This document shows, piece after piece, positions 1 to 64,000 of a stretch of 64,000 nt of DNA. The notes beneath the pieces were generated by a model. That model did not search any database. It had not been told where the DNA came from and saw only the letters and a list, made by a program, of their open reading frames with translations. The stretch's first letter is position 1, and every line of letters starts with the position of its first letter. Source of the stretch: Lingula anatina (taxonomy: Eukaryota > Animalia > Brachiopoda). The stretch spans positions 1,488,001 to 1,552,000 of the forward strand of contig CM120643.1 in assembly GCA_051362555.1 (NCBI GenBank). The letters run 5' to 3'. A program made the translations under genes and the position numbers.

Positions 1-2797
1 TAACCTTAAATAGATTTGGTAATATGAAGTATATCAATTCATGACTCTTTTTTACATTTCTACGAAGCCTATTCACAATGCTTTAATATTTTGAGAGCAT
101 GGATAAAGACATATTGTTAGTTTGATACGTGTTTCTGTGGTTAAATTTGTGTTTCCAGCTGTGTACTGACAACATTCCTTTACTTAAAGGACAATGTTCA
201 TGTAAAAATCCATTTCTCGAATTTTGAAGATTCAGCACTCAATCTATACACTAGAGGTATGTTTTAATCGATCCCCGCCATTTAAAAATTATAAAAACAA
301 TCTATTAGTAGAAAAAAAGCGTTTTAGTAAACCTCACCTCAATATGCATAAATGAAGCAACAGATCTGGGTCACGTGGTACTGTGACGACAATCACGATA
401 AAGGTCTATGAGACTCAACTGAGCTGCATGGTGCAAACAGACAGAATGATTTTGGAAAGTTATGTTGAACGGAGTTGAACAATTTTCTTTATGCCTCAGT
501 GTGTTGGCGTGGGATTCACCAAAATTGCAGCACTCCTTGACTATCTTTCTTTACCTGTGACGGTCTTCCGTGACTAACTTACTAACTTCGGTGACAATAG
601 TTGCGATCCTCGCGATCTCGGTCACCTCAGGTGTTTTAGATCGTATCAAAAGCTGATAGCCTTTTAGATACTGTCATCGGTTGGCAAGCTTACTAATTGC
701 TGATGCATTTTAAAATTCATTGTAGTTGACCAAGAGCTCGTTAACAATAAAACCTGTTAATTATGCACCGCTGCCATTCCCAAGCCAGGTAATAACAGGT
801 ATGAAACTCGTCTTAGTGGGCTTTCATATTTTTCAATATATCTCATTTATTTCATGGGGTTATTTTATTGGTATTTGTAAATAACGTTAAATATCAATAG
901 CCTACTTAAACAATTAAGTTCAAACACGGTCGCGAACATTAATAAAAGAAATTGCTCTCAGGGTATCTTGAAACTTCCGTGGAAGAAAACGTGTTGAGGA
1001 AAAACAGGAAAAAGAGCGTTATATTAAAGAAAAAATGGGAACTGCTGTAATAAAATGGTTCGTTATCCTAATTCGTTTATGCATTGAGGATTTGTTTCTG
1101 AATATTATTTCATCTGAAATATTAAATAATTTAAAAGGTTGATCATTTTATAACTTGAAACGCAAATTCTGCGTCAGTACGCAATTTTTTTTTTTTTTTT
1201 TTTTTTTTGCAAATTTGTAAGCTTAGAACACCGTGCTATAAAGATCTACTCAAGAAAAAATTTGCTTGGGTAAAATTGAGTACGGAATGAACTGGAGACA
1301 CTTGGCTTGTCATTAAGTTTACACGAAACTAAGATCTAATAAACGGATATTAGGTCTTAGCACGAAAATATGTCAGGTAACTTTATACTGTTTTTGAAAG
1401 AGTAAAGATTGAAATATAATTTTAGACAAACTTTGACGGAGGAAATACCTACAAAGAGTAATGGGCTATTTCGCCAACATCTTGTTGAAAATTTTACAGT
1501 AACACTACAATTCTATTTAAATAAGCTAAGGAACTAATTGCCAAATTTATACTCTCATCACATAACAGGGGGTAACTAGACCTGCAAAAATTGTACGCAC
1601 ATATTTTAAAAAATTACAAGCACATACAGCAAAATGTGGACTTACGCAAAACATGAAGGACAGCGTAATCACGGCAAATGTACATGTACCTCATATAGTA
1701 GCTTAATTTCCATTAATAATAAAATCATCATTTAAGTCAAAAATATTCTCGCGATTTAATAACTGTTCTAATTTACCCAGAACGGTTTATTTATTTTAAA
1801 GGCGGTAAACTGAAATATAGTTTTATGATTTGTTTGTGAAAATTGCCCATGTCACCCTGTTAGTTTGGAGGTCTAAGCTGGATCAAGTCCGTGTTAAAAT
1901 TCCTATGAAGTTGTGCAGGAAAAATTCTTCCTTTCTTTCTCTAGCTCCTCGATAAACCTGGTGTTCAGATTTTATGTAGTACCCCCAGGTCTACGGGAGC
2001 TGCTCTTTGTAACTAACGCACAGGTAGATTTTTACCTGAGATAACTGGAGTAAAGCTTAGATAAAGAGTGCGTTCGGTACAAGCAAGCCAAATTGAATGC
2101 CATTTAACCCTCTAATTAAGAGGTAAAGGAAGTTCCAGTTAGCTGGATGATTAAGATAGGACTTGTAAAGGTAACGGGCATTGTTTACACCAGTTTAATA
2201 AAAGTATGCAAGACGGAGTGTCAGAGGTTTAATAAAATAAATTGAATTTCACAAATAACATGGACCTCATATGCAATAATCAACATTTCCCTTAACTCAT
2301 TCAAATGCAGTGTTTTATACAACTTGGGATAACCATGATTAAATGCTTGTTAAAGAATTGACTAGACGGGGAATGGGGTTACACAGCTTCACGAGGATTT
2401 AGACTCCTCGGGTAAGAGATTTGAATGAGTATAAACTTTTATCAGAAGCCAGAGAAGTCATCTTACAGGTAGACAATGCAGCTCAGTTTGACAGCTAAGC
2501 ACGCTCTGTTCACCAGTGGCTCGATTGTCGTCATCAGACCAACGTAGCTCATTAACTCTCAGGCCAAGCAGAGAGGACGTTTTTTAAAGCCAAAAATTTA
2601 CAAAATGAGCTTTTAATTTGTGTATTTGGATAAAGATATCGTTAGTTGGGCATGTTTTCTGAAGAATATGTTCCGTTCAGGCCATTCTGACGGCATGAAG
2701 CAAATCCTTTAAGCAGTTTTTTTTTTTGACTGTTTTTTTTTTTTTTTGCCCTCTCGCACCGATTTTGGGGTACCCAGAGGATGTCATCCATAAAAAT

Positions 2798-3298
2798 AAA
2801 CAAGGCAGCAAAGCTGTCAAATGTACAGACAAAAACCAGAAAATAAAAACGCAGGAAATAGGATACTGTCAATTCTGATGAACTAATGTATTATGCTTAC
2901 TGTAACTGCATAGCCAACATCAAATTCTTATTCTGCATAACATTGGATTAGGATGAAAGTAAAATGTATATCAAGCATTAGACTAAGTTCCCATACCTAG
3001 ATCAATCTAACAGGATCAATCCAACTCCAAGGGGTTTCTCACTAATCTGCTTTCAGTTTGAGAGTCTTAGGATTCTGGCATGCCAGTTTCAGTAGGCGTG
3101 ACAGACAACTAACCCACTTATATTGATTGCAATTTAGCAAGAATTCCCATGGAGATAGATCGATCCACAGTTAGCGCAATAGGGTCTGGAAATAGTCCCT
3201 AGTGTGTCAGGCTGATAAGACTTAAACTTTGGAAATGCCAGAATGAGGTACAGTGAAAATTACTCACAAAGAAAAAAAAAATGCTTAAACTCATTAAA

Positions 3299-3337
<39 letters not shown>

Positions 3338-5038
3338 TAATTTTTTTTTTTTGGCTGTATGTCAATCCTAAGAATCATTCGTAACAAAATAAAGAAAATG
3401 TTACAAAGTAAGAGTACAGGGCTCCTGGCAGATGGGAGTGATAAGTCACAACTTGAAAATGCCAGTTTAGCACTCTATAAACCTGCATTGCCTCCAAAAC
3501 AGAAAACAATCACTTTGGTTTTCAAACACAAGCTGCACTTCTGTCTTATGAAACTTTTCAGTAAGTTTCAGTATCATAAGTAACATGGTTTTCCCTTAAT
3601 CGCTATCCTGGCAGCAGTGTCCAAAATAGGGTTTTCTTCAACTTTCATGCAATAAAACATAATACTTAAGAGCATAATGACCATCAAATTTTTTATAAAA
3701 AAATAAAAATATCATGAATATTCAGAAAAGGTGATTTGGGAAGGTCTTCAAGGCCATGGAAGTTCAGAGTCACACTTTCAAAATGCCAAAATGTAAACAA
3801 GAGATAACTGTACTGAAATGATTTTCTTTCCATTTTCAACACCTTTTTTAAAACAAAATGATCAATAAACTGTCATTTTTAAATGTTCAACTAGGAAAAT
3901 TGTTGACATAGGAAAAATATCAATAGAACTATTTTCAATGTCCAATTTGCTCCATTTGCAGATGCTGAACATAGTGAATGATTAAATCTGACAAACTGCA
4001 ATGATGAGTTCCTTTCCATTTATGATACTTTATTACACAATGCTCAATATTATAATTGGTTTACTGTTATTTTTATATAATCAACAAAATTGTTAAGAAG
4101 CAGAAAATGTCAAAACAACATTTTTACATATCTTATTAGTTCCATAATGAGACTGTTAACATGCCTAAGAATTAAATCTGAAGAAATAACAATTATATAC
4201 AAAAATACAGAAAATGCACAGCACTTCTGGTGGATGGGAGTAAAAAATCACATCTTGAAGATGCTAGTGTTTGAAAAATAATTTTAAAAAAATTTAAATA
4301 AAACGTAAAAAATTCCAATAAAGCTGCTATTCAAACTTTTTATCTAGCTGTATTAACTTGATATTAATAACCCCACCAAGTTTGAGAAAAGTAAAGCACT
4401 GTTATTCATCTATAGCATGTTGGCATAACACATTCTTTTTGTTGTAAATTTATTTCAAATGTTTAACACCATTTATCTGCACAATTATCACCAAATCCTA
4501 ATTTTGTGACACAGTTAAGAGAGCTAAACCTATGGGACTTTACAGGGAAATCTCAAGGAGTGTTTTATGTAATCTCATTTAATGGCCAATTGAAAATTAA
4601 TGAGTAGGCAAGTGACTTTATAGACCTTAATTTAATTAGTGATCACCCGAGGGACAATTTTACTGCCATCCATACAGTACCATCATATAGCACAAAGGTG
4701 TTGCATACATGCTGAAAAAAGTGAAAAAAAAAAACAGCATTACTTCCCTAAAAATGACCCGATCATGCTGATTTTTAAACTTGACCTGCGTATTATGAAT
4801 ATTCATCACTTCTGTAAGTTTGAAAGCAAAAGGTAAAATGGTTTTCCACTTATTGTGTTATCGGTGCTGCATATATGCTAAAAAAAAGTGAAAAAAAAAA
4901 CAGCATAACTACCCTAATAACATGGACATTCAGAAAATGTGACAAGCAAAAGTCTTCGGGATCATGGAACTTTAAAGTCACACCTTGAAAATGCCAATAT
5001 GTGAAAAATTAAATTTTCACAAAAAACTGTTTAACTGC

Positions 5039-5086
<48 letters not shown>

Positions 5087-6264
5087 AAACAGACTGCATT
5101 GCCTACTGAAGCTGTATTTTAGTCCCATGTTTCTTTCCTGTAAGTTTGAGAACAGTAAGTGACATGATTTTCCTTAAATGGTCATCATGGAAGCAGTGCC
5201 CAAAATAGGGGTTTCTTCAAATTTTGATGCAATATTACATAATGTTTAACAGCTTAATGACCATCAATTTTTAATTATAAAATATTTGTATCACAGATAT
5301 TCAGAAAATGTGACTAGCAAAGGTCTTCAGGCCCATGGAACTTCAAAGTCACACCTTGAAAATGCCAAAATGTAAACAAGACAGCACTGTTCTGAAATGG
5401 ATTTATTTCCATTTTTAACACTTTTTTAACATAAAACAAAATAAACATTTTACTGCCATTTTTATATGACCAACTAAGAAAATTGATGAGATGGGAAAAG
5501 TATCAATAGAACAGTGTTAAATGTCAGATTTCCTCCATTCTGAGATTCTGAACATAGTGGATGATTGAATCTGACAAACTGCAATGATATGAGTTTATTT
5601 CCATTTTTGGCACTTTATTATACAGTACACAATATCAAGTTTACCATCATTTTTACATAATCAACTAACAATGTTGTAAAGATGCAGGAAATATCAAACA
5701 AACACTTTTACGTATCTTATTAGTTAAATAAAGAGACTGTTAACATGCTTAAGAATTGAATCTGAGGAAATGTGAAAAAAAAAAAAAAAAAAAAAAAACA
5801 GCATAACTTCTAAAATAATAGCCCGATTATGCTGATTTTCGAACTCAACCTGCTTTTTGGTAAGATTGACTACTCCTGTAAGTATTTTGACAATTGGCCT
5901 ATCTGTTTTTCTTATATTGTGTTATCAGTGTTGCATATATGTTGGAAAAAGTGAAAAAAACAGCTAAACTTCCATAAAAATGACCCGATCATGCTGATTT
6001 TCGAACTTGACCGGCGTATTATGAAGATTCATCAGTTCTGAAACTTTCAAGCCAAAAGGTAAAATGGTGTTCCACTTATCATGTTTACGGTGTTGCATAT
6101 ATGCTGAAAAAAGTGAAAAAAAAAGCATAAATTCCCTACAAATAGCCCGATCATGCTGATTTTCGAACTTGACCGGCGTATTATGAATATTTATCAGTTC
6201 TGTAACTTTCAAGCCAAAAGGTAAAACAGTTTTTCACTTATCGTGTTTACGGTGAGAGTGCACG

Positions 6265-6296
<32 letters not shown>

Positions 6297-6348
6297 AGAC
6301 GCAGATGATGGCAATATGTACAGACAAATCTGTGTCTGTACATAAAAA
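2798..6348 (+). mobile_element. HINE/Helentron-like non-autonomous element with internal tandem repeats
   Basis: Starts AAACAAG followed by ATGTACAGAC (2821). Ends in a (GACGGC)n microsatellite and the palindrome ATGTACAGAC...GTCTGTACAT (6316-6343) plus AAAAA. Internal ~138-bp repeats (4700-4920, 5800-6250) and a ~630-bp duplication (3560-4190 vs 5140-5770). Confidence 0.6.
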
Positions 6349-7299
6349 GTGTGGCCTAACTGACAACGGACTCTTTAATTGGTTTTCATTCATGTGTCAT
6401 TCAAATCAAATTTTTTATATTGCAGTTTGAACTAGGATGGATTATTTATTTCCCACCCAAGTGGCAACTTGTCAAAACAACACTAAGATACTAAGATAGC
6501 ACAGCTAAATTCCATTAATTGTGTAGTATTTCTATTCACCATGCATATCTTCAACACGAAACACAATTTATGAAATAAATCATTAAGTACTGAATCAACT
6601 GTTCTTTAGTCTATTTCAAAGATTTTTTCTCATGATCTTGCCAATAATGTTAGTGATTATTTGAGATTACAGTGACTCATAAAGCAAAGAGACAATCAAG
6701 AGAAAACATATACTTGTATGGGAGATGCTATTCTAGCAAACGAAATATTTTATAATAATTATTCGGGATACAGAGCTTATTGCTCATAATGAAAGTTATT
6801 CTGTGTATCAAAACCAGGCAACTGACATAAGTAGTTGCTTTAATAAAGGAGGTATACGTATACGACATAGAACTTACGATACCGTAGTGATAATAAAATT
6901 ACAGAAAAAAATCAATTATTAAACACAAAGAGACTTTAAACCACCGATTCATTCATATGACAAAGTGAAGTATAAACTATTTTCACTTTGAAAATTTCAC
7001 TTTAGTTTTTGTATTTACAGACTATAATTGTCAAAACATTGGCATGGCTTGACAAGTATAAACAAGTATAAACAAAAAATACGTTATTTTGCAACGAGTT
7101 ATCATATTGTCACTTTTCACAGCTTTTAAACCCAGAAAATTATTCAAGAGCGAACATTATGCATATTTGCGCATAAAAAATGCATGTGACATAATAGTAT
7201 GTGATGTGTAAGGGCAATGCACTGTTATGTTAACCTAAAATAAAGATACTCACTTGACACAATCGGTTTTCAATGAAATAACAATTGAAAAAAGAAATC

Positions 7300-10200
7300 T
7301 TAAGCAAATTCAACAACAAAATTCACTTTTTACATATATTTAATCATACAAAGTAAATTTTGTTGTTCATTGTGCCAAAGATTTTTGTTCGGACTGTCCA
7401 CAGCCCCATTCACACATTATTTTTTATATTTATGCGCTCAGTGAAGCAGACTTGTACAATGTATTGATCTGGTGGATCAATGTTTATTACAGCCCATTGT
7501 GTTATAAGCTTAACAAAACGCAAATTGAGAGATGGGAACACTACCTTTCTTGATAAAGAGATATTGTCTTCTTGAATGGGGAGCATGTTTGTAAATAGAA
7601 TGATTACTCAGTATAAGATGAAACACATTTTGTAATCGACAGGTGTATAAAATATAATGGTCCTTGATCAAAATATCAAGTATCATGTTGAAATGGAAGT
7701 GGAAGTCGTATTTTTTTTCATGTCAGATTTGATTATGCGCGTTTAACCTTTATATAGAAAAATTATTTTGGAGAGCATAAATACAATGTTCTTTTAATTA
7801 TGATCACCAACGTATCTCGCACTCAGTATGCTAGCTGAAAACATCGAGACGATTACAATCTACTGTGCATTTAGTTATTTAATGTTCGACTTTGTCGCTC
7901 CACTTACAATTCAGTTATGTTTTTCTTTACATTTTCGGTAAATGCTATTTTAAATGATGCGACTAACAGAAGACCAAGGCTTGCCAATGAGAGAATATAA
8001 TTGTAAGGTCTTTGAGCACAACCTGGACTACTTCACACCATTTGTATTTTACTTTCCATGTTAATCTTTGGTGAAATTTGTGAATGAAGACAAGTCTGGC
8101 TTCTAAACGAAAATTAAAATAAAATAATATAACATAAAGAATGCACATATCATGGATTGGAGGCATCTGTCTTTTTCCTTACTACCATGCGAATATATGT
8201 AGTATGTATTCCGAGCCATATTGCAGTGTTGAAGACTTAGCAGTGTTGTTTTAAAATAAAAATTCCCAATTGAAAAAAAAAAAAAGATTTTTATTACTGT
8301 GATAACATTGGCTTGTCTGCTTCAACCTACCTGTAGCTACGTGCACACGTAACTTGGATACGGCAACCCAAACAAAATAATAAATGCAATAATCTTCGAA
8401 AGAACAAAGATCGTTTATAGATTAATCGACCGCTCAGTGTGAGAGCAAACGGGTCAATAACAAAAAGTTTTGTGTTGGATGTGTTAACGAGGCAAAGCAC
8501 CCGCTGAGGTCAGTTTGTGAAAAGAAGTTTAATTTATACTGCAGTCCAGGATAAACATGAAGTAATTGATATATAACTAACGTAACTATAAACATACATC
8601 ATAGATTCGTGAAGCCATGGATATTTCGAACGGTAATCTTTAGCAAATTGAATTTTTAATACATATATTAAATCATACAAAGTTATTTTTGTTGTTCAGT
8701 TTTCTAAAGATAACTGCTCCCACTGTCCATAAATACCAATTATACACCTTACATTCATTTCAAATAAATTATTCACATTGGCCGCTCCTTTTTTATCAGT
8801 GTATTTTGAGCGGCCTCCTACAGAGTATTGATCTTCGCTGTGCACATTGGGTCAATGTAATTTACACTCTCCGGTGTTATAAGCTGAACAACATGAAAGT
8901 CTGAATTTATTTAACAAAAGGGGCCTTACTCGGAGGCGTTCTGGAAAATAATATTTCTTGAAAGAATAGTTGTTATTTTCTTGAGGCGCATGTTTCTTTA
9001 TGAAATTATCCCAAAATATTAGTTGTAAGAAACCGATGGTAGCAGTCGCCAGGTGTATGTAATGTAATGGTGCTATACAGCGAGGGATCAATGACATCAG
9101 GTAAAATGGAAGTCGATATATTTTTCGTAACTAAACTTGATTAAACTAGTCACTAGCTGTAAGTTTACTTGTAAGGTATCAACACAGTGTAACTACGACA
9201 ACCATGTAACTCGTCTATGTTCAGATTTAGACTTACCTGCTTAGATAACAGGGTTTCTTGACAAAGTGAACATTTACACGTATCGTCGCCTCTCGCACCG
9301 CTTTCTAATAAACAATTGTCACGTGACACATTACGCATGTTTTTTTAAGAGGACTGAGTGATAATTAGGTCACCAGCCGGGTACTTTTCTACAAGTAGGG
9401 CGGATTTACAACCTTGGATGTAGCTGTGATTTTAGGTGATATTGGAGAATATTTCGTTTTCGAGCCTAAAAGTTGTAGAAGACCCCATCAATACGTATAT
9501 ACCCTAAATATACAGTTTTGATCAAAAAGGCTGTCACAGCTGCAATACCAGTTTTATTTTGCTCTTAACTTTTTGGGCCAATATGCCCTGTCTACTGCAG
9601 TCCAGGATAAACATAACTTAACTGATATAACTAACGTAAACACATCATTGTTACGTGAAGCCATGGACAGTTTGGACGGTAATCCTTAGCAAATTAAACA
9701 ACAAAATGCATTTTGTACATACATGCATATTAAATGAATTTTGTTGTTGACTTTTGTTGTTCAGTGTGCCAAAGATTTCTGTTCGCACTGTCCACAGCCC
9801 CATTCACACATTATTTTTTATATTTATGCGCTCAGTGCATTTTAAGCAGACTCGTACAATGTATTGATCTGCCCTGTTCCTGTTGGATCAATGTTTATTA
9901 CAGCCCATTGTATTATAAGCTTAACAAAACGTAAATTGAGAGATGGGAACACCACCTTTCTTGTTAAAGACTTTTTTTTTTGAAGGGAGGCGCATGTTTG
10001 TAAATGAAATGTTTACTCAGTATAAGATGAATGACATTTCGTAATCGAGAGGTGTATAAAATGTAATGGTCCTTGATCAACATATCAAGTATCATGTTGA
10101 AATGGAAGTGGAAGTCGTATTTTTTCATATCAGATTTGATTATGCGCGTTTAACTTTTATATAGACAAAGTATTTTGGAGAACATAAATACAATGTTCTT

Positions 10201-11940
10201 TTAATTATGATCACCAACGTATCTCGTACTCAGTATGCTAGCTGAAAACATCGAGATGATCAAAATCTGCTGTGCATTTAGTTGTTTAATGTTTGACTTC
10301 GTCGTATCACAATACAACTATGATTTTCTTTACAATTTCGGTCAATGCTATTTTAAATATGGCGGCTAACAGAAGACCCAGGCTTGCCAGTGAGGTCATA
10401 TAATTGTAGGGTATTTGAGCACAACCTGGACTACTTCACATTAGTTGTAACTTTACTTTCCATGTAAATCTTTAGTGTAATTTGTGAATGAAAACAAGTC
10501 TGGCTTCTAAACGAAAATTAAAATAAAATAATATAACATAAAGAATGTACATATCATGGATTGGAGGCATCTGTCTTTTTCCTTAATACCATGCGAATAG
10601 ATGTAGTATGTATTCCGAGCCATATTGCAGTGTTGAAGACTTAGAAGTTTTGTTTTAAAATAAAAAAATCCCAATTGAATAAAAAAAAAGATTTTTATTA
10701 CTGTGATAACATTGGCTTGTCTGCTTCAACCTACCTGTAGCTACGTGCACACGTAACTTGGATACGGCAACCCAAACAAAATAATAAATGCAATAATTTT
10801 CGAAAGAACAAAGATCGTTTATAGATCAATCGACCGCTCAGTGTGAGAGCAAACGGGTCAATAACAAAAAGTTTTGTGTTGGATGTGTTAACGAGGCAAA
10901 GCACCCGCTGAGGTCAGTTTGTGAAAAGAAGTTTAATTTATACTGCAGTCCAGGATAAACATGAAGTAATTGATATATAACTAACGTAACTATAAACATA
11001 CATCATAGATTCGTGAAGCCATGGATATTTCGAACGGTAATCTTCAGCAAATTGAATGTTTAATACATATATTAAATCATACAAAGTTAATTTTGTTGTT
11101 CAGTTTTCTAAAGATTACTGCTCCCACTGTCCATAAATACACATTATACACCTAACATACATTTCAAATAAATTATTCACATGGGCCGCTCCTTTTTAAT
11201 CAGTGTATTTTGAGCGGCCTCCTACAGTGTATTGATCTTCGCTGTGCATATCGGGTCAATGTAAGTTACACTCCACGGTGTTATAAGCTGAACAACATGA
11301 AAGTCTGAATTAATTTGACAGAAGGGGCCTTACTCTGGAAAATAATATTTCTTGAAAGAACAGTTGTTATTTTCTTGAGGCGCATGTTTCTTTATGAAAT
11401 TATCCCAAAATATTAGTTGTAAGAAACCGATGGTAGCAGTCGCCAGGTGTATGTAATGTAATGGTGCTATACAGCGAGGGATCAATGACATCGGGTAATA
11501 TGGATGTCGATATATTTTTTCGTAACTAAACTTGATTAAACTTCTCACTAGCGGAAAGTTTACTTTTAAGGTATCAACACAGTGTAACTACGACAACCAT
11601 GTAACTCGTCTATGTTCAGATTTAGACTTACCTGCTTAGATAACAGGGTTTCTTGACAAAGTGAACATTTACACGTATCGTCGCCTCTCGCACCGCTTTC
11701 TAATAAACAATTGTCACGTGACACATTACACATGTTCTTTTTAATAGGACTAGGTGATAATTAGGTCATTAGGCGGGTACTTTTCTACAAGTAGGGCGGA
11801 TTTACAACCTTGGATGTAGCTGTGATTGTAGGTGATATTGGAGAACGTTTCGTTTTCGAGCCTAAAAGTTGTAGAAGACCCCATCAATACCCTAAATATA
11901 CAGTCTTGATCAAAAAGGCTGTCACATCTGCAATTCCACG
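7300..11940. repeat. Tandem segmental duplication, ~2.4-kb unit (7300-9690 / 9690-11940)
   Basis: Long near-identical matches at an offset of ~2400 (e.g. 8538 vs 10942). The ORFs at 8852-9097 and 11330-11548 are near-identical. Confidence 0.9.
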
Positions 11941-12164
11941 TGTTTTTGCTAACAAATGATCACGATGTAAGTCTGAACTGTTTTACTTCAAACACCATAA
12001 ATTTGTTTTATTGATTATCTTTATTTCAACAATAAATCTCAAAATTCAACATATGTTAATATGGGACATAGCTAAAGCTACCCTAGGTTCTAGATTCGGG
12101 TATTGCCAGCTCGATCTTGATTTCATATATAACCCATATCGCAATACCAGGCTCTAGTGCACAG

Positions 12165-12860
12165 CGGCCATGTTAGGCTTCCGTCAATCAAATAGAACTG
12201 CTCCGCAGTGAATCTGCAGTTGAATGTCATCAGACCAAAATGAAACGTAAAATAGATTTAATCCTGCTTTATTTAATTTTATTTGCTGTATTTAAGATAT
12301 GTAAAGTGAGAAATAAATAATATGTTTATTAAAGAAAAAGATATATCCAATGTTTTTGTATTTTTGCTTATAAAAGAATATTTTGTCCTGAGATAATAGA
12401 CACAATACACGTGCTTGCCGTGTTGTGCCAAGTTTGACAGCTACACTGGATGCCCGATACCACTATAAGGGCTGCGCAACGGCTACACCAAAATCAATTT
12501 TTTAAAGCAGAATGTTGCTTGTATTGTGGCACTGACCTTCGACTGCAAGATGTTTTCAATTCAAACATCTAAATCCGCGTCAGACACTTTGATTCTTGTC
12601 TAGTCTGCACGAGATTATGTCATCGCAAGGCGGGAAAGGCAGCTCCAGGCGGCCAAACCTGTGACGTATGAGACTTATGACTTTCAAGTATGGATCCTGG
12701 CGGACACAGCTGTGACGTGTGACTTCCAAATATGGACGCGCCCAGGCAAAATTTTGAAGACGAACGCCCTCAGATTGTCGCTGTTCGTCAAAGCTAGCGA
12801 AAGTGACTCCAAGGTATATTAAATATTAAACAAACTAACTTTTACGTTGCTCTGACACTC
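12165..12860. repeat. Dispersed repeat (probable non-autonomous DNA transposon) with partial copies at ~21190-21450 (inverted) and ~62090-62500
   Basis: Shared blocks such as CACTATAAGG.CTGCGCAA.GGCTACACCAAAAT and AACTGCTCCGCAGTGAATCTGCAG. Confidence 0.65.
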
Positions 12861-12947
12861 AGGGTAGCTAAAGCTGAAACATGATTGAAATTGTTCAAAT
12901 TAATGGCTATATCAGTGACAGTAACAAGGTGTGATTTGCGTATAATG

Positions 12948-12954
<7 letters not shown>

Positions 12955-13004
<50 letters not shown>

Positions 13005-13010
13005 GGAGAG
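12955..13010. repeat. Compound (TG)n(AG)n microsatellite
   Basis: Read directly from the sequence. Confidence 0.95.
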
Positions 13011-15077
13011 ACCACTTTTTGGTGCCCTGTGACGTTTTTTAAATGAAGAACGAAAGTTATGATGATAAGTAGAAAATGATTGTTTTCACAACATCACGTT
13101 TAAATACTTACAACAATTGAAATGCATGCCAGAGAGAGACAGAGACAGAGAGACAGGATGAGGCGTATGTTCATTGTTGTGTAGAGCCAGGTATAAAGTA
13201 AGAACGGACGTTTTAGTTTTCACAAGCCTTTATTTACAGTGGAACAACCTTTATGACTACATTTCTGTCCCTTTTCCACTCTTTAACACTTGATATATAT
13301 ACACGGTACAGGTGCATGTAGCTAACTCATCATTTCTCACTTTACATGTACATATAATTTATGCAATCCGTGCCCGTCACTTTGCTCTAACCTTTTTTTT
13401 ACCTTTTAGTACTTTGTTCATGTTCTAAGGTGTCTTCTTCTTTTATAACAGTAACTAATATTATATTATACAGGATCTTCTCTTGGGTGTCTTATTCTTT
13501 TCCTATCGATAACTAACATTACATTAATATTGACCACCATATTACCGTGGTATCAATATATCACACCAATATTATATACTTACAACCTGGACACATATTC
13601 TTTGGAATATGTGATAAATTTCATTGTATTAAGGATTGAAACATATCCACGTCTATATCGTAATAATAATAATGATAATGATAATAATACGCAAAACATA
13701 CCCATGTAAACAAAAATGAAGGACGGTAATATTGTTAAAACTTTATGACCAAGTACATATAAGATGTAAATCTGTTTATTTACTTATCGAGTGTTTAATG
13801 TGAGGCCAAAAATTTCGCCTTAAGAATTGTTTGAAGTATTGTATGATATAACTGTGGTTTTCTTATTACAGTACTGACACATTATCTGTTTACAGCCCCT
13901 CTCCTTTGCTCTTTGTATTCATTCAGATGCCACTTCGTGATATAAAAAGGTAACTAAAATTCCAATAAAACAAATTATTACAGCACAAACATTGCGACCA
14001 GAATTTGTTTTTATGTTTATCAGCGAAGAAACTTCTGTATGATTTTCATTCTCACTATAATGAATTATTTAAGTTAAATACTGGTAAATGTAATCACTGC
14101 TTTATACTATTTTACATCATCGCAAAACTAATACCATAATGATAATTTGGTACTACGAAAACACATACGTACCACATCTGGACATTTCGTATTACTTGTT
14201 ACATTCATAATTAGATTCCCGTAACAAAATCAAATCTGCAGTAATGTTGCAGTAATATCAAAGTTTGCAGAGACGGGTTGCAGGAGTTCGAAGAAAAAAA
14301 ATTGCCGCTTATTTGCAGAAACATTACTGCAATCTTTTAAGAAGAAATTGCAATTTGCAGCAATATTGTCGAAATTTGCTACAGATTTGAAGCAGGCCTG
14401 ATACGGTATGTTGCAAAGGTTTTTACTTTTAATGTTAAATTTCTCAATGAAAGGCGGACCCAATCCAAACTGCTACAAATTCATGTGAAGAGAGCTCACA
14501 GACAATTGAAATCGTGTGCCAGTACTTTTGCTTTTCATTGTACATAATGTATACATGTCTAAAACTAAGAATAAAAAATAATTATTATTAAAGACAAGTC
14601 GAAAATTGTCCTCTTATCGTAAGTTTGTGGACAAGATAATTGTAGGCGGTCCGCTAACGGTAGGAAGAACAAATTTAACTTGTGCTGAATGATCATCATT
14701 TATGAACCAACTGCCAATGAACATTTTTGCTCATACAACTACATTATGTGAAGTTCTTACTCCATAAACATCTAACAACAAGACAGCATGAGCCTTTTAT
14801 AAAAAACAGACAAAGCAGTTGAGGATGATTGTAAATAGAGGTTCTGCGCTTGCAACTGGATTAAAGCATGAGAAATTACAGCTATGTGAAGATTAGAAAC
14901 AGGCAGCAAAAACGGAACACCTCTATTTTGGTAAGTACTAACCCAGACACCTGACACACACTTCGTTTGATTTTAAGTGTTTGAAAAAGAAAACATTATA
15001 AGCACAACATGAAATACGCCTCTTACTTCTTTATATTTGGTGCTGGAACCGTGTTCCAAAGTTTGTAAATTTACGGT

Positions 15078-15083
15078 TTTATT
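15078..15083 (-). terminator. Candidate polyadenylation signal AATAAA
   Basis: Minus-strand AATAAA about 235 nt after the stop codon. The hexamer is common in AT-rich DNA. Confidence 0.3.
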
Positions 15084-15317
15084 TGCCATATACTTAATAC
15101 AAGTAGTGATTATCAATAACAGTAAAGAACTCCAGTCTATGTACGGCGGAAACCAAAATAAAAAAAAATTAAACGAGAAAAAAATGTAGGTTGAGAAAAA
15201 TGAACATGTGATCAAATTTAAGTTACTTGAGTCTCAATAGAAACATCATGGTAACAGAAGGCGAGGGTGGCTACTACATAGCAAGTGTACCTGTATGACC
15301 ACTTCCACTGCCTTAAT

Positions 15318-15437
15318 TCACTCTGGATAGTACAGCCCTGGCCAGAAATACAAAGATTTCCTCAATGTTAGCGTCGATATACTTGATATCTGTCGGCAAC
15401 CATCTCGAGTTGGCATCTTGGAGACACTGTCGTTCAC
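15318..15437 (-). CDS. Exon 14: caspase p10 C-terminus and stop
   Basis: VNDSVSKMPTRDGCRQISSISTLTLRKSLYFWPGLYYPE* with the typical TLRK.LYF.P ending. Confidence 0.9.
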   Translation of the reverse strand: MNDSVSKMPTRDGCRQISSISTLTLRKSLYFWPGLYYPE

Positions 15438-18400
15438 CTTGTTGATAAACAATAACCAGTTGACATAGCAACATCAACCACTTTCTTTGAAATGTGTGAT
15501 TTTAAATTATATTTTGCTACTTTTCATAATTAACGTAATCGTCCAGTGTAAAGGGGGCTTAACTGAGATATTAGTTTACGCCCCCTGTGGGCGGCGTCCT
15601 ATCTGCGTTCCATAATACGGGCCCGATTGAGAGTAGAAAAATAATAATACCCAGTGTAAAGGAGGTTTAACTGCGCTGATCACATCAGTGCATTTATCTA
15701 TTCGGCTTTCGTGGGGCCGCAGAAGAACATGTATGTAAAACGTATGAAAAGATCCGTCTAATATTTGTAACTGGCGCATCCCAAAATAATCATCTGTCTC
15801 TATAATGTACGAAATCCTCCTATGCCGGTGTGACAGAAATGGTAGTCCTGGGAATGGAACTCCGGGCTCCCATACTGTTAGCACCAGTAAAGAATAGGGT
15901 TATTCGAAGTGTTGTGGAACGAAATTCACCGGTGCAAAGCAATGGAAAACGGACTACGGACGCAAGCGGACCACCGCTCCTGCCACACCTAGCTACTGGG
16001 AGTGATATTTGAGGGGACAACATTAACCATTTGTCTTTAGTTTTGTTTCAAAGAGAACTGTTGTAATACGTGATTACCTGTGTCAATATATCAAGTAAAT
16101 GGGTGTCACATGCTTTTTCCGAGAGCTCTTTAACCAGACACTGAATGAAAAACGTACCATGTTCAGTAGATCGCCAAGACTTGTCACCTGAATGGTAAGC
16201 AAACCTTACTTTAATGCCGGGTGTCAAACAAGCGTCACTTTGGTCAAAATGCAGCCAAGAAGACTATAACAGAAGAAATACTTTTCGGACGCCATCTAAT
16301 GATATTCACATCACACGTCCTTAATTTTTTTTCTACAAAAATGTGATGTATCAATAGAACAAAAAGTCACTAGAAACAAAAACACTCGACAATCTTACCT
16401 CTGGTCGTTGAAGTTACTAATATCATATCAGCTTTCTCTGGATTTGAGTGAGTTTCTTGCGGTCTCGGTGGCACTTGTTTTGTATTTAGCAACGGCGCAT
16501 TTTCATCCATACCTTGTGCAAAATTAAGAGATGTTTTTACATAGATAAAAGGCAGGACAAAGAAGTAATGAAGCAATTCCCAAATTATACTGACAAAAAT
16601 TTTTCACTTAATATTGTGCAAAAGAGAAAATTATTTACTGAAATATATAAACCACCGTTAGTATGACTGTTTAATAAAGCTCCATTTTATATTTTATATG
16701 ATAAAAATAAAAATATATAAAAACTCCCCCCCCCCCCCCAGATTTATAAAAGGTAGGATACAACATGTTTTACTATATCAATCATTATAACAATCACAAT
16801 ACGTTTAAACACAAACGCATAAAAGAAAGAATCAATAAAAACCTCATATCATACTTTACACACCAAATTCAAACTTGTCTGACATGAAGAACACAATAAT
16901 ACATCAACCTAGATGAATAGTACTTACTGCCCTGACACGCAGATATGAAGAACATCTTGGGTTTGCCGTTCAGTGTCGGGCACCTGGAAGCCTCAAAGTG
17001 TGCCAGAATTTGGTCATACCCTATGTGATTACCATCAGTGCCTATCACCGTGTTCTCTCCACCATGACTCAGGATCACCATGATGAAGGAAGAGTAAGCA
17101 CTGTGATCAGTGCTTGACTCACGTCTGGCTAGTTGGTCAATAGCCTAAATAGCATAATTTAAATATCTACATTTGATCATTTATGTTCATAAAACCGTTT
17201 TGTTTTATTGTATCATTAACTGACACCCCACTTCATATACCATAATGTGTGTTAATCTTCTTCAGATGTATGTCATTATCTGATAGTTTTAACTATGTAT
17301 TTTAAAAACATCGCCCAAGCAATCTAAGACATTTTGAGGCCAAACTGGAGAGTAATTGCAACAGTTTTTTTGCCACAGTGCTTTCCCAAATTGACAAACT
17401 AAACTCAGCAATGGTTGGCATTTCCTATATAGAAACGTCATAACGTAAAGACATGGTAAAAGTGAAAAAATAAATTTAATTGAGACATTCGTGGAATTTT
17501 GTTCTATACACATGTTTAAAAATGAATACAACTTTGAATTTATTGAATTTTATTTTTGGACACCCTCGCGTGTGAAATACATCTCTTTATATGTATTCGT
17601 ACTATAGCTAGTATACAAAATACGAAAATGCGGCAGGATAACTGACAGTTTAAGATATCAACGTACCTCAGCTGTCAGGTTGTCATGCTTCAACACCAAG
17701 TAATGTAACTGCCGAAATAAACTTTTCAAATGCTCAACATCCACCTCTGTGCCCTTCCTATCAAGGGAAAACTTATTGTCAAAGCTGACATTGTTGATGA
17801 TCACAGCTCTTCCCCTCCAATCTGTGTAGTTCTTGTAGACCTGTTGATTGCCAAAAAAATTTGGGAGCATTAACTGCAATTACAAAATTTTACTGGTGTA
17901 TCAAGGAGATAAGGTGTGAAACATTTAGAGGATGTTGTTATAAAACTGCAAATTTTCTAACAATAAATCTTTTATAAAGTTTGAATATAATATAATATAG
18001 ACTTATATATCAAAAATAAAATCTAATGAAGTGTAGCAACAAACCCGTTTAGCGTCATATGCCTTCTTCTCGAAGAGTTCAACTGTACAAGGCCAGACCT
18101 TAACTTTCTCCTCTCTGCTTGTGCCTAAAAGTGCAAAATGTCTCCCACGTCCCTAATTAATATCGATTTTATAGCGCATACTATGGTAAAATATTTGCCG
18201 GGAGCATCGCAATCCCAGTTAAATGGTTTCATTGTTCACTGTCTGCCAACCTTGGTCAAGATCATTGGGTCACTAGCTATGGCCTCCCGTATTTTTGTCC
18301 TGTTAATATGGTCTGGCCCCATTTGGTGCCCCCCCCCCCCCCCCCCCCCCCCGATGGTTCAAAGGCAGAATGCACCAGTTCCCATATTGCCCCCATGCGC

Positions 18401-21400
18401 ATGCGCAGTCCCTTGTTAAATTCGGTGTCCAGTAAATGAAACCATGTACAAGCGTGAGACCAAGACGAAAGTTGGCTTACTATATACTGTTGTCTATTTA
18501 TATTGGGATGCACGCGACAAGTACTTTTTTTTACGATTGCGACATGCGGCAGAACATAGCTTAGAGGTGACCCAAATTCTCAAACCGTTTTGTTACATGA
18601 TCACAAATTTTGAAAACGGTTAAGGGACTTTAAATAGAAGAACTTTAAAGAGTTTACTGTTACAAAAGTATAACAGAATGCACCGTGGTGTCAAAGAAAC
18701 CAGGCTCACAACTGTGTAATACAGCGTATGAGAACGACACTGTCTTGTCAGGTTTGTCAAAATTAACGTCAGGCTCTCTGATTAAATCTCAGCGGAGCGG
18801 TTTAATAGCTAGGCCCCTGCAAGACTGGCGCTTGTGGTCGGCGGGTACACCATTAGGGTATTAGCGGCATTGCTTTCAAGTGGGTCGGCCATATTTGACC
18901 CGCGGACCAATTAGTCTAAGATCGCATTCACAACGAATTGAGCCATGGCTTTACAAATTCTGGAACTTAATATGGCGGACGTACATGAAAGAACAGCCGC
19001 CTAATCTTTTAATGGTCTCTCCACCTATCACGCCTCCCCATGCGTCGTCCCTGCAGCGGTACAGTCATTAAATTTCGGCTACAATGGGACGACACATGGG
19101 GAGGCGAGTGAGAGGCGGAGAGACCATTAAAAGATGAGGCGGTTTTTCTTACCTGCCTCCAGACTTTGAGGACTGCGTGGTTCTTTCTCCACAGCTGAAA
19201 TGATTGAAATGCAAATTTATTATTGTTATCTTTTTTTATTTTTTTTTTTTTTTGACATTTTATAGCACAGTCTGAAATTCCAATACATTATGTCCATTTC
19301 CAACAAGAGAACTTGTTTTTTTTTTTCTAAATCACTTACTTGTAAACCAAACACGATATGGTTTCAGCTGAATCTCTTCGTCAGCTTTCTCTACGCATAC
19401 ACGGATGGCATCTGTTTTTAGAACGGTCTCTGCTTCTATCGGAATTTTGCGTCTCTTATCGTTTACCCTGATAAAGTAGCCAAAATGCATTCTGGGACAG
19501 TATGTCTCTTGAAGATAGGACAACTCGTCTTCCACTGTTTGTCGTGCGTTGAAGTATATGTTACGCTCAGCGTTATCTATCACTAGTTCAATGTCCTTTT
19601 CTGCAGTGAAGAGATGAAGCACAGATGCTTTGTCTTCCAGACGGAAGGAGGCGTGGTCAAAACCAATATCTGGGATGCCATTTACACAATGGTAAGGTTT
19701 ATACTTCCTAAGCAGACGGATGATCAAACGATGGAATAGCCCTGGAGGAAAGAAGCCGTGAGGGAATGAAATGAATAAAGATATTTCTCGAGCCTTCTCG
19801 GGGGGCCAATATTTCACCAGGTCATTGGATTTCAGCATGCAAGGCACGACGAATTTTCTCTTTCCAGAAGGCAGCATTGGATTTTGAACTGATTTAGATA
19901 TGTCCAACATCAGGTCAAAATGCTCCATAAGTTGAATCACTTCGTTTTTCATGTCGGTCATCTTTTCCTTCTGCAGATATACATCGAACACCTCCTCGTT
20001 CAGTTCTCCTTTTTCCAGACTTCGCTTCAAGTAATCGAGGCGATCCTTTCCACTTTTACTAACAGGCGGGGTCATGATGGCAGAAAACAGATCTGCTAAC
20101 CACTGTGGATCCAATATAACGATATTTTCCAGTCCATCCACTTTGAAGTGTAGGACGTCTCCCAGATGATGATGGTAAGGAATAAACATTTCATCTAACT
20201 CCGCGTCACGGATTCCAACTAAGCGCGCCATATCACGCAGTTCTTTAATATATATGATCGGCCTTTCTTCACTCTTCTTTGCCAAATCCAATTCCAACTG
20301 GAACCATCTCACTGGGTGCATTTGGCGGCCAGCTTCTCTGTCTCTGCTATAGCCACAAAGATGCTCGATCTCGCTTTTTATTTCATCAAACTCCTCAACG
20401 TCGGCCAAGTTACTTATGGCAAAACAACGGTAGACGTGTTCTGCGAGTTCCTGCTTGTCCTCCAGATAGTCCCTGAGTTGATCAAGTATCTCATCAGCGG
20501 CTTCCTATAAATAACACGGTATGGGGTTTAAAATGTTCAATTTCATATAAAATGTTAAGTTTGCCTTTGGAAAAAAAACATTATCCTTTACACTCACATT
20601 CAAGTACATTTCACTTAAAGGCATAATAACTCTTTGTATGTATATTTCACAATAAAAACATTGTGAGTAACTCATAGAAATATAATATATTCTGTTTTAC
20701 CACAAAAACAGCAGTTATAGCTATTATTCTGATATCTGAGCTTGTCTTTAGACCACGTGACCTCCATTGATGGCTATAGACTGTTAAAATCTCTTAAGAG
20801 ATTTTAACAAAAAAACAAACTTTTTAGAAAAAAAAACTGGGACTAATTTTTAATGTAAAAATGAATTCATTAATCATTGGTAAGAATGGGAAAATTGTTG
20901 TTTACTCCAGGAAAATTCATTTTTTGGCCGAAACGAAGAGTTATTATTGCTTTAAACAAGAGGGAGGAAAGGGGTCTGCTTGTGTGTGTGAGATAATAAA
21001 ATCCCAGAGAAGGAAGGAGCGAAAGACGCTTATCTCGACACCAAATCATGTCAACCAAAAACAGTCACCTTTTTCTGGTTCTGGGTACAAGTAGGTACTT
21101 AGTTTCTAGATTTCAGTATTGGCAACTCGATCACGATTTCTGTATAACCCTTATCAGAAATTCTGACTGTAGTCATACTAGGGGTGTGTTCGGCAACATT
21201 TTGCCTGGGGCGTTTCCATATTTGAAAGCCACATGTCTCGAACGTCACAGATCTGTCCCGCTTGGAGCTGCCTTTCCCGCCTTGAGCTGACGTCATCTCG
21301 TGCAGACGAGACAAAGACGAAAAGAGGCTGACCCGGAGATTGAATTTTGAAGTAAGAATACCTTGCAATCGAAAATCGATGCCACAACACAAGCCCCTTT

Positions 21401-24400
21401 CTGCTTTAAAACTAATTTTGGTGTAGCCATTGCGCAGTCCTTATAGTGGTGTTGGACATACAGTGTACATTAGTGGGTCTGAATTGGTCTTAAAGTGCAA
21501 TTTTAGACTTAAACTGGTATGAAGCGATCTTAAAGATTAAGTAAGGAGTCTTAATTTTTAAGTTTTCATTTATGATAGATCCAGATATTTTGGCTTACCT
21601 GTTAACTGTCTTTTATGTCTGTGCTCTGATGTCAAAACTTTAAAAGTATGCTGCACTAGTACTAGTATTAGACACATTTATGCGCATGTCAGTAACAGTA
21701 GACTGGGTCGTGTACGGCTTACGCCATATTAAGATTTTATGTGATTCGAACGCTACGAAGAATTCTGATTTTTAAGTTATATACATATGAACTAACCAAG
21801 ACTAGGCTGACAACATTATTGAAAGCTTCTAAAAATATTCTTTGAAAAACAAAACAAAACAAAACAAAAATCTGACTATATCTAGTGACACCGCCAAATC
21901 GACCTCTACCTATACACACTGAACACTTTTAACACCAAAAGGATGCATGGCTGTAAACGACACAATACATCACGTCAATACGGTGATCGCACACGCACAA
22001 GTGCATAGAGCCTATGACAACGATAGTGATGAGATAATGACATGTATTACAGCGCACCATTCTGACACAGATAAGATGTGAAAAAGACTATAGATGAGTG
22101 AATGGACGCTTGGTCAGAAACGATTATCAGCAATCTAAAGCAGATCCGTGCCAAGGACAACGCCGGTGGCGCCAGGAAGACGCAGAATAGCAGGGGTGTC
22201 TAACGCTCGGTTTTTGAAACTGCAACGGGTGGCCAAAGACCAATATTATTTCGTGAAACACTCGTAAAACAACAAGATTACGATATCTGTTGCCTCGCCG
22301 AAACATTTTTGCAAGGGAAAGATGAATTACAAATTGATGATTATTTCTGGATTGATAAAAACCCGCACCAATCTGCTTGTTAATGCGCATAGAGGATCGG
22401 GTGGAGTTGGCTGTTTACTACGGAAAAGATTGGTATCAACCTACGACGTTAAAGTCCTTGACTGTGAGATGAAAGGAGTTGTTGTTTTCTAAAGCACAAA
22501 CAGAAAAAAACAACTTTTTCTTGGGTGTATGTTACCTTCCCCCAGAGAACACGCTCCTAAAACTGACACTGAAAAGCATTTTTAAAGCTTGCAACAGATA
22601 TATATGGTTACCAAAATTTGGGAAATATAATAATTTATGGTGACTTCAATGCGCCTGCAGACGAGATCGAGATAGGCTGTTGATGAAATAGAACCGCGTA
22701 AAAATTTAGATGAGCATACGAATAGCCATGGAACGCACTTTTTAAATTTACTAACAGACATAAACATCTGCGTGCTTAATGGTAAAATAGGCGAGAATGA
22801 CAAGCATATCATAAGCCTCGGTCACAACCGGCCGCACGGGCTCTTACGGGCTGTTTGCGTCCAGATTTTGCGCAGAATCTCACGTCCCACACAAGTCCTT
22901 ACGCAAATTCGAGCTAGCCGACAGCCCGTAAGCACGTACGGAGGATGTTGGACATGTCGAAAAGATTCTACGAATAGTCTGCGAACAGCAAGGCCGCAAG
23001 CGTAACTTGCTCCCCTCGCCCGGAGTTAGCAAGAGAGACGCGCGTAGTGCAAGACGCACGTCGCAAGCAATGAAGAAGCAAATGCCATTTGCGTGTTGAG
23101 TAAGACACCAGCCCTCTGAACTAAAGAACAAAGTGGACAGCACATTGGGAATGCGTCGCACGTGCGTCACCCCCACGCAGTAGCTGCGAAGAGATGCACG
23201 AAGCTAGATATTCAAACAATTTTGACATATCTCAGGGAAGATAAATTTTCTCCAGAAGCTTCACTCAAAGAAAAAGGGGTAATTAGAAGAGCCAGTAACG
23301 ATAACTACAAGGTAAATCATTTTCTTAAAATTCATATTAACCTTAAAGTTTTCCGTGGACTTCTATTACCAGTACAGCATGTCCACAAAACCATTGTCAC
23401 TTCCAACGCACGTCGGCGGCCTAAAGACATTAGGAAGCATGCTCTAGCAAATATAATGAGTGGATATATACTTTCAGTACGCATATTATTTGGTTTAGCA
23501 AAATGTTAATTGCTGTTTTCAATGCTTGATATGCGTTTGGAAATGTTATCTTTATTTATGAATTATCTTTTTTTTTAGCTCGAAAGAGGAGAACATTTCT
23601 AAAAAGTGCAGGATAAAAACCCAAACAAAATGTTGAAACCAATGATGAATCAGGGGGTGAAGGCACCTCTTCAATGATAACTGAAACATCATGGAGAAAA
23701 GTTATGACAAACCAGGAAGAAATAAAGGACATTGTGGCTAACATGCACTCCTCGGTCATAGGCATGCATATTTGTGCGGGCGTATCTTCATGTGAGCAAC
23801 AGTGTGTGCGCACGTGTTGTGTTAAGAAACGTTAATTACATACCATGATATATATTTATATAATAATTGTAACACTATGATGTCTGTTAATAACAACTGT
23901 AATAATACGTAATGTTCTGTTATAGGCGGACATCTCGGGCGGGATAAAACTCTTGATAAGCTTCAGAAAAGGTACTACTGGCGTAATATGGTCGAGGATG
24001 TTAGAAAATTCATAGCCTGCTGCGCAATTTGCCAGAAGGCAACACACAAATATAAACAAAATGACCCACCTCTCCAACCAATACCTGTCACAACGCCAGA
24101 AGCCTGGAATATGGTAAGAAATATTTGTTCCTTATACCCCCTTTACACTTGACGGCGTCCTTTCTGCCACCATGAAATTTGGCATCGCTGTGGTCTTAAT
24201 AAGATGGCACGATCATTGATTTTGTATCAGAATGAATGCTCAATGACCGGCCAGTTGTCGGCACGTAAAGTATTATAATTTTTTAACTCTCAAATGGGGC
24301 CGTACTGCTGGACGCAGAAAGGACGCCGTCCAGTGTAAAGGGGCCCTTAAGGCTGGGTCACACTGCGCTTGCAACCTTTTGGCAACCTCTTTGCAACCAC

Positions 24401-27400
24401 AAAATCTGGTGGTCGCTTGCGATCACTTTGCGACCTAATTTGCATATTTTGATCGGCAAGCAGTTGCTAACCGGTTGCAACAAGGTTACAGTATGGTATC
24501 TGCAACCTCTTACAGACAATCTTCAAGTCAGAGGTTACCAGTCGCACACCGTTAGGCGAGCGATAAACAACCTGTCAGCAACCACTTGGAGACTGAAAAC
24601 CGGTTGCAGGACTGTAGCGATCGCTTGCCAACTGGTAGCAGCAAGGTTGCACAGACTATATATATTTTATAAGTTGTGACGATAGCTGCCTTCTCGTAAA
24701 TTTCCCTCTCGGATGACAACAGAGGGAATATTTTAAACATTATACAACGATTGGATCCGTTCTGTAGCAGCTTCAAATGATTTAATATTTTGAATATTAA
24801 AGTATGATTCTGCTATGAGATTCTGTTATAACGTCACAGTCGATTTCTGTACTACCAATATTGTCAAACTTACAATAATAAATAAGAAATATATTTGTAC
24901 TATATATTGGCATTTATATCAAACCAGTGGTGTAATAAAACACATATTTGGATGTTTTTTCAGCCTTATTAATGTAATAATAGGCATGCATAGTTTCTTT
25001 TTTCAATACTTGGTATCTTTGAGGTCGCAAGGCCTGTGCAGTTACGGTCACACTGAACATAAAACCTCCTTGCGACTTGCAACTGTCACCGGTTGCAGAA
25101 AGGTGGGCGACAAGTTGCAACAACTCGCAAAGTGGTCTCCAAATGAACGCTGGGTTACTATCCGGTCGCGCCGGTTTTCGGTGCAGCACCGAAAACCTCC
25201 TGGCGACCGAAAAGCCTATTTGTGGTATCCAACCGGTTGCTAAAAGGTCGCCGACTGCTTAGCAACTGATTTGCGACCGATTGTGTGGTTTTCCCTTTGT
25301 CTTTGTAGCCCCAAGCGTTACACTTACAATACAACATCTTTAAATAGTGAAGGATCCTGCGCGTCATCAATTTGTTTCCGTCCTTGTGGTACGAATTCTA
25401 AGTACTGGGAGGAAGTTAATTTGTATTTATTTGACCTTCTTTATATTGGTGACACTGTTTTACTGTTATAAAAATGCCTGACAATTAAATTTATTGTAAA
25501 AAGTATGAATCAAACTTTGCTATTTACTTTTTTTCTCTGCGCCCGCCTATTTGCTTAATTTTTCTTCCATTGTGACTTGGCAAATTATGACTTGGCAAAT
25601 TAAAAAGTAAGATATTTCCGGCTGCTTTAGTCATTAAAAATGTTTCCAGTAGATTTGACAACAATAGTTGTCAAAAATTAGCCATGATATAGGAATGGAT
25701 AAAAAGATAACAGTTTATCGTTTACATTGTGATAATCATTATTGATTGTTTTGGCACTTTATTTGATTTGTTTTTAAAGTCTTTCAATTGTTGGTTATAG
25801 AAAAACTCGTTTTCCTTAAAAAAAATCAACTAATTCTTCTTCCTCTTTAATAGTAAATTTAGGCTCCCTGTCTCCTCCGCGTTCATCATCTTTCGGTTGA
25901 TCCTCTTCGTGGGAAGCAGAGTCTGTTGGAACTTTGTGAAGAACTTTCTTCACGGGCATTTGCTTTCTCAAAATACATTCTGGCCACCCTTCCCACGCTG
26001 TTGGATGACATACTGGGGACTGAAGACACGGGCTCAGCGGCTTCTATTTACAACACTTTTAGTCAAGTATGGTGGCTGATAGGGACTCATACATTTATTT
26101 ATTTTATTGAAAAAAAATACTTATGAAAACCTTGTAAATAAATTTAAAAGGATGACAACAAATACAATCTACGTTTTAATTGAGAAATAACGATTTTTGT
26201 CAAGGTATTTAGAAAGCCTTAATGGCATGATATAAATGAAAAATATATTTATATATTTAGTGGCCACCATCCTACGCTTATTTTATCACGGTTGCTTGCG
26301 ACCTTCTCGCGACATGTTTTCGAGTGCATGCGAGCTGTAAGAAACCTGTTAGAGACCAAGCGACTAAAGACCGTTAATCGACCATGAAGTTTCAACTGCA
26401 ACCTCCTTGCGACCTGCTGCCCACCGCTTGCAACCGGTTAGTAACCTGTTTGCAACTAAGCGACTAAAGACCGTCAATCGACCGTGCAGTTACAGGTGGT
26501 ATGCGACTGGTTTTAGTCTGGTTACAGCGACCTACTGGCAACCAAGAGGAGACCTATAGGCAACCTCTCAGTTACCAATCGTTTTCATTATCAGTCGCAC
26601 TGGTTGTCGGTGCCAAAAAAATGGCCTTCGTGTGTCAACGATCGCAGGCGACCTGTTTGCAACCTAATGCGACCACTTTAAAACCTAGGGCAACCTCCTT
26701 GCGGCTGAGGTTGCAAAGAGGTTGCCAAAAGGTTGCAAGCGCAGTGTGACCCAGCCTTTACATCGTTATTATCCATGCAGATAGCACTCACACATTTCAT
26801 GCTCGAGGCTTGTTTGTCAAGAAAGCACACCAGCAGATGCTATTTTCTTATATTTATGATTTTTTTTCTAAATAAAAGTAATTTTGAATTTCATCAATAT
26901 TCAAGAAAACATAGTTCGTACACTATCATTATTTTTTTTTTCAGATTGGAATAGATTTGATTGGCCCTCTGAAGGAGACCACTAATAACACTTTGTACAT
27001 CTGCACTGTGGTTTGTTACTATTCAAAGATGGCACACCTCCAGGCATTGCAATCTAAAGAGGCAACTGGTGTTGCAAATTTTTTGCTTGATTTGTTTTTG
27101 GTGTAGTTTTAAATTTGGCACATGAAACTTGCTTTAAAACATTAAATACCATACTTGAAAATCATCTGAACTTTGTATGATTTACTTACTGCCTATTAAT
27201 ACTACTACAAATCCAATGATTATGGGTTTTAAGTTTTTTAATGACAAAATAATTGAGAACGCCTGCCATATGCTTATTTCTACGAGTGTATTTATACGTA
27301 TACATTCATTTCATTGTTTATGAACCATAAATAAATCTTAGCGTTTTTCGTTTTAAGTTTAGGGTTCCCACAGACAATACTGTCAGACCAAGGTCGGGAG

Positions 27401-30400
27401 TTCAATAATAAACTAATCCAACAGATCACAGAGAGTGGATCAGATGTAAAAATTATGTAACTACGAAGGTTAAAACAAAAAAAAAATGTGATCAAATATC
27501 TTTCGATCGAAAGTTAAAAAGCTATTCGCGTAAACACCAAAAGGATAAGCCCTGCGCTGAAAGTAAACAGAATTATTGCGAGTTCTAGAAACAAATAGGA
27601 AAGTTGGATATAAAGAGGCGCAATACGGTACCTGGGAAGTTGTTGATGACAAGAAAATAATAACTGATAAAAGCTAGGCAAGTGCTTACAAGATGGCAAA
27701 GAGACTACCAGAAACTCTTTAATAATGTTTCACCCGCCAGCTTCTATGAAAAATTCTTAAATTCGGTCATCGCCGCGGAAAACGATGAGGGGTTACATTT
27801 AAGGAACTCTTCCTACGAAATTCAGCTTAATGGCCCTATTAGACGAGATGAAGTATATAACGCAGGAATGTGACAGAAGAATGGAAATTCGGCTTTGTTA
27901 AATGTCATTGTATCTAATTATATGACACCGTTTATTACAGGGTGAAATTTTAGTTATATCAATAAAGGCTTTTTATACCACAAAGAGAGTCTGTCTGTTA
28001 CAGATATTATTTATTTTTCAATTCATATCTTAATTAATTAGCAAAATTAAATATGCTAAAAGTTGGATTTTGTTCTTCAGGGAGGACTGTAAAGCTACCG
28101 TACTAGGATTAAGAATATGTACATTTACCCCGGGGACCATTTGAAGATTACACTGCGATTAATGCGGTGGAAAATACAATAGAGAGAGTGTATAATAATA
28201 GGGTCGCTAAACGATTGTTGACGGCATATAGTAACTAGCCTAATCCCCTGGTCGCCTGGGTAGCCACGCCCCCTTAGAGTACTTAAGTAAACAAACGGTC
28301 TCCCGTAGCGAACTATCCTTTTGTTCAACAGCTTCGCGCGTGCAGCTGATTATGTATGTAGTGACACTATAGCTAACTGCATATAAATTTGTGCTAGCTG
28401 TTATTTGATTCATTCTGCTGTGTCGGTTCGTTGACTTATGTTTTTCTGAAGATTGGTGGTGCAGATTTTGAGTGCTTAATTATTTACCCTCCTTCTAACA
28501 AGAGAAAGGGGAAGGGAGATAAAAAGAGAGAGTGTCAAATGAAACGGGTAATGAGTAATACATTACATTAAATAAAGGGAGTCGCGGTGGAAGAAACGAT
28601 AGACTGTTTTGCATCAAGGTATGCCATTATAATCCGACATGGCCCATAACATGATCCATAACATGACTCATTGTTGTATACCTTATATTTGTGCCGACTT
28701 ATATTTTACTCTCGTTCATTTCGTGAAACTATTTCCTTGAATAAAGTTTTGCCTGTATAAATTAATTTTGTGACATGAAGTAATTAATAAAACGCGCCTG
28801 TTGAAAAGGGGTGTTTTCGTAACTAATAAAGGTTCACTATTCAGAAAAAGATCGTCGCCGTTCGTCGCCGCTACCTTTAGGAAAGCGTACCCTCCGCGTG
28901 GATCACCGGCATTTTTGATTATCTGACAAATTAGGGCAATTTACGTTTTAGCTAATAATTCTGAATTTACTAATATTTTGGACTAAATTCGATGTCAGAT
29001 TCATAGCAATGACTGAGAGCCGCCAGAGTAACTGTTTAATTTTCTAAACCAATCAAACTAGAACGCGTGGCGATAAAATGTGTCGCTAGATCTTGTAAAC
29101 ACTCAGCGAAATGCACCTAGTGACTATGTTCAATGTGCCGCCACTTAATTGCTTTCTCGATTTCATTAATTGACGATAGTAATTGCAGATAACAAGGAAG
29201 AAGAAATGCTGAAGACAAAACAACGTCGGGTCTTTGTGTGACTTTCTCCCTAAACACTTTTTATGTTGCTGTCAAAGAAAAAGGAGTCTAGATAGCGATT
29301 ATTTAAACCACTGCTGCTGCTTTTGCAGGTAGACTTCCTCGTTTATCATTTAAATGCTCCCCTCCCCCAGCAGACCCAACTTGATGCATGTACGTCTTGG
29401 TAGCTATAGTACAGATCTTGGTTCAAATAATGAAAGGTTTAAGCACAAAACGATAATTTGAGGCTATTTTTTCATTCAAGACATAAAGTATCTATGGTGT
29501 GTGACAATAGGGACTTTACAAAGCTTAATTTGTCCTTAAATATATATTCCAGTAGCATAGGCGAGCGACGTAATTGTAACCTCAACTTGAGGTATCCTCG
29601 ATGAAAGCGGAGTACAAAAATTCAATTTTTTAAATATCGATTACAACATGCTGTACAATGATATTGAGACTAAAGGGTTTAATGGACTTCTTTGCCTTAA
29701 AAGCAATTCATTTCAAAATTAAAAGAAACAGTTTTTTCGGGGAGCGCGGGTAGACAGTTTACGTCAGGTGATTCGTTAAAGTCGAGGAGTGTTTCACTAT
29801 CAATGTTAATCATATATGTCATTAAACACTATAAGAAAGTTTTTTTGTTACGATCTGCAACAATTGTTCATTTATATAGCAGGGCGAAGTTAAAGCCAGA
29901 GGTAAATAGAACCTAATACCGTAATCCTCCTCGTCCATTTATTTAAATCGTATCAAAACGTTTGATACACAATGTTCATTAAATTCATAATTTTGGCGAT
30001 TTATTAAAACCATATTGGTACATAAAAGTTTAAGATTAGCATAAGTTAAGCAACAACCAGTATGAAGAACAACACCCTTTTTAAATGAGGCAAGACACCC
30101 TCTTCACACTGATTATAACCTTGAGAAAGACATTATGCAACTTAAGGCAAAGGAGTTATGCAAAGTTCTTTCAACTCGTGTTTGAATACAACATATTCTT
30201 TGTCACTTTTACAAGACAATGGAGGCGAGCAAGTAGAGTAATTACAATATACAATAAAAAGGACATTAGTATAGAAAGCTTACTTCGGGTCAGCCCCTTG
30301 CTTGTTCGAATGAAAGAGATAGATATCGCGCCGCGACTCCCTTTATCAAACCTTCGTGTGTTTGTGTAAAAGTGTGAAAGACAGGCAACGGTCTTTAGTC

Positions 30401-33400
30401 GCTGTTGATATTGTTCGCGATTAATATTGAAGTATAACTCCTTCGCCTGCATGTAAACGTGTTACTTTTCCTCATGTTCTCTATATTTCTTTTAGGTGGT
30501 TGAGACAATGGGATGAGATCGATAAAAGTAAAGGTTAATCTAAACAATTAGATGCGATTTTTGTGAAATGACTTATTAAGTGATGTGCATGTACCTAGCA
30601 TGTTTAAATTCTTGAATTTCTGATTTGTTAAATCTTTAATACACGGCTTCATATATGTATTACTCTCAGGCCTTCGATATTATTGTGTTACACGGGACTA
30701 CTGGAAACCTGAAGCACAGGTCTACGGAGTCTTGTTATCCTTCATGCAGTTTTATGGCTGGGATGAACACTGCGAAGTAGAAACAGGCTTTACTTAGCTT
30801 TACTTGATGCACGACAGTTTAAACAAAACCAGTCTGCAAGGCTTGCTTTGATTTGGCGTTAACCTTACACTGGTTTTAAAAGAACAAATATAAATATGTT
30901 CGATGGATTAAATACCGGCTTCGTTATATTTAACTAAATGCGTCCATTTGCACAGTTACACAGGTAATATTTGTAAGTTGTCTGTCGTTCAGCACGCATT
31001 ATAGGCGAGTAGCTAAATAGTGACGGTGATCAATCCAAGCTCAATCTTGGCAAATATCGTTTACAAAATAGATCATGTTGAATAAACTTAATTACGCTTT
31101 AATAAATAATCAACACACGGTTCGGTTATTGTCACTTGAAAGCTTTCGATCAAAGACGTTCAATGAAATCACAAATCATTTGACGATTAAAAATGGACAT
31201 GTTCAAGGGACAGTTTTTGTTTCAGATAAAGGGACTTCAGGTTCAGGTAGAGGGTTCAGTTACGTGTTTCATCGGATGATAGCATCACGCCCTAGGTCTA
31301 AGCGAGTTGAATAGAAGCTTTTTATCCAAACATCCTATTCCTAACTACTGAGTTAGGACAAAGGTCTAGTAACATGTACATGTACTGTGCAATTACTATT
31401 TATGGATCAGATGCATACCTGATTGTTTTTCCTCTGGTGTCGCACGTATGCATCCTTTCTTGAGTGATCTAAAACAAGTCGCTAGTGTACCATGTTTCTC
31501 ACTACATAGCAAAATATGTTCGACATGGTGTTTCTGAACGGCAGCCGGAGACACAGTAATTGTATAGGCATGCTTTAAGCTTGTTCGAGAGATAATAACA
31601 GTCGGGTTTAACAATAGATAGCGAGCTATAGTAAGACCCCCTCCTCTTTAACTGATGATTTTCACTTTTAATTGACCGTACTTTCGTATATTGTATGATC
31701 ATACAGCCAGACTTCCCCCTGTTGCACGTTGTAGTTGGATTGTCATTGCGCCTATGTCAATGCACCTCATTTAATTTCAATATTATAATAAAAGCATAAT
31801 ATAAGTAATATGTTATTTCCTTATTCCTCTTTCATTATCATTCATGTTTTATAAATACTTGAAAGCTTGAATGCAGATATTTCAAATTAAAACGTAAGTA
31901 CATAAATAAATTATACATTTATAAATTAATGCAATAGGAATTTTTTGAGACAGATTGATGCTGACGCTCATGCATTTCAACCAAACAAACAATAATTAGT
32001 TCAATTTTTGACTGCGGAAATTTTATATAGGATGAAATAACTGATAACAAATTTAACTAGCAGTTTGTTAGCAACACTAAAAACCAGCTGCGCGTGCCAA
32101 ACTAGTGAACAAAAGGACAGTTCGCTTCGCGTGGCACGCCTTAGCATGGGTTTAGCCTCTTCAAGCTATAATCCTATCGCTGCATCAAACAATAGGGACC
32201 TTCTGGCTGATGTATCCTGCTGTTAATTACACCTAGTTACAGCGGATTGTCACGCTCGCGCTGGGCCACAGAAACCGGCGTCATGGGGTTCACTCGTATT
32301 AAGTATTGTGTTATTCCACCTAAGCTATTGTGTTTGTGCGTTCGAATTTTGAAGGGATTTATACGGCCCTCCATTGTTTGTCCGCCCCCTTCTATTCACA
32401 AGATAGGGATTAAAATATTTCGAACGTTGTTACACCGGTGTACAACGGAAACAAAATTATTCCGACCACTGTACCCCATGAATATGTATGAATAGTGAAC
32501 AAGCTCTGATACTTAGGGCAAATACAAGGTGTACACTCCAAAAGTCTAAATGACTCGCAATGTCTCGTAATATGAAGAGTGCAGTGGTACGGATGGGACG
32601 TATGGTATAAAACGAATCGAACAATTGAATAAAAAACAGATTTATTACCTCTGAAGCCAATTTGTCCTTATGAGTTCCAATAATCAAAACGTGTGGGATG
32701 ACGCTCTTGTTTTCTTTTGATTTTCTAACTGTGTGCATATGGATAGAGTTCAACCAATACACTATGAACTCTGAAAAATGTAAAAGAAACATTAAGGTAA
32801 AGAAGACTGTTTATCACAATTTCCCCAACAAAAATAACACGGCCAGTTCTGTTGATTATTAACAGAAGGCGCAAACAGAGGAACGGTCGGCGTTTCCAAT
32901 TCAAATTAAAGGATAGTTGCACTTGCATTAGTGCTTACAGATAAAACATCTAACATGGTCTTTCACAGTTACCTAAAAAAAGGCATCTAAATGTAATCTT
33001 CATCATACCTTTCACGGTCTTCTCTCCTCTGTATACCGGTATTTTGGTATCGAGGTCTACGTCAAGCCTGAACACCAACAAGTAGATGTTCTGCTCTGAG
33101 AGGAAAGTCTGGTGAGTGGTGTAGTAAACATCTTGACCACCAAAATCCCAAATTGTAATCTGTTTCTCAGGATCCACAGGTTCTCCACGAGCACCTGACT
33201 CTATTTTTTGCACAAGGTCCGGATGGAAATTCTTGAAACTGGCTGTCTCTGCTATAAATACGATTAATTTGGAAGGGTCTTATGAACGTGGTTTACGGTA
33301 TATTTAAGTTAGGTAACATTGGGAGAATTCACATCGAGAGGAACCGAGGTCTAGTAAGATCGCTACCTAATATGGCGGACCTACATGAAAGGGAAACCGC

Positions 33401-36400
33401 TTAATTCGTTAATGGTCTCTCTATCTCTCACACGCCTCTCCGCGCGTCGTCCCTGAAGGGGCTCACTAATTAAATCTCGGCTCAATTCAACCTGTCGAGG
33501 GACGATGCGTGGGGGAACCGAGGGTGAGAGGCGGGGAGACCATTACAGGATTAAGTGGTTTTCCTAACATGTAGGTCCGCCATATTTAGGTAGCGGCCTT
33601 ATTAGACCTTGACTCATCTCGATGTGAATGCTCCCATTGATTGCTGAAAGAGTGGTGACAATGAAATTGCTACTTCATTGGCCGTAACATATTCCGCACT
33701 GTCTTATACCAAAGAATACTGTTTCATACATTCCCCAGATATTACGATATTAAGTGGACTCTTACGAAATGGATGGACCACAGTCGTGAAAAAGGTGTGC
33801 ATTTTTTTTTTTTTTGGAAAGTAAAGAAATATAATTTATTGTTTCTGTTCTATTAAAAAACCGTAAGTGAGGAACATGTACCTGTTTCTGACTCCCGAGT
33901 GTTGCTATAAATAACCTTCTCCACCTTTCGGGATTCCACTGGTGGCTTTTCGTCCACTTGGTCTACCCGGCGGAATGCGTCTGGTTTCTGTATTCCAATT
34001 ACCATGTGTTGCACCAGGTGATCTTCTGGGTCATCTGAGGATTGTGAAAAGAACATTCATATTGACATGATATTTTCTAACCCAAGATGCATCAGGTTAT
34101 GGAGCTGTGTGACTTATAGGGGCCATAGGGCCTAGAGCCTGGTTTGAAAAATATACAAGACGAAGGTTTACAAAAATATGAAGAATCTTGGAAAATGAAA
34201 CTGTCACGATCGCAGGTGTCTGAATATTGACAAGAAACCCACAAAGCTTTTGAACGAGCACTTTTTCAGCAAAGTTGTTGATAGCCATACATGAATATGC
34301 ACTGATGGTACCCCCCTCGTCTTCCAGCCCAATGTGGTGGGAAAATCTTAACCACTTTAGAGCTTATGGAAAAGTACAGCGCCCCTAATTTTGCTCCATT
34401 CTGTTCTTTCCTTCCCAAATACACTAGTGTCAAATATGTTTTCTAAGTCTCATTACCTTTCCCTCTGACCCAACTAGATCGGCCGTCTTTATGGACGATG
34501 CACCTATGGCGGTATATCTTCACACCAGGTGTATATGCGTCTGTTTCTTCGTCATATTCCTCTTGAAGGAGGCGCTTGACGAGATGAGTCTTCCCCACAC
34601 CGTAGGGACCAACAATAGCTACTCGCTGTCTGTAAACTGGGACTGCACCACTGGCACATAAGCGGTCAAACTTTGCTCTAAAATCTGGTAATAAACAGAA
34701 CAGGTGTAACGTGACAAAGAGTCCCCCATATCAGAGAGTCCGCTTCCCATTCATTTGAACAGGTGAGCTTTTTCCTAGATTTTGATCCACTATGATCAGA
34801 CTAAACCTTAATGTTATAACTATATGGAGTGCGGACTTTGTGTTACACGGACTGGACCCTCAGTTTCAATATACCGGTAATTTATGACACTGCTACAGGC
34901 AACAGCACGTAGTAACTTTTCGACATGATTAACAGACGTTACGTGCGATCTAGCTACGTCTTAGCCGGATGCAAGGTACATAAAAACCGTGCGCCCAAAA
35001 CGTAGTTGGGACCTAGGCTTTACGACCAACCGTGGTTAGAGTGTCCGCCTCCGGAGCAGGAGGACGCGGGTTCAAGCCCGTCCGGGGCCATACCAGCCCT
35101 TTATAAACGATACCTGCGGTCTCCCCGCTTGGCAATCAGCACTAAGGGGTTGAAGCAGGGACCTGGTCTGGCAGTGCAGAAATGAAATATTAGCTCTGAG
35201 CGCCTTTTCATAGTTAGTCGCACTGGTTGTCGGTACACAAAAATGGCCTTCGTATGTCAACGATCGCAGGCGACCTGTTAGCAGCCTTATGCGACCACTT
35301 TTAAACCTAAAGGCTGGGTCACACTGCGCTTGCAACCTTTTGGCAACCTCTTTGCAACCTCAGCCGCAAGGAGGTTGCCCTAGGTTTTAAAGTGGTCGCA
35401 TTAGGTTGCAAACAGGTCGCCTGCGATCGTTGACACACGAAGGCCATTTTTTTGGCACCGACAACCAGTGCGACTGATAATGAAAACGATTGGTAACTGA
35501 GAGGTTGCCTATAGGTCTCCTCTTGGTTGCCAGTAGGTCGCTGTAACCAGACTAAAACCAGTCGCATACCACCTGTAACTGCACGGTCGATTGACGGTCT
35601 TTAGTCGCTTAGTTGCAAACAGGTTACTAACCGGTTGCAAGCGGTGGGCAGCAGGTCGCAAGGAGGTTGCAGTTGAAACTTCATGGTCGATTAACGGTCT
35701 TTAGTCGCTTGGTCTCTAACAGGTTTCTTACAGCTCGCATGCACTCGAAAACATGTCGCGAGAAGGTCGCAAGCAACCGTGATAAAATAAGCGTAGGATG
35801 GTGGCCACTAAATATATAAATATATTTTTCATTTATATCATGCCATTAAGGCTTTCTAAATACCTTGACAAAAATCGTTATTTCTCAATTAAAACGTAGA
35901 TTGTATTTGTTGTCATCCTTTTAAATTTATTTACAAGGTTTTCATAAGTATTTTTTTTCAATAAAATAAATAAATGTATGAGTCCCTATCAGCCACCATA
36001 CTTGACTAAAAGTGTTGTAAATAGAAGCCGCTGAGCCCGTGTCTTCAGTCCCCAGTATGTCATCCAACAGCGTGGGAAGGGTGGCCAGAATGTATTTTGA
36101 GAAAGCAAATGCCCGTGAAGAAAGTTCTTCACAAAGTTCCAACAGACTCTGCTTCCCACGAAGAGGATCAACCGAAAGATGATGAACGCGGAGGAGACAG
36201 GGAGCCTAAATTTACTATTAAAGAGGAAGAAGAATTAGTTGATTTTTTTTAAGGAAAACGAGTTTTTCTATAACCAACAATTGAAAGACTTTAAAAACAA
36301 ATCAAATAAAGTGCCAAAACAATCAATAATGATTATCACAATGTAAACGATAAACTGTTATCTTTTTATCCATTCCTATATCATGGCTAATTTTTGACAA

Positions 36401-39400
36401 CTATTGTTGTCAAATCTACTGGAAACATTTTTAATGACTAAAGCAGCCGGAAATATCTTACTTTTTAATTTGCCAAGTCATAATTTGCCAAGTCACAATG
36501 GAAGAAAAATTAAGCAAATAGGCGGGCGCAGAGAAAAAAAGTAAATAGCAAAGTTTGATTCATACTTTTTACAATAAATTTAATTGTCAGGCATTTTTAT
36601 AACAGTAAAACAGTGTCACCAATATAAAGAAGGTCAAATAAATACAAATTAACTTCCTCCCAGTACTTAGAATTCGTACCACAAGGACGGAAACAAATTG
36701 ATGACGCGCAGGATCCTTCACTATTTAAAGATGTTGTATTGTAAGTGTAACGCTTGGGGCTACAAAGACAAAGGGAAAACCACACAATCGGTCGCAAATC
36801 AGTTGCTAAGCAGTCGGCGACCTTTTAGCAACCGGTTGGATACCACAAATAGGCTTTTCGGTCGCCAGGAGGTTTTCGGTGCTGCACCGAAAACCGGCGC
36901 GACCGGATAGTAACCCAGCGTTCATTTGGAGACCACTTTGCGAGTTGTTGCAACTTGTCGCCCACCTTTCTGCAACCGGTGACAGTTGCAAGTCGCAAGG
37001 AGGTTTTATGTTCAGTGTGACCGTAACTGCACAGGCCTTGCGACCTCAAAGATACCAAGTATTGAAAAAAGAAACTATGCATGCCTATTATTACATTAAT
37101 AAGGCTGAAAAAACATCCAAATATGTGTTTTATTACACCACTGGTTTGATATAAATGCCAATATATAGTACAAATATATTTCTTATTTATTATTGTAAGT
37201 TTGACAATATTGGTAGTACAGAAATCGACTGTGACGTTATAACAGAATCTCATAGCAGAATCATACTTTAATATTCAAAATATTAAATCATTTGAAGCTG
37301 CTACAGAACGGATCCAATCGTTGTATAATGTTTAAAATATTCCCTCTGTTGTCATCCGAGAGGGAAATTTACGAGAAGGCAGCTATCGTCACAACTTATA
37401 AAATATATATAGTCTGTGCAACCTTGCTGCTACCAGTTGGCAAGCGATCGCTACAGTCCTGCAACCGGTTTTCAGTCTCCAAGTGGTTGCTGACAGGTTG
37501 TTTATCGCTCGCCTAACGGTGTGCGACTGGTAACCTCTGACTTGAAGATTGTCTGTAAGAGGTTGCAGATACCATACTGTAACCTTGTTGCAACCGGTTA
37601 GCAACTGCTTGCCGATCAAAATATGCAAATTAGGTCGCAAAGTGATCGCAAGCGACCACCAGATTTTGTGGTTGCAAAGAGGTTGCCAAAAGGTTGCAAG
37701 CGCAGTGTGACCCAGCCTTAAGGCAGCCTCCTTGCGACTAAGGTTGCAAAGAGGTTGCCAAAAGGTTGCAAGCGCAGTGTGACGGGGGCTTTAGATCTAC
37801 TGTCCCACCAGGACATCCCAGCTGTAGGACATATATTGCTGTCGAACATAATTTTCATTCACATTTACACAGGACGACAGGGACGGGTATCAAAATGAGT
37901 TAATTGAAGTATCAATAGCTATATGCTGTAATTATACAATTAATATTGCAATCTGTTTATTTCACTGTATTTCAGGCCTGCAGGCCAAGAGTACATCAAT
38001 TGAGTTCTATTTATAATACTGAGCTGACTACACAGGGATATATATCATAAATGACACTAATTACTTATCTAAAAGAACATCTCTTAATTTCTCTGCAGAT
38101 AAACAGATTGCAAGGGATATATATCATAAATGACACTAATTACTTATCTAAAAGAACATCTCTTAATTTCTCTGCAGATAAACAGATTGCAATATATTGC
38201 TGTAATTATACAGGTTGAAAAGGGGCGTGTAAAATAATGTAACTTGGAGTTTAGCATCCAATCGTAGACTCAACGACTATCTGAGGTAGCTTATCAATTC
38301 AGTCATGAGCTCCAAATTTTGTTGACATACAGGGTTACTACTTAATATGGAATATTTTTTATCATTGTTATTTTTGAGTGCTGATTAAATATTCTTTGGC
38401 TTGATTCATCAAAAAAAGTATGTCACTGAGTGATAAAAACATCCAGTCTTCTGTTGTGAGATATTTTGGTCAATAATATCACATCTGACATAAGATGCCA
38501 TTCAAAAGAAAGGAACACCCCCAGAAAACCATGTCATCAGCTTGATGTCAATATTAACTTTAAGTTAAGATATTAAAGAAAGTGATATGTTACACAGTCA
38601 AAGAACTCACTACAGTTAATCATGAAAAGTCAGTAATTACGGGTATGACCTCCAGCAGCCGCTTGCAGCGCCCTCATCCTACATGGCATACCCTGTGCCA
38701 CGTTTTTTAGAGTTTGGATGGGGATATAATTCCACGCAGTGATATTTGCCTGTCGCAGTTCATCACTATTTACCGACCGATGACCATAGCTATTAAATCT
38801 GTGAGTTACTTTTGCCCAAAGTTTTTCAATTGGATTCAAATCGGGAGAGTTTGCAGGCCAGGGCAGTTGCTGAACCCATTGGTTTTGAAGAAAAATAGTG
38901 ATTTTGCGAGCTCGATGTGGTTGCGCAGTCGTCTTGGTATACAAATTTGTTCCTGAAGATGACTCTTACCAATCGAAGCATTGTTTTCTGTAGAATGTCT
39001 CTGTAAGAATCCTGGTTAAGGTTGCCTCCTAGAAAAAACAACTGGTCCTGGGCACCGACATGATATGCTCCCCAAACAGAGACGTTACCACCCCCCGCTT
39101 CCATCCTAGGCAGTGCACAATCATCGTTTTATGCCTCTCGTACACTTCGGCAGACACGGAATCTACCGTCCATATCTGGCCTCATCACCAAACCCATGCG
39201 TTTTTATACAAGGGCAGAAATTGCCAAAAAGACCACCCCTCACATTTCTGACCACAGAACATGCAACTGAATGCATTAATTGTTTCGTGAGTTGTGCAGT
39301 AATTAGGTAACACACTTGGCTACACATGGAGTGACACCTCAGTTTTGGATTTTTAAAAAAAAGTAAGAGAAAAAATAAATATTTTGTAGAAAATTTACTT

Positions 39401-41886
39401 GGTAAAAAATAATATTCCCAATTAAGTAGTAACTCTGTACATAATTGTCAGTCGTGGTAGCCCTGCAAATCACTAAATTACCATGTCGATTGACACATGC
39501 AAGTGTTTTATATATACATTGTAATTTACATGTATGAGCACACATGGGTGAATAAATTACACCACTGTTGGCAAGTTAACACAACGCACCGGCAGAGCAA
39601 AGAAAACCAGTAAAAATCACTTGGAACCTAGACTTCTATTCCTGTCACACCGGCAGTGAACTCCCCTCTGTGCAATCAAGGAAAACCAAAAACCCAAAAA
39701 AGAAATTTCTCACCCCTGTCCCAGTAAATGCCTTGGATGTTGTTGTATTTATTCCTGCAGCAACCTGTCGACATAAAAATAATTTTGTTCACCCAATAAC
39801 GTAGTGCACTCCATTCACATGTGATATTACCACACGTTGCAATATTATGGCTGACATCCATCCCCTTCCCCTCACACCGGGTCTTTTTACCAAAAATTTA
39901 TTTCTGGATTTCAAGAGATTTCTTATAATATGTTGCTGCTTCTGCGTACTTACCCCAGCCTTCAATGCTATTTTTGTTCATCCTATCCAATACTTCTTGT
40001 GCAGTTTTTTGCTTGAGTTGAGCTGATGATAATTTCAGTATGAGTGGATTTCCCCCACACTTCTCTGCTATTTCACCTAGGGCTATTGATTCACTGACAG
40101 TGGGACTGGCGGTTTTTCCTTCCCAAAGGATATCAATGGAGGGTGCCTTACCAAGGGGAGATACGATTATGACAGTCGTGGTATGCGACCTGAGGCTGAA
40201 TGATTCACGGCTGGTACACAACAAAGTAATATGCTTTGATGAATTTAAAATATTCTGAAGCAAGCTGTGAAAGTCCTGCCATTTTGACTTAATAACCTCA
40301 TCGTTGTTATCAAAAATGATAACAGTGTCTGAAGTTAAACTAGACAAAGTTTGTATGAGTATATTTTGATAATCACTGTATAAATCTATCAGGGGTCGTG
40401 TTGGGTGGTAGTGCTGGGCTAGAGATAACTTGATAGTTTCAAGGTCGGTGATTTGTCTCATATCAATGTACAGTGCATTTTCCTCGCGATGTCCGACCTC
40501 GATAGCCACCGATGTCTTACCAATGCCCCCCATCCCCGTTAGAAGAACAAGTCGGGTTTCACCTGCAATATACTGCTGTATTAGTTGTACCAATTCTTCG
40601 CGGCCTTTAAGGTCAGGAAGTTTTCTTGGTAGATGTACAGAGAAGAGCTGGCATGGGGCAACTGGAAATATTAAATGAATGCCATAAACACAATCATAAC
40701 AAACATGCTACAATTCACATAACTATTTATAGTTGATAGAAAATTACACAATAAAAAGATGTCAATAAAAACTAAAAACGAACCGAAGGAGCATAGATAG
40801 CCAATGCAGCTCACCTCTCAATTTGTAATTAAAACTAACCAATTAATAAACAAAAAGTTCACAAGCAATTTAGTTACTTGGTCCACTGCCAACAGTTTGT
40901 CAAAAGTTCATCAAAAGCAGTCCACAATGTGCATGATGTTGCTAACAGACAGACAGACAAACGAAAAAAAAAATGACGCACTTGGTGGCGAACATGTAAA
41001 GCAAACTAAATTATGTTGTTCTACCTAGAGCTTCAAAATATCACAAACGCTTACATTTCTTTCTAAGAAATATCTTCACGGCGGACCAACAAAAATGCAC
41101 TACAGTGTATAAACACTATGTGCTCACTAAAGCATAATATTAAGAAAAGGGGTAAAAGAAAATTAGGTAAAATACAATTTTTCAAATTGCAAACCAATAT
41201 TATTACGTGTGTATACGCTGATGTTGACCATTATAAATCAATTACCTTTGACTCTTATATTTTATTGTTACTCGCCAAACGCTGTTTTACAAAGCTCGAT
41301 TACCTTTAGCATCCAGGGGCACAATAAGAAGCTTGTCGTAATCATCACTGGTATATATTGGGGACAGTGACAGCAGGACTTGCTTGAGAGCATTAAACTC
41401 TGCCTGAAATGCTGTGTCAGTGATGCCAAGACGCTGTCCATGTGAGTGCTGATTGCGGTAGGTCTTCACTCTCCCAATGTTGGCCTCTATGGAGGTGTCG
41501 GAAGCTGGTGGGTTTTCCCATTTAGCATGAGGGTTCAGATTGGTGATGTTTCTTAATAAAACAACTGCAAGTGTAATATCTAAGTCCTGTGTTGTCACAG
41601 TTGTTGAAGGGGTGCCAGAGGGGTACAGGAGTTTCATTTGACTCGAGTTTCTTACCTTTCTATTTTTCAATAGCAGTAAGGTATGTTTGACTTGTAGATT
41701 GTCAAGTACGTCAAAAAGTTTGTCAGTTTTACTGGGATCAAACAGTCCCGGATAAGCTGCTTTTAGCTGAGTCCTGAGAACATCTCGAAGCACGTCCGTT
41801 GCATGCCCTAAGAGCAGGTGCATGCGGAAATAATTTTCTTTTTCATTCCGTGGTATTTCAAATGGAAATATCTGTGCTGTTGCCAT
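15318..41886 (-). CDS. Predicted 14-exon gene: HEPN(DZIP3-like)-NB-ARC-Roc-COR-caspase fusion protein, ~1352 aa (1116 aa if the NB-ARC exon is skipped)
   Basis: Manual splice model join(41886-41304,40661-39954,34684-34457,34034-33882,33251-33009,32770-32649,20504-19340,19194-19153,18124-18045,17840-17667,17144-16928,16512-16399,16187-16078,15437-15318). All introns are GT-AG, all phases are compatible, there is no internal stop, and it ends in TGA. The Roc-COR-caspase part is better supported than its link to the HEPN/NB-ARC exons. Confidence 0.7.
16078..16187 (-). CDS. Exon 13: caspase p10
   Basis: GDKSWRSTEHGTFFIQCLVKELSEKACDTHLLDILTQ (SWR...G.xFI motif). Phase 1-0. Confidence 0.9.
16399..16512 (-). 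CDS. Exon 12: inter-subunit linker and p10 start
   Basis: SMDENAPLL...PEKADMILVTSTTRG matches the P..AD.L...ST..G motif. The acceptor (aAG) is less certain. Phase 1-1. Confidence 0.8.
16928..17144 (-). CDS. Exon 11: caspase catalytic His/Cys exon
   Basis: VILSHG...CPTLNGKPKMFFISACQG. Phase 0-1, donor A|GTAAGT. Confidence 0.93.
17667..17840 (-). CDS. Exon 10: caspase p20 N-part
   Basis: VYKNYTDWRGRAVIINNVSF...DRKGTEVDVEHLKSLFRQLHY...DNLTAE. Phase 0-0. Confidence 0.9.
18045..18124 (-). CDS. Exon 9: segment preceding the caspase large subunit
   Basis: GTSREEKVKVWPCTVELFEKKAYDAKR resembles the caspase-2 segment VKPCTPEFY that precedes the catalytic domain. Phase 1-0. Confidence 0.7.
18968..19150. 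mobile_element. Partial palindromic MITE (same family as 33317-33639 and ~48060-48165)
   Basis: AATATGGCGGAC.TACATGAAAG... arm plus the internal inverted repeat TAATGGTCTCT / AGAGACCATTA. Confidence 0.7.
19153..19194 (-). CDS. Exon 8: 42-nt linker micro-exon
   Basis: tttcAG|...|GTAAGA; TVEKEPRSPQSLEA, phase 1-1. Supported only by splice signals and phase. Confidence 0.55.
19340..20504 (-). CDS. Exon 7: Roc end (FAISN) plus COR domain
   Basis: Extends ORF 19332..20408 upstream to a phase-0 acceptor. COR motifs PVRWFQLE, YHHHLGDVLHF, ILDPQWLADLF, VVPCML, FFPPGLFHRLI. Donor ACAA|GTAAGT, phase 1. Confidence 0.9.
24135..24346. mobile_element. Tourist/PIF-Harbinger-like MITE
   Basis: TIR CCCCTTTACACT.GACGGCGTCCTTTCTGC and its inverse; TTA on both sides. 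Related ends at 15541 and 15651. Confidence 0.75.
24350..26757 (+). mobile_element. 2408-bp non-autonomous PIF/Harbinger-like DNA transposon, copy A
   Basis: ~49-bp TIR AGGCTGGGTCACACTGCGCTTGCAACC...; TTA target duplication; many subterminal GGTCGC/GGTTGC motifs; no transposase motif seen. Confidence 0.88.
32649..32770 (-). CDS. Exon 6: Roc G4 region
   Basis: EFIVYWLNSIH...PHVLIIGTHKD. Acceptor ttttcAG, donor GAG|GTAAT, phase 1-0. Confidence 0.9.
33009..33251 (-). CDS. Exon 5: Roc G3 region
   Basis: ITIWDFGGQDVYYTTHQTFLSEQNIYLLVFRL is a hallmark Roc motif. 243 nt, phase 1-1. Confidence 0.9.
33317..33639. mobile_element. ~320-bp fold-back MITE in intron 4
   Basis: Arms CA.TGGGAG.ATTCACATCGAG...AATATGGCGGACCTACATG and their inverse CATGTAGGTCCGCCATATT...CTCGATGTGAATGCTCCCATTG. 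Confidence 0.8.
33882..34034 (-). CDS. Exon 4: Roc insertion between G2 and G3
   Basis: DDPEDHLVQHMVIG...RESET. Acceptor cctcAG, donor ACAG|GTACAT. 153 nt, phase 1-1. Confidence 0.7.
34457..34684 (-). CDS. Exon 3: Roc GTPase N-terminus (G1, G2)
   Basis: Not in the ORF track. Translates DFRAKFDRLCASGAVPVYRQRVAIVGPYGVGKTHLVKRLLQEEYDEETDAYTPGVKI...; P-loop GPYGVGKT and G2 TPGV. 228 nt, phase 1-1, AG/GT borders. Confidence 0.85.
34702..34892. mobile_element. Short MITE-like repeat, second copy at ~53290-53468
   Basis: Shared GTGTAACGTGA...AGAGAGTCCGCTTCC...GCGGACT..TACACGGA. Confidence 0.6.
35028..35172 (+). mobile_element. tRNA-derived SINE (5' part)
   Basis: A-box-like TGGTTAGAGTG and B-box GGTTCAAGCC, followed by a core CATACCA...TCAGCACTAAGGG resembling invertebrate SINE cores. 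No complete cloverleaf. Confidence 0.65.
35203..37790 (+). mobile_element. Older diverged 3'-end remnant of the same family, split by copy B
   Basis: 35203-35310 and 37722-37790 join into a mismatched version of 26580-26757. Confidence 0.8.
35311..37718 (-). mobile_element. 2408-bp non-autonomous PIF/Harbinger-like DNA transposon, copy B (inverted relative to A)
   Basis: Same length and TIRs as copy A, TAA target duplication. The internal ORF translations are identical to copy A at mirrored coordinates (sum 62068). Confidence 0.88.
38034..38191. repeat. Exact 79-bp tandem duplication
   Basis: AGGGATATATATCATAAATG...AAACAGATTGCA twice, head to tail. Confidence 0.9.
38330..39437 (-). mobile_element. 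Tc1-like element, internally deleted and frameshifted
   Basis: TIR CAG(G/A)GTTACTACTTAAT at both ends with flanking TA. Transposase motifs GGGNVSVWG, YQDDCA, WPANSPDLNPIEKLW, GGHTR. Confidence 0.9.
39870..39953 (-). pseudogene. TPR-like remnant downstream of the NB-ARC exon
   Basis: In-frame read-through GKYAEAATYYKKSLEIQK*IFGKK resembles a kinesin-light-chain-type TPR interrupted by TAA. Confidence 0.6.
39954..40661 (-). CDS. Exon 2: NB-ARC / AP-ATPase-like STAND NTPase
   Basis: LKGREE, Walker A GMGGIGKT, Walker B VIIFDNND, sensor LLCTSR, and AEKCGGNPL (GxP). Acceptor tttccAG (40662-40663), consensus donor TGGG|GTAAGT. 708 nt, phase 1-1. Confidence 0.85.
41304..41886 (-). CDS. Exon 1: DZIP3/hRUL138-like HEPN domain
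   Basis: ORF MATAQ...PLDAK with ENYFRM, QMKLLYP, DLDITLAVVLLRN and YRNQHSH (Rx4H), typical of animal DZIP3-type HEPN. Acceptor ttttcacAG lies 10 nt before the ATG; donor AAAG|GTAATC is phase 1. Confidence 0.85.
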
Positions 41887-42721
41887 GGTCCTTCTCCTGT
41901 GAAAATGAGGAAAATATGGAATCCAAGTATTTTATTAATAGTTTTAACATTTTAAACATTCCCCAAACTTAAAACCCAAAACAACTGTAACTTATCTATT
42001 TACCTTTGAGTTTCTTGATATACAGACATTGAATCAGAGTAATCAAAGTTGTAATGCCTGGTCTACTTATAATGTGATTAATGAGCATAAAACCGCTGTA
42101 CCATGGAATATTGTATTGTTGGTCTTTTTGTGGAATTTGATGTTAATAAAATGATGCCAGGTGCATATCATTCCACAGTCATTAAGCTCCCCCAAAGTAT
42201 TGGTTCAGTATGGGTGACATTTCTATTGTCCATTGTGTGTATGTACACTAATCATTAAAAAATTGATATAAATATGTAATAGTGAAAATAGCAATTTTAT
42301 TGATACTATAAAATACACCGTGTAAGGTATTGTTGAAATAAAACATGATTAAAACTATTGAGGCGTGAAAGGTTTTACTCGCAGAACTAATTATTGTCAG
42401 ATTTTACAGGAATGAAACAGGTTACATGCTTCTAAATAGAACTTTTGTTCATCACGACATGTACGTCTATCTAGAGCTTGTGTAATGAAACATTTTTTAT
42501 ATATGTAATGCTAACTTTTTACGGATAGATTATGACCAGTTAAATCGGTTTGGTTTGTGACGCTCGCTAACTGCATGATTTACGAGAAGTCACCAACTTC
42601 GGAAGCTTTCCCTAACTTGCATCAGTCTTCTTAGCTCTCCCAACCGTTTTCCCTCAATCTGATCTCTTGGATATTACTTCTGAACGTCTTTTTTTCCCCA
42701 AATTTCTTACCTTATGTGGAT

Positions 42722-42872
42722 TCAATGTACCCTCTACCAGGGCCACAGTTATTATTGTGGACATTTTTGGCTGAAGCGACATCAGACCAAAATGACTGTC
42801 TATTTATCTAGATACATATCTGTGAATATCTGTTGAAAATCATTCTGTCGCCCTGGTAGAGGGTAGATTCAA
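42722..42872. mobile_element. MITE, with relatives at ~58915-59050 and ~62887-63012
   Basis: TIR TACCCTCTACCAGGG / CCCTGGTAGAGGGTA; shared core GACTGTCTATTTATCTAGA. Confidence 0.7.
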
Positions 42873-43279
42873 TGCTGCACTAATGTACGTTGCGGCACGG
42901 TACAATTTTTATTACTCAAATTGCACACGTCCACTTGCAATAATTACACGTAAGGTCATGCAACGAGTCGAGTGCACAAGCAAGCGACGCCATTAAAATT
43001 AATTACGAAGTCTGGAGGTTAACAGTGTCCAATCCTGAAGTGAAACAGGATGTCGACGACAGTAACATTATATTTCTTATCTAACATAAAATGCCTTATG
43101 CTCACCTTCACCTCATTGAACCTTTATTTACACTCATGATTTCATTATAATTTGTGTTGTTTACATTTAATATAAAAAACGATAATTTTCCCATACTTAC
43201 CAACGGTTAATGAATCCGTTCCGACATTCAAAGTTAGTCTCTATTATCTTTAATTTTTTAAGAAACCTCTGAAATATCT

Positions 43280-46200
43280 CGTAAGATAACAGAAATTATA
43301 GCCATATTTGGAAGCCACGTAATCCGACTGCAAGCACAGATTCCAGAATAATTTCGATATATGCACTGCCTTGGTGGTAAAATGGAATTTAAAGGAAAAA
43401 TGCAGTGTATTCAGAATACGTCAGTGCACCCTCTAAACTGCACACCCAGGTAAAATCATATAACAAGAGCTTTAAGAGAGTTACACTGGCTCCCTGTTAG
43501 ATCATGCATCCCTTATTCAGAATTTTTACTTTTATGCATGCAATTGTATATCAATTAGCACCTTTTTACGTACTGAAACCAAGCAATCATTTTGCTCTGA
43601 AACGTAAGCATTCGCTTAAGTTATTGCTGATGCCGTGTAATGCCAGATTGTAATTCTTTGCCCAAATGAATGGAACATTCACCCAATGTGCGTAAAAACT
43701 GTATTGTCCGATAACCACATGAAAAAAAAGATTTGTAATCATGACCGTGGGGCAGATAAAATGGTACCATACAATCATACCACGCTAGATTTGATTCCAA
43801 ACACTTAAAGAGGGCATACATGTATAACTCAGTCGGCATAAACGTATTTTACTGTCTCGCACATATTGACTTATGTTCCTTGTATTGTGGCCAGGCTGCA
43901 CAAACAACAACTGGCACGTTTCTTCAACGGGCGTCCCCCCCCCCCCCCCCCCCCTTAAATAGCCAGACGACGCTACCTGTTAAATTTAGACGGAGGGAAA
44001 ACCGCTACAATAATGTTAAGCACATGTACGTATTTATGATATGCAAACCTTTTTTGTTCATGACCGAATGAAATTCAAATACTATTTTTTATATCTTAAT
44101 GAAATAAAACTATATGAAGAGGTCTTCTATCCGTTTCGAACTGTGAAAAAATGAGTGCGTTGTTGATGGCTTTCTTACTTATGTGTGTCCGTGACTACAG
44201 TAAGGTCAGTTGGCGCGTTCTAATCTTTAATGTCAAGTGAGCTTAAAATGAGGTTGGTTTATCAGCTGTATGTAGTTGTCTATATCTTTATCAATGGTTG
44301 CTATGTACTGTGTGAAAACATGAAATACTTTAATATCATTGTTGAAGATCCTGACTGATGTATGGACATACCCAGTATGCTTTCCTAGAGAATTGGTACC
44401 AAAATGTCGACCCACATTTATTGAATTATATGATTAAAAAATAGTAAATATAATAATAAAGCAATATAACAGTAACTGCTGAACTCAAAGTGGAGAAGTA
44501 TGAAGAATATACTAACATGCAGATGTCGATAATTCAACGCTTACTGAAAGAGGAATATTAAAAGGACATACAAGGCCTCTGTTTATAACCGAGTTGATTG
44601 GCGAATTGAGTTACGGATCAAATATGGCGCCACCCACTTGAAAACTTGGTGTGTTATCGCTGCCTACCACGCAGGCTGTTACAGCAGGGTCAGAGCTATA
44701 AAAATATTTCATTCTCTTTCTAATATATTTGATCCTCATATCAAATACTCCACAGATCAACTTGGGCCTCGTTCACAACCAGTTGATCTGCAAACTAACT
44801 TGTCTTCGTATTAAATACGACGTGCCCATCTGAAAGCGTGCCAAGAATTATTCGCTCTGTCCCACTGAGACGGTGCGCATGGACGGTGGGAATCCATTCT
44901 GATATACAAGTGTTCGCAATATTTCATTCGCGGACGATTTACCTTGTTTCTGAACAAACTCAAAGAATGTAAGGCTACCAAATAAGATGGGGTGTGTTGG
45001 ATTCGCACAACCGGTAATTGTGAAGATTGCCATTACAGGATTAGCTTCTTCAGATCAAAGACCTACAGGTATGCATGATATGCTGAATATACACTTCAAA
45101 ATATCACAGTCCTTTAATAACTGTTGAAAAACAAAACAAAACCCAAACACATTATTATAGCAAATACAATGCATGCTGAATTAGAAAATATATAAAGTAC
45201 CTGTGCGTTTCCTGCCAGATGAAATCCGTTAGATAAAATGGCGCAGTGTTGATCAGTGACTTTCTTATCTTCTCTGTGTTCAAAGCAGTGCAATGAGCAC
45301 ATAGTCACGTGATTTATGATACGTAAATGTGTTTATTTTATACGATAATCAAGTTTTATAGATTTTTAAAATGTTTTTTAAAGAAAGTAGGGTGCATTGT
45401 GTTCAAATGTTACTTCTCCTATTTTGTCTTAAATTTTGGAAATGGTCAGTGTGTTGTTGATGGTACTCTTGCATGTGTATGTGAGATTCTTTGACCTCAG
45501 TAAAGTCGGTTGGTGCGCTCTTATCTTTAATGCCAAGTGAGATTAAAATGAGGTAGCTTTTTCCTTTTTTTTTTTTTTTGGGGGGGGGGGGGGTGTTTAA
45601 AACTGACAGAGAGTTGATATCAACTTTGTGTAGACAGAGTATTTGTCCTTTCTATATATTTAAATATGTAAGACCTTGTATGCTGCGTTGGAGTCATTTC
45701 ACTAGTCCTAGTTGAATATGTCCCATTTAGCTGCTAACAAAATAATAAACAGAAAAACCGAAGATGAAAATGTTTGTAGGAAACACGCATGGTACTGTTA
45801 TTTTCACTTAAAAATTAGCTGTGAAAATTACTGTTACATTATGCTCTGATGACCCTTGGCAGTCTATATACTACATGTATATTTGTTATGTTAATGACAG
45901 ATTTAAAAAGATTAAATATACATTTCTTAATGAATTGCTATTATGAACGGAAGTTAAATTAAACTGGGATAGAGTATTGGTATGTTAAAATTCATGTAAT
46001 TTTTAAACCTGGCCCTGGGGGTCGCGTACTGCAACTTTTAGAATTCCATAGGTTAGAACCACTTTTGCTTATTAAAGTCCGAGTCCCAAACAATATCCCT
46101 GTAGAACATTGGTCAAAAAGATTGCCCCACCCCAAGCTTCATGTGTTTTTTATTTATAAATGTTATACGTAGGAATTACTGACATTAAGAAATGAACAAG

Positions 46201-49200
46201 AGGCTTGGTTTTGATCCTCTTGATAATGACGTCACGCTGGATTAACCTAGTTATTGCCAGGCAACAAGAACGTCGTGTGATCTATATATATATAACTAAA
46301 TGTGCCTAAATGTTTTTTACAATTAAATTAACGAATTGTCAAAAATATATATTTCAAAAAATTCTACTTACATTTTATTATATAAAAACAAAATCATTTA
46401 TATTTTGAAAAGAAAAAAAAAATCCCATAAGAGAAGATAACAGAAGCTAGCCCTCTTTGGAAGTCACATGATACGATAGGCGAACACAGATCCCAGAATA
46501 ATTTCGATAAGTGCCGTCTTGTTGGTAAAATGGAATTTTAAGGAAAAATGCAGTGTATTCAGAATAGGTCAGGGCACCCTCTAACATGCACATCCAGGTA
46601 AAATCATATAACACGGGTTTTAAAACAGTTGCACTGGTTCCCTGTTAGATCACACATCCCTAATTCAGAATTTTTACTTTTATGCACACAATTTTATGTC
46701 AATCATCCCCTTCTTACGTACTGAAACCAATCAATTAATTTGCTCCTAAACGTAATTTAAGATCATCCGCTGAATTATTGCTAATACCGTGTAATGGCAG
46801 ATCTTGGCACAAATGAATGGAACATTCTTCTCCCAATGTGCGTAAAAACTGTATAGTCCGAGAACAACATAAAAAAAATAATTTAAAAAAAGCTTTACAG
46901 TCAGTTCGTGGATAATAACATAACCGTGGTGCAGATAAATCGTAACATAGAAAATGTTTTAGTTATTGATAAAAGCGGGGAAAAGTGTACATACGCTAGA
47001 AAATTGATTTCACGCATTTAAAGTGGTGATACATGAATAGATGAGTCGACATAAACGTATTTTACCGGCCCACGCATATTGACTTATGTTCCTTGTGTTA
47101 AACACCAATGTCGCGCAAACAAGAACTGGCACAGTTATTCAACTGGCGTCTTTAGATAGACAGACTCTACATGTACCTGTGAATTTAAACCAAGCGAAAA
47201 ACGCTACAATAATGTTAAACACACGCACGTTTCTTGTCACAGGGGTTTTGAGATGCACAGTGTTGACCAGTAACGGTCTTATCCTCACTACCTTTTTATG
47301 TGTATCATGTTTAGCGCATTGTGCCGTGATTTATTTATACGGATACCATTTTATTTATGATAGAATGAACTGTAAATAATATTTTTATATCTTAATGAAA
47401 TGAAACTATATTACACGGTTGTTTGAGTGCATTGTTGATGGATTTCTTGTTTATGAGGGCCTGTGACTACAGTAAGGTCAGTTGGCGCGTTCTTATCTTT
47501 AAAGTGAGCTGAAAAAGAGGTTGGTTAATCAGCTATATGAAGCTGTTTATATCTTTATCAAGGGTTGCTATTTACTGTGGGAAAACATTATATATTTAAA
47601 AACAATTTTTTGCAGGTCCTGACCGAAGCATTGACATACTTCAGTATGATTCTGGTACTTTTCAGTCATTGAGAAATTCCTAGAGAATTGCTACCAAAAC
47701 GTGGACCCACATTTATTGATTAATATAATAAAAATCATAACTATAGTAATAAAGCAATATACCAATAACTGCTGAACACAAAGTGAAGAAGTATGAAGAG
47801 TATACTAACATGCAGATGTCGATAATTCAACGCTAACTGAAAGAGGAATATTTAAAGGACATACAAGGGTTCTGTTCATAACCGAGTTGATTGGCGAATT
47901 GAGTTACGGATCAAATATGGCGCCACCCTCTTGAATGCTTGGTGTGTTATCGCTGCCTACCACGCAGGCTGTTACAGCAGGGTCAGGGCTATAAAAATAT
48001 ATCATTTTCTTTCTAATATTAAAATATCAGGTACTCCACAGATCAACTGGGGCCGCGTTTACCATCGTCCCTCGACCGTTTGATTTGAGCCGAGATTTAA
48101 TCACTGTGTCCCTGCAAGGACGACGTGTGGGGAGACGTGACAGAGGCGGGAGGAACCTTTACAGGGTCAGCTTCTTCAGATCAAAGACCTTCATGTATGC
48201 ATGGCGTGCTGAATACCCTCTTTAAAATATCATCGTCTCGTTAATAATACTTTTACAACAACCTCCAAACAAATAATTATTGAAGATACAATGTATGCTG
48301 AATTAGAAAATATGTACAGTACCTGTGCGTGTCTTGTCAGTTGAAAATCGCTAGATAAAATGGCGCCATGGTAATCAGAGTTGGCTGTTTGATCCTCTCT
48401 GTGTTCAAAGTGGTGCAACAAGCACACTGTCACGTGGTTTATGATATCCTCATTTGTTTATTTTATACGATAATTTAATTTATAGATTTTGTATTTTTTT
48501 AAGAAAGTGGGATTTATTGTGTTCAAACGTTACTTTATTTATTTTATGTCTTAAAATTTGAAAATGGTCAGTGCATTGCTGATGTCTCTTTTGTACGTAC
48601 ATGCACATTTACATGTGAGGTTCTCTGACCTCAATAGAGGCAGTTGGTGCGTTCTTATCTTTAATACCAAGTGAGATTGAAATGGGGTCGCTTTATGGGC
48701 TCTTTATAACTGACAGAGGGTTGATATTAATTTTGTGTACACAGTATATTCGAACTTGTATAATTTATAAGACCTTATGCGCTGCGATGTCGTCGTTTCA
48801 CTAGTCTATAACTCTTAGATGTTTTTTCATATTTTAATAATGTTTTAGTAGTGTTCATTTTAAATGGTTTCCAATGAGCGTTTTAGATTTAAATATTGCA
48901 GTCATTTTAATGATATTAGTTACATAATTCATTATTGTAAGGCGCCTTGAGGTAGAACGTAAGGCGCCATATAAGAAGATTATTATTATTATATTATCAT
49001 ATACAATGAAATTATGAACGGATATTAAATGAAACTGGGATACAGTACTGGTACGTTAAAATGCATGTATTTTTTTTTTTTTTTTTGCCTAATCCTTAGA
49101 GTGCACCGTGCTGGTCGTACAAAGACAACCAGTGTCCTCAGAAAAGAGTGGCAGAATGTAATTCAAACGCCCGTTTTAAGGTCCCTCATGAGCAAGAGAT

Positions 49201-50322
49201 TACTGAAAGCCAGCTATTTTGCACGAAGACCCGTTGGGAAACCACTGTTAACAGCAGGTCATATACAGCGAGGTCTGCAATAGGCTGGGGACACGTCGTT
49301 TTCGGTGATAAGACGAGATATGGAGTTGACGGTCGAATCCGTGTCCGCCGACGTGTACGAGAGGCACAAAACGATGATTTTGTATTGCCTAGGTAGCACG
49401 AAAATTCATGCGTTAGCACTCCTATTGACGATTCTGATATGTACTGTCTGAATTTTCGTGCTATGCCTAGGGTGCAAGCAGGGGGTGGTAACGGGGGTGG
49501 TAACGTCTCTGTTTGTGGAACATTTCATGCAGGTGCCCAGAACCAGTTGTTTTTTTCTAGGAGGTAACCTCAGCCAGGGTTCCTACAGAGACATTCTACC
49601 GCAAACAATGTTTTGATTTGTAAGAGTCATCTTCAGGAACAACTTTGTGTATCAAGACGACTGCGCAACCCCACATCGAGGTCGCAGAATCACCGTTTTT
49701 CTTCGAAACCAATGGGTTCAGCAACTGCCCTGGCCTGCAAACTCCCCAGGTATGAACCCAATTGAAAATCTGTGGGGGGAAGTAACTCAGAGAATTAAAA
49801 GCTATGGTCATCGACCGGTAAATATTGATGAACTGCGAAAGGCAAATATCACTGCGTGGAATGATATCTCCATCCAAACTCTAAAAAAACTTGCCATTGG
49901 GTATGCCATGTAGGATGAGGGCGCTGCAAGCGGCTACTGGAGGTCATACCAGCTATTGATGACTTTTCATGATTTACTGTAATGACTGTGTAACATATCA
50001 CTGTCCGGAGGCTATCATTTTCTTTAATATCTTAGCTTAAAATTAATACTGACACCAAACTTTTGATATGGTTTTTGGGGGTGTTCTTTTCTTTGGAATG
50101 ACATCTTATGTCAGATTTGATATTATTGACCAAAGTATCTCACAAAAGAAGACTGGATATTTTTATCACTCAGTGACATACTTTTTTGATGAATCAAGCC
50201 AAAAAGATTTTTATCGGCACTCAAAAATAACAATGATAAAAATATTCCGTATTAAGTAGTAACCCTGTACATGTCAGAAATTTTCTAATAGCATTTATAA
50301 CAAAACCATTTTTATTTTGAAA

Positions 50323-50353
<31 letters not shown>

Positions 50354-50500
50354 ATGCCAACACTGAACCATATCTGGGTTATAGATAGGAGTTTCTGACA
50401 TTAAGAAATGAACGAGATGCTTGGTTTTGGTCCTTTGAATACGTCGGTGACGTCACACTGGACTAACCTACCTATTGCCAGGCAACAAGAACGTCGTGTT
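43280..50500. repeat. Diverged tandem duplication upstream of the gene (unit 1 ~43280-46280; unit 2 ~46430-50500, interrupted by Tc1)
   Basis: Collinear matches 43340/46490, 44480/47770, 45180/48300, 46180/50397. Confidence 0.85.
49095..50267 (+). mobile_element. Tc1-like element, 5'-truncated, same family as 38330-39437
   Basis: YQDDCATPHR, WPANSPGMNPIENLW; right TIR ATTAAGTAGTAACCCTG followed by TA. Confidence 0.88.
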
Positions 50501-50689
50501 TTCTATTTCTCTCTATTGAGATATCGATTACTGCAAAATGACGAATGATTATTAAACACGGTTTTAATCACCGTTCATCAGACTCGCTCTTCTGTTGATT
50601 GAGTTTTGCAACCGTACATATACGTACTTCTTTTTTTACTTTTTAACAGCTTAGTTTCACAATTACATAAAATTGTTTGTCGATTGAAC

Positions 50690-51050
50690 TGAATATCGCC
50701 AGATTAGCCGATGCTTAAAATACAAAATCTAACCTCCATTTCTTCTCTGATAACATGTTAACTCGATCAGTCTACACAGATAGCACACACTGACATACAT
50801 GACCCTAGTCATTTGTCAGTGACCTCTGTAAATTTAGTTTACCTGCTCTTATCTTTAATATTATGTGAGCCTAAAATGAGGTCGGTACATCAACCATGAA
50901 TTCACTGAAGGTAGCTATCACCTGTATGTAATCAAGGATTATTTGGAATATATTTATAAATAGGTGAGAGCCGCCATAAGACAGGTGGAAAATTGTGCTC
51001 TGTTGCGGGTCAACAACACGTAAACATCTAGGAAACAGTTTACACAATGT
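50690..51050. repeat. Dispersed repeat, with copies at ~59855-60200 and a partial copy at ~60330-60515
   Basis: Shared TTTCTTCTCTGATAACATGTTAACTC and GACCCT.GTCATT.GT.AGTGACCTC blocks. Confidence 0.7.
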
Positions 51051-51596
51051 GGAATTATATATATATATATATATATATATGATACTTCTCACACATGACA
51101 AAGCTCTACAGAAATTGTTTAATGCTAGAAAATAACTTCAAAATATACTTTTAATGAAATTCAAAATACGAACACAATCTTCCCACTGCCCTATGGTACA
51201 GTATTAGTAACGTTGTAGTTTGGGAGAAAAAAGTTAAAAGTGTCACTACACGTATGACAACTGTCTCACCCTACATGTATAAACACATGTAACTCATGAT
51301 AATGTAAGTACGAATTATGAAAAAACATAAATCAGCATCCCAGCTTTTACTATATATACTTAATATTCATCACACATTTGATATTACATTTATACAAGTG
51401 AACAAAGCAAATCGGCAGTGGAATTATGCCTGATAAGGGTATACATCAGAGTGCGCAATGTTAGATAACATTAAAACTTGATAAACAAATATGTAGTTTC
51501 ATTTATCAATAGGTACAGAAAGATTAACTTAATTTACCAGCCAGCAGACCAAAATATTGGTTGATAAATTAAGTTAATCGTTTTAAAGCTATTGAC

Positions 51597-51627
<31 letters not shown>

Positions 51628-51714
51628 CTCCAGCACAGTTGAGGATGAATGTGAAAATGTGGCTTTGTCTTAGTAAGTGATTCCTGTGAAATTCTAACTA
51701 AAAAAAAAAAAATC

Positions 51715-54700
51715 ATAAAATCATGTGTAAAACTACTCTAAACAGCTATTTGAAATGTTTCCATCCATTAACCATTAACAAGGAATAAGTTGAACCAAAA
51801 TAATGATAAGGTAAAAGTAAAAACTAAATGAAAATATAGTACATATTATATCAATTATGGCCAATAATCTGTATGACAATGAAATTTAGCCACCTAAAAA
51901 GTACTATATATATGATTATGTATGTGATAAAGACCTTGTATGGAATGCTATACAAGAGTTATTTTATACAAAATAAACAAATATGAGAATAAAAATGTAT
52001 AAGAAACAATAGATAATTAATCAGATGTAGTGTAAGAAACACTTTCTGCCTCACTGATACTGTCACCACTTGATGTTGGTAAATGTGAGGCTACCAAACA
52101 GCCTTTTCCACAACATAATTTTCGATTGTATCCCTGCCTCATAGCAAACCCCATATACCACAGGACTGAAGTGATATGTGCACAACTTCCAACTGTCTTG
52201 GAACCTGCTTTACACTGACAGTACCAGACACTGATGGGTCTAGTTTTGCTGTGGGATCGCTGAATCCATAATGTGTTCTGGTGGCTAGATAAACTATTTT
52301 GGCTCTGATTAAATCAGGTGCATCATTGCATACACTGATTTCAAACTGGCCATCTAGCAGTACTCATCAGTATTTTGGCTAGCTTACTTTATCTGGTTAA
52401 CTTCTGGTAATTATAATATGCAGATGGTCTCTTGTTTGGACTATTTACCAAGTCAATAGGTTTCCACTGATCTGATTGACAAATGAAGCCATTCATAGCA
52501 TTTTAATGAAAAGAAAAAGAAAAAAAAAAAAAACTGTACAAAGCTATTGTGAATAGTGCTGGTGTGGAAGATTAGGCCATAAGTAACAAAACTAGGGTGT
52601 GTGTGATAGAGCCTTTTATTTTACTTTTTATGCAACATAGACGCGACAATTTGGTTGTACAAAATGTACTTCCATGCCCATTAAAGGGGTTTGGGTCAAG
52701 GCACCCTTATGTGTAGAGGTCTATTACAGCATGGGTCTCTATATAACATAGGAACCACCACAATGTACATCTGCTATTATGATAATTAATATAACTTTGA
52801 ATATCTGAAGCACGTTTTACATTTAATCTTTCCTAATCCTAATAAATAAGAAATCAAATGATATATACTGTATTTAGACTCTATTTCTTATCCATATTTT
52901 CCTTTTTTTCTGATGGCACCAAGACCCCAACTTTAATTTGGCATGTATTTTTCCCATTCATTCAAAATTTATTTTTCATGTACAAAGGTGGGCACTTTAA
53001 CCCTCTTATCGGCACTCATCCTTTGAGAAACCGATTTTTTTTTCAAATTTCCCAAATTACAAGTATGACGTAACCCGTAAGATGACATATGTGTAAAAGT
53101 TAATTTATTTAGTCACTGAACTGAGCAAGGCAGTAAATAAGGAGGTTTGGCAAATGGTGACAATATCTTTAAGATGCCATTGATATTCAAAAGGCTAAGG
53201 GGCAGCTGAAATTGTTTCATCTTGTAGGGCTAAACAATTCCATATTTGATATAGAGGGAATAGGACAAGTGCTATACCGTCTGGGAACCTGTGTAACGTG
53301 ATAGAGACCCCCCATATGATATAGAGAGTCCGCTTCCTATTCTTTTGTACATGTGAAGGTAAGCCTTGTCCCAGATATTGACCCACTTAGGTCAGGCTAA
53401 CCCTAACCATAAAACTAAATGCAGGGCGGACTCTCTGCTACACGGATCCTCATTTTTGTTACACCAGTACTCTTCGGGCTCATTCGCAATTGTATTGTCT
53501 TTGAATACAAATACAGAAAAGCCGTTAAGTTAACAAGTACGTTGGGAATAAGAGGATGAGGTGTTTATCTGGTGATCTGAATGCATTCAGCAAGGGTCTC
53601 CGTGGGGTTGGATCGATAATTTCATTGGGAATAACCACTTATTAAGAATCATCGCACAACACTACCAGTGCGCGTCAAAACAGTCTTGAAGTGAAAGAGG
53701 AAGTCGACGCCAAAATATGCCTTATCTACGTATACATCAAATGCTTTCTGTTCACATTGGACATTTTAAACCTATATAGACCCGACTTAATGTCATGGTC
53801 TTCTCTCCTCCGCCAGATCAAAGTACGACATATTACGACTGCTACTGTTGCGTGAAACGTGTTCTTTGTCATCTCATCAGTCCTAGTTATATCACTAACC
53901 GCTATAATAATATTTTGTTAGAAGTAAATGCAATTCTAAGCATTTCATTACAATTCAAATTACACAAACTGGTATGCACTTTTTAAAAAGAAAGGAAATT
54001 ATAGATGCTGTTAAAGTCGATCGTCTCTCCTTCCCTGATCAAAGTGCGACAACTTAAAAGCACATTCCAGGGTTTAACAATCCCCAAAACGCTCATTTTT
54101 GTCACCCACAGCTTTTTAAAAAAACTTACATATCCCTTAAAATATATTAAACCCCTTTTTTTCTGGGGCGTACCCGACGTTGATATTCCCATTGGAGCTT
54201 CTAGGAAAAGAGTCGGTGTTAAAATGACTTGCCAGTCATTTCCATCTAAAATGAGTCTTCATAAATGTCATCAAAGGTCGAGTACACGTGTGAGTACGAG
54301 AAAATTGCTTATTTTCCAAGGATGGCGAGTAAATCTCATGAAGCGTACCTCGAAGTCCGCGTTATTGTTGTGTCAAATATATTTTCTGTCATATTGTCTA
54401 AGTTGTCACACTCAACGCTGACATAGTATTATAACAGATATACAGAATAAAAACAAACAAAAACAATGTAATTTGTACCTGTGCATATACGTTCCTTTTA
54501 AATTGAAATTTACCTGTTAAATAACTTGAAATTTATGCACTGATGAACAGTCCCGTCTTCTCCTCCCTTTAACCAAATAACTACACGTCTTTCGCATTGT
54601 CACGTGGTTACGATGCGCATATTTGTATAGCTTAATTATGATAATGTTTCAGTTCTAAAGATCCTTATTTTATTCTTTATTTTTACTAAAATGCAATGTG

Positions 54701-57370
54701 ACTATGAACAAATGAATAAATGGAAAGTTGTCTCATGTCTGTCTTTAAAGGATGAGTGCGAATAACCATTGGCAAAGTGCCCATCTTCAAAATTTAAAAA
54801 TAATTTGCTATTATAAAGGTTATGCATATATTTGTTGCATGGAAAAATATTATTTGGTTTGAGGCATTGTAACTTAGTATTTTAATGAGTTATATGTGGG
54901 GGGGGGGGGGGGGTTAGCCGGATTTACCTGTTGTATGCAGTCTAATGAATCAGAGCAACTTGTTTCAGCATTTACCTGTTACATAAACGATTTTTTCTAA
55001 TGAAACTTGTCTTGTGATGTAAAAAAGAGTTATATGTAAAATAATTGTGGTGTGGCACAAGTAAATGGGAAAGTAATTGTTGTTTTTTTTTATTCTAGAT
55101 AAGAGAGGGAGGGGTGGTATATTACGGTATTTTCTCACAGAAGCCATCACTGAATTCACTTAACTGTATAAAAGTCTTGTTACTAGAAAAACTTGTTTCA
55201 GCGTATTTTTTAATTTTATATAACTTTTCTCACTGACCGGCATTTGTTGGTCTAAATAATAGTATTTTTAACCAATACACATTTCTAAGGAATAGTAAAA
55301 AATGTTAAAAGCAAAAGGCTATTACAGTAACAACAAAAAAATCATGTGTAAAAGCACTCTAAACAGCTATTTGGAATGTTTCCATAAACCATAAAATAAA
55401 CAAGGTATAAATTGCACCAAAATAATGATAAGGTATAACTAAAAACTAAATGAAAATATAGTACACATAATAACAGTTATGGCCAATAATCTGTATGACA
55501 ATGAAATTAAATCACCTAAAAAGTACTTCATATATGATTATGTAATGATAAAGACCTTGTATAGAATGCAATTCAAGAGTTATTTTATACAAAATATACA
55601 AATATGAGTATAAAAAAATGTATAATGAAACAATAGATAATTAATCAGATGTGCTGTCCGAAACACATTTTGTCTTGCTAATACTGTCACCACTTGATGT
55701 TGGTAAATGTGAGGTATCCAAACAGCCTTCTCCACAACATAATTTTCGATTGTATCCCTGCCTCATGTCAAACCCCATATACCACAGGACTGAAGCGATT
55801 AGTGCACAGCTTCCAACTGTCTTGGAACCAGCTTTACACTGTCAGTACCCGCCACTGATGGGTCTAGTTTTGCTATGGGAGGTCTGAATCCATAATGTGT
55901 ACTGGTGGCTAGATGTGTGTCTTAATTAACTATTTTGGATCTGATTAAATCAGGTGCATTCTTGCATACACTGATTTCAAACTGGCCATCTAGCAGATGC
56001 TCATCAGTATATTGGCTAGCTTGCTTTATCTGGTAAACTTCTGGTAATTATTATAGGCTGGTGGTCTCTTGTATGAACTATTTACCAAGTCAATAGGTTT
56101 TCACTGACAAATAAAGCCATTCATAGCATTTTGGTGAAAAAAAAGAAGAAAAAAAAAACTCTGCAAAGCTATTATGAATAGTGCTGGTGTGGAAGATTAG
56201 GTCATAAGTAACAAAACTAGGGTGTGTGTGATGGAGCCTTTTATTTTACTTTTTATGCAAAATAGACATGAAAGAGGACATTTACACAACAATTTTGGTT
56301 GTACAAAATGTACTTTCATGCCCACTAGAGGGGGTTGGGTTTAGCCACCCTTATGTGTAGAGGTCTATTACAGCATGCATGGGTCTCTATATGCTATTAT
56401 GATAATTAATATAACTTTGAATATCTGAAGCACATTTTACATTTAATCTTTCTTTATCCTAAGAAATAAGAATGAAAGTAAGATATACTTTCTGTATTTG
56501 GACTCTATTTCCTATCCATATTTCCCTTTTTTTTTTTTTTTTTTTTTTTTTGTTGATGATAGCATGCATTACATCATGGACCTAAATAGGTCCAAGATTA
56601 CATATATGAAAATGACTTTTTTTTGGTTGTAATTAAAAATATTTTACTGACTCCAACCCCTATTTTCCTTTCAAAGACCTACATTTTATTTTGGGTTGTT
56701 CTTTTTGTACAAAAGTTTCACTGTATCTGTCTAGCCATCCTAAGTAAGCATGTAGCAGCTACCTCATGGCAGGAATAAACATGGCCGCCTGCTAGCATAT
56801 GGACTGAAAATGTCCCTATTTAGTTTGAGTACATATCGAGCCCAACCCTCAGAGAAGCTGATTTTCACATATATCTCACCTTATATTCATATCTTTTCAA
56901 CCATGGATAATTAGCTTGTCTGAGGCAGGGGCTCATATAAAAAATGAACATCTTTTATCCTCAAGTCACTGTAAGATTCTTCTTTCAATTAGCACTACAT
57001 GTATAAATAAAGCAGTCAAAATATTGATCACAAACAATGATTGGCCACATGTTGCCTTACTTTTTTACATGGGCACCTTCTGTACCCAATTACAAAATTT
57101 CACAGTTGTCACCTTACTGTAACTAAAGATACGTAGCATTGCAATTCAGACCCCCCTAAAACACACTTTCATGAATATTTGACAAGGTCATTTTGACATT
57201 AATTTTTCATATTTTAAATTCAATAAAAATAATTTTTTTAAGTGGATTATAAAAGTGTAAGACCCCAACTTTAATTTGGCATCAATTTTTTTCCATTCAT
57301 TCACAATTTATTTTTCATGTACAAAAGTGGGCACTTTTACCCCCTTATTCGCACTCATCCTTTGGAGAAA
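51715..57370. repeat. Direct duplication ~51715-53025 / ~55340-57370 (second copy carries extra sequence)
   Basis: Collinear similarity from ATCATGTGTAAAA..ACTCTAAACAGCTATTTG to GCACTCATCCTTTG. Confidence 0.85.
52040..52500 (-). pseudogene. Degenerate SWIM zinc-finger coding remnant, probably transposase-associated; second copy at ~55660-56120
   Basis: TLWIQ...PISVWYCQCKAGSKTVGSCAHITSVLWYMG (CxC...CxH). In the second copy the first Cys codon is TGA. Confidence 0.7.
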
Positions 57371-57989
57371 AAAATGCATTGCAGTTGTTATTCTAGTCTT
57401 TGGGTGCCTGTGGTCGTACTAAGTTCAGGTGGCGCGTTCTTATCTAGAGTGTTGTGAACTTTAATTACGGACGGTTTATCACATTATTGGGGACTGTCAT
57501 TAACTATGAATAAGCAATAATATTTGAAGTTTATTTGTAAAGACATCAAGAGCTAAGACAAAAGGTTCTTCAGATAATTTCCGCCTCGATGGGTTCTTAG
57601 TAAATTGGCCTGCAATGATTGATAGATATCTTGTTTAAATATTAACACATAAATAATAATTACATCTGTGGCCGAAAAAAGGTTAAAATTATACGATGAT
57701 TGCAGTAATTGTTTAATTTTTAACTGTCATAGATATTTTTTGGAGTAATCCTTTGTTAGAAGATTTAGTACAGTTAATAAGTTAAGCTACATGTTGACCT
57801 CATAATAAGAAAATGGAAAAAGTGTTTCTGAAAAAAATCCCACCAATGGTCCCTTCTTGAAATTAGAATTTTTGGTAACTGAATCGTGATTCTAAACCGT
57901 ACCAAATGGCACCGTTTTGCTATTTAAAATGCAAAAAAAATTCGGGGCCCTTCAGCGGCAAAGGGGGAGAGTCGGCTTCTCGTCCGTCC

Positions 57990-58510
57990 TTAAACGAAGA
58001 CTGATTTTCTTTCAACAACTGGTATCGTATTGTTTTGACCCCGCCGTCCTCATGTCAAACAATGGATAGAATTAAAAGAAGTTTTAACAGTAATAAAATG
58101 CAGTCTATATTCAGTTTTACCCGTCATTTTTAGAGAAGAGACCATCTAAGAAACTCTCTAATACAAATATCGCCGGTCAAAAGCTTGGAGGATGTTTTAA
58201 AATCTGTGCAGTTTTCCACTCACCGTGATGGTTCCTTCCTTGTGCACTGCACTGGAGAAGTACCTCACTGATCAGTGTCAGCCTCTATCCTCACGCTTGC
58301 CTTGGATGACACTGAAATATACTGACCTACATCAACCTCCACGAGAAAACCAGTCAACACAAGCTACAGCAACAAATATTTTATCATTGAGCGATGCTAA
58401 AAATGTCTCAGGATTTAACAAATATTCAATAATTCTAACCTCCCAGGAAAGAGATGGTTGAAGTCCGGAGAGATTGTTTTAGGAGAACCAAGAAAAAGGG
58501 AGAGAGAACC

Positions 58511-58555
<45 letters not shown>

Positions 58556-61500
58556 CAAGAACATAACGCATCTGCTCATTTTTTATCAAATGAAAATATA
58601 TTTTTTTCACTTTTGATATCACTAAAATATTAAAATAAATTAAATATCATAGAGTTAAATAAACTAATTAAAAGGAATAATTGTGATTTTGGGAAGGTCT
58701 AATAAACGACAAGACACCAATAAGAAATAATTCGGATACTTACCTGGACAAAAGTAAATCACATGCCACAAGGGACAGCTTTATGATGATATGTCCTCGA
58801 AGTCAGCTGTCTCTAATCTCCCCAGGTAGGTGTGCGACCAGTTATATCAGGACCGGGTTATCGCGGTGAAGGGATAAGGTCCAAATTAATATCAAATAGT
58901 AAGAGGAAAGAGGTATCCTCTACCAGGGTAGCAGATGATATAGGGGAAAACGGAAAAATCCAGACCCAGACCAAATTGACTGTCTATTTATCTAGAGACA
59001 TATCTGTGAATAACTGTGAAAAAATCAACCTGTCGCCCTGCTAGAGGATAGGAAAGAGGTAGGGGTGTGTTAGCCGTCCGTGGCATTACATGCTACCAAG
59101 AAGACAATGAGATGATTTGTTTTTAACATGTCCTTTATTATTGTTAATTATTAATCGCTGTCATGATTATTGGACACCAACGTATGCAATCCAGGGTGGT
59201 CGCGGGGTTTACGTAGCTCAACGAGGCTATGTAGAGGGCGGGTCCAAGAGCAAACAGATACATTGTACCAGTCGGCTTGTCCTCAGTGCATCGTGGCACT
59301 TCACAAAGTTATAGAGTATCTCGGAAAAGTTTATATGCAGATCAGCGAATGAAATATCACAGTGTTAAACAGAGATAAAATGCACCACAACAGGACAAAT
59401 ATGACAAGTTACATCGAGTTAGCATTATCATTAACATATATCTTCCCGAATCAAGCTACCATTTTTTTTCTGAAAGACTGGACCTATTTACCCCTTTACC
59501 TGACCCAAATCAAGAAATGGCATACCGATATATCTTCCCTTGTACGACACAACAATAAAGTTGCTGTTAAATTGACAACACAAAACAGTTCAGTGTAGAA
59601 AGTATTAAACGGGTAGGGGTAATCAATAGTGTAACTAGGGCGCCCAATGTAGAAAAAAGAAGGCATGGATAACTGTGTAAAGAGTAAAATCAAGTAAACA
59701 GTACACACACTGGACAAAAGAAGTGTCACCCCCTACCTCAGAGTAATAAAAGTGGGCAGATCCTAAATAAATACACGAATATTTTTTTTTTACTTTTTAC
59801 CAGCTTACAGTTTCAAAATTAAAAATCAATTTTTTTTTTTATTTTCAACTGAATTGAATCTCGCCAGATTATCCTTTTCCCCAAATTGAAAATGTAACCT
59901 CGATTTCTTCTCTGATAACATGTTAACTCAGTCATATAACATACTTAACACACACATAGCGCACACTGACGTACAAGACCCTAGTCATTTGTCAGTGACC
60001 TCTGTCAATTTAGTTGATCCCCTCTTAAAATGAGGACGATTTACCAGCCGTTTATTACTTCATGGGGGGGGGGGGGGGGGTATCAACTGTATATGTTTTT
60101 TATAAACACCCGAGAGCCGCAAAAAAATTTTAAAACTGGTGAAATATATGCTCTGTTGTGGATCCCACGTCGACAACAGACACCTCCAACACGGTTTACA
60201 CAGTTTGGAGTAATACATGCAATTTGTATGTACCCATCAGAGGCACAAAGGAAGTCTGCGTGCGTATTTATCTGTTTCTTGATTGAACTAAATGTAGCCT
60301 AGTACTGAACTTGGAGATCTGCCCTTTCATCTCCCATACTATGTTAACTCAGCCTGCATACATAGCGTACACTGACGTAGACAAGACCCTGGTCATTCGT
60401 TAGTGACCTCAGTCAATCAAGTTGATCCGCTCTTATCTTTAATGCTATGTGGCTTAAAATGAGGACGATTTATCAGCCGTTTATTACTTCATACGGGGAG
60501 CTATCAACTGTATATAATCATCAAATGTTTGGAGTTAATTAATAAACTGCCGAGCGCTATATATAGCAGTTAAACGTTTAAAAGAAAAACAACAACAACA
60601 ATAAAAAAAAAAAAAAAAAAAATAATAATAATAATAATAATAATAACTAGACTGCAACTGGCTGAAGCCAGTGGCGGAGGATTCCCCTGCAAAATAGGTG
60701 TGAAAATGCTCTTACAAGGTCATGTGAAGGTCATGGGTTAAATTTGACATATTTTCTGAAAGAGCATGTGCGAATTGGGGGGAGGGTCAACAAAACATCA
60801 CTTTTAGCCCACTTTAATATTTCTCCATGAAATAGCCGAATAACCTTGAAAATGAAGGTCAGGGTCAAATTTGACATTTAATTTGGGGGTTTTGGGTATA
60901 TGTTTGGGGTAGTTTACTATAGCATGCTATGACCAAAGACCAGTGTTTCATGGAGAAATAGCCAAACTCAAGATTTCTGCAATGTCATAAATATTTGAAA
61001 ATCTATATTAAAAAGAGTGATTAAGCAGTCGCCACCAAAGTACAGCTAACCTTAGATAAATATATAGGCCATCATTTGCTACTACCCCTGTATGATTGGG
61101 CCTCTGGGTCTTCCGGTTTTTGAGATCTCGGAAACAAACCTTTTTTGAGCCGGTTTGGCCATTAGCGACCTTGACCTTGACGTACTTGCATAAAAGTAGG
61201 TCATTTTCTGTGGATTGGCATCAGTATCATTGGACATAGGGCTCTTAGCCATAGGGCTTATAAATAAGGCCTAATGGCAAATTTTAATTTTACATATTTT
61301 GTCTTTAAAAGCCACTGTGACCTTGAAATGTAGATCAAGGTCACTGAAACTGGGTCTATGGCATATTCTTGCCATAGGCTACCAATGATAATTATTTCAG
61401 ATTTTTTGCGAAAAAAAAAAAAAAAAAAAACGCGCGGAAAGAATAACTAAATAATAATACTAAAAACAATAGTATTCCCCTATGGGGAATCCTAATAATA

Positions 61501-63968
61501 ATAATAAGACCAAAAACAATAGTATTCCCCTATGGGGAATCCAAACTATAATAATACCAAAAACAATAGTATTCCCTTATGGGGAACTATAATAATACCA
61601 AAAACAATAGTATTCCCCTATGGGGAATCCTAATGATAATAATACCAAAAACAATAGTATTTCCCTATGGGGAATACTAATAATCGTAATGTTTTAACCT
61701 TTTTTATCACGGATGTAATTATTAGTTACGTGTTGATAATTCCAACACGGTATACATCAATTAATGCAGCCCTGCGTATCTGTACTAAAAACCCATTGAG
61801 GCAGAACATTATCTGAAGAACCTTTGGTCGTACCTCTGGATGTATCAACAGATAAACTTCAAATAATTTCGATTAATTATCCTTGGTAATGGCATCAATT
61901 AAACACGGATATATGGAATGTCACCATACATAATTGCCCACTACGTCGTGAATCTATTTCATATAATTAAATATATATTGAAATGTTTTCTATTGATCCT
62001 GTCATAAACTAAATAGATATGCGTATCAAAATCACGTGAGGTTGTGCTTTTCATGTACGTGACACGTGTAACGTAGAGAGGGTAAGACTGTCACAGAACA
62101 CTTACCCTGAGTGTCAGAGCCACTGTGAAGCTAGATTGTTAACTATTGATACGTTTTGACCCGATAGCTTTAGAGTGGCTCTGAGAAACAGCGACCATGT
62201 TCAACTTCCGTCAATCAAATGAACTGCTCCGCAGTGAATCTGCAGCTGAATGTCATTAAGCCAAAATGAAACGTAAAACAGATTTAATTCCGCTTTATTT
62301 AATTTTATTTACTGTATTTAAAATGCAAAGTGAAAAAATAAATAATATTCTTCGAAAAGAAAATATATATATCCAATGTGGATCCAGGCGGACACAGCTG
62401 TGACGTGTGACTTCCAAATATGGAAATATGGATTGTCGGTATTTGCTAGAGCCTAGTATTGCTGATATGGGTAATATACGAAATCAATCTAGAACCTAGG
62501 GTAAGAACACTTAGCACAGTTTTCCAATGCACCTCGTCATATTTGTCCTGTTGTGGCACATTTTCTGTTTAACACCGGGATGTTCCATTCGTTGATCTGC
62601 ATATATTATTTTCCGAGATACTTGATAACTTTGTGAAGTGCCACGATGCACTGAGGACAAGCCGACTGGTACAATGTATCTGTTTGCTCTAGGACCCGCC
62701 CTCTACATAGCCTCGTTGAGCTACGTAAACCCCGCGACCACCGTGGTTTGCATACGTTGGTGTCCAATAATTATGCCAGCGATTAATAATTAACCATAAT
62801 AAAAGGACATATTAAAAACAAATCATCTCATTGTCTTCTTGGTAGCATGTAATGCCACGGACGGCTAACACAACCCTACCTCTTTCCTACCCTCTAGCAG
62901 GGCGATATATTGTTTTTTTCATAGTCATTCTCTAGATAAATAGACAGTCATTTTGGTCTGGGTCTGGTTTTTCCGTTTTCCCCTATATAATCTGCCACCC
63001 TGATAGGGGATACCTCTTTCCCCTTACTATGTGATATTAATTTGGACCTTACCCCTTCACCGCGATAACCCGGTCCTGATATAACTGGTCGCACACATAG
63101 CTGTTGTAATTAGAGTCAACAGACTTCAGGGACATATCATCATGAAGCTGTCCCTTGTGGCATAAGTTTTACTTTTGTAAGGGTAATTATCCGAATTATT
63201 TCTTATCGTTTATAAGATCTTCCTAAAATCGTGTTTTGTCGTTTATAAGATCATCCTAAAATCACCATTTTTTCTTTTAATTATTTTATTTAACTCTAGG
63301 TTATTTAATTCATTTTAATATTTAAGTGATCTTTAAATTTAAGGAGTATTTTTATTTGATAAAAAAATGAGCAGATGCGGTATGTTAGTGTTGTTGTTCT
63401 CTCTCTCCCCCCCCCCCTTTTTTTTCGGGGGGGGGGGGGGGGGGGAGGGGTTCTCCTAAAACAGTCTCAATCTCTCTGGACTTCCAACTATCTCTTTCCT
63501 GGGAGATAAGAATTTTAAATTATTGAATATTTGTTAAATCCTGAAACATTTATAAAAGTGTTCAATGATATAATATTTGTTGTTGTAGCTTGTGTTGACT
63601 GGGTTTCTCGCGGCGGTTGATGTCAGTCATTATATTCCAGTATCATCCCAGGCCAGTTTGAGGATCAAGGTTGACACTGGTTCAGTGAGGTACTTCTCCA
63701 GCGCAGTGCCCAAGGAAGGGATAACCATCACGGTGAGTGGAAAACTGCTCAGATTTTTACACATTCTCCAAGCTTTTCACGGGCAATATTTGTATTATAG
63801 ACTTTCTTTGAGGTGTCTTCTCTATTAATGTCGGGTAAAACTGAATATAGGCTGCATTTTTATAACTATTTGAAACTTCTTTTAATTCGATTCATTGTTT
63901 GGTATGTGGACGGCAGGGTCAGAATATTACGATATCAGTTGTTGATAGAATATCAGTCTTAGTTCAAG
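57990..63968. repeat. Inverted duplication: ~57990-59408 vs ~62535-63968
   Basis: Reverse-complement collinearity over ~1.4 kb, e.g. 59170-59330 vs 62610-62770. Confidence 0.9.
60645..61683 (+). mobile_element. HINE/Helentron-like element with a five-fold repeated 3' palindrome
   Basis: Begins AACTAGA after (AAT)n, has GACCTTGA/AAGGTCA motifs, and ends with five units of AAAAACAATAGTATTCCCCTATGGGGAAT separated by (AAT)n. Confidence 0.65.
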
Positions 63969-64000
63969 GTTGGAGGCTTCATAAGGGCAGTAATGGAAAA

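What the first reader, a model, noticed from the sequence alone, without database searches (positions are those of the whole stretch)
15318..41886. Single-chain HEPN-NB-ARC-Roc-COR-caspase protein: a possible all-in-one immune/death switch
Seen: 14 same-strand exons splice in frame into ~1352 aa with an N-terminal HEPN, a STAND ATPase, a Roc-COR GTPase and a C-terminal caspase with intact His/Cys. Established: NB-ARC proteins (Apaf-1/CED-4) recruit separate caspases through CARDs; Roco proteins usually carry kinase, LRR, ankyrin or death domains; HEPN Rx4H domains are dimer-dependent RNases. Inference: two nucleotide switches sit between two dimerisation-activated effectors (RNase and protease) in one chain, which resembles prokaryotic STAND-effector antiviral fusions. 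I do not know of a described protein with this architecture but could not search for one.
Basis: partly seen in the sequence, partly recalled or inferred. Interest (0 to 1): 0.95.

Follow-up and report, generated by a model that had tools for sequence, protein, structure and literature searches.

The report
Freshly shuffled Roco-caspase with headless NB-ARC
In this brachiopod-like animal, pieces of three immune-type gene families sit in one open 14-exon reading frame (RNase-like, ATPase, GTPase, caspase), but the ATPase has lost its regulatory half, so the product is likely a GTPase-gated cell-death protease with an RNase-like head rather than a true two-switch device; a sea-anemone gene model has the same domain order.

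Summary
In detail: 14 GT-AG exons give a stop-free 1352-aa frame, with HEPN, NB-ARC, Roc, COR and caspase hits. The interpretation needs three corrections.

(1) The NB-ARC exon is a collapsed relic of a Lingula HEPN-NB-ARC-TPR gene. It ends after helical domain 1, lacks the winged-helix and TPR parts, and splices out through a donor inside a leftover TPR.

(2) The gene is a recent mosaic. It is 97-99% identical to Lingula LOC106162424 (HEPN joined directly to Roc-COR, no NB-ARC, no caspase) up to residue 988, then 70%; its caspase is 90% identical to another locus.

(3) The order is not unique. Exaiptasia XP_020902336 is HEPN-STAND-Roc-COR-caspase, and Roc-COR-caspase recurs in Lingula, Owenia and amphioxus.

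RNA supports only HEPN>NB-ARC (4 reads, paralogues not excluded). The single chain is plausible but unproven. Most likely mechanism (inferred): Roc-COR dimer cycling gates the caspase and HEPN; NB-ARC is an optional cassette. No paper describing the four-part form turned up in eight searches.

The parts
41304..41886 (-). Exon 1 (coding part): DZIP3-type HEPN, Rx4H intact; ends in phase 1
   Evidence: Pfam PF18738 2e-32; 99% to LOC106162424, 94% to HEPN-NB-ARC-TPR LOC106175059
39954..40661 (-). Exon 2: NB-ARC core (NBD+HD1 only), symmetric phase 1-1 cassette; donor lies inside relic TPR codons
   Evidence: PF00931 7e-08; 76-81% to the five closest HEPN-NB-ARC-TPR family members; model aligns to Apaf-1 116-370 and ZAR1 150-390; joint to exon 1 in 4 RNA reads
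39898..39953 (-). Read-through tail: TPR remnant ending in a stop; AATAAA at 39753
   Evidence: Up to 15 of 19 residues match TPR units of the paralogues; TPR_1 E 0.05; poly(A) word
34457..34684 (-). Exon 3: Roc start with G1 P-loop
   Evidence: PF08477 4e-06; 96% to LOC106162424
33882..34034 (-). Exon 4: Roc insertion
   Evidence: In frame; matched by LOC106162424
33009..33251 (-). Exon 5: Roc G3; NAGNAG acceptor
   Evidence: PF08477 1e-07; RefSeq isoforms X1 and X2 differ by one residue at this acceptor
32649..32770 (-). Exon 6: Roc G4
   Evidence: In frame, matched by LOC106162424 and paralogues
19340..20504 (-). Exon 7: Roc end and complete COR (N- and C-halves); inferred crossover near 19577 (residue 989)
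   Evidence: COR-A 1e-21; model pLDDT 87; Z 21.4, rmsd 3.2 A, 285 aligned to C. tepidum COR 3dpt; 15 of 558 versus 23 of 77 differences to LOC106162424 before and after residue 989
19153..19194 (-). Exon 8: linker
   Evidence: In frame; similar to the linker of LOC106167140
18045..18124 (-). Exon 9: pre-caspase linker
   Evidence: In frame; nearly identical to the start of XP_013409672
17667..17840 (-). Exon 10: caspase p20 start, Arg179-equivalent present
   Evidence: PF00656 5e-09; alignment
16928..17144 (-). Exon 11: caspase catalytic His1193 and Cys1236 (SACQG)
   Evidence: PF00656 7e-16; motifs
16399..16512 (-). Exon 12: inter-subunit linker and p10 start
   Evidence: In frame; matched by LOC106167140
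16078..16187 (-). Exon 13: caspase p10, SWR (Arg341-equivalent)
   Evidence: PF00656 8e-06; alignment
15318..15437 (-). Exon 14: caspase end and stop; AATAAA at 15083
35308..37723 (.). Transposon copy in intron 2, 100% identical and inverted to 24345-26760; terminal inverted repeats, TAA flanks
   Evidence: Self-BLAST; flanks
24345..26760 (.). Transposon copy in intron 6; TTA flanks

Best explanation
The locus is one open reading frame built from three sources, likely by recent recombination, and its product is predicted to be a Roco-type caspase in which Roc-COR dimer cycling would switch on the caspase (and perhaps the HEPN RNase), while the NB-ARC exon is a truncated relic that is likely an optional in-frame cassette rather than a second regulated switch. 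Shown: the frame, the domains, the truncation, the identities and the breakpoint. Inferred history: (a) a HEPN-NB-ARC-TPR gene came to lie upstream of Roc-COR exons; (b) an internal deletion joined the end of HD1 to a TPR unit, removing the winged helix and the sensor repeats; (c) the TPR's G-K-Y codons supply a phase-1 donor, so exon 2 can be spliced in or skipped without a frameshift; (d) a crossover in a loop of C-COR gave this copy a caspase end where LOC106162424 has none. Inferred mechanism: C-COR-mediated dimerisation in the GDP-bound or empty state, as in CtRoco, brings two caspase domains and two HEPN domains together. The trigger is unknown because no sensor repeats remain.
For: Truncation: the exon-2 model (pLDDT 84) ends at Apaf-1 370, ZAR1 390 and NRC3 385 (Z 15-17, rmsd 3.2-3.4 A). 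The five paralogues aligned continue through a further domain and TPRs, and a tblastn of the fetched proteins finds nothing more than 60 bases outside the 14 exons (0 of 531 hits). Relaxed constraint: 23 of 165 private changes at otherwise invariant columns, versus 5-10 of about 150 in five siblings, and 1 of 149 in the same gene's HEPN. Absence or skipping: both RefSeq isoforms of LOC106162424 join HEPN directly to Roc, and no database protein exceeds 80% identity to exon 2 among 13 hits. Mosaic: (p 1e-13); caspase 192 of 214 identical to XP_013409672. Roc-COR sits in a Lingula-only clade (support 100) whose six members end in caspase, HEPN or no recognised domain. COR is complete and folds across the breakpoint. 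The WHD's role in ADP locking and oligomer contacts is from PMC8813719 (passages); C-COR dimerisation and nucleotide-dependent monomer-dimer cycling are from PMC6337361 (passages).
Against: Exon 2 keeps an unbroken frame and all four core motifs despite its long branch, and the frame breaks 17 codons after the donor, which argues that the exon is used. The only junction seen in RNA includes it (4 reads), and no read shows skipping. Stops alone would be absent by chance with P 0.14-0.42, so this is suggestive only. The long branch could also reflect an unsampled paralogue. The Exaiptasia model also keeps a truncated STAND between HEPN and Roc, which may mean the truncated form is selected. No read evidence was obtained for any junction 3' of exon 2. 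The caspase has Ser where most have Gln before AC: 5 of 76 motif matches have SAC, 69 have QAC.
Confidence: 0.55

Rival explanations
1. One reading: the full four-domain chain is the main product, and the WHD-less NB-ARC is a working ATP-dependent element (for example a constitutively open clamp or spacer) that co-operates with Roc-COR.
For: Native acceptor, strong GTAAGT donor, open frame and intact Walker A/B, sensor-1 and GxP; 4 reads across 41304>40661; the same order with a truncated STAND in Exaiptasia XP_020902336.
Against: No WHD/MHD or sensor; 2-4 times more private changes than siblings; near-identical RefSeq isoforms lack it; the 4 reads were counted at 90% likeness and may come from paralogues, one of which is visible as a variant joint in the same run (table 5c); GenBank splits the Exaiptasia locus into two genes.
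Confidence: 0.2
2. Separate or dying products: a roughly 448-aa HEPN-NB-ARC stub ending at the stop at 39900, and/or HEPN-Roc-COR ending right after exon 7, with the long chain existing only on paper.
For: Both exon 2 and exon 7 read through into a stop followed by AATAAA (39753; 19240 and 19221). RefSeq annotates the closest caspase as a stand-alone 227-aa gene whose end departs from the family frame. RNA depth on the laid exons is only about 0-5.
Against: Roc exon 3 starts in phase 1, and no ATG-led alternative first exon was found in intron 2. HEPN, Roc-COR and caspase show no lesions. The paralogue LOC106167140 has the same COR-to-caspase exon run. AATAAA is common in AT-rich introns.
Confidence: 0.17
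3. Assembly chimera: the switch near 19577 joins two tandem paralogues or haplotypes by mistake.
For: Abrupt identity drop inside an exon; repeat-rich region; adjacency across the breakpoint was not tested with reads.
Against: The window has no N. The join is in frame and falls in a loop of a confidently folded COR. Such end swaps are the rule in this clade.
Confidence: 0.08

Closest known systems
Lingula anatina LOC106162424 (XP_013395172/3), HEPN-Roc-COR
   Same: 99% in HEPN and 97% in residues 431-988; matches exons 1 and 3-7
   Different: No NB-ARC exon in either isoform; different C-COR end; no caspase
Lingula HEPN-NB-ARC-TPR family (for example LOC106161121, LOC106175059)
   Same: Exons 1-2 are 87-94% (HEPN) and 76-81% (NB-ARC) identical to the closest members
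   Different: They keep the domain after HD1 and long TPR arrays; none of the 11 hits carries Roc or caspase in its precomputed Pfam list
Metazoan Roc-COR-caspase models: Lingula LOC106167140, LOC106175244, LOC106171421; Owenia CAH1786849 (Bcl-2-Roc-COR-caspase); Branchiostoma XP_035660786
   Same: Roc-COR directly followed by a C14 caspase. An Owenia caspase with a ROC pro-domain is noted in PMC11463336 (passages).
   Different: No HEPN or NB-ARC head; I found no functional study of any
Exaiptasia diaphana XP_020902336 (LOC110240863)
   Same: HEPN_DZIP3 - truncated STAND-like P-loop - Roc - COR - caspase, 1429 aa
   Different: 25-32% identity; its STAND does not score against a profile of the Lingula family (-1.0 bits); GenBank splits it into two genes; a separate origin is inferred
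Bacterial LRR-AP-GTPase(Roc)-COR systems with swappable C-terminal effectors including caspase (PMC8195603, section 15 and supplements)
   Same: Roc-COR core with an exchangeable effector; COR+CASPASE rows are in its supplements
   Different: They have N-terminal LRR sensors; here a HEPN sits at the N-terminus and no sensor is present
Apaf-1 / CED-4 / plant NLRs; prokaryotic STAND-effector antiviral proteins (Avs; recalled)
   Same: NBD+HD1 fold
   Different: No CARD, WHD or repeat sensor; caspase in cis behind a Roco module

Membership tests
NB-ARC (AP-ATPase) STAND switch | Walker A, Walker B, sensor-1, GxP; NBD+HD1 fold | tested here: met
   Motifs; PF00931 above cut-off; Z 15.9, rmsd 3.4 A, 217 aligned to Apaf-1 1z6t
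NB-ARC (AP-ATPase) STAND switch | Winged-helix domain with MHD-type motif | tested here: not met
   Exon product ends at Apaf-1 370 / ZAR1 390; the paralogues' following segment, with a DLHP motif, is deleted. That segment gives only weak winged-helix Pfam hits (best DnaD_N 4e-4; APAF-1-like WHD 0.17), so its WHD label rests partly on position.
NB-ARC (AP-ATPase) STAND switch | C-terminal sensor repeats | tested here: not met
   Only a 17-residue TPR remnant beyond the donor, then a stop
NB-ARC (AP-ATPase) STAND switch | ATP-dependent ring oligomerisation | not testable with these tools
   Needs biochemistry
Roco (Roc-COR) | Roc G-motifs in tandem with COR | tested here: met
   G1, G3, G4 motifs; Pfam Roc and COR-A
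Roco (Roc-COR) | Complete COR including the C-terminal dimerisation half | tested here: met
   Z 21.4, rmsd 3.2 A, 285 aligned, model 64-388 on 3dpt 629-938
Roco (Roc-COR) | Nucleotide-dependent monomer-dimer cycle | not tested
Caspase (C14A) | His-Cys dyad and the two P1-Asp-binding arginines | tested here: met
   H1193, C1236, R-x-GT and SWR align with other caspases; residue roles are recalled
Caspase (C14A) | QACxG pentapeptide | tested here: not met
   SACQG; Ser is shared with three Lingula relatives (P0002, P0024, P0028), so it is a clade trait rather than fresh decay
DZIP3/hRUL138-like HEPN | PF18738 match and Rx4-6H motif | tested here: met
   112 bits; R144-H149; motif and family as described in PMC3710099 and PMC9646362 (passages)
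DZIP3/hRUL138-like HEPN | RNase activity | not testable with these tools
   Putative even for the family (PMC9646362)
Apaf-1/CED-4 | CARD before the NB-ARC, WD40 after (Apaf-1) | tested here: not met
   HEPN precedes and Roc follows; PMC11463336 reports APAF-1 absent from brachiopods
Single four-domain transcript | Reads across every junction | tested here: inconclusive
   1 of 5 introns inside the laid stretch (30000-46400) has a listed joint; depth is near the 3-read listing limit; the 8 introns 3' of exon 6 have no read data

The most novel reading that the evidence does not exclude
Animals have repeatedly built a one-chain death switch by dropping the front of a HEPN-STAND receptor (sensor and winged helix removed) onto a Roc-COR-caspase. 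Lingula and Exaiptasia reached HEPN-truncated STAND-Roc-COR-caspase separately; the truncated ATPase is retained by selection; and Roc-COR genes act as a chassis that swaps effectors by crossover inside COR, a metazoan version of the bacterial AP-GTPase conflict systems with GTP-gated caspase activation.
Probability: 0.2. Interest if true: 0.85.

Novelty: new variant of a known kind. Interest (0 to 1): 0.55.

Why it matters
If the chain is made, it points to a route to caspase activation that needs no CARD/DED adaptor and no apoptosome: proximity driven by a Roco GTPase. That matters in brachiopods, which are reported to lack Apaf-1 (PMC11463336). Roc-COR-caspase models occur in at least four animal phyla, and I found no functional study, so the class is directly testable. 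The locus also preserves the steps of domain shuffling at 90-99% identity (gene collapse, cryptic donor from TPR codons, crossover inside COR), which are rarely visible so clearly.

Tried and rejected
No whole genome is held for this window, so paralogue DNA and dN/dS were out of reach.

No RNA holder is listed for 15300-20600; this blank is not evidence on expression. In one search, runs X10 and X13 had almost no depth on exons 1-2, and no joint was listed for 39954>34684, 41304>34684 or the three Roc introns; at this depth that is uninformative. No reads were laid on the 3' half, which leaves COR>caspase and the 19577 breakpoint open.

Complex prediction of a COR dimer was not available. The protein atlas gave no usable hit for P0174. 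Three look-ups of earlier findings returned nothing. ARAGORN and Rfam found nothing in the window.

Inversion between the two identical transposon copies was considered and rejected: both flanks of copy 2 continue one older element in register, and all exons share a strand. The RefSeq copy's own last exon is not in the window (best E 1.1).

Shared ancestry of the Lingula and Exaiptasia arrangement: forcing window + LOC106162424 + Exaiptasia together is rejected (p-AU 1e-6), but six Lingula rows + Exaiptasia is not (p-AU 0.20; 23 of 47 rows, quick LG+G4 trees). Separate origin therefore rests mainly on the recent source of exons 1-2. One Fisher test used miscounted numbers; one search replaces it.

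A paper on the Lingula immune system that I recall (Gerdol et al. 2018) is not held and may mention these genes. Supplement file 4 of PMC8195603 was cut when stored, so absence there is partial.
Full report
1. Observation. I rebuilt the model from the window. Fourteen minus-strand exons (41886-41304, 40661-39954, 34684-34457, 34034-33882, 33251-33009, 32770-32649, 20504-19340, 19194-19153, 18124-18045, 17840-17667, 17144-16928, 16512-16399, 16187-16078, 15437-15318) with 13 GT-AG introns give 1352 aa without an internal stop. Single-exon Pfam scans give HEPN_DZIP3, NB-ARC, Roc, COR-A and Peptidase_C14 in that order. Rx4H, the NB-ARC Walker A/B, sensor-1 and GxP, Roc G1/G3/G4 and the caspase His/Cys are intact.

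2. Source. All close relatives are Lingula anatina RefSeq proteins: 5 of 6 hits to the COR exon and 11 of 13 hits to the NB-ARC exon. The window is therefore Lingula or a very near brachiopod (inference).

3. The NB-ARC exon is a collapsed receptor. Its 11 Lingula relatives carry TPRs and 10 of them a HEPN. In the five aligned, the NB-ARC core continues into about 200 further residues and then a TPR array. In the window, the core runs directly into a 17-residue TPR unit (up to 15 of 19 residues identical to paralogue TPRs) and a stop at 39900. The splice donor at 39954 lies inside that unit's G-K-Y codons. A fold of the exon (pLDDT 84, 14 sequences) matches Apaf-1 116-370, CED-4 121-364 and ZAR1 150-390 (Z 14-17), which is NBD plus HD1 (domain boundaries recalled). 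PMC8813719 (passages) states that the WHD's MHD motif is needed for ADP binding in the resting state and that an HD1-WHD interface builds the oligomer. Without WHD and sensor, the canonical switch cannot be assumed. The exon has 23 of 165 private changes at columns invariant in five siblings (siblings 5-10 of 147-152), while the HEPN has 1 of 149 (pooled Fisher p 3e-4, rough because columns are not independent). Against pure decay: the frame and motifs are intact up to the donor and break just after it. Lack of stops alone has a chance of 0.14-0.42 under neutrality.

4. The gene is a recent mosaic. LOC106162424 (XP_013395172/3) is 99% identical in HEPN and joins it directly to Roc in both isoforms. 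Exon 2 is phase 1-1, so skipping keeps the frame. Identity to that gene is 543 of 558 over residues 431-988 and 54 of 77 over 989-1067 (p 1e-13), placing a crossover near 19577. In the COR model this falls between a strand and a helix at high confidence, and the COR is complete (Z 21.4 to CtRoco COR). The RefSeq gene has no caspase. The window's caspase is 192 of 214 identical to a different RefSeq entry, XP_013409672. The Roc-COR sits in a six-member Lingula clade (support 100) whose members end in caspase, HEPN or no recognised domain (47 rows in the first tree with 10 left out as redundant, short or doubled; 23 rows in the second). Which of the two copies is the recombinant cannot be told.

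5. Expression. Four RNA runs from three studies were laid on 30000-46400 at 90% likeness. Joint 41304>40661 appears in 3 reads of X16 and 1 of X17, and in none of X10 or X13. Two further X16 reads show a paralogue's version of the same joint, so the four reads need not be from this locus. No other exon joint reached the listing limit; exon depth is about 0-5. There is no read evidence for the 3' half.

6. How unique. A search of 1.84 billion representatives with LOC106167140 (best 150 listed) and a local domain scan of the 172 proteins then held gave 7 Roc-COR-caspase and 3 caspase-Roc-COR proteins, plus one that Pfam resolved as Roc-COR-caspase. Named ones are from Lingula (3), Owenia (Bcl-2-Roc-COR-caspase), Branchiostoma, Exaiptasia and, in reverse order, Potamilus. 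GenBank annotates the same region as two genes. Its ATPase does not align to the Lingula family, and its Roc-COR and caspase fall elsewhere in the trees, although a clade with all six Lingula rows is not rejected. Because Lingula exons 1-2 derive from a local family at 76-94% identity, I infer separate assembly.

7. Literature. Eight searches (open-access PMC and bioRxiv only) showed no paper describing a HEPN-STAND-Roc-COR-caspase protein in the listings or in the passages I read. PMC11463336 (passages) notes an Owenia caspase with a ROC pro-domain and reports APAF-1 absent from brachiopods. PMC8195603 (passages, section 15, supplement searches) describes bacterial LRR-AP-GTPase-COR proteins with at least 24 exchangeable effectors including caspase, and lists an Amphimedon AP-GTPase-COR-DED-TRADDN-caspase and coral HEPN+AP-ATPase rows; the HEPN+GTPase and ATPase+GTPase terms I tried had no rows. 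PMC3710099 (passages) and PMC9646362 (passages) cover DZIP3-HEPN fusions and their haplotype variation in oyster. PMC11378527 (abstract only) covers Roco exon shuffling in brown algae. PMC2575513, PMC9334734 and PMC7159879 (passages) give context only.

8. Mechanism. Shown: a complete Roc-COR with a caspase behind it and a HEPN in front. From known families: CtRoco is monomeric with GTP and dimeric when empty, through C-COR (PMC6337361, passages); initiator caspases and HEPN RNases act as dimers (recalled). Inferred: Roc-COR dimerisation is the switch for one or both effectors. The NB-ARC core is a passenger or spacer that may be spliced in. The activating signal is unknown, as no sensor repeats remain.

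9. Verdict. This is a real and unusual locus, a new variant of the uncharacterised Roco-caspase kind, caught soon after shuffling. It is not shown to be one transcript, not a canonical double switch, and not unique in order. Interest 0.55.

Noticed in passing
P0174 (XP_020902336, Exaiptasia diaphana): Same HEPN-STAND-Roc-COR-caspase order with a truncated ATPase; split into two genes by GenBank.
   Followed up: partly
P0030 (CAH1786849, Owenia fusiformis): Bcl-2 domain fused to Roc-COR-caspase in one 1362-aa model; the passage read in PMC11463336 mentions only the ROC pro-domain.
   Followed up: no
P0100 (unnamed representative, 1063 aa): Caspase fused to a complete RIG-I-like helicase.
   Followed up: no
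P0178 (Branchiostoma floridae, 7154 aa model): At least four Roc-COR units and three caspase stretches in one model, probably a merged tandem array.
   Followed up: no
window 24345-26760 and 35308-37723: Two 100% identical 2416-bp copies of a DNA transposon with terminal inverted repeats and TTA/TAA flanks (PIF/Harbinger-like by recall), in opposite orientation around the Roc exons; copy 2 sits inside an older related element.
   Followed up: partly
window about 35030-35205: tRNA-like head with A/B-box-like words (probable SINE, by recall); RNA run X10 lays about 3300-fold depth on this bin at 90-95% likeness. ARAGORN and Rfam find nothing.
   Followed up: partly
window 38323-39128 and 49100-50276: Decayed transposase copies (DDE_3, 1e-06), Tc1/mariner-like by recall; one lies in intron 2.
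   Followed up: no
window 33251/33248: NAGNAG acceptor at exon 5; RefSeq isoforms X1 and X2 of LOC106162424 differ by exactly this residue.
   Followed up: yes
window 41897: A splice acceptor 10 bases upstream of the start codon implies a further 5' exon that was not located.
   Followed up: no
window 7296-11950, 43283-48806, 51717-56533, 57988-63969: Large local duplications at 72-92% identity; no protein hit from the fetched set.
   Followed up: no

Follow-up and report, generated by a model that had tools for sequence, protein, structure and literature searches.

A predicted HEPN-Roc-COR-caspase gene of Lingula anatina with a Roc-COR switch in place of a death-fold prodomain

Animal initiator caspases are described as being activated by death-fold platforms (PMC9221191). 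A locus of the brachiopod Lingula anatina raises the question of whether a caspase can be attached directly to a Roc-COR GTPase instead. An earlier note had placed such a fusion, with no CARD or DED, at 15318..34684 of the window, that is, the whole stretch of 64,000 nucleotides analyzed here (contig CM120643.1, positions 1,488,001 to 1,552,000). We consider below whether the fusion holds, where its caspase comes from and how a Roc-COR switch might control it.

Results

Thirteen predicted exons on the minus strand, all introns being GT-AG, join into a single 1116-aa frame in the order HEPN, Roc, COR, two linker exons and caspase; the joined frame of 3351 nt contains one stop only, at its end, and no frameshift. 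The gene reaches 7 kb upstream of the interval originally noted, to a HEPN exon at 41886–41304. The features are as follows.

41304..41886, minus strand: HEPN exon, first coding exon; ends in phase 1; PF18738 E 1e-32
39954..40661, minus strand: possible optional NB-ARC exon, 708 nt, phase 1-1; PF00931 E 8e-8
34457..34684, minus strand: Roc exon 1 with G1 P-loop and G2; Pfam Roc E 4e-6; 75/76 aa identical to LOC106162424
33882..34034, minus strand: Roc insert exon in the G2–G3 interval; 48/51 aa identical to LOC106162424
33009..33251, minus strand: Roc exon with G3 (WDFGGQ); Pfam Roc E 8e-8
32649..32770, minus strand: Roc exon with G4 (GTHKD); 40/41 aa identical to LOC106162424
19340..20504, minus strand: G5 and the entire COR in one 1165-nt exon; Pfam COR-A E 9e-22
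19195..19339, minus strand: 145-nt intron 3' of COR; in-frame TGA, AATAAA at 19240 and 19221
19153..19194, minus strand: linker exon 1, 14 aa, phase 1-1; 8/14 aa identical to LOC106167140
18045..18124, minus strand: linker exon 2 (VWPCT) and caspase start, phase 1-0; donor GTTTGT, weaker than the others
17667..17840, minus strand: caspase exon 1, Arg179 equivalent at 17759–17757; PF00656 E 5e-9
16928..17144, minus strand: caspase exon 2, His at 17066–17064 and Cys at 16937–16935, Ser at Gln283; Pfam E 2e-15
16399..16512, minus strand: caspase exon 3, short intersubunit linker and p10 start; 23/38 aa identical to LOC106167140
16078..16187, minus strand: caspase exon 4, Trp340-Arg341 equivalents; Pfam E 1e-5
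15318..15437, minus strand: final caspase exon and stop; 25/39 aa identical to LOC106167140

Pfam matched Roc in two of the four Roc exons and Peptidase_C14 in three of the four caspase exons scanned, and an AATAAA lies at 15083, 235 nt past the stop of the final caspase exon. The first exon encodes a HEPN domain of the DZIP3/hRUL138 type, as judged from the PF18738 profile match and an Rx4-6H motif of the form defined in PMC3710099, with a polar residue after R (RNQHSH, Rx4H, at 41457–41440), and is predicted to be likely an RNA-cutting domain. It is identical in 192 of 194 aa to RefSeq LOC106162424, a model that joins the HEPN exon directly to Roc exon 1 and skips the exon with the NB-ARC ATPase remnant, which in the window is in frame with both. 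A weak TPR remnant (E 0.001) lies just behind the NB-ARC exon. The scan of 96 other window ORFs, which short exons would escape, found transposase remnants, a TPR remnant and sub-threshold matches, and the introns flanking the Roc exons hold two identical inverted 2416-bp elements.

All five Roc motifs stand intact, in frame and where the earlier note had put them: GPYGVGKT (34610–34587), YTPG (34535–34524), WDFGGQ (33150–33133), GTHKD (32678–32664) and AISN (20420–20409), which make up the G1–G5 nucleotide-binding set of Roco proteins as given in PMC6337361. Roc is followed directly by COR in the window exons (PF08477, PF16095), the arrangement expected of a Roco protein. The best folds for the near-identical LOC106162424 are CtRoco RocCOR (3dpu), LRRK1 and LRRK2; its Roc insert is partly disordered (pLDDT below 50 at residues 301–321). 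No LRR was found in LOC106162424 or in the 96 other window ORFs scanned, nor any other known sensor domain in the window protein.

The COR exon ends in the claimed GTAAGT donor, in phase 1 and compatible with the next exon; reading through it leads to a TGA at 19334–19332. Two short exons then precede the caspase, as had been proposed, with VWPCT in the second (18124–18045), and the first junction, previously given as 19340–18124, runs from 19340 to 19194. When the linker of the paralog LOC106167140 was aligned blind to 17841–19339, it fell on the two short exons, and for neither did any of 200 shuffles score as high; the linkers of two more distant paralogs fell on the second short exon, not significantly (27 and 28 of 200 shuffles). 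COR is followed by a caspase in Lingula LOC106167140, LOC106175244, LOC106171421 and LOC106152255 (two near-identical records), all automatic gene models, and in Owenia CAH1786849.1, which aligns end to end with LOC106171421 (40% over 1351 columns). Because relatives place a caspase after COR and the paralog linker matches both short exons, the transcript probably splices through COR into the caspase, as predicted from the sequence and the relatives' models.

The same paralogs and the annelid protein back a caspase directly after COR with no death fold. Profiles for CARD, DED and Death found nothing below E 0.01 in 2212 window ORFs or in the gene model, and matched 54, 59 and 39 fetched control proteins, respectively; with this local search empty and the controls matched, a hidden death fold in the model was rejected. 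Between COR and linker exon 2 there is no ATG with a consensus phase-1 donor, a rule that covers coding first exons only, and the first in-frame Met of the caspase part sits inside p20.

RNA was sampled from four same-species raw-read runs (6–25% of each run) over 14950–21600, the COR-caspase part. No reads joined any two exons among the joints listed for these runs and this region; exon depth was near zero, and coverage was concentrated on repeats. Another copy is the likely source of the few reads on caspase exon 2, each of which shows the paralog's residue at one position and at least three other differences. In one run, reads match the window-type COR end at a likeness of at least 92%.

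A reading that we regard as unlikely accepts the fusion and makes a caspase-less HEPN-Roc-COR protein the main product, which would end at TGA 19334–19332 or, like the RefSeq model, with a short tail; the caspase exons would then belong to a minor isoform or form a silent cassette. It agrees with isoforms X1 and X2 of LOC106162424, which stop 55 aa past COR with no caspase, with the stop and two AATAAA in the 145-nt intron, with the weak GTTTGT donor of linker exon 2, and with a caspase fragment, Cys-to-Asp, annotated beside the Roc-COR-HEPN gene LOC106168738. However, all seven exons 3' of COR are intact, in phase and homologous to the paralog's fused tail, the RefSeq tail of LOC106162424 was not found in the window, and the missing ATG with a phase-1 donor likewise weighs against this reading.

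The caspase-domain phylogeny, which the earlier note had framed as caspase-2/9 versus caspase-8, placed the domain in the caspase-Y clade. In the tree of 55 rows (5 partial or aberrant rows of 60 left out), six COR-linked caspases and two Owenia caspases formed one clade (97/94), nested in a clade with Lingula caspase-Y3, Y5 and Y6 (98/94); the mixture-model tree of 42 rows (18 left out) gave 83 and 99 for the COR-linked and caspase-Y clades. The anchors XP_013414814, XP_013405490 and XP_013416922 are named caspase-Y in PMC11463336, which also reports loss of caspase-2 in Lingula; neither a CARD caspase-Y of Owenia nor a verified caspase-2 was among the rows of the trees. The label caspase-2-like, applied to the VWPCT exon, gives way to a position of the domain among three Lingula caspase-Y proteins in these trees.

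A caspase-8 or -9 origin is disfavored by both trees, and the AU test was borderline: the caspase-8 placement was not rejected for the three SACQ caspases (p 0.063) and was rejected for all eight (p 0.032). The best PDB sequence match of the caspase is caspase-8, and the SACQ clade sits on a long branch.

As the CARD is absent and the catalytic domain falls in the caspase-Y clade, we term the window caspase caspase-Y-derived, not caspase-Y proper. Both trees support the descent from a CARD-type initiator caspase, which makes activation by dimerization a sound expectation; initiator caspases require dimerization (PMC9221191). The brachiopod and annelid Roc-COR caspases appear, from their sequences, to be one old lineage, a relationship that is new here.

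The p20/p10 unit is complete, as had been claimed, with the reservations that Gln283 is Ser, the intersubunit linker is short, its one Asp being poorly placed. The His-Cys dyad, p20, p10 and caspase fold of metazoan C14A caspases are present, and a paralog structure model has the caspase fold (TM 0.84–0.91, by target, to caspase-3, -7 and -8). The catalytic motif is SACQG in place of the usual Q-A-C form. The S1 pocket is built from Arg179, Arg341 and Gln283 (PMC5322338). Arg179 and Arg341 are kept in the window caspase, as are His, Cys, Arg179, Trp340 and Arg341 in all three SACQ proteins; position 283, the Q of QACxG, is Gln in 51 of 55 caspase rows and Ser in three, the window and two paralogs of the same subclade, so Asp specificity cannot be assumed. 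The conserved Asp six residues past the catalytic Cys is Glu, and the 31-residue intersubunit linker has a single Asp, followed by Glu; with Ser283, these features mean that protease activity may be low. We nevertheless consider the caspase to be probably active, as a dimer-activated protease of the initiator type, its P1 preference probably loosened or shifted because Gln283 is Ser.

A weak or dead protease could, like c-FLIP, serve as a scaffold or decoy by binding either true caspase-Y or the caspase inhibitors of pathogens, with Roc-COR localizing the caspase and not gating catalysis. The replacement of Gln283 by Ser and of Asp(+6) by Glu or Ala, an intersubunit linker that is the shortest among 11 listed, and the long branch of the SACQ clade are compatible with such a role, which we judge rather improbable, as three paralogs retain His, Gly238, Cys, Trp340 and both Arg although their caspases are only about 50–70% identical.

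LOC106162424, the closest RefSeq model, matches the window protein at about 98% over the latter's first 750 residues, with an identity of 99% as far as COR residue 300 and 70% beyond it, and has no caspase. Within the COR exon, 223 of 226 residues are identical over 75–300 and 54 of 77 over 310–388 (Fisher p 2e-12), a mosaic whose similarity changes near residue 300–310 (about 19600–19575). In nearly all pairs compared, variation is higher in the last 80 COR residues, so part of this drop reflects rate; in the window they still group with LOC106162424 (100/99). LOC106168738, with a HEPN tail, and LOC106152255, with a caspase tail, share 91% over COR 75–300 and 55% over 310–388.

It seems very improbable to us that the locus arose recently by recombination and is silent, or that the assembly fused two paralogs into a chimera. 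The mosaic COR exon, the near-zero read depth and the identical inverted elements flanking the Roc exons would fit it, but the 3351 nt free of internal stops and frameshifts, the grouping of the last 80 COR residues and the run with reads on the window-type COR end argue against it.

Among 79 of 85 COR relatives with tails of at least 60 aa, Pfam found as the first domain after COR a death fold (27), HEPN (9), GT4 (5), caspase (4), trypsin (3), TIR (2), five singletons or none (24), a tally which indicates that the slot after COR usually recruits, or is, an effector. The effector C-terminal to COR varies across Lingula paralogs, and their gene models show, for the first time here, an exchange of the tails that follow COR, caspase and HEPN among them. 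ESM Atlas leads, all below 0.9, included mollusc Roc-COR clusters with HEPN, Death or CARD and a cyanobacterial COR-CHAT cluster.

Discussion

With slightly better than even confidence, we read the locus as an intact HEPN-Roc-COR-caspase gene in which Roc-COR stands where an ancestral caspase-Y had its CARD, and would fire the protease by pairing. Since switch and caspase reside in one protein, the switch likely replaces the usual activating adaptor scaffold. It is reasonably probable that Roc-COR would pair via the second half of COR, the short linker joining two caspase domains; Roco dimers are reported to be mediated by the C-terminal half of COR (PMC6337361), and the linker is disordered at residues 594–605 in the paralog structure model. 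In contrast to CARD or DED initiators, the window caspase has its dimerizing module built in and no death-fold prodomain, so recruitment to an apoptosome, PIDDosome or DISC would not be expected.

The proposal of GTP-controlled activation keeps its dimerization part, whereas GTP may be the off state. A Chlorobium Roco protein is reported to be monomeric with GTP and dimeric with GDP or no nucleotide (PMC5714945); as GTP splits this bacterial dimer, it may switch the window caspase off. By analogy, the GDP or empty state would be the dimer, GTP hydrolysis or loss would fire the protease and GTP would hold it off, a polarity to which we give a slight edge over the reverse. It is improbable, in our view, that polarity is opposite or absent, with GTP binding or membrane recruitment clustering the protein and activating the caspase. 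LRRK2 is described as being recruited to membranes and dimerizing there, in a cycle still debated (PMC6337361), and the long G2–G3 insert of the Lingula Roc means that it need not follow CtRoco; against this stands the direct measurement that GTP yields monomers (PMC5714945).

The N-terminal HEPN may be a second effector or an RNA sensor on the same switch. The protein may act in innate immunity or in cell death triggered by infection, and recombination within the long COR exon may be what exchanges the tails. A wider account is doubtful as a whole: brachiopods and annelids would keep ancient GTPase-gated caspases that need no death fold and read the GTP state; Lingula would diversify the family like an immune receptor kit, swapping effector cassettes by COR-exon recombination; the dimer-forming COR end would travel with its effector; and the window protein would fire an RNase and an altered-P1 protease from one nucleotide switch.

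A ROC-prodomain caspase, CAH1787638.1, has been published for Owenia fusiformis (Horkan et al. 2024, PMC11463336). It resembles the window protein as a caspase-Y-group caspase with Roc replacing CARD. Its authors, who describe it from a single annelid, considered it species-specific and possibly an error of gene prediction; the accessible text of that paper describes no COR, mechanism or test for it. In the window protein there is also an N-terminal HEPN, and Gln283 is Ser. Our Owenia comparator was CAH1786849.1 (blank prodomain in the table of PMC11463336), CAH1787638.1 being compared by description.

Bacterial LRR-AP-GTPase(Roc)-COR proteins, predicted as counter-invader systems (Kaur et al. 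2021, PMC8195603), are described as joining a Roc-COR core to a C-terminal effector that can be exchanged (at least 24 kinds, one of them caspase), with several paralogs per genome carrying different effectors. Theirs are bacterial with an N-terminal LRR sensor, whereas the gene in the window is animal, carries introns, encodes no LRR and combines a metazoan caspase-Y-derived protease with an N-terminal HEPN. From its predicted architecture, the window protein would work like these AP-GTPase-COR conflict systems and is not a member of them.

LRRK1, LRRK2, DAPK1 and CtRoco share the Roc-COR tandem, the G1–G5 motifs and the fold match, but their output domain is a kinase or a death domain where the window protein has a protease, sequence identity is 12–17%, and the window protein has no LRR. 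With caspase-2, -8, -9 and caspase-Y it shares the caspase fold, the dyad and descent from a CARD caspase. LOC106167140, LOC106175244, LOC106171421, LOC106152255 and LOC106162424 belong to the same family; all are labeled "uncharacterized", the first four join COR to caspase, and none combines HEPN with caspase. No report of a Lingula Roc-COR-caspase or HEPN-Roc-COR-caspase was found in literature mostly outside subscription journals.

Lingula's group is reported to be without APAF-1 and caspase-2 (PMC11463336), and a Roc-COR-gated caspase, if true, would be another activation route there. That brachiopod and annelid share the layout argues against the Owenia ROC-caspase being an annotation error or confined to one species. 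The LRRK2 field debates in which nucleotide state an animal Roc-COR forms the dimer, and a Roc-COR caspase would also provide a natural, easily assayed read-out for this; the swapped tails point to a Roco-based immune repertoire that has been overlooked in invertebrates.

Results

The Roc-COR-caspase locus at 15318..34684 is part of an intron-rich animal gene on the minus strand, the exon boundaries of which were read manually and then checked by script. The first exon of the gene, ∼7 kb upstream of this interval, encodes HEPN and has its Rx4H motif intact. All 12 introns have GT-AG borders, and the joined exons (3351 nt) encode 1116 residues with the terminal stop as the only one; the gene is thus intact as a reading frame. 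Pfam gave the domain order HEPN_DZIP3, Roc, COR-A, Peptidase_C14, and a motif check on the window found the Roc motifs and coordinates of an earlier sequence-only note to be correct.

Exons of the predicted HEPN-Roc-COR-linker-caspase gene
41886-41304, minus strand, exon 1, HEPN
34684-34457, minus strand, exon 2
34034-33882, minus strand, exon 3
33251-33009, minus strand, exon 4
32770-32649, minus strand, exon 5
20504-19340, minus strand, exon 6, COR
19194-19153, minus strand, exon 7, short exon after COR
18124-18045, minus strand, exon 8, short exon before the caspase exons
17840-17667, minus strand, exon 9, caspase
17144-16928, minus strand, exon 10, caspase exon 2
16512-16399, minus strand, exon 11, caspase
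16187-16078, minus strand, exon 12, caspase
15437-15318, minus strand, exon 13, last caspase exon

The COR exon's five top-ranking long relatives were all Lingula anatina RefSeq proteins (54-91% identity). LOC106162424, the closest RefSeq model, matches the window gene at 432/443 residues before COR and has the same HEPN-to-Roc junction, which on sequence grounds marks the window gene as either a different allele or a recent paralog of LOC106162424 and its source as L. anatina or a very close relative. Between the HEPN and Roc exons, on the minus strand, lies an NB-ARC ATPase remnant (39898-40707) that terminates in half a TPR repeat. It looks like the leftover of a HEPN-NB-ARC-TPR gene, the Roco gene now using that gene's first exon, and in-frame inclusion of 40661-39954 could yield a HEPN-NB-ARC-Roc-COR-caspase protein.

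The four Roc exons are flanked on both sides by an inverted pair of 100% identical 2416-bp elements (24345-26760 and 35308-37723). Their terminal inverted repeats and 3-bp TTA/TAA flanks suggest PIF/Harbinger-like elements; the pair could give rise to skipped exons, circular RNA or inversion. Two further remnants, of broken Tc1/mariner-type transposases (38323-39095 and 49493-50276), are likewise inverted and 87% identical. Downstream of the gene, a ∼2.3-kb tandem duplication at 7296-11950 (92% identity) gave no Pfam hit among its scanned ORFs.

Four RNA runs on 14950-21600 showed depth on repeats and almost none on exons, with no splice joints listed; nearly all of the depth fell on short intronic repeats at 20640-20960 and 18875-19150 and came from other copies at 90-95% likeness. 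In one run, the COR end and the caspase exons were covered by a small number of reads. The reads on caspase exon 2 have one paralog residue and several silent changes, and therefore a close copy is transcribed, not clearly the window gene itself.

A caspase also follows COR in Lingula LOC106167140, LOC106175244, LOC106171421 and LOC106152255 (plus a near-identical record) and in CAH1786849.1 of the annelid Owenia. The LOC106167140 linker locates the two short exons; none of 200 shuffles scored as well. LOC106171421 and CAH1786849.1 align over their whole length, with 40% identity across 1351 columns and including the Bcl-2-like N-terminus (Pfam matches Bcl-2 only in the Owenia protein, not in LOC106171421); therefore, the COR-caspase layout is present in two phyla. 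The window holds no concealed CARD, DED or Death domain. The earlier note's description of a caspase directly after COR, with no CARD or DED, was thus borne out by an intact single frame and by the similar layout of four Lingula models and one Owenia protein. The join is likely a true fusion, and it is quite probable that the fusion is spliced in the window gene. The 145-nt intron after COR contains a stop and two AATAAA signals, and LOC106162424 terminates without a caspase; a short caspase-less isoform may exist beside the fused one. By eye, the LOC106162424 tail has a segment resembling linker exon 1 with a stop eight residues on, and this RefSeq model may therefore reflect a truncated allele or have been cut short.

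The affinity of the caspase, for which the earlier note had proposed a phylogeny, was examined in a tree of catalytic domains (55 rows) and a second tree under a mixture model (42 rows). A single clade of the 55-row tree (support 97/94) united the six COR-linked caspases with another two from Owenia; it was nested in a lophotrochozoan CARD-caspase clade (98/94) with three Lingula proteins named caspase-Y in the PMC11463336 supplement; the mixture model recovered the same two clades (83 and 99). Forcing all eight with caspase-8 was rejected (p 0.032), whereas forcing only the three-member subclade of the window caspase was not (p 0.063). The best PDB sequence match of the caspase is caspase-8. 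A single origin of the COR-linked caspases is no firmer than likely, because the trees lack a verified caspase-2 and Owenia's own CARD caspase-Y.

The window caspase conserves His, Cys, Arg179, Trp340 and Arg341. Position 283, where Gln contributes to the S1 pocket (PMC5322338), is Ser in the window caspase, LOC106167140 and LOC106175244 (the SACQ proteins) and Gln in 51/55 rows. The Asp six residues past the catalytic Cys is replaced by Glu, and of the 11 intersubunit linkers compared, that of the window caspase is the shortest. The predicted protease probably has activity, with an altered or loosened specificity; the fused caspase may instead be a decoy.

A search of 50%-identity representatives with the COR exon gave 1122 relatives with an E-value of 0.001 or lower, the top 150 of which were listed; 85 COR proteins with tails of at least 60 residues were fetched and 79 scanned, two rows being isoforms of one gene. 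By our own tally, the first domain after COR in these 79 was Death in 23, HEPN in 9, GT4 in 5, caspase in 4, trypsin in 3, CARD, DED and TIR in 2 each, and kinase, patatin, ankyrin, Ig and a weak RHIM in one each, with no domain in 24. Among the scanned proteins, the post-COR slot most often holds a death fold. Death folds normally recruit caspases, and a COR-caspase fusion would short-circuit this recruitment step.

COR history and tail history conflict in the Lingula paralogs. LOC106152255 joins a COR of the window type (58%) to a canonical QACQG caspase, and LOC106175244 joins a distant COR (24-28%) to a SACQ-type caspase. LOC106168738 (HEPN tail) and LOC106152255 (caspase tail) agree at 201/222 positions over COR 75-300 and 46/84 over 310-388; the window protein and LOC106162424 agree at 223/226 and then 54/77 (p 2e-12). 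The COR end evolves faster in most pairs, and the drops in these two are far above the rest. In the three HEPN-tailed paralogs, the last 80 COR residues are 68-70% alike mutually versus 48-61% against others. The simplest reading, from protein comparisons only, would be that recombination within the long COR exon moves the COR end together with the downstream effector exons. Brown-algal ROCO genes have reportedly undergone exon shuffling (PMC11378527, PMC3341825).

The tail of the Lingula Roc-COR paralog LOC106170498 repeats units that resemble the linker exons and matches RHIM weakly (E 0.007, below the cut-off), and is possibly an amyloid-signalling tail. Lingula XP_023933245.1, whose accession adjoins LOC106168738, is a caspase fragment with Asp for the catalytic Cys, possibly a leftover or alternative cassette. 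Owenia CAH1787639.1, a Death-domain remnant followed by a Roc-COR-clade caspase, adjoins CAH1787638.1 in accession; the arrangement is possibly Roc-COR-Death-caspase. LOC106171421 and CAH1786849.1 are collinear Bcl-2-like-Roc-COR-caspase proteins with canonical QACQG and three apoptosis-related modules per chain; they are arguably better experimental targets than the window gene.

Discussion

A Roc-caspase architecture is already mentioned in print. PMC11463336 places a single ROC-prodomain caspase, Owenia CAH1787638.1, within the caspase-Y group, with which the window caspase also falls. It regards such forms as species-specific, allowing for prediction errors, and its table leaves the prodomain blank for CAH1786849.1 and Lingula XP_013381226.2; XP_013401300, XP_013412607 and XP_013407220 are absent from its supplement. 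PMC8195603 predicts LRR-Roc-COR proteins in bacteria whose C-terminal effectors number at least 24, among them a caspase, as after COR in the window protein; unlike these bacterial proteins, the window protein has no LRR. The literature searched contained nothing on Lingula Roc-COR-caspase proteins, nor the two-effector form, a common brachiopod-annelid lineage, an altered S1 pocket or tail swapping.

The near-identical RefSeq protein has a Roc-COR tandem fold with CtRoco, LRRK1 and LRRK2 as top structure matches, and in a paralog structure model COR leads through a short disordered linker to a confident caspase domain. Initiator caspases are monomers activated through dimerisation (PMC9221191), and Roco proteins dimerise via the C-terminal half of COR (PMC6337361), which together make it most likely that Roc-COR would act as an internal module that dimerises the caspase under nucleotide control. 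The part of COR that varies with the tail is this same dimer-forming half. The earlier note had held GTP-controlled caspase activation to be plausible. However, CtRoco forms dimers in its empty and GDP-bound states, and GTP makes it monomeric (PMC5714945); by analogy GTP binding is slightly more likely to be the off state of the window protein.

Before COR, 7 of the 11 differences from LOC106162424 (raw count) lie in a ∼100-residue stretch between G2 and G3, a candidate sensing surface. HEPN RNases commonly work as dimers, and therefore one dimerisation switch could fire both ends, HEPN and caspase. DZIP3-type HEPN expansions (PMC3710099), the haplotype-specific HEPN and NACHT repertoires of the pearl oyster (PMC9646362) and Aplysia Roc-COR proteins with TIR or Death domains (PMC9334734) are the domain company from which we infer that the window protein may have an immune role.

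What the first reader, a model, noticed from the sequence alone, without database searches (positions are those of the whole stretch)
39870..40661. Fossil of a gene fusion: NB-ARC exon runs into a dead TPR that supplies the splice donor
The NB-ARC stops soon after the GxP helical domain, with no evident winged helix, and continues in frame as WGKYAEAATYYKKSLEIQK*IFGKK, a TPR-like repeat with a stop. The Gly-Lys-Tyr codons (GGT AAG TAC) contain a perfect GTAAGT donor in phase 1, matching the Roc exon acceptor. Inference: an ancestral HEPN-NB-ARC-TPR receptor lost its middle and most of its TPR sensor, and was spliced onto a Roco-caspase through a cryptic donor.
Basis: partly seen in the sequence, partly recalled or inferred. 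Interest (0 to 1): 0.75.

Follow-up and report, generated by a model that had tools for sequence, protein, structure and literature searches.

The report
Receptor relic inside fused immune gene
In a Lingula-like brachiopod genome, a broken piece of an immune-receptor gene sits between the RNase-type first exon and the GTPase-caspase exons of a likely immune gene, which likely records how that gene was built by fusion; whether the piece is spliced into the message is untested.

Summary
The NB-ARC frame breaks off at about 39961 and runs into half a TPR (family HMM E 1.3e-11), then TAA. Intact Lingula HEPN-NB-ARC-TPR paralogues (76-80% identical) show that at least 212-220 residues are missing. 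GTAAGT at 39953 is in phase with the Roc acceptor (34684) and would give an open 1,337-aa HEPN-NB-ARC-Roc-COR-caspase.

The interpretation needs a correction. A near-identical RefSeq gene (LOC106162424, 731/748 residues, both isoforms) joins HEPN directly to Roc with no NB-ARC. So the stable fused unit is the HEPN exon, and the relic is a phase-1/phase-1 segment that can be skipped (1,101 aa). The donor is likely inherited from the repeat's Gly-Lys codons rather than newly evolved (chance about 0.13 given GKY).

The NB-ARC has drifted 2.5-4 times more than in intact paralogues, yet keeps an open frame and its motifs, which leans towards partial inclusion. RNA-seq (6 runs) was too shallow and mostly from paralogues to decide.

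Verdict: a real fusion fossil in a family that shuffles domains readily; optional cassette 0.5, dead intronic relic 0.3. New variant of a known kind.

The parts
41304..41886 (-). HEPN_DZIP3 coding exon (ATG at 41886, phase-1 donor), RxxxxH motif RNQHSH present; derived from the HEPN-NB-ARC-TPR receptor clade
   Evidence: Pfam E 1e-32; 192/194 identical to P0015 and 94% to receptor P0005; nested among receptor HEPNs, AU p 0.022 against receptors-only monophyly
40662..41303 (-). 642-nt GT-AG intron at the same position as in intact receptors
   Evidence: joint 41304-40661 in 3 reads of run X7 that carry paralogue residues
39961..40661 (-). Truncated NB-ARC: Walker A (GMGGIGKTS), Walker B region (IIFDNND), TSR and GGNP motifs as in paralogues; breaks off after ...NKNSIE. 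Motif names are recalled.
39960..39964 (-). Deletion junction NB-ARC | TPR; at least 212-220 aa of the receptor missing
   Evidence: (computed for 3 of 5 close paralogues before the script stopped)
39877..39960 (-). Half-TPR stub (HMM positions 16-40 of a 42-aa unit) with in-frame TAA at 39900-39898; homology ends near 39877
   Evidence: iE 1.3e-11; best single repeat 19/26 identical
39948..39953 (-). Latent phase-1 donor GTAAGT inside the Gly-Lys-Tyr codons; use not shown
   Evidence: RNA inconclusive
39748..39753 (-). AATAAA/ATTAAA-type hexamer 147 nt after the stop; possible poly(A) signal for a 448-aa read-through product
   Evidence: the only such hexamer in 39900-38300
34457..34684 (-). 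Roc exon 1 (phase-1 acceptor; P-loop GPYGVGKT); plug-in point where a relative carries NHL repeats instead of HEPN
32649..34034 (-). Roc exons 2-4 (34034-33882; 33248 or 33251-33009, a NAGNAG acceptor that matches the RefSeq X1/X2 difference; 32770-32649)
19340..20504 (-). COR exon; 300/305 identical to P0015 in its first 305 aa, 29 differing alignment columns in its last 83 aa (switch near 19580)
15318..19194 (-). Two linker exons and five caspase exons (19194-19153, 18082-18045, 17840-17667, 17144-16928, 16512-16399, 16187-16078, 15437-15318); SHG and ACQG catalytic motifs present (motif roles recalled)

Best explanation
A truncated, internally deleted copy of a HEPN-NB-ARC-TPR receptor gene lies upstream of the exons of a Roc-COR-caspase, and the two likely form one fused gene in which the HEPN exon is the stable new front end and the broken NB-ARC-TPR piece is likely an optional in-frame cassette. 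Shown: the receptor origin of the HEPN and NB-ARC exons, the deletion, the TPR stub, and two open reading frames of 1,101 aa (cassette skipped) and 1,337 aa (cassette included through GTAAGT at 39953). Shown in a RefSeq model of a near-identical gene: HEPN spliced directly to Roc. Inferred: a partial duplication placed the receptor's 5' part and promoter upstream of the Roco exons. Because the HEPN donor, NB-ARC acceptor, latent TPR donor and Roc acceptor are all phase 1, both routes are in frame. Partial inclusion would keep the frame open while the crippled NB-ARC, which has lost its sensor and probably its winged helix, drifts as a spacer. The main product is predicted to be a Roc-COR GTPase switch carrying an RNase-type effector at one end and a caspase at the other, probably acting in innate immunity or cell death.
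For: Paralogues and breakpoint. TPR HMM. All 13 modelled introns are GT-AG and both models are open. P0015 matches the skip model at 731/748 residues, and it and isoform P0021 read PLDAK-DFRAK. HEPN is nested in the receptor clade. The NB-ARC end branch is 0.21 against 0.052-0.085 for five intact paralogues, while HEPN is not accelerated. The frame is open over 236 codons although simulated neutral drift of 25-40 amino-acid changes keeps it open in only 0.3-20% of runs, depending on the assumed indel rate. Nucleotide-binding motifs are unchanged. The donor is the top GT site in the 6.6-kb interval. Four breaks in three RefSeq receptor models (P0006, P0008 twice, P0012) fall right after the TPR Met that normally precedes Gly-Lys, the same donor position.
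Against: No read joint or loose end at 39953 or 34684 was listed in 6 runs, and almost no reads lay on 39955-40216; depth was low and most reads were 90-95% alike, so this does not decide it. No database protein carries this NB-ARC (closest 80%) or NB-ARC plus Roc (0 of 140 Roc-bearing proteins among 166 held). Acceleration against distant outgroups is significant in only 1 of 10 relative-rate tests (more changes in the window in 9 of 10). If fewer changes were neutral, the open frame means little. P0015 differs at the 3' end (no caspase), so it may be a paralogue, and I could not see whether its intron holds the relic. The RefSeq breaks are automatic gene models and could be prediction rescues, not real splicing.
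Confidence: 0.5

Rival explanations
1. Same fusion history, but the NB-ARC-TPR piece is a dead relic in intron 1 that is always skipped; the GTAAGT is an inherited coincidence.
For: Both RefSeq isoforms skip it. Long branch, 33 private changes against 12-19 in intact paralogues, 10 of them at 101 deeply conserved columns against 2-5, and mean BLOSUM -0.39. P(GTAAGT given GKY) is 0.13. No own-gene reads were evident.
Against: The frame stays open with P 0.003-0.2 under simulated neutrality. Changes still avoid conserved columns somewhat (10/101 against 23/131, p 0.13). Acceptor, donor and nucleotide-binding motifs are intact.
Confidence: 0.3
2. One reading: the cryptic donor is the main route and the gene makes a 1,337-aa HEPN-NB-ARC-Roc-COR-caspase; the RefSeq gene is a later derivative that lost the segment.
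For: Open frame, intact ancestral acceptor, top-scoring donor and phase match.
Against: The sister gene skips it; no such protein was found; protein-level drift.
Confidence: 0.1
3. The segment is an alternative last exon: transcripts read to the TAA and are polyadenylated near 39753, giving a 448-aa HEPN-NB-ARC without a sensor.
For: The read-through frame is open and a poly(A)-type hexamer lies at 39753. Truncated transcripts are common for 3'-truncated duplicates (PMC6169893, section 6).
Against: No such protein at near or longer lengths. X5 shows about one read's depth over 39562-39823, across the hexamer (may be unspliced or foreign). The downstream Roco-caspase is intact and needs the HEPN exon as its start.
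Confidence: 0.07
4. Assembly chimera, or two unrelated neighbouring genes.
For: The locus is repeat-rich, with two identical 2,416-bp inverted copies, and no genome was available for a check.
Against: An independent RefSeq model has the same HEPN joined to the same Roc-COR.
Confidence: 0.03

Closest known systems
Lingula anatina LOC106162424 (XP_013395172/3), HEPN-Roc-COR
   Same: 731/748 identical over HEPN, Roc and most of COR; same exon junctions including the NAGNAG
   Different: No NB-ARC in either isoform; diverges from about window 19580 on and ends without a caspase
Lingula HEPN_DZIP3-NB-ARC-TPR receptors (LOC106180851, LOC106161121, LOC106175059 and others)
   Same: HEPN 86-94% and NB-ARC 76-81% identical, same intron, same 42-aa TPR unit
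   Different: The window copy lacks at least 212-220 middle residues and all but half a repeat of a TPR array of about 500 aa
Invertebrate Roco proteins with swapped effector domains (P0016 Roc-COR-caspase; P0029 Bcl-2-Roc-COR-caspase; P0017/P0018 Roc-COR-HEPN; P0033 HEPN-Roc-COR; P0056 NHL-Roc exon 1)
   Same: Roc-COR core with modules added at either end
   Different: None of the 166 proteins held has the order HEPN-Roc-COR-caspase (one older model, P0023, has partial caspase-Roc-COR-HEPN), and none combines this NB-ARC with Roc
3'-truncated segmental duplicates forming fusion transcripts (NOTCH2NL-NBPF, SRGAP2B/C, ARHGAP11B; PMC6169893 sections 6 and 8)
   Same: The 5' part of a gene is duplicated with its promoter, splices to downstream exons, and may use cryptic donors
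   Different: Those fusions rarely keep an ORF (<2% for NBPF), and ARHGAP11B's donor arose by mutation. Here both routes are in frame and the donor appears inherited.
Brown-algal ROCO and NB-ARC-TPR exon shuffling (PMC3341825, PMC11378527; abstracts only)
   Same: The same two candidate immune families are under rapid birth, death and shuffling
   Different: There single repeats are shuffled within each family; here a receptor's effector exon crossed from one family to the other

Membership tests
STAND NB-ARC-TPR receptor (intact) | NB-ARC nucleotide-binding domain with Walker A/B | tested here: met
   Pfam E 8.4e-8 above cut-off; motifs as in paralogues
STAND NB-ARC-TPR receptor (intact) | Complete module after the GxP domain (winged helix, HPLL/MHD-type motif) | tested here: not met
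   The stretch with HPLL (P0003 aa 509) is deleted. That this stretch is a winged helix is only weakly supported: HTH_69 E 0.059 and DnaD_N E 0.001, AfsR match over profile 378-518; the fold prediction did not finish.
STAND NB-ARC-TPR receptor (intact) | C-terminal TPR sensor array | tested here: not met
   Half of one repeat, with a stop
Roco protein | Roc GTPase followed by COR | tested here: met
   Pfam Roc E 1e-7 and COR-A E 9.5e-22; open spliced model with GPYGVGKT, WDFGG, THKD
Roco protein | GTP binding and hydrolysis, dimerisation | not testable with these tools
   needs biochemistry
HEPN_DZIP3 RNase | Rx4-6H motif (PMC9646362, passages) | tested here: met
   RNQHSH in the HEPN exon; activity untested
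Caspase (C14) | Domain with His-Gly and Cys motifs | tested here: met
   Three exons hit Peptidase_C14; LSHGG and ISACQG in the model; motif roles recalled
Chimeric gene from a partial duplicate | Parts trace to two different parent families | tested here: met
   HEPN and NB-ARC from the receptor clade; Roc-COR-caspase from the Roco family, where a relative has NHL before the same exon
Chimeric gene from a partial duplicate | One transcript joins the parts | tested here: inconclusive
   RefSeq model of the sister gene joins HEPN to Roc; own RNA test too shallow
Cassette exon using a cryptic donor | Junction reads at the donor | tested here: inconclusive
   None listed (3-read threshold) in runs with near-zero own-gene depth

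The most novel reading that the evidence does not exclude
The relic is a live cassette, so one locus switches by splicing between HEPN-Roc-COR-caspase and a 1,337-aa form with a sensor-less STAND ATPase and a Roc GTPase in one chain. The G|GTAAG sites built into TPR Gly-Lys codons act as ready-made phase-1 sockets through which broken receptors are rejoined to new domains, and this locus is caught between fusion and loss of the linking exon.
Probability: 0.25. Interest if true: 0.7.

Novelty: new variant of a known kind. Interest (0 to 1): 0.45.

Why it matters
Domain shuffling in invertebrate immune genes is usually inferred from finished architectures. Here the intermediate is still in the DNA: the donor gene family, the deletion point, the leftover exon and a sister gene model without it. 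This gives a concrete, RT-PCR-testable route by which an effector exon moves from an NLR-like receptor to a Roco GTPase. It also suggests that latent donors in repeat codons may rescue broken receptors in frame. The predicted HEPN-Roc-COR-caspase would put two effectors on one GTPase switch. The process class (partial duplication, then fusion) is known, and use of the donor is unproven, which caps the interest.

Tried and rejected
Genome and context: no whole genome was held. A metagenome scan for the NB-ARC found no relative among 78 pattern matches. So no paralogue DNA was available, and no dN/dS or breakpoint microhomology could be computed.

RNA: no RNA holder was listed in the index. Six of nine offered raw-read runs were laid: X1, X4, X5, X7 on 39300-43200 and X5, X7, X8, X9 on 32400-35000. 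Only 6-30% of each run was read. The loose-end tables were crowded by repeat reads (107 and 58 rows hidden). The NB-ARC and TPR reads of X7 carried paralogue residues. An X5 loose end at 34640 translates like the NHL-Roc relative.

Second TPR: a second degenerate repeat after 39877 was suggested by extended tblastn hits but is not supported by the family HMM; rejected.

Frameshift in the caspase linker: suspected at first; resolved by a 38-nt exon at 18082-18045.

Strong neutral decay of the NB-ARC: first suggested by private-change counts, then weakened by outgroup tests (1 of 10 significant).

Structure: the AlphaFold job for P0003 never finished, and the deleted stretch was not compared on its own with solved structures, so the winged-helix label stays weak.

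Earlier scan notes: none found.
Full report
Setting. The window is eukaryotic. Its proteins match Lingula anatina RefSeq models most closely: 12 of 14 hits and 5 of 6. The species assignment is inferred from that similarity, since no genome was held. One minus-strand gene spans about 41.9-15.3 kb, with HEPN_DZIP3, NB-ARC, Roc, COR-A and caspase Pfam matches in that order.

The observation. The NB-ARC frame ends ...DRMNKNSIE-GWGKYAEAATYYKKSLEIQK, then TAA at 39900-39898 and IFGKK. Five paralogues at 76-80% identity are TPR receptors, four with HEPN; P0002 is a partial model without its N-terminus. They align up to 39964-39961, after which the window matches their TPR units. For 3 of the 5 (the script stopped at the fourth) the least possible loss is 212-220 residues, including the HPLL motif. 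An HMM from 34 of their TPR units hits 39954-39880 at iE 1.3e-11, with only one other hit in the window (E 4.7); the best single unit is 19/26 identical. So half of one repeat survives. That the lost stretch holds a winged helix is only weakly supported, and the fold job did not finish.

The donor. GTAAGT at 39953 is the only such hexamer in 41303-34687. It ranks first of 413 GT sites under a crude matrix from the gene's 12 other donors: 6.1, against 1.8-8.3 for the real donors. It is phase 1, like the Roc1 acceptor at 34684. In shuffled intron DNA such a site would be rare (0.007), but Gly-Lys-Tyr supplies both site and phase. 22 of 34 TPR units have GKY, and this gene's codon usage gives P = 0.13. 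In 3 of 12 RefSeq receptor models (P0006, P0008 twice, P0012) the sequence breaks right after the Met that precedes this Gly; in P0008 it runs from there into a second copy of the NB-ARC exon start. This suggests a GT is inherited at that position across the family. These are automatic models, so they do not prove splicing.

Two open routes. With all 13 introns GT-AG, including the segment gives 4,013 nt before the last base of the stop (1,337 aa) and skipping it gives 3,305 nt (1,101 aa), both without internal stops. Reading through to the TAA gives 448 aa, with a poly(A)-type hexamer at 39753.

LOC106162424 matches the skip model at 731/748 residues, with HEPN at 192/194. Both of its isoforms read PLDAK-DFRAK, HEPN directly into Roc, and differ only by a NAGNAG residue. 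Searches with the window's NB-ARC at 139-443 and 444-2000 aa found nothing closer than 80% and nothing with Roc. Among 166 proteins held, 140 match a Roc-COR profile, 15 match the Lingula NB-ARC profile, and none match both. A Pfam scan of 26 of them, 20 with Roc, found no NB-ARC or NACHT beside Roc. I could not see whether the RefSeq locus still has the relic in its intron. That gene also diverges from about 19580 on and lacks the caspase, so it may be a recombinant allele or a young paralogue.

Origin. The HEPN exon nests among receptor HEPNs, next to P0005 (AU p 0.022 against receptors-only monophyly). It keeps the receptor's intron position, seen in 3 reads of run X7 that carry paralogue residues. 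Relatives use the same Roc1 start behind other modules, such as NHL repeats in P0056, and the same HEPN exon occurs as a C-terminal module in P0027. The likeliest history (inferred) is that a truncated, internally deleted receptor copy came to lie upstream of a Roco gene and gave it a first exon. The order of deletion, truncation and fusion is not resolved.

Is the relic alive? Against: its end branch is 0.21 versus 0.052-0.085 in intact paralogues. It has 33 private changes versus 12-19, 10 of them at 101 deeply conserved columns versus 2-5. Acceleration is significant in 3 of 4 tests using a close third paralogue, but in only 1 of 10 using distant outgroups, and in 0 of 8 for HEPN. For: the frame is open over 236 codons, which neutral simulation retains in 20%, 7% and 1.4% of runs for 25 changes, and in 9%, 1.8% and 0.3% for 40 changes, at assumed indel ratios of 0, 0.05 and 0.1. 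The nucleotide-binding motifs and both splice sites are intact. Drift in the protein with a preserved frame is what an included but function-poor cassette would show, hence 0.5 for an optional cassette and 0.3 for a dead relic.

RNA. Six runs were laid, with 6-30% of each read. Most reads were 90-95% alike and only partly fitting. No joint or loose end was listed at 39953 or 34684, at a threshold of 3 reads and with many rows hidden. Depth over 39955-40216 was zero in X1 and X4, at most 0.18 in X7 and at most 1.5 in X5. This is inconclusive.

Literature. Eight searches listed no paper describing this locus or a HEPN-Roc-COR-caspase. The library lacks most subscription papers, and I opened no supplements. 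PMC9646362 (passages): HEPN_DZIP3-NACHT expansions and haplotype variation in pearl oyster, and the Rx4-6H motif. PMC8195603 (passages): variable effector domains, including HEPN, in marine invertebrate immune proteins. PMC9334734 (passages): Roco-TIR proteins in Aplysia. PMC3341825 and PMC11378527 (abstracts and outlines): ROCO and NB-ARC-TPR shuffling in brown algae. PMC6169893 (abstract, sections 6 and 8): fusion transcripts and cryptic donors in 3'-truncated human duplicates. PMC13121700 (term search of the main text): no mention of HEPN, NB-ARC, TPR or caspase; its supplements could bear on annotation. The immune role of the gene is inferred from these family associations.

Verdict. This is a real fossil of a receptor-to-Roco fusion, with the donor present but its use unproven and not required for the fusion. 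New variant of a known kind; interest 0.45.

Noticed in passing
window 35308-37723 and 24345-26760: Two 100% identical 2,416-bp copies of a DNA transposon-like element (about 48-50-bp terminal inverted repeats, TAA/TTA-like flanks; PIF/Harbinger-like from recall) lie in opposite orientation in the introns on either side of the four Roc exons. Such a pair could pair in the pre-mRNA (exon skipping or back-splicing) or invert the Roc exons; it could also be an assembly collapse.
   Followed up: partly
window 19580-15318: The COR exon switches from 300/305 identity to P0015 to 29 differing columns in its last 83 aa, then leads to caspase exons that P0015 lacks. This looks like a second recombination that swapped the C-terminal effector.
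   Followed up: partly
window 38323-39442 and 49493-50276: Decayed Tc1/mariner-like element (DDE_3 E 1.1e-6, below cut-off) just downstream of the TPR stub, with an 87% identical inverted partial copy upstream of the gene.
   Followed up: partly
window 41886-41304 versus 40661-39961: HEPN is 94% identical to P0005 but the adjacent NB-ARC only 76%. Either the NB-ARC drifted or the HEPN exon was converted separately; a sister relation of the NB-ARC to P0005 is not rejected (AU p 0.086).
   Followed up: partly
window 40521 and P0008: The Walker A Gly-Lys codons also form GGTAAG, and RefSeq model P0008 breaks at exactly that point (GMGGI then VAHEK) in its second NB-ARC copy.
   Followed up: no
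window about 43200 and 41896: Candidate 5' UTR exon donor near 43200 and an acceptor 10 nt before the HEPN ATG; not tested.
   Followed up: no
window 7296-9563 and 9681-11950; 38034-38192: A 2.3-kb tandem duplication (92% identical) downstream of the gene and an exact 80-bp tandem duplication in intron DNA.
   Followed up: no
P0029, P0078, P0042: Unnamed relatives with unusual Roco architectures: Bcl-2-Roc-COR-caspase, Roc-COR-GT4 conflict glycosyltransferase, DED-OTU-Roc-COR.
   Followed up: no
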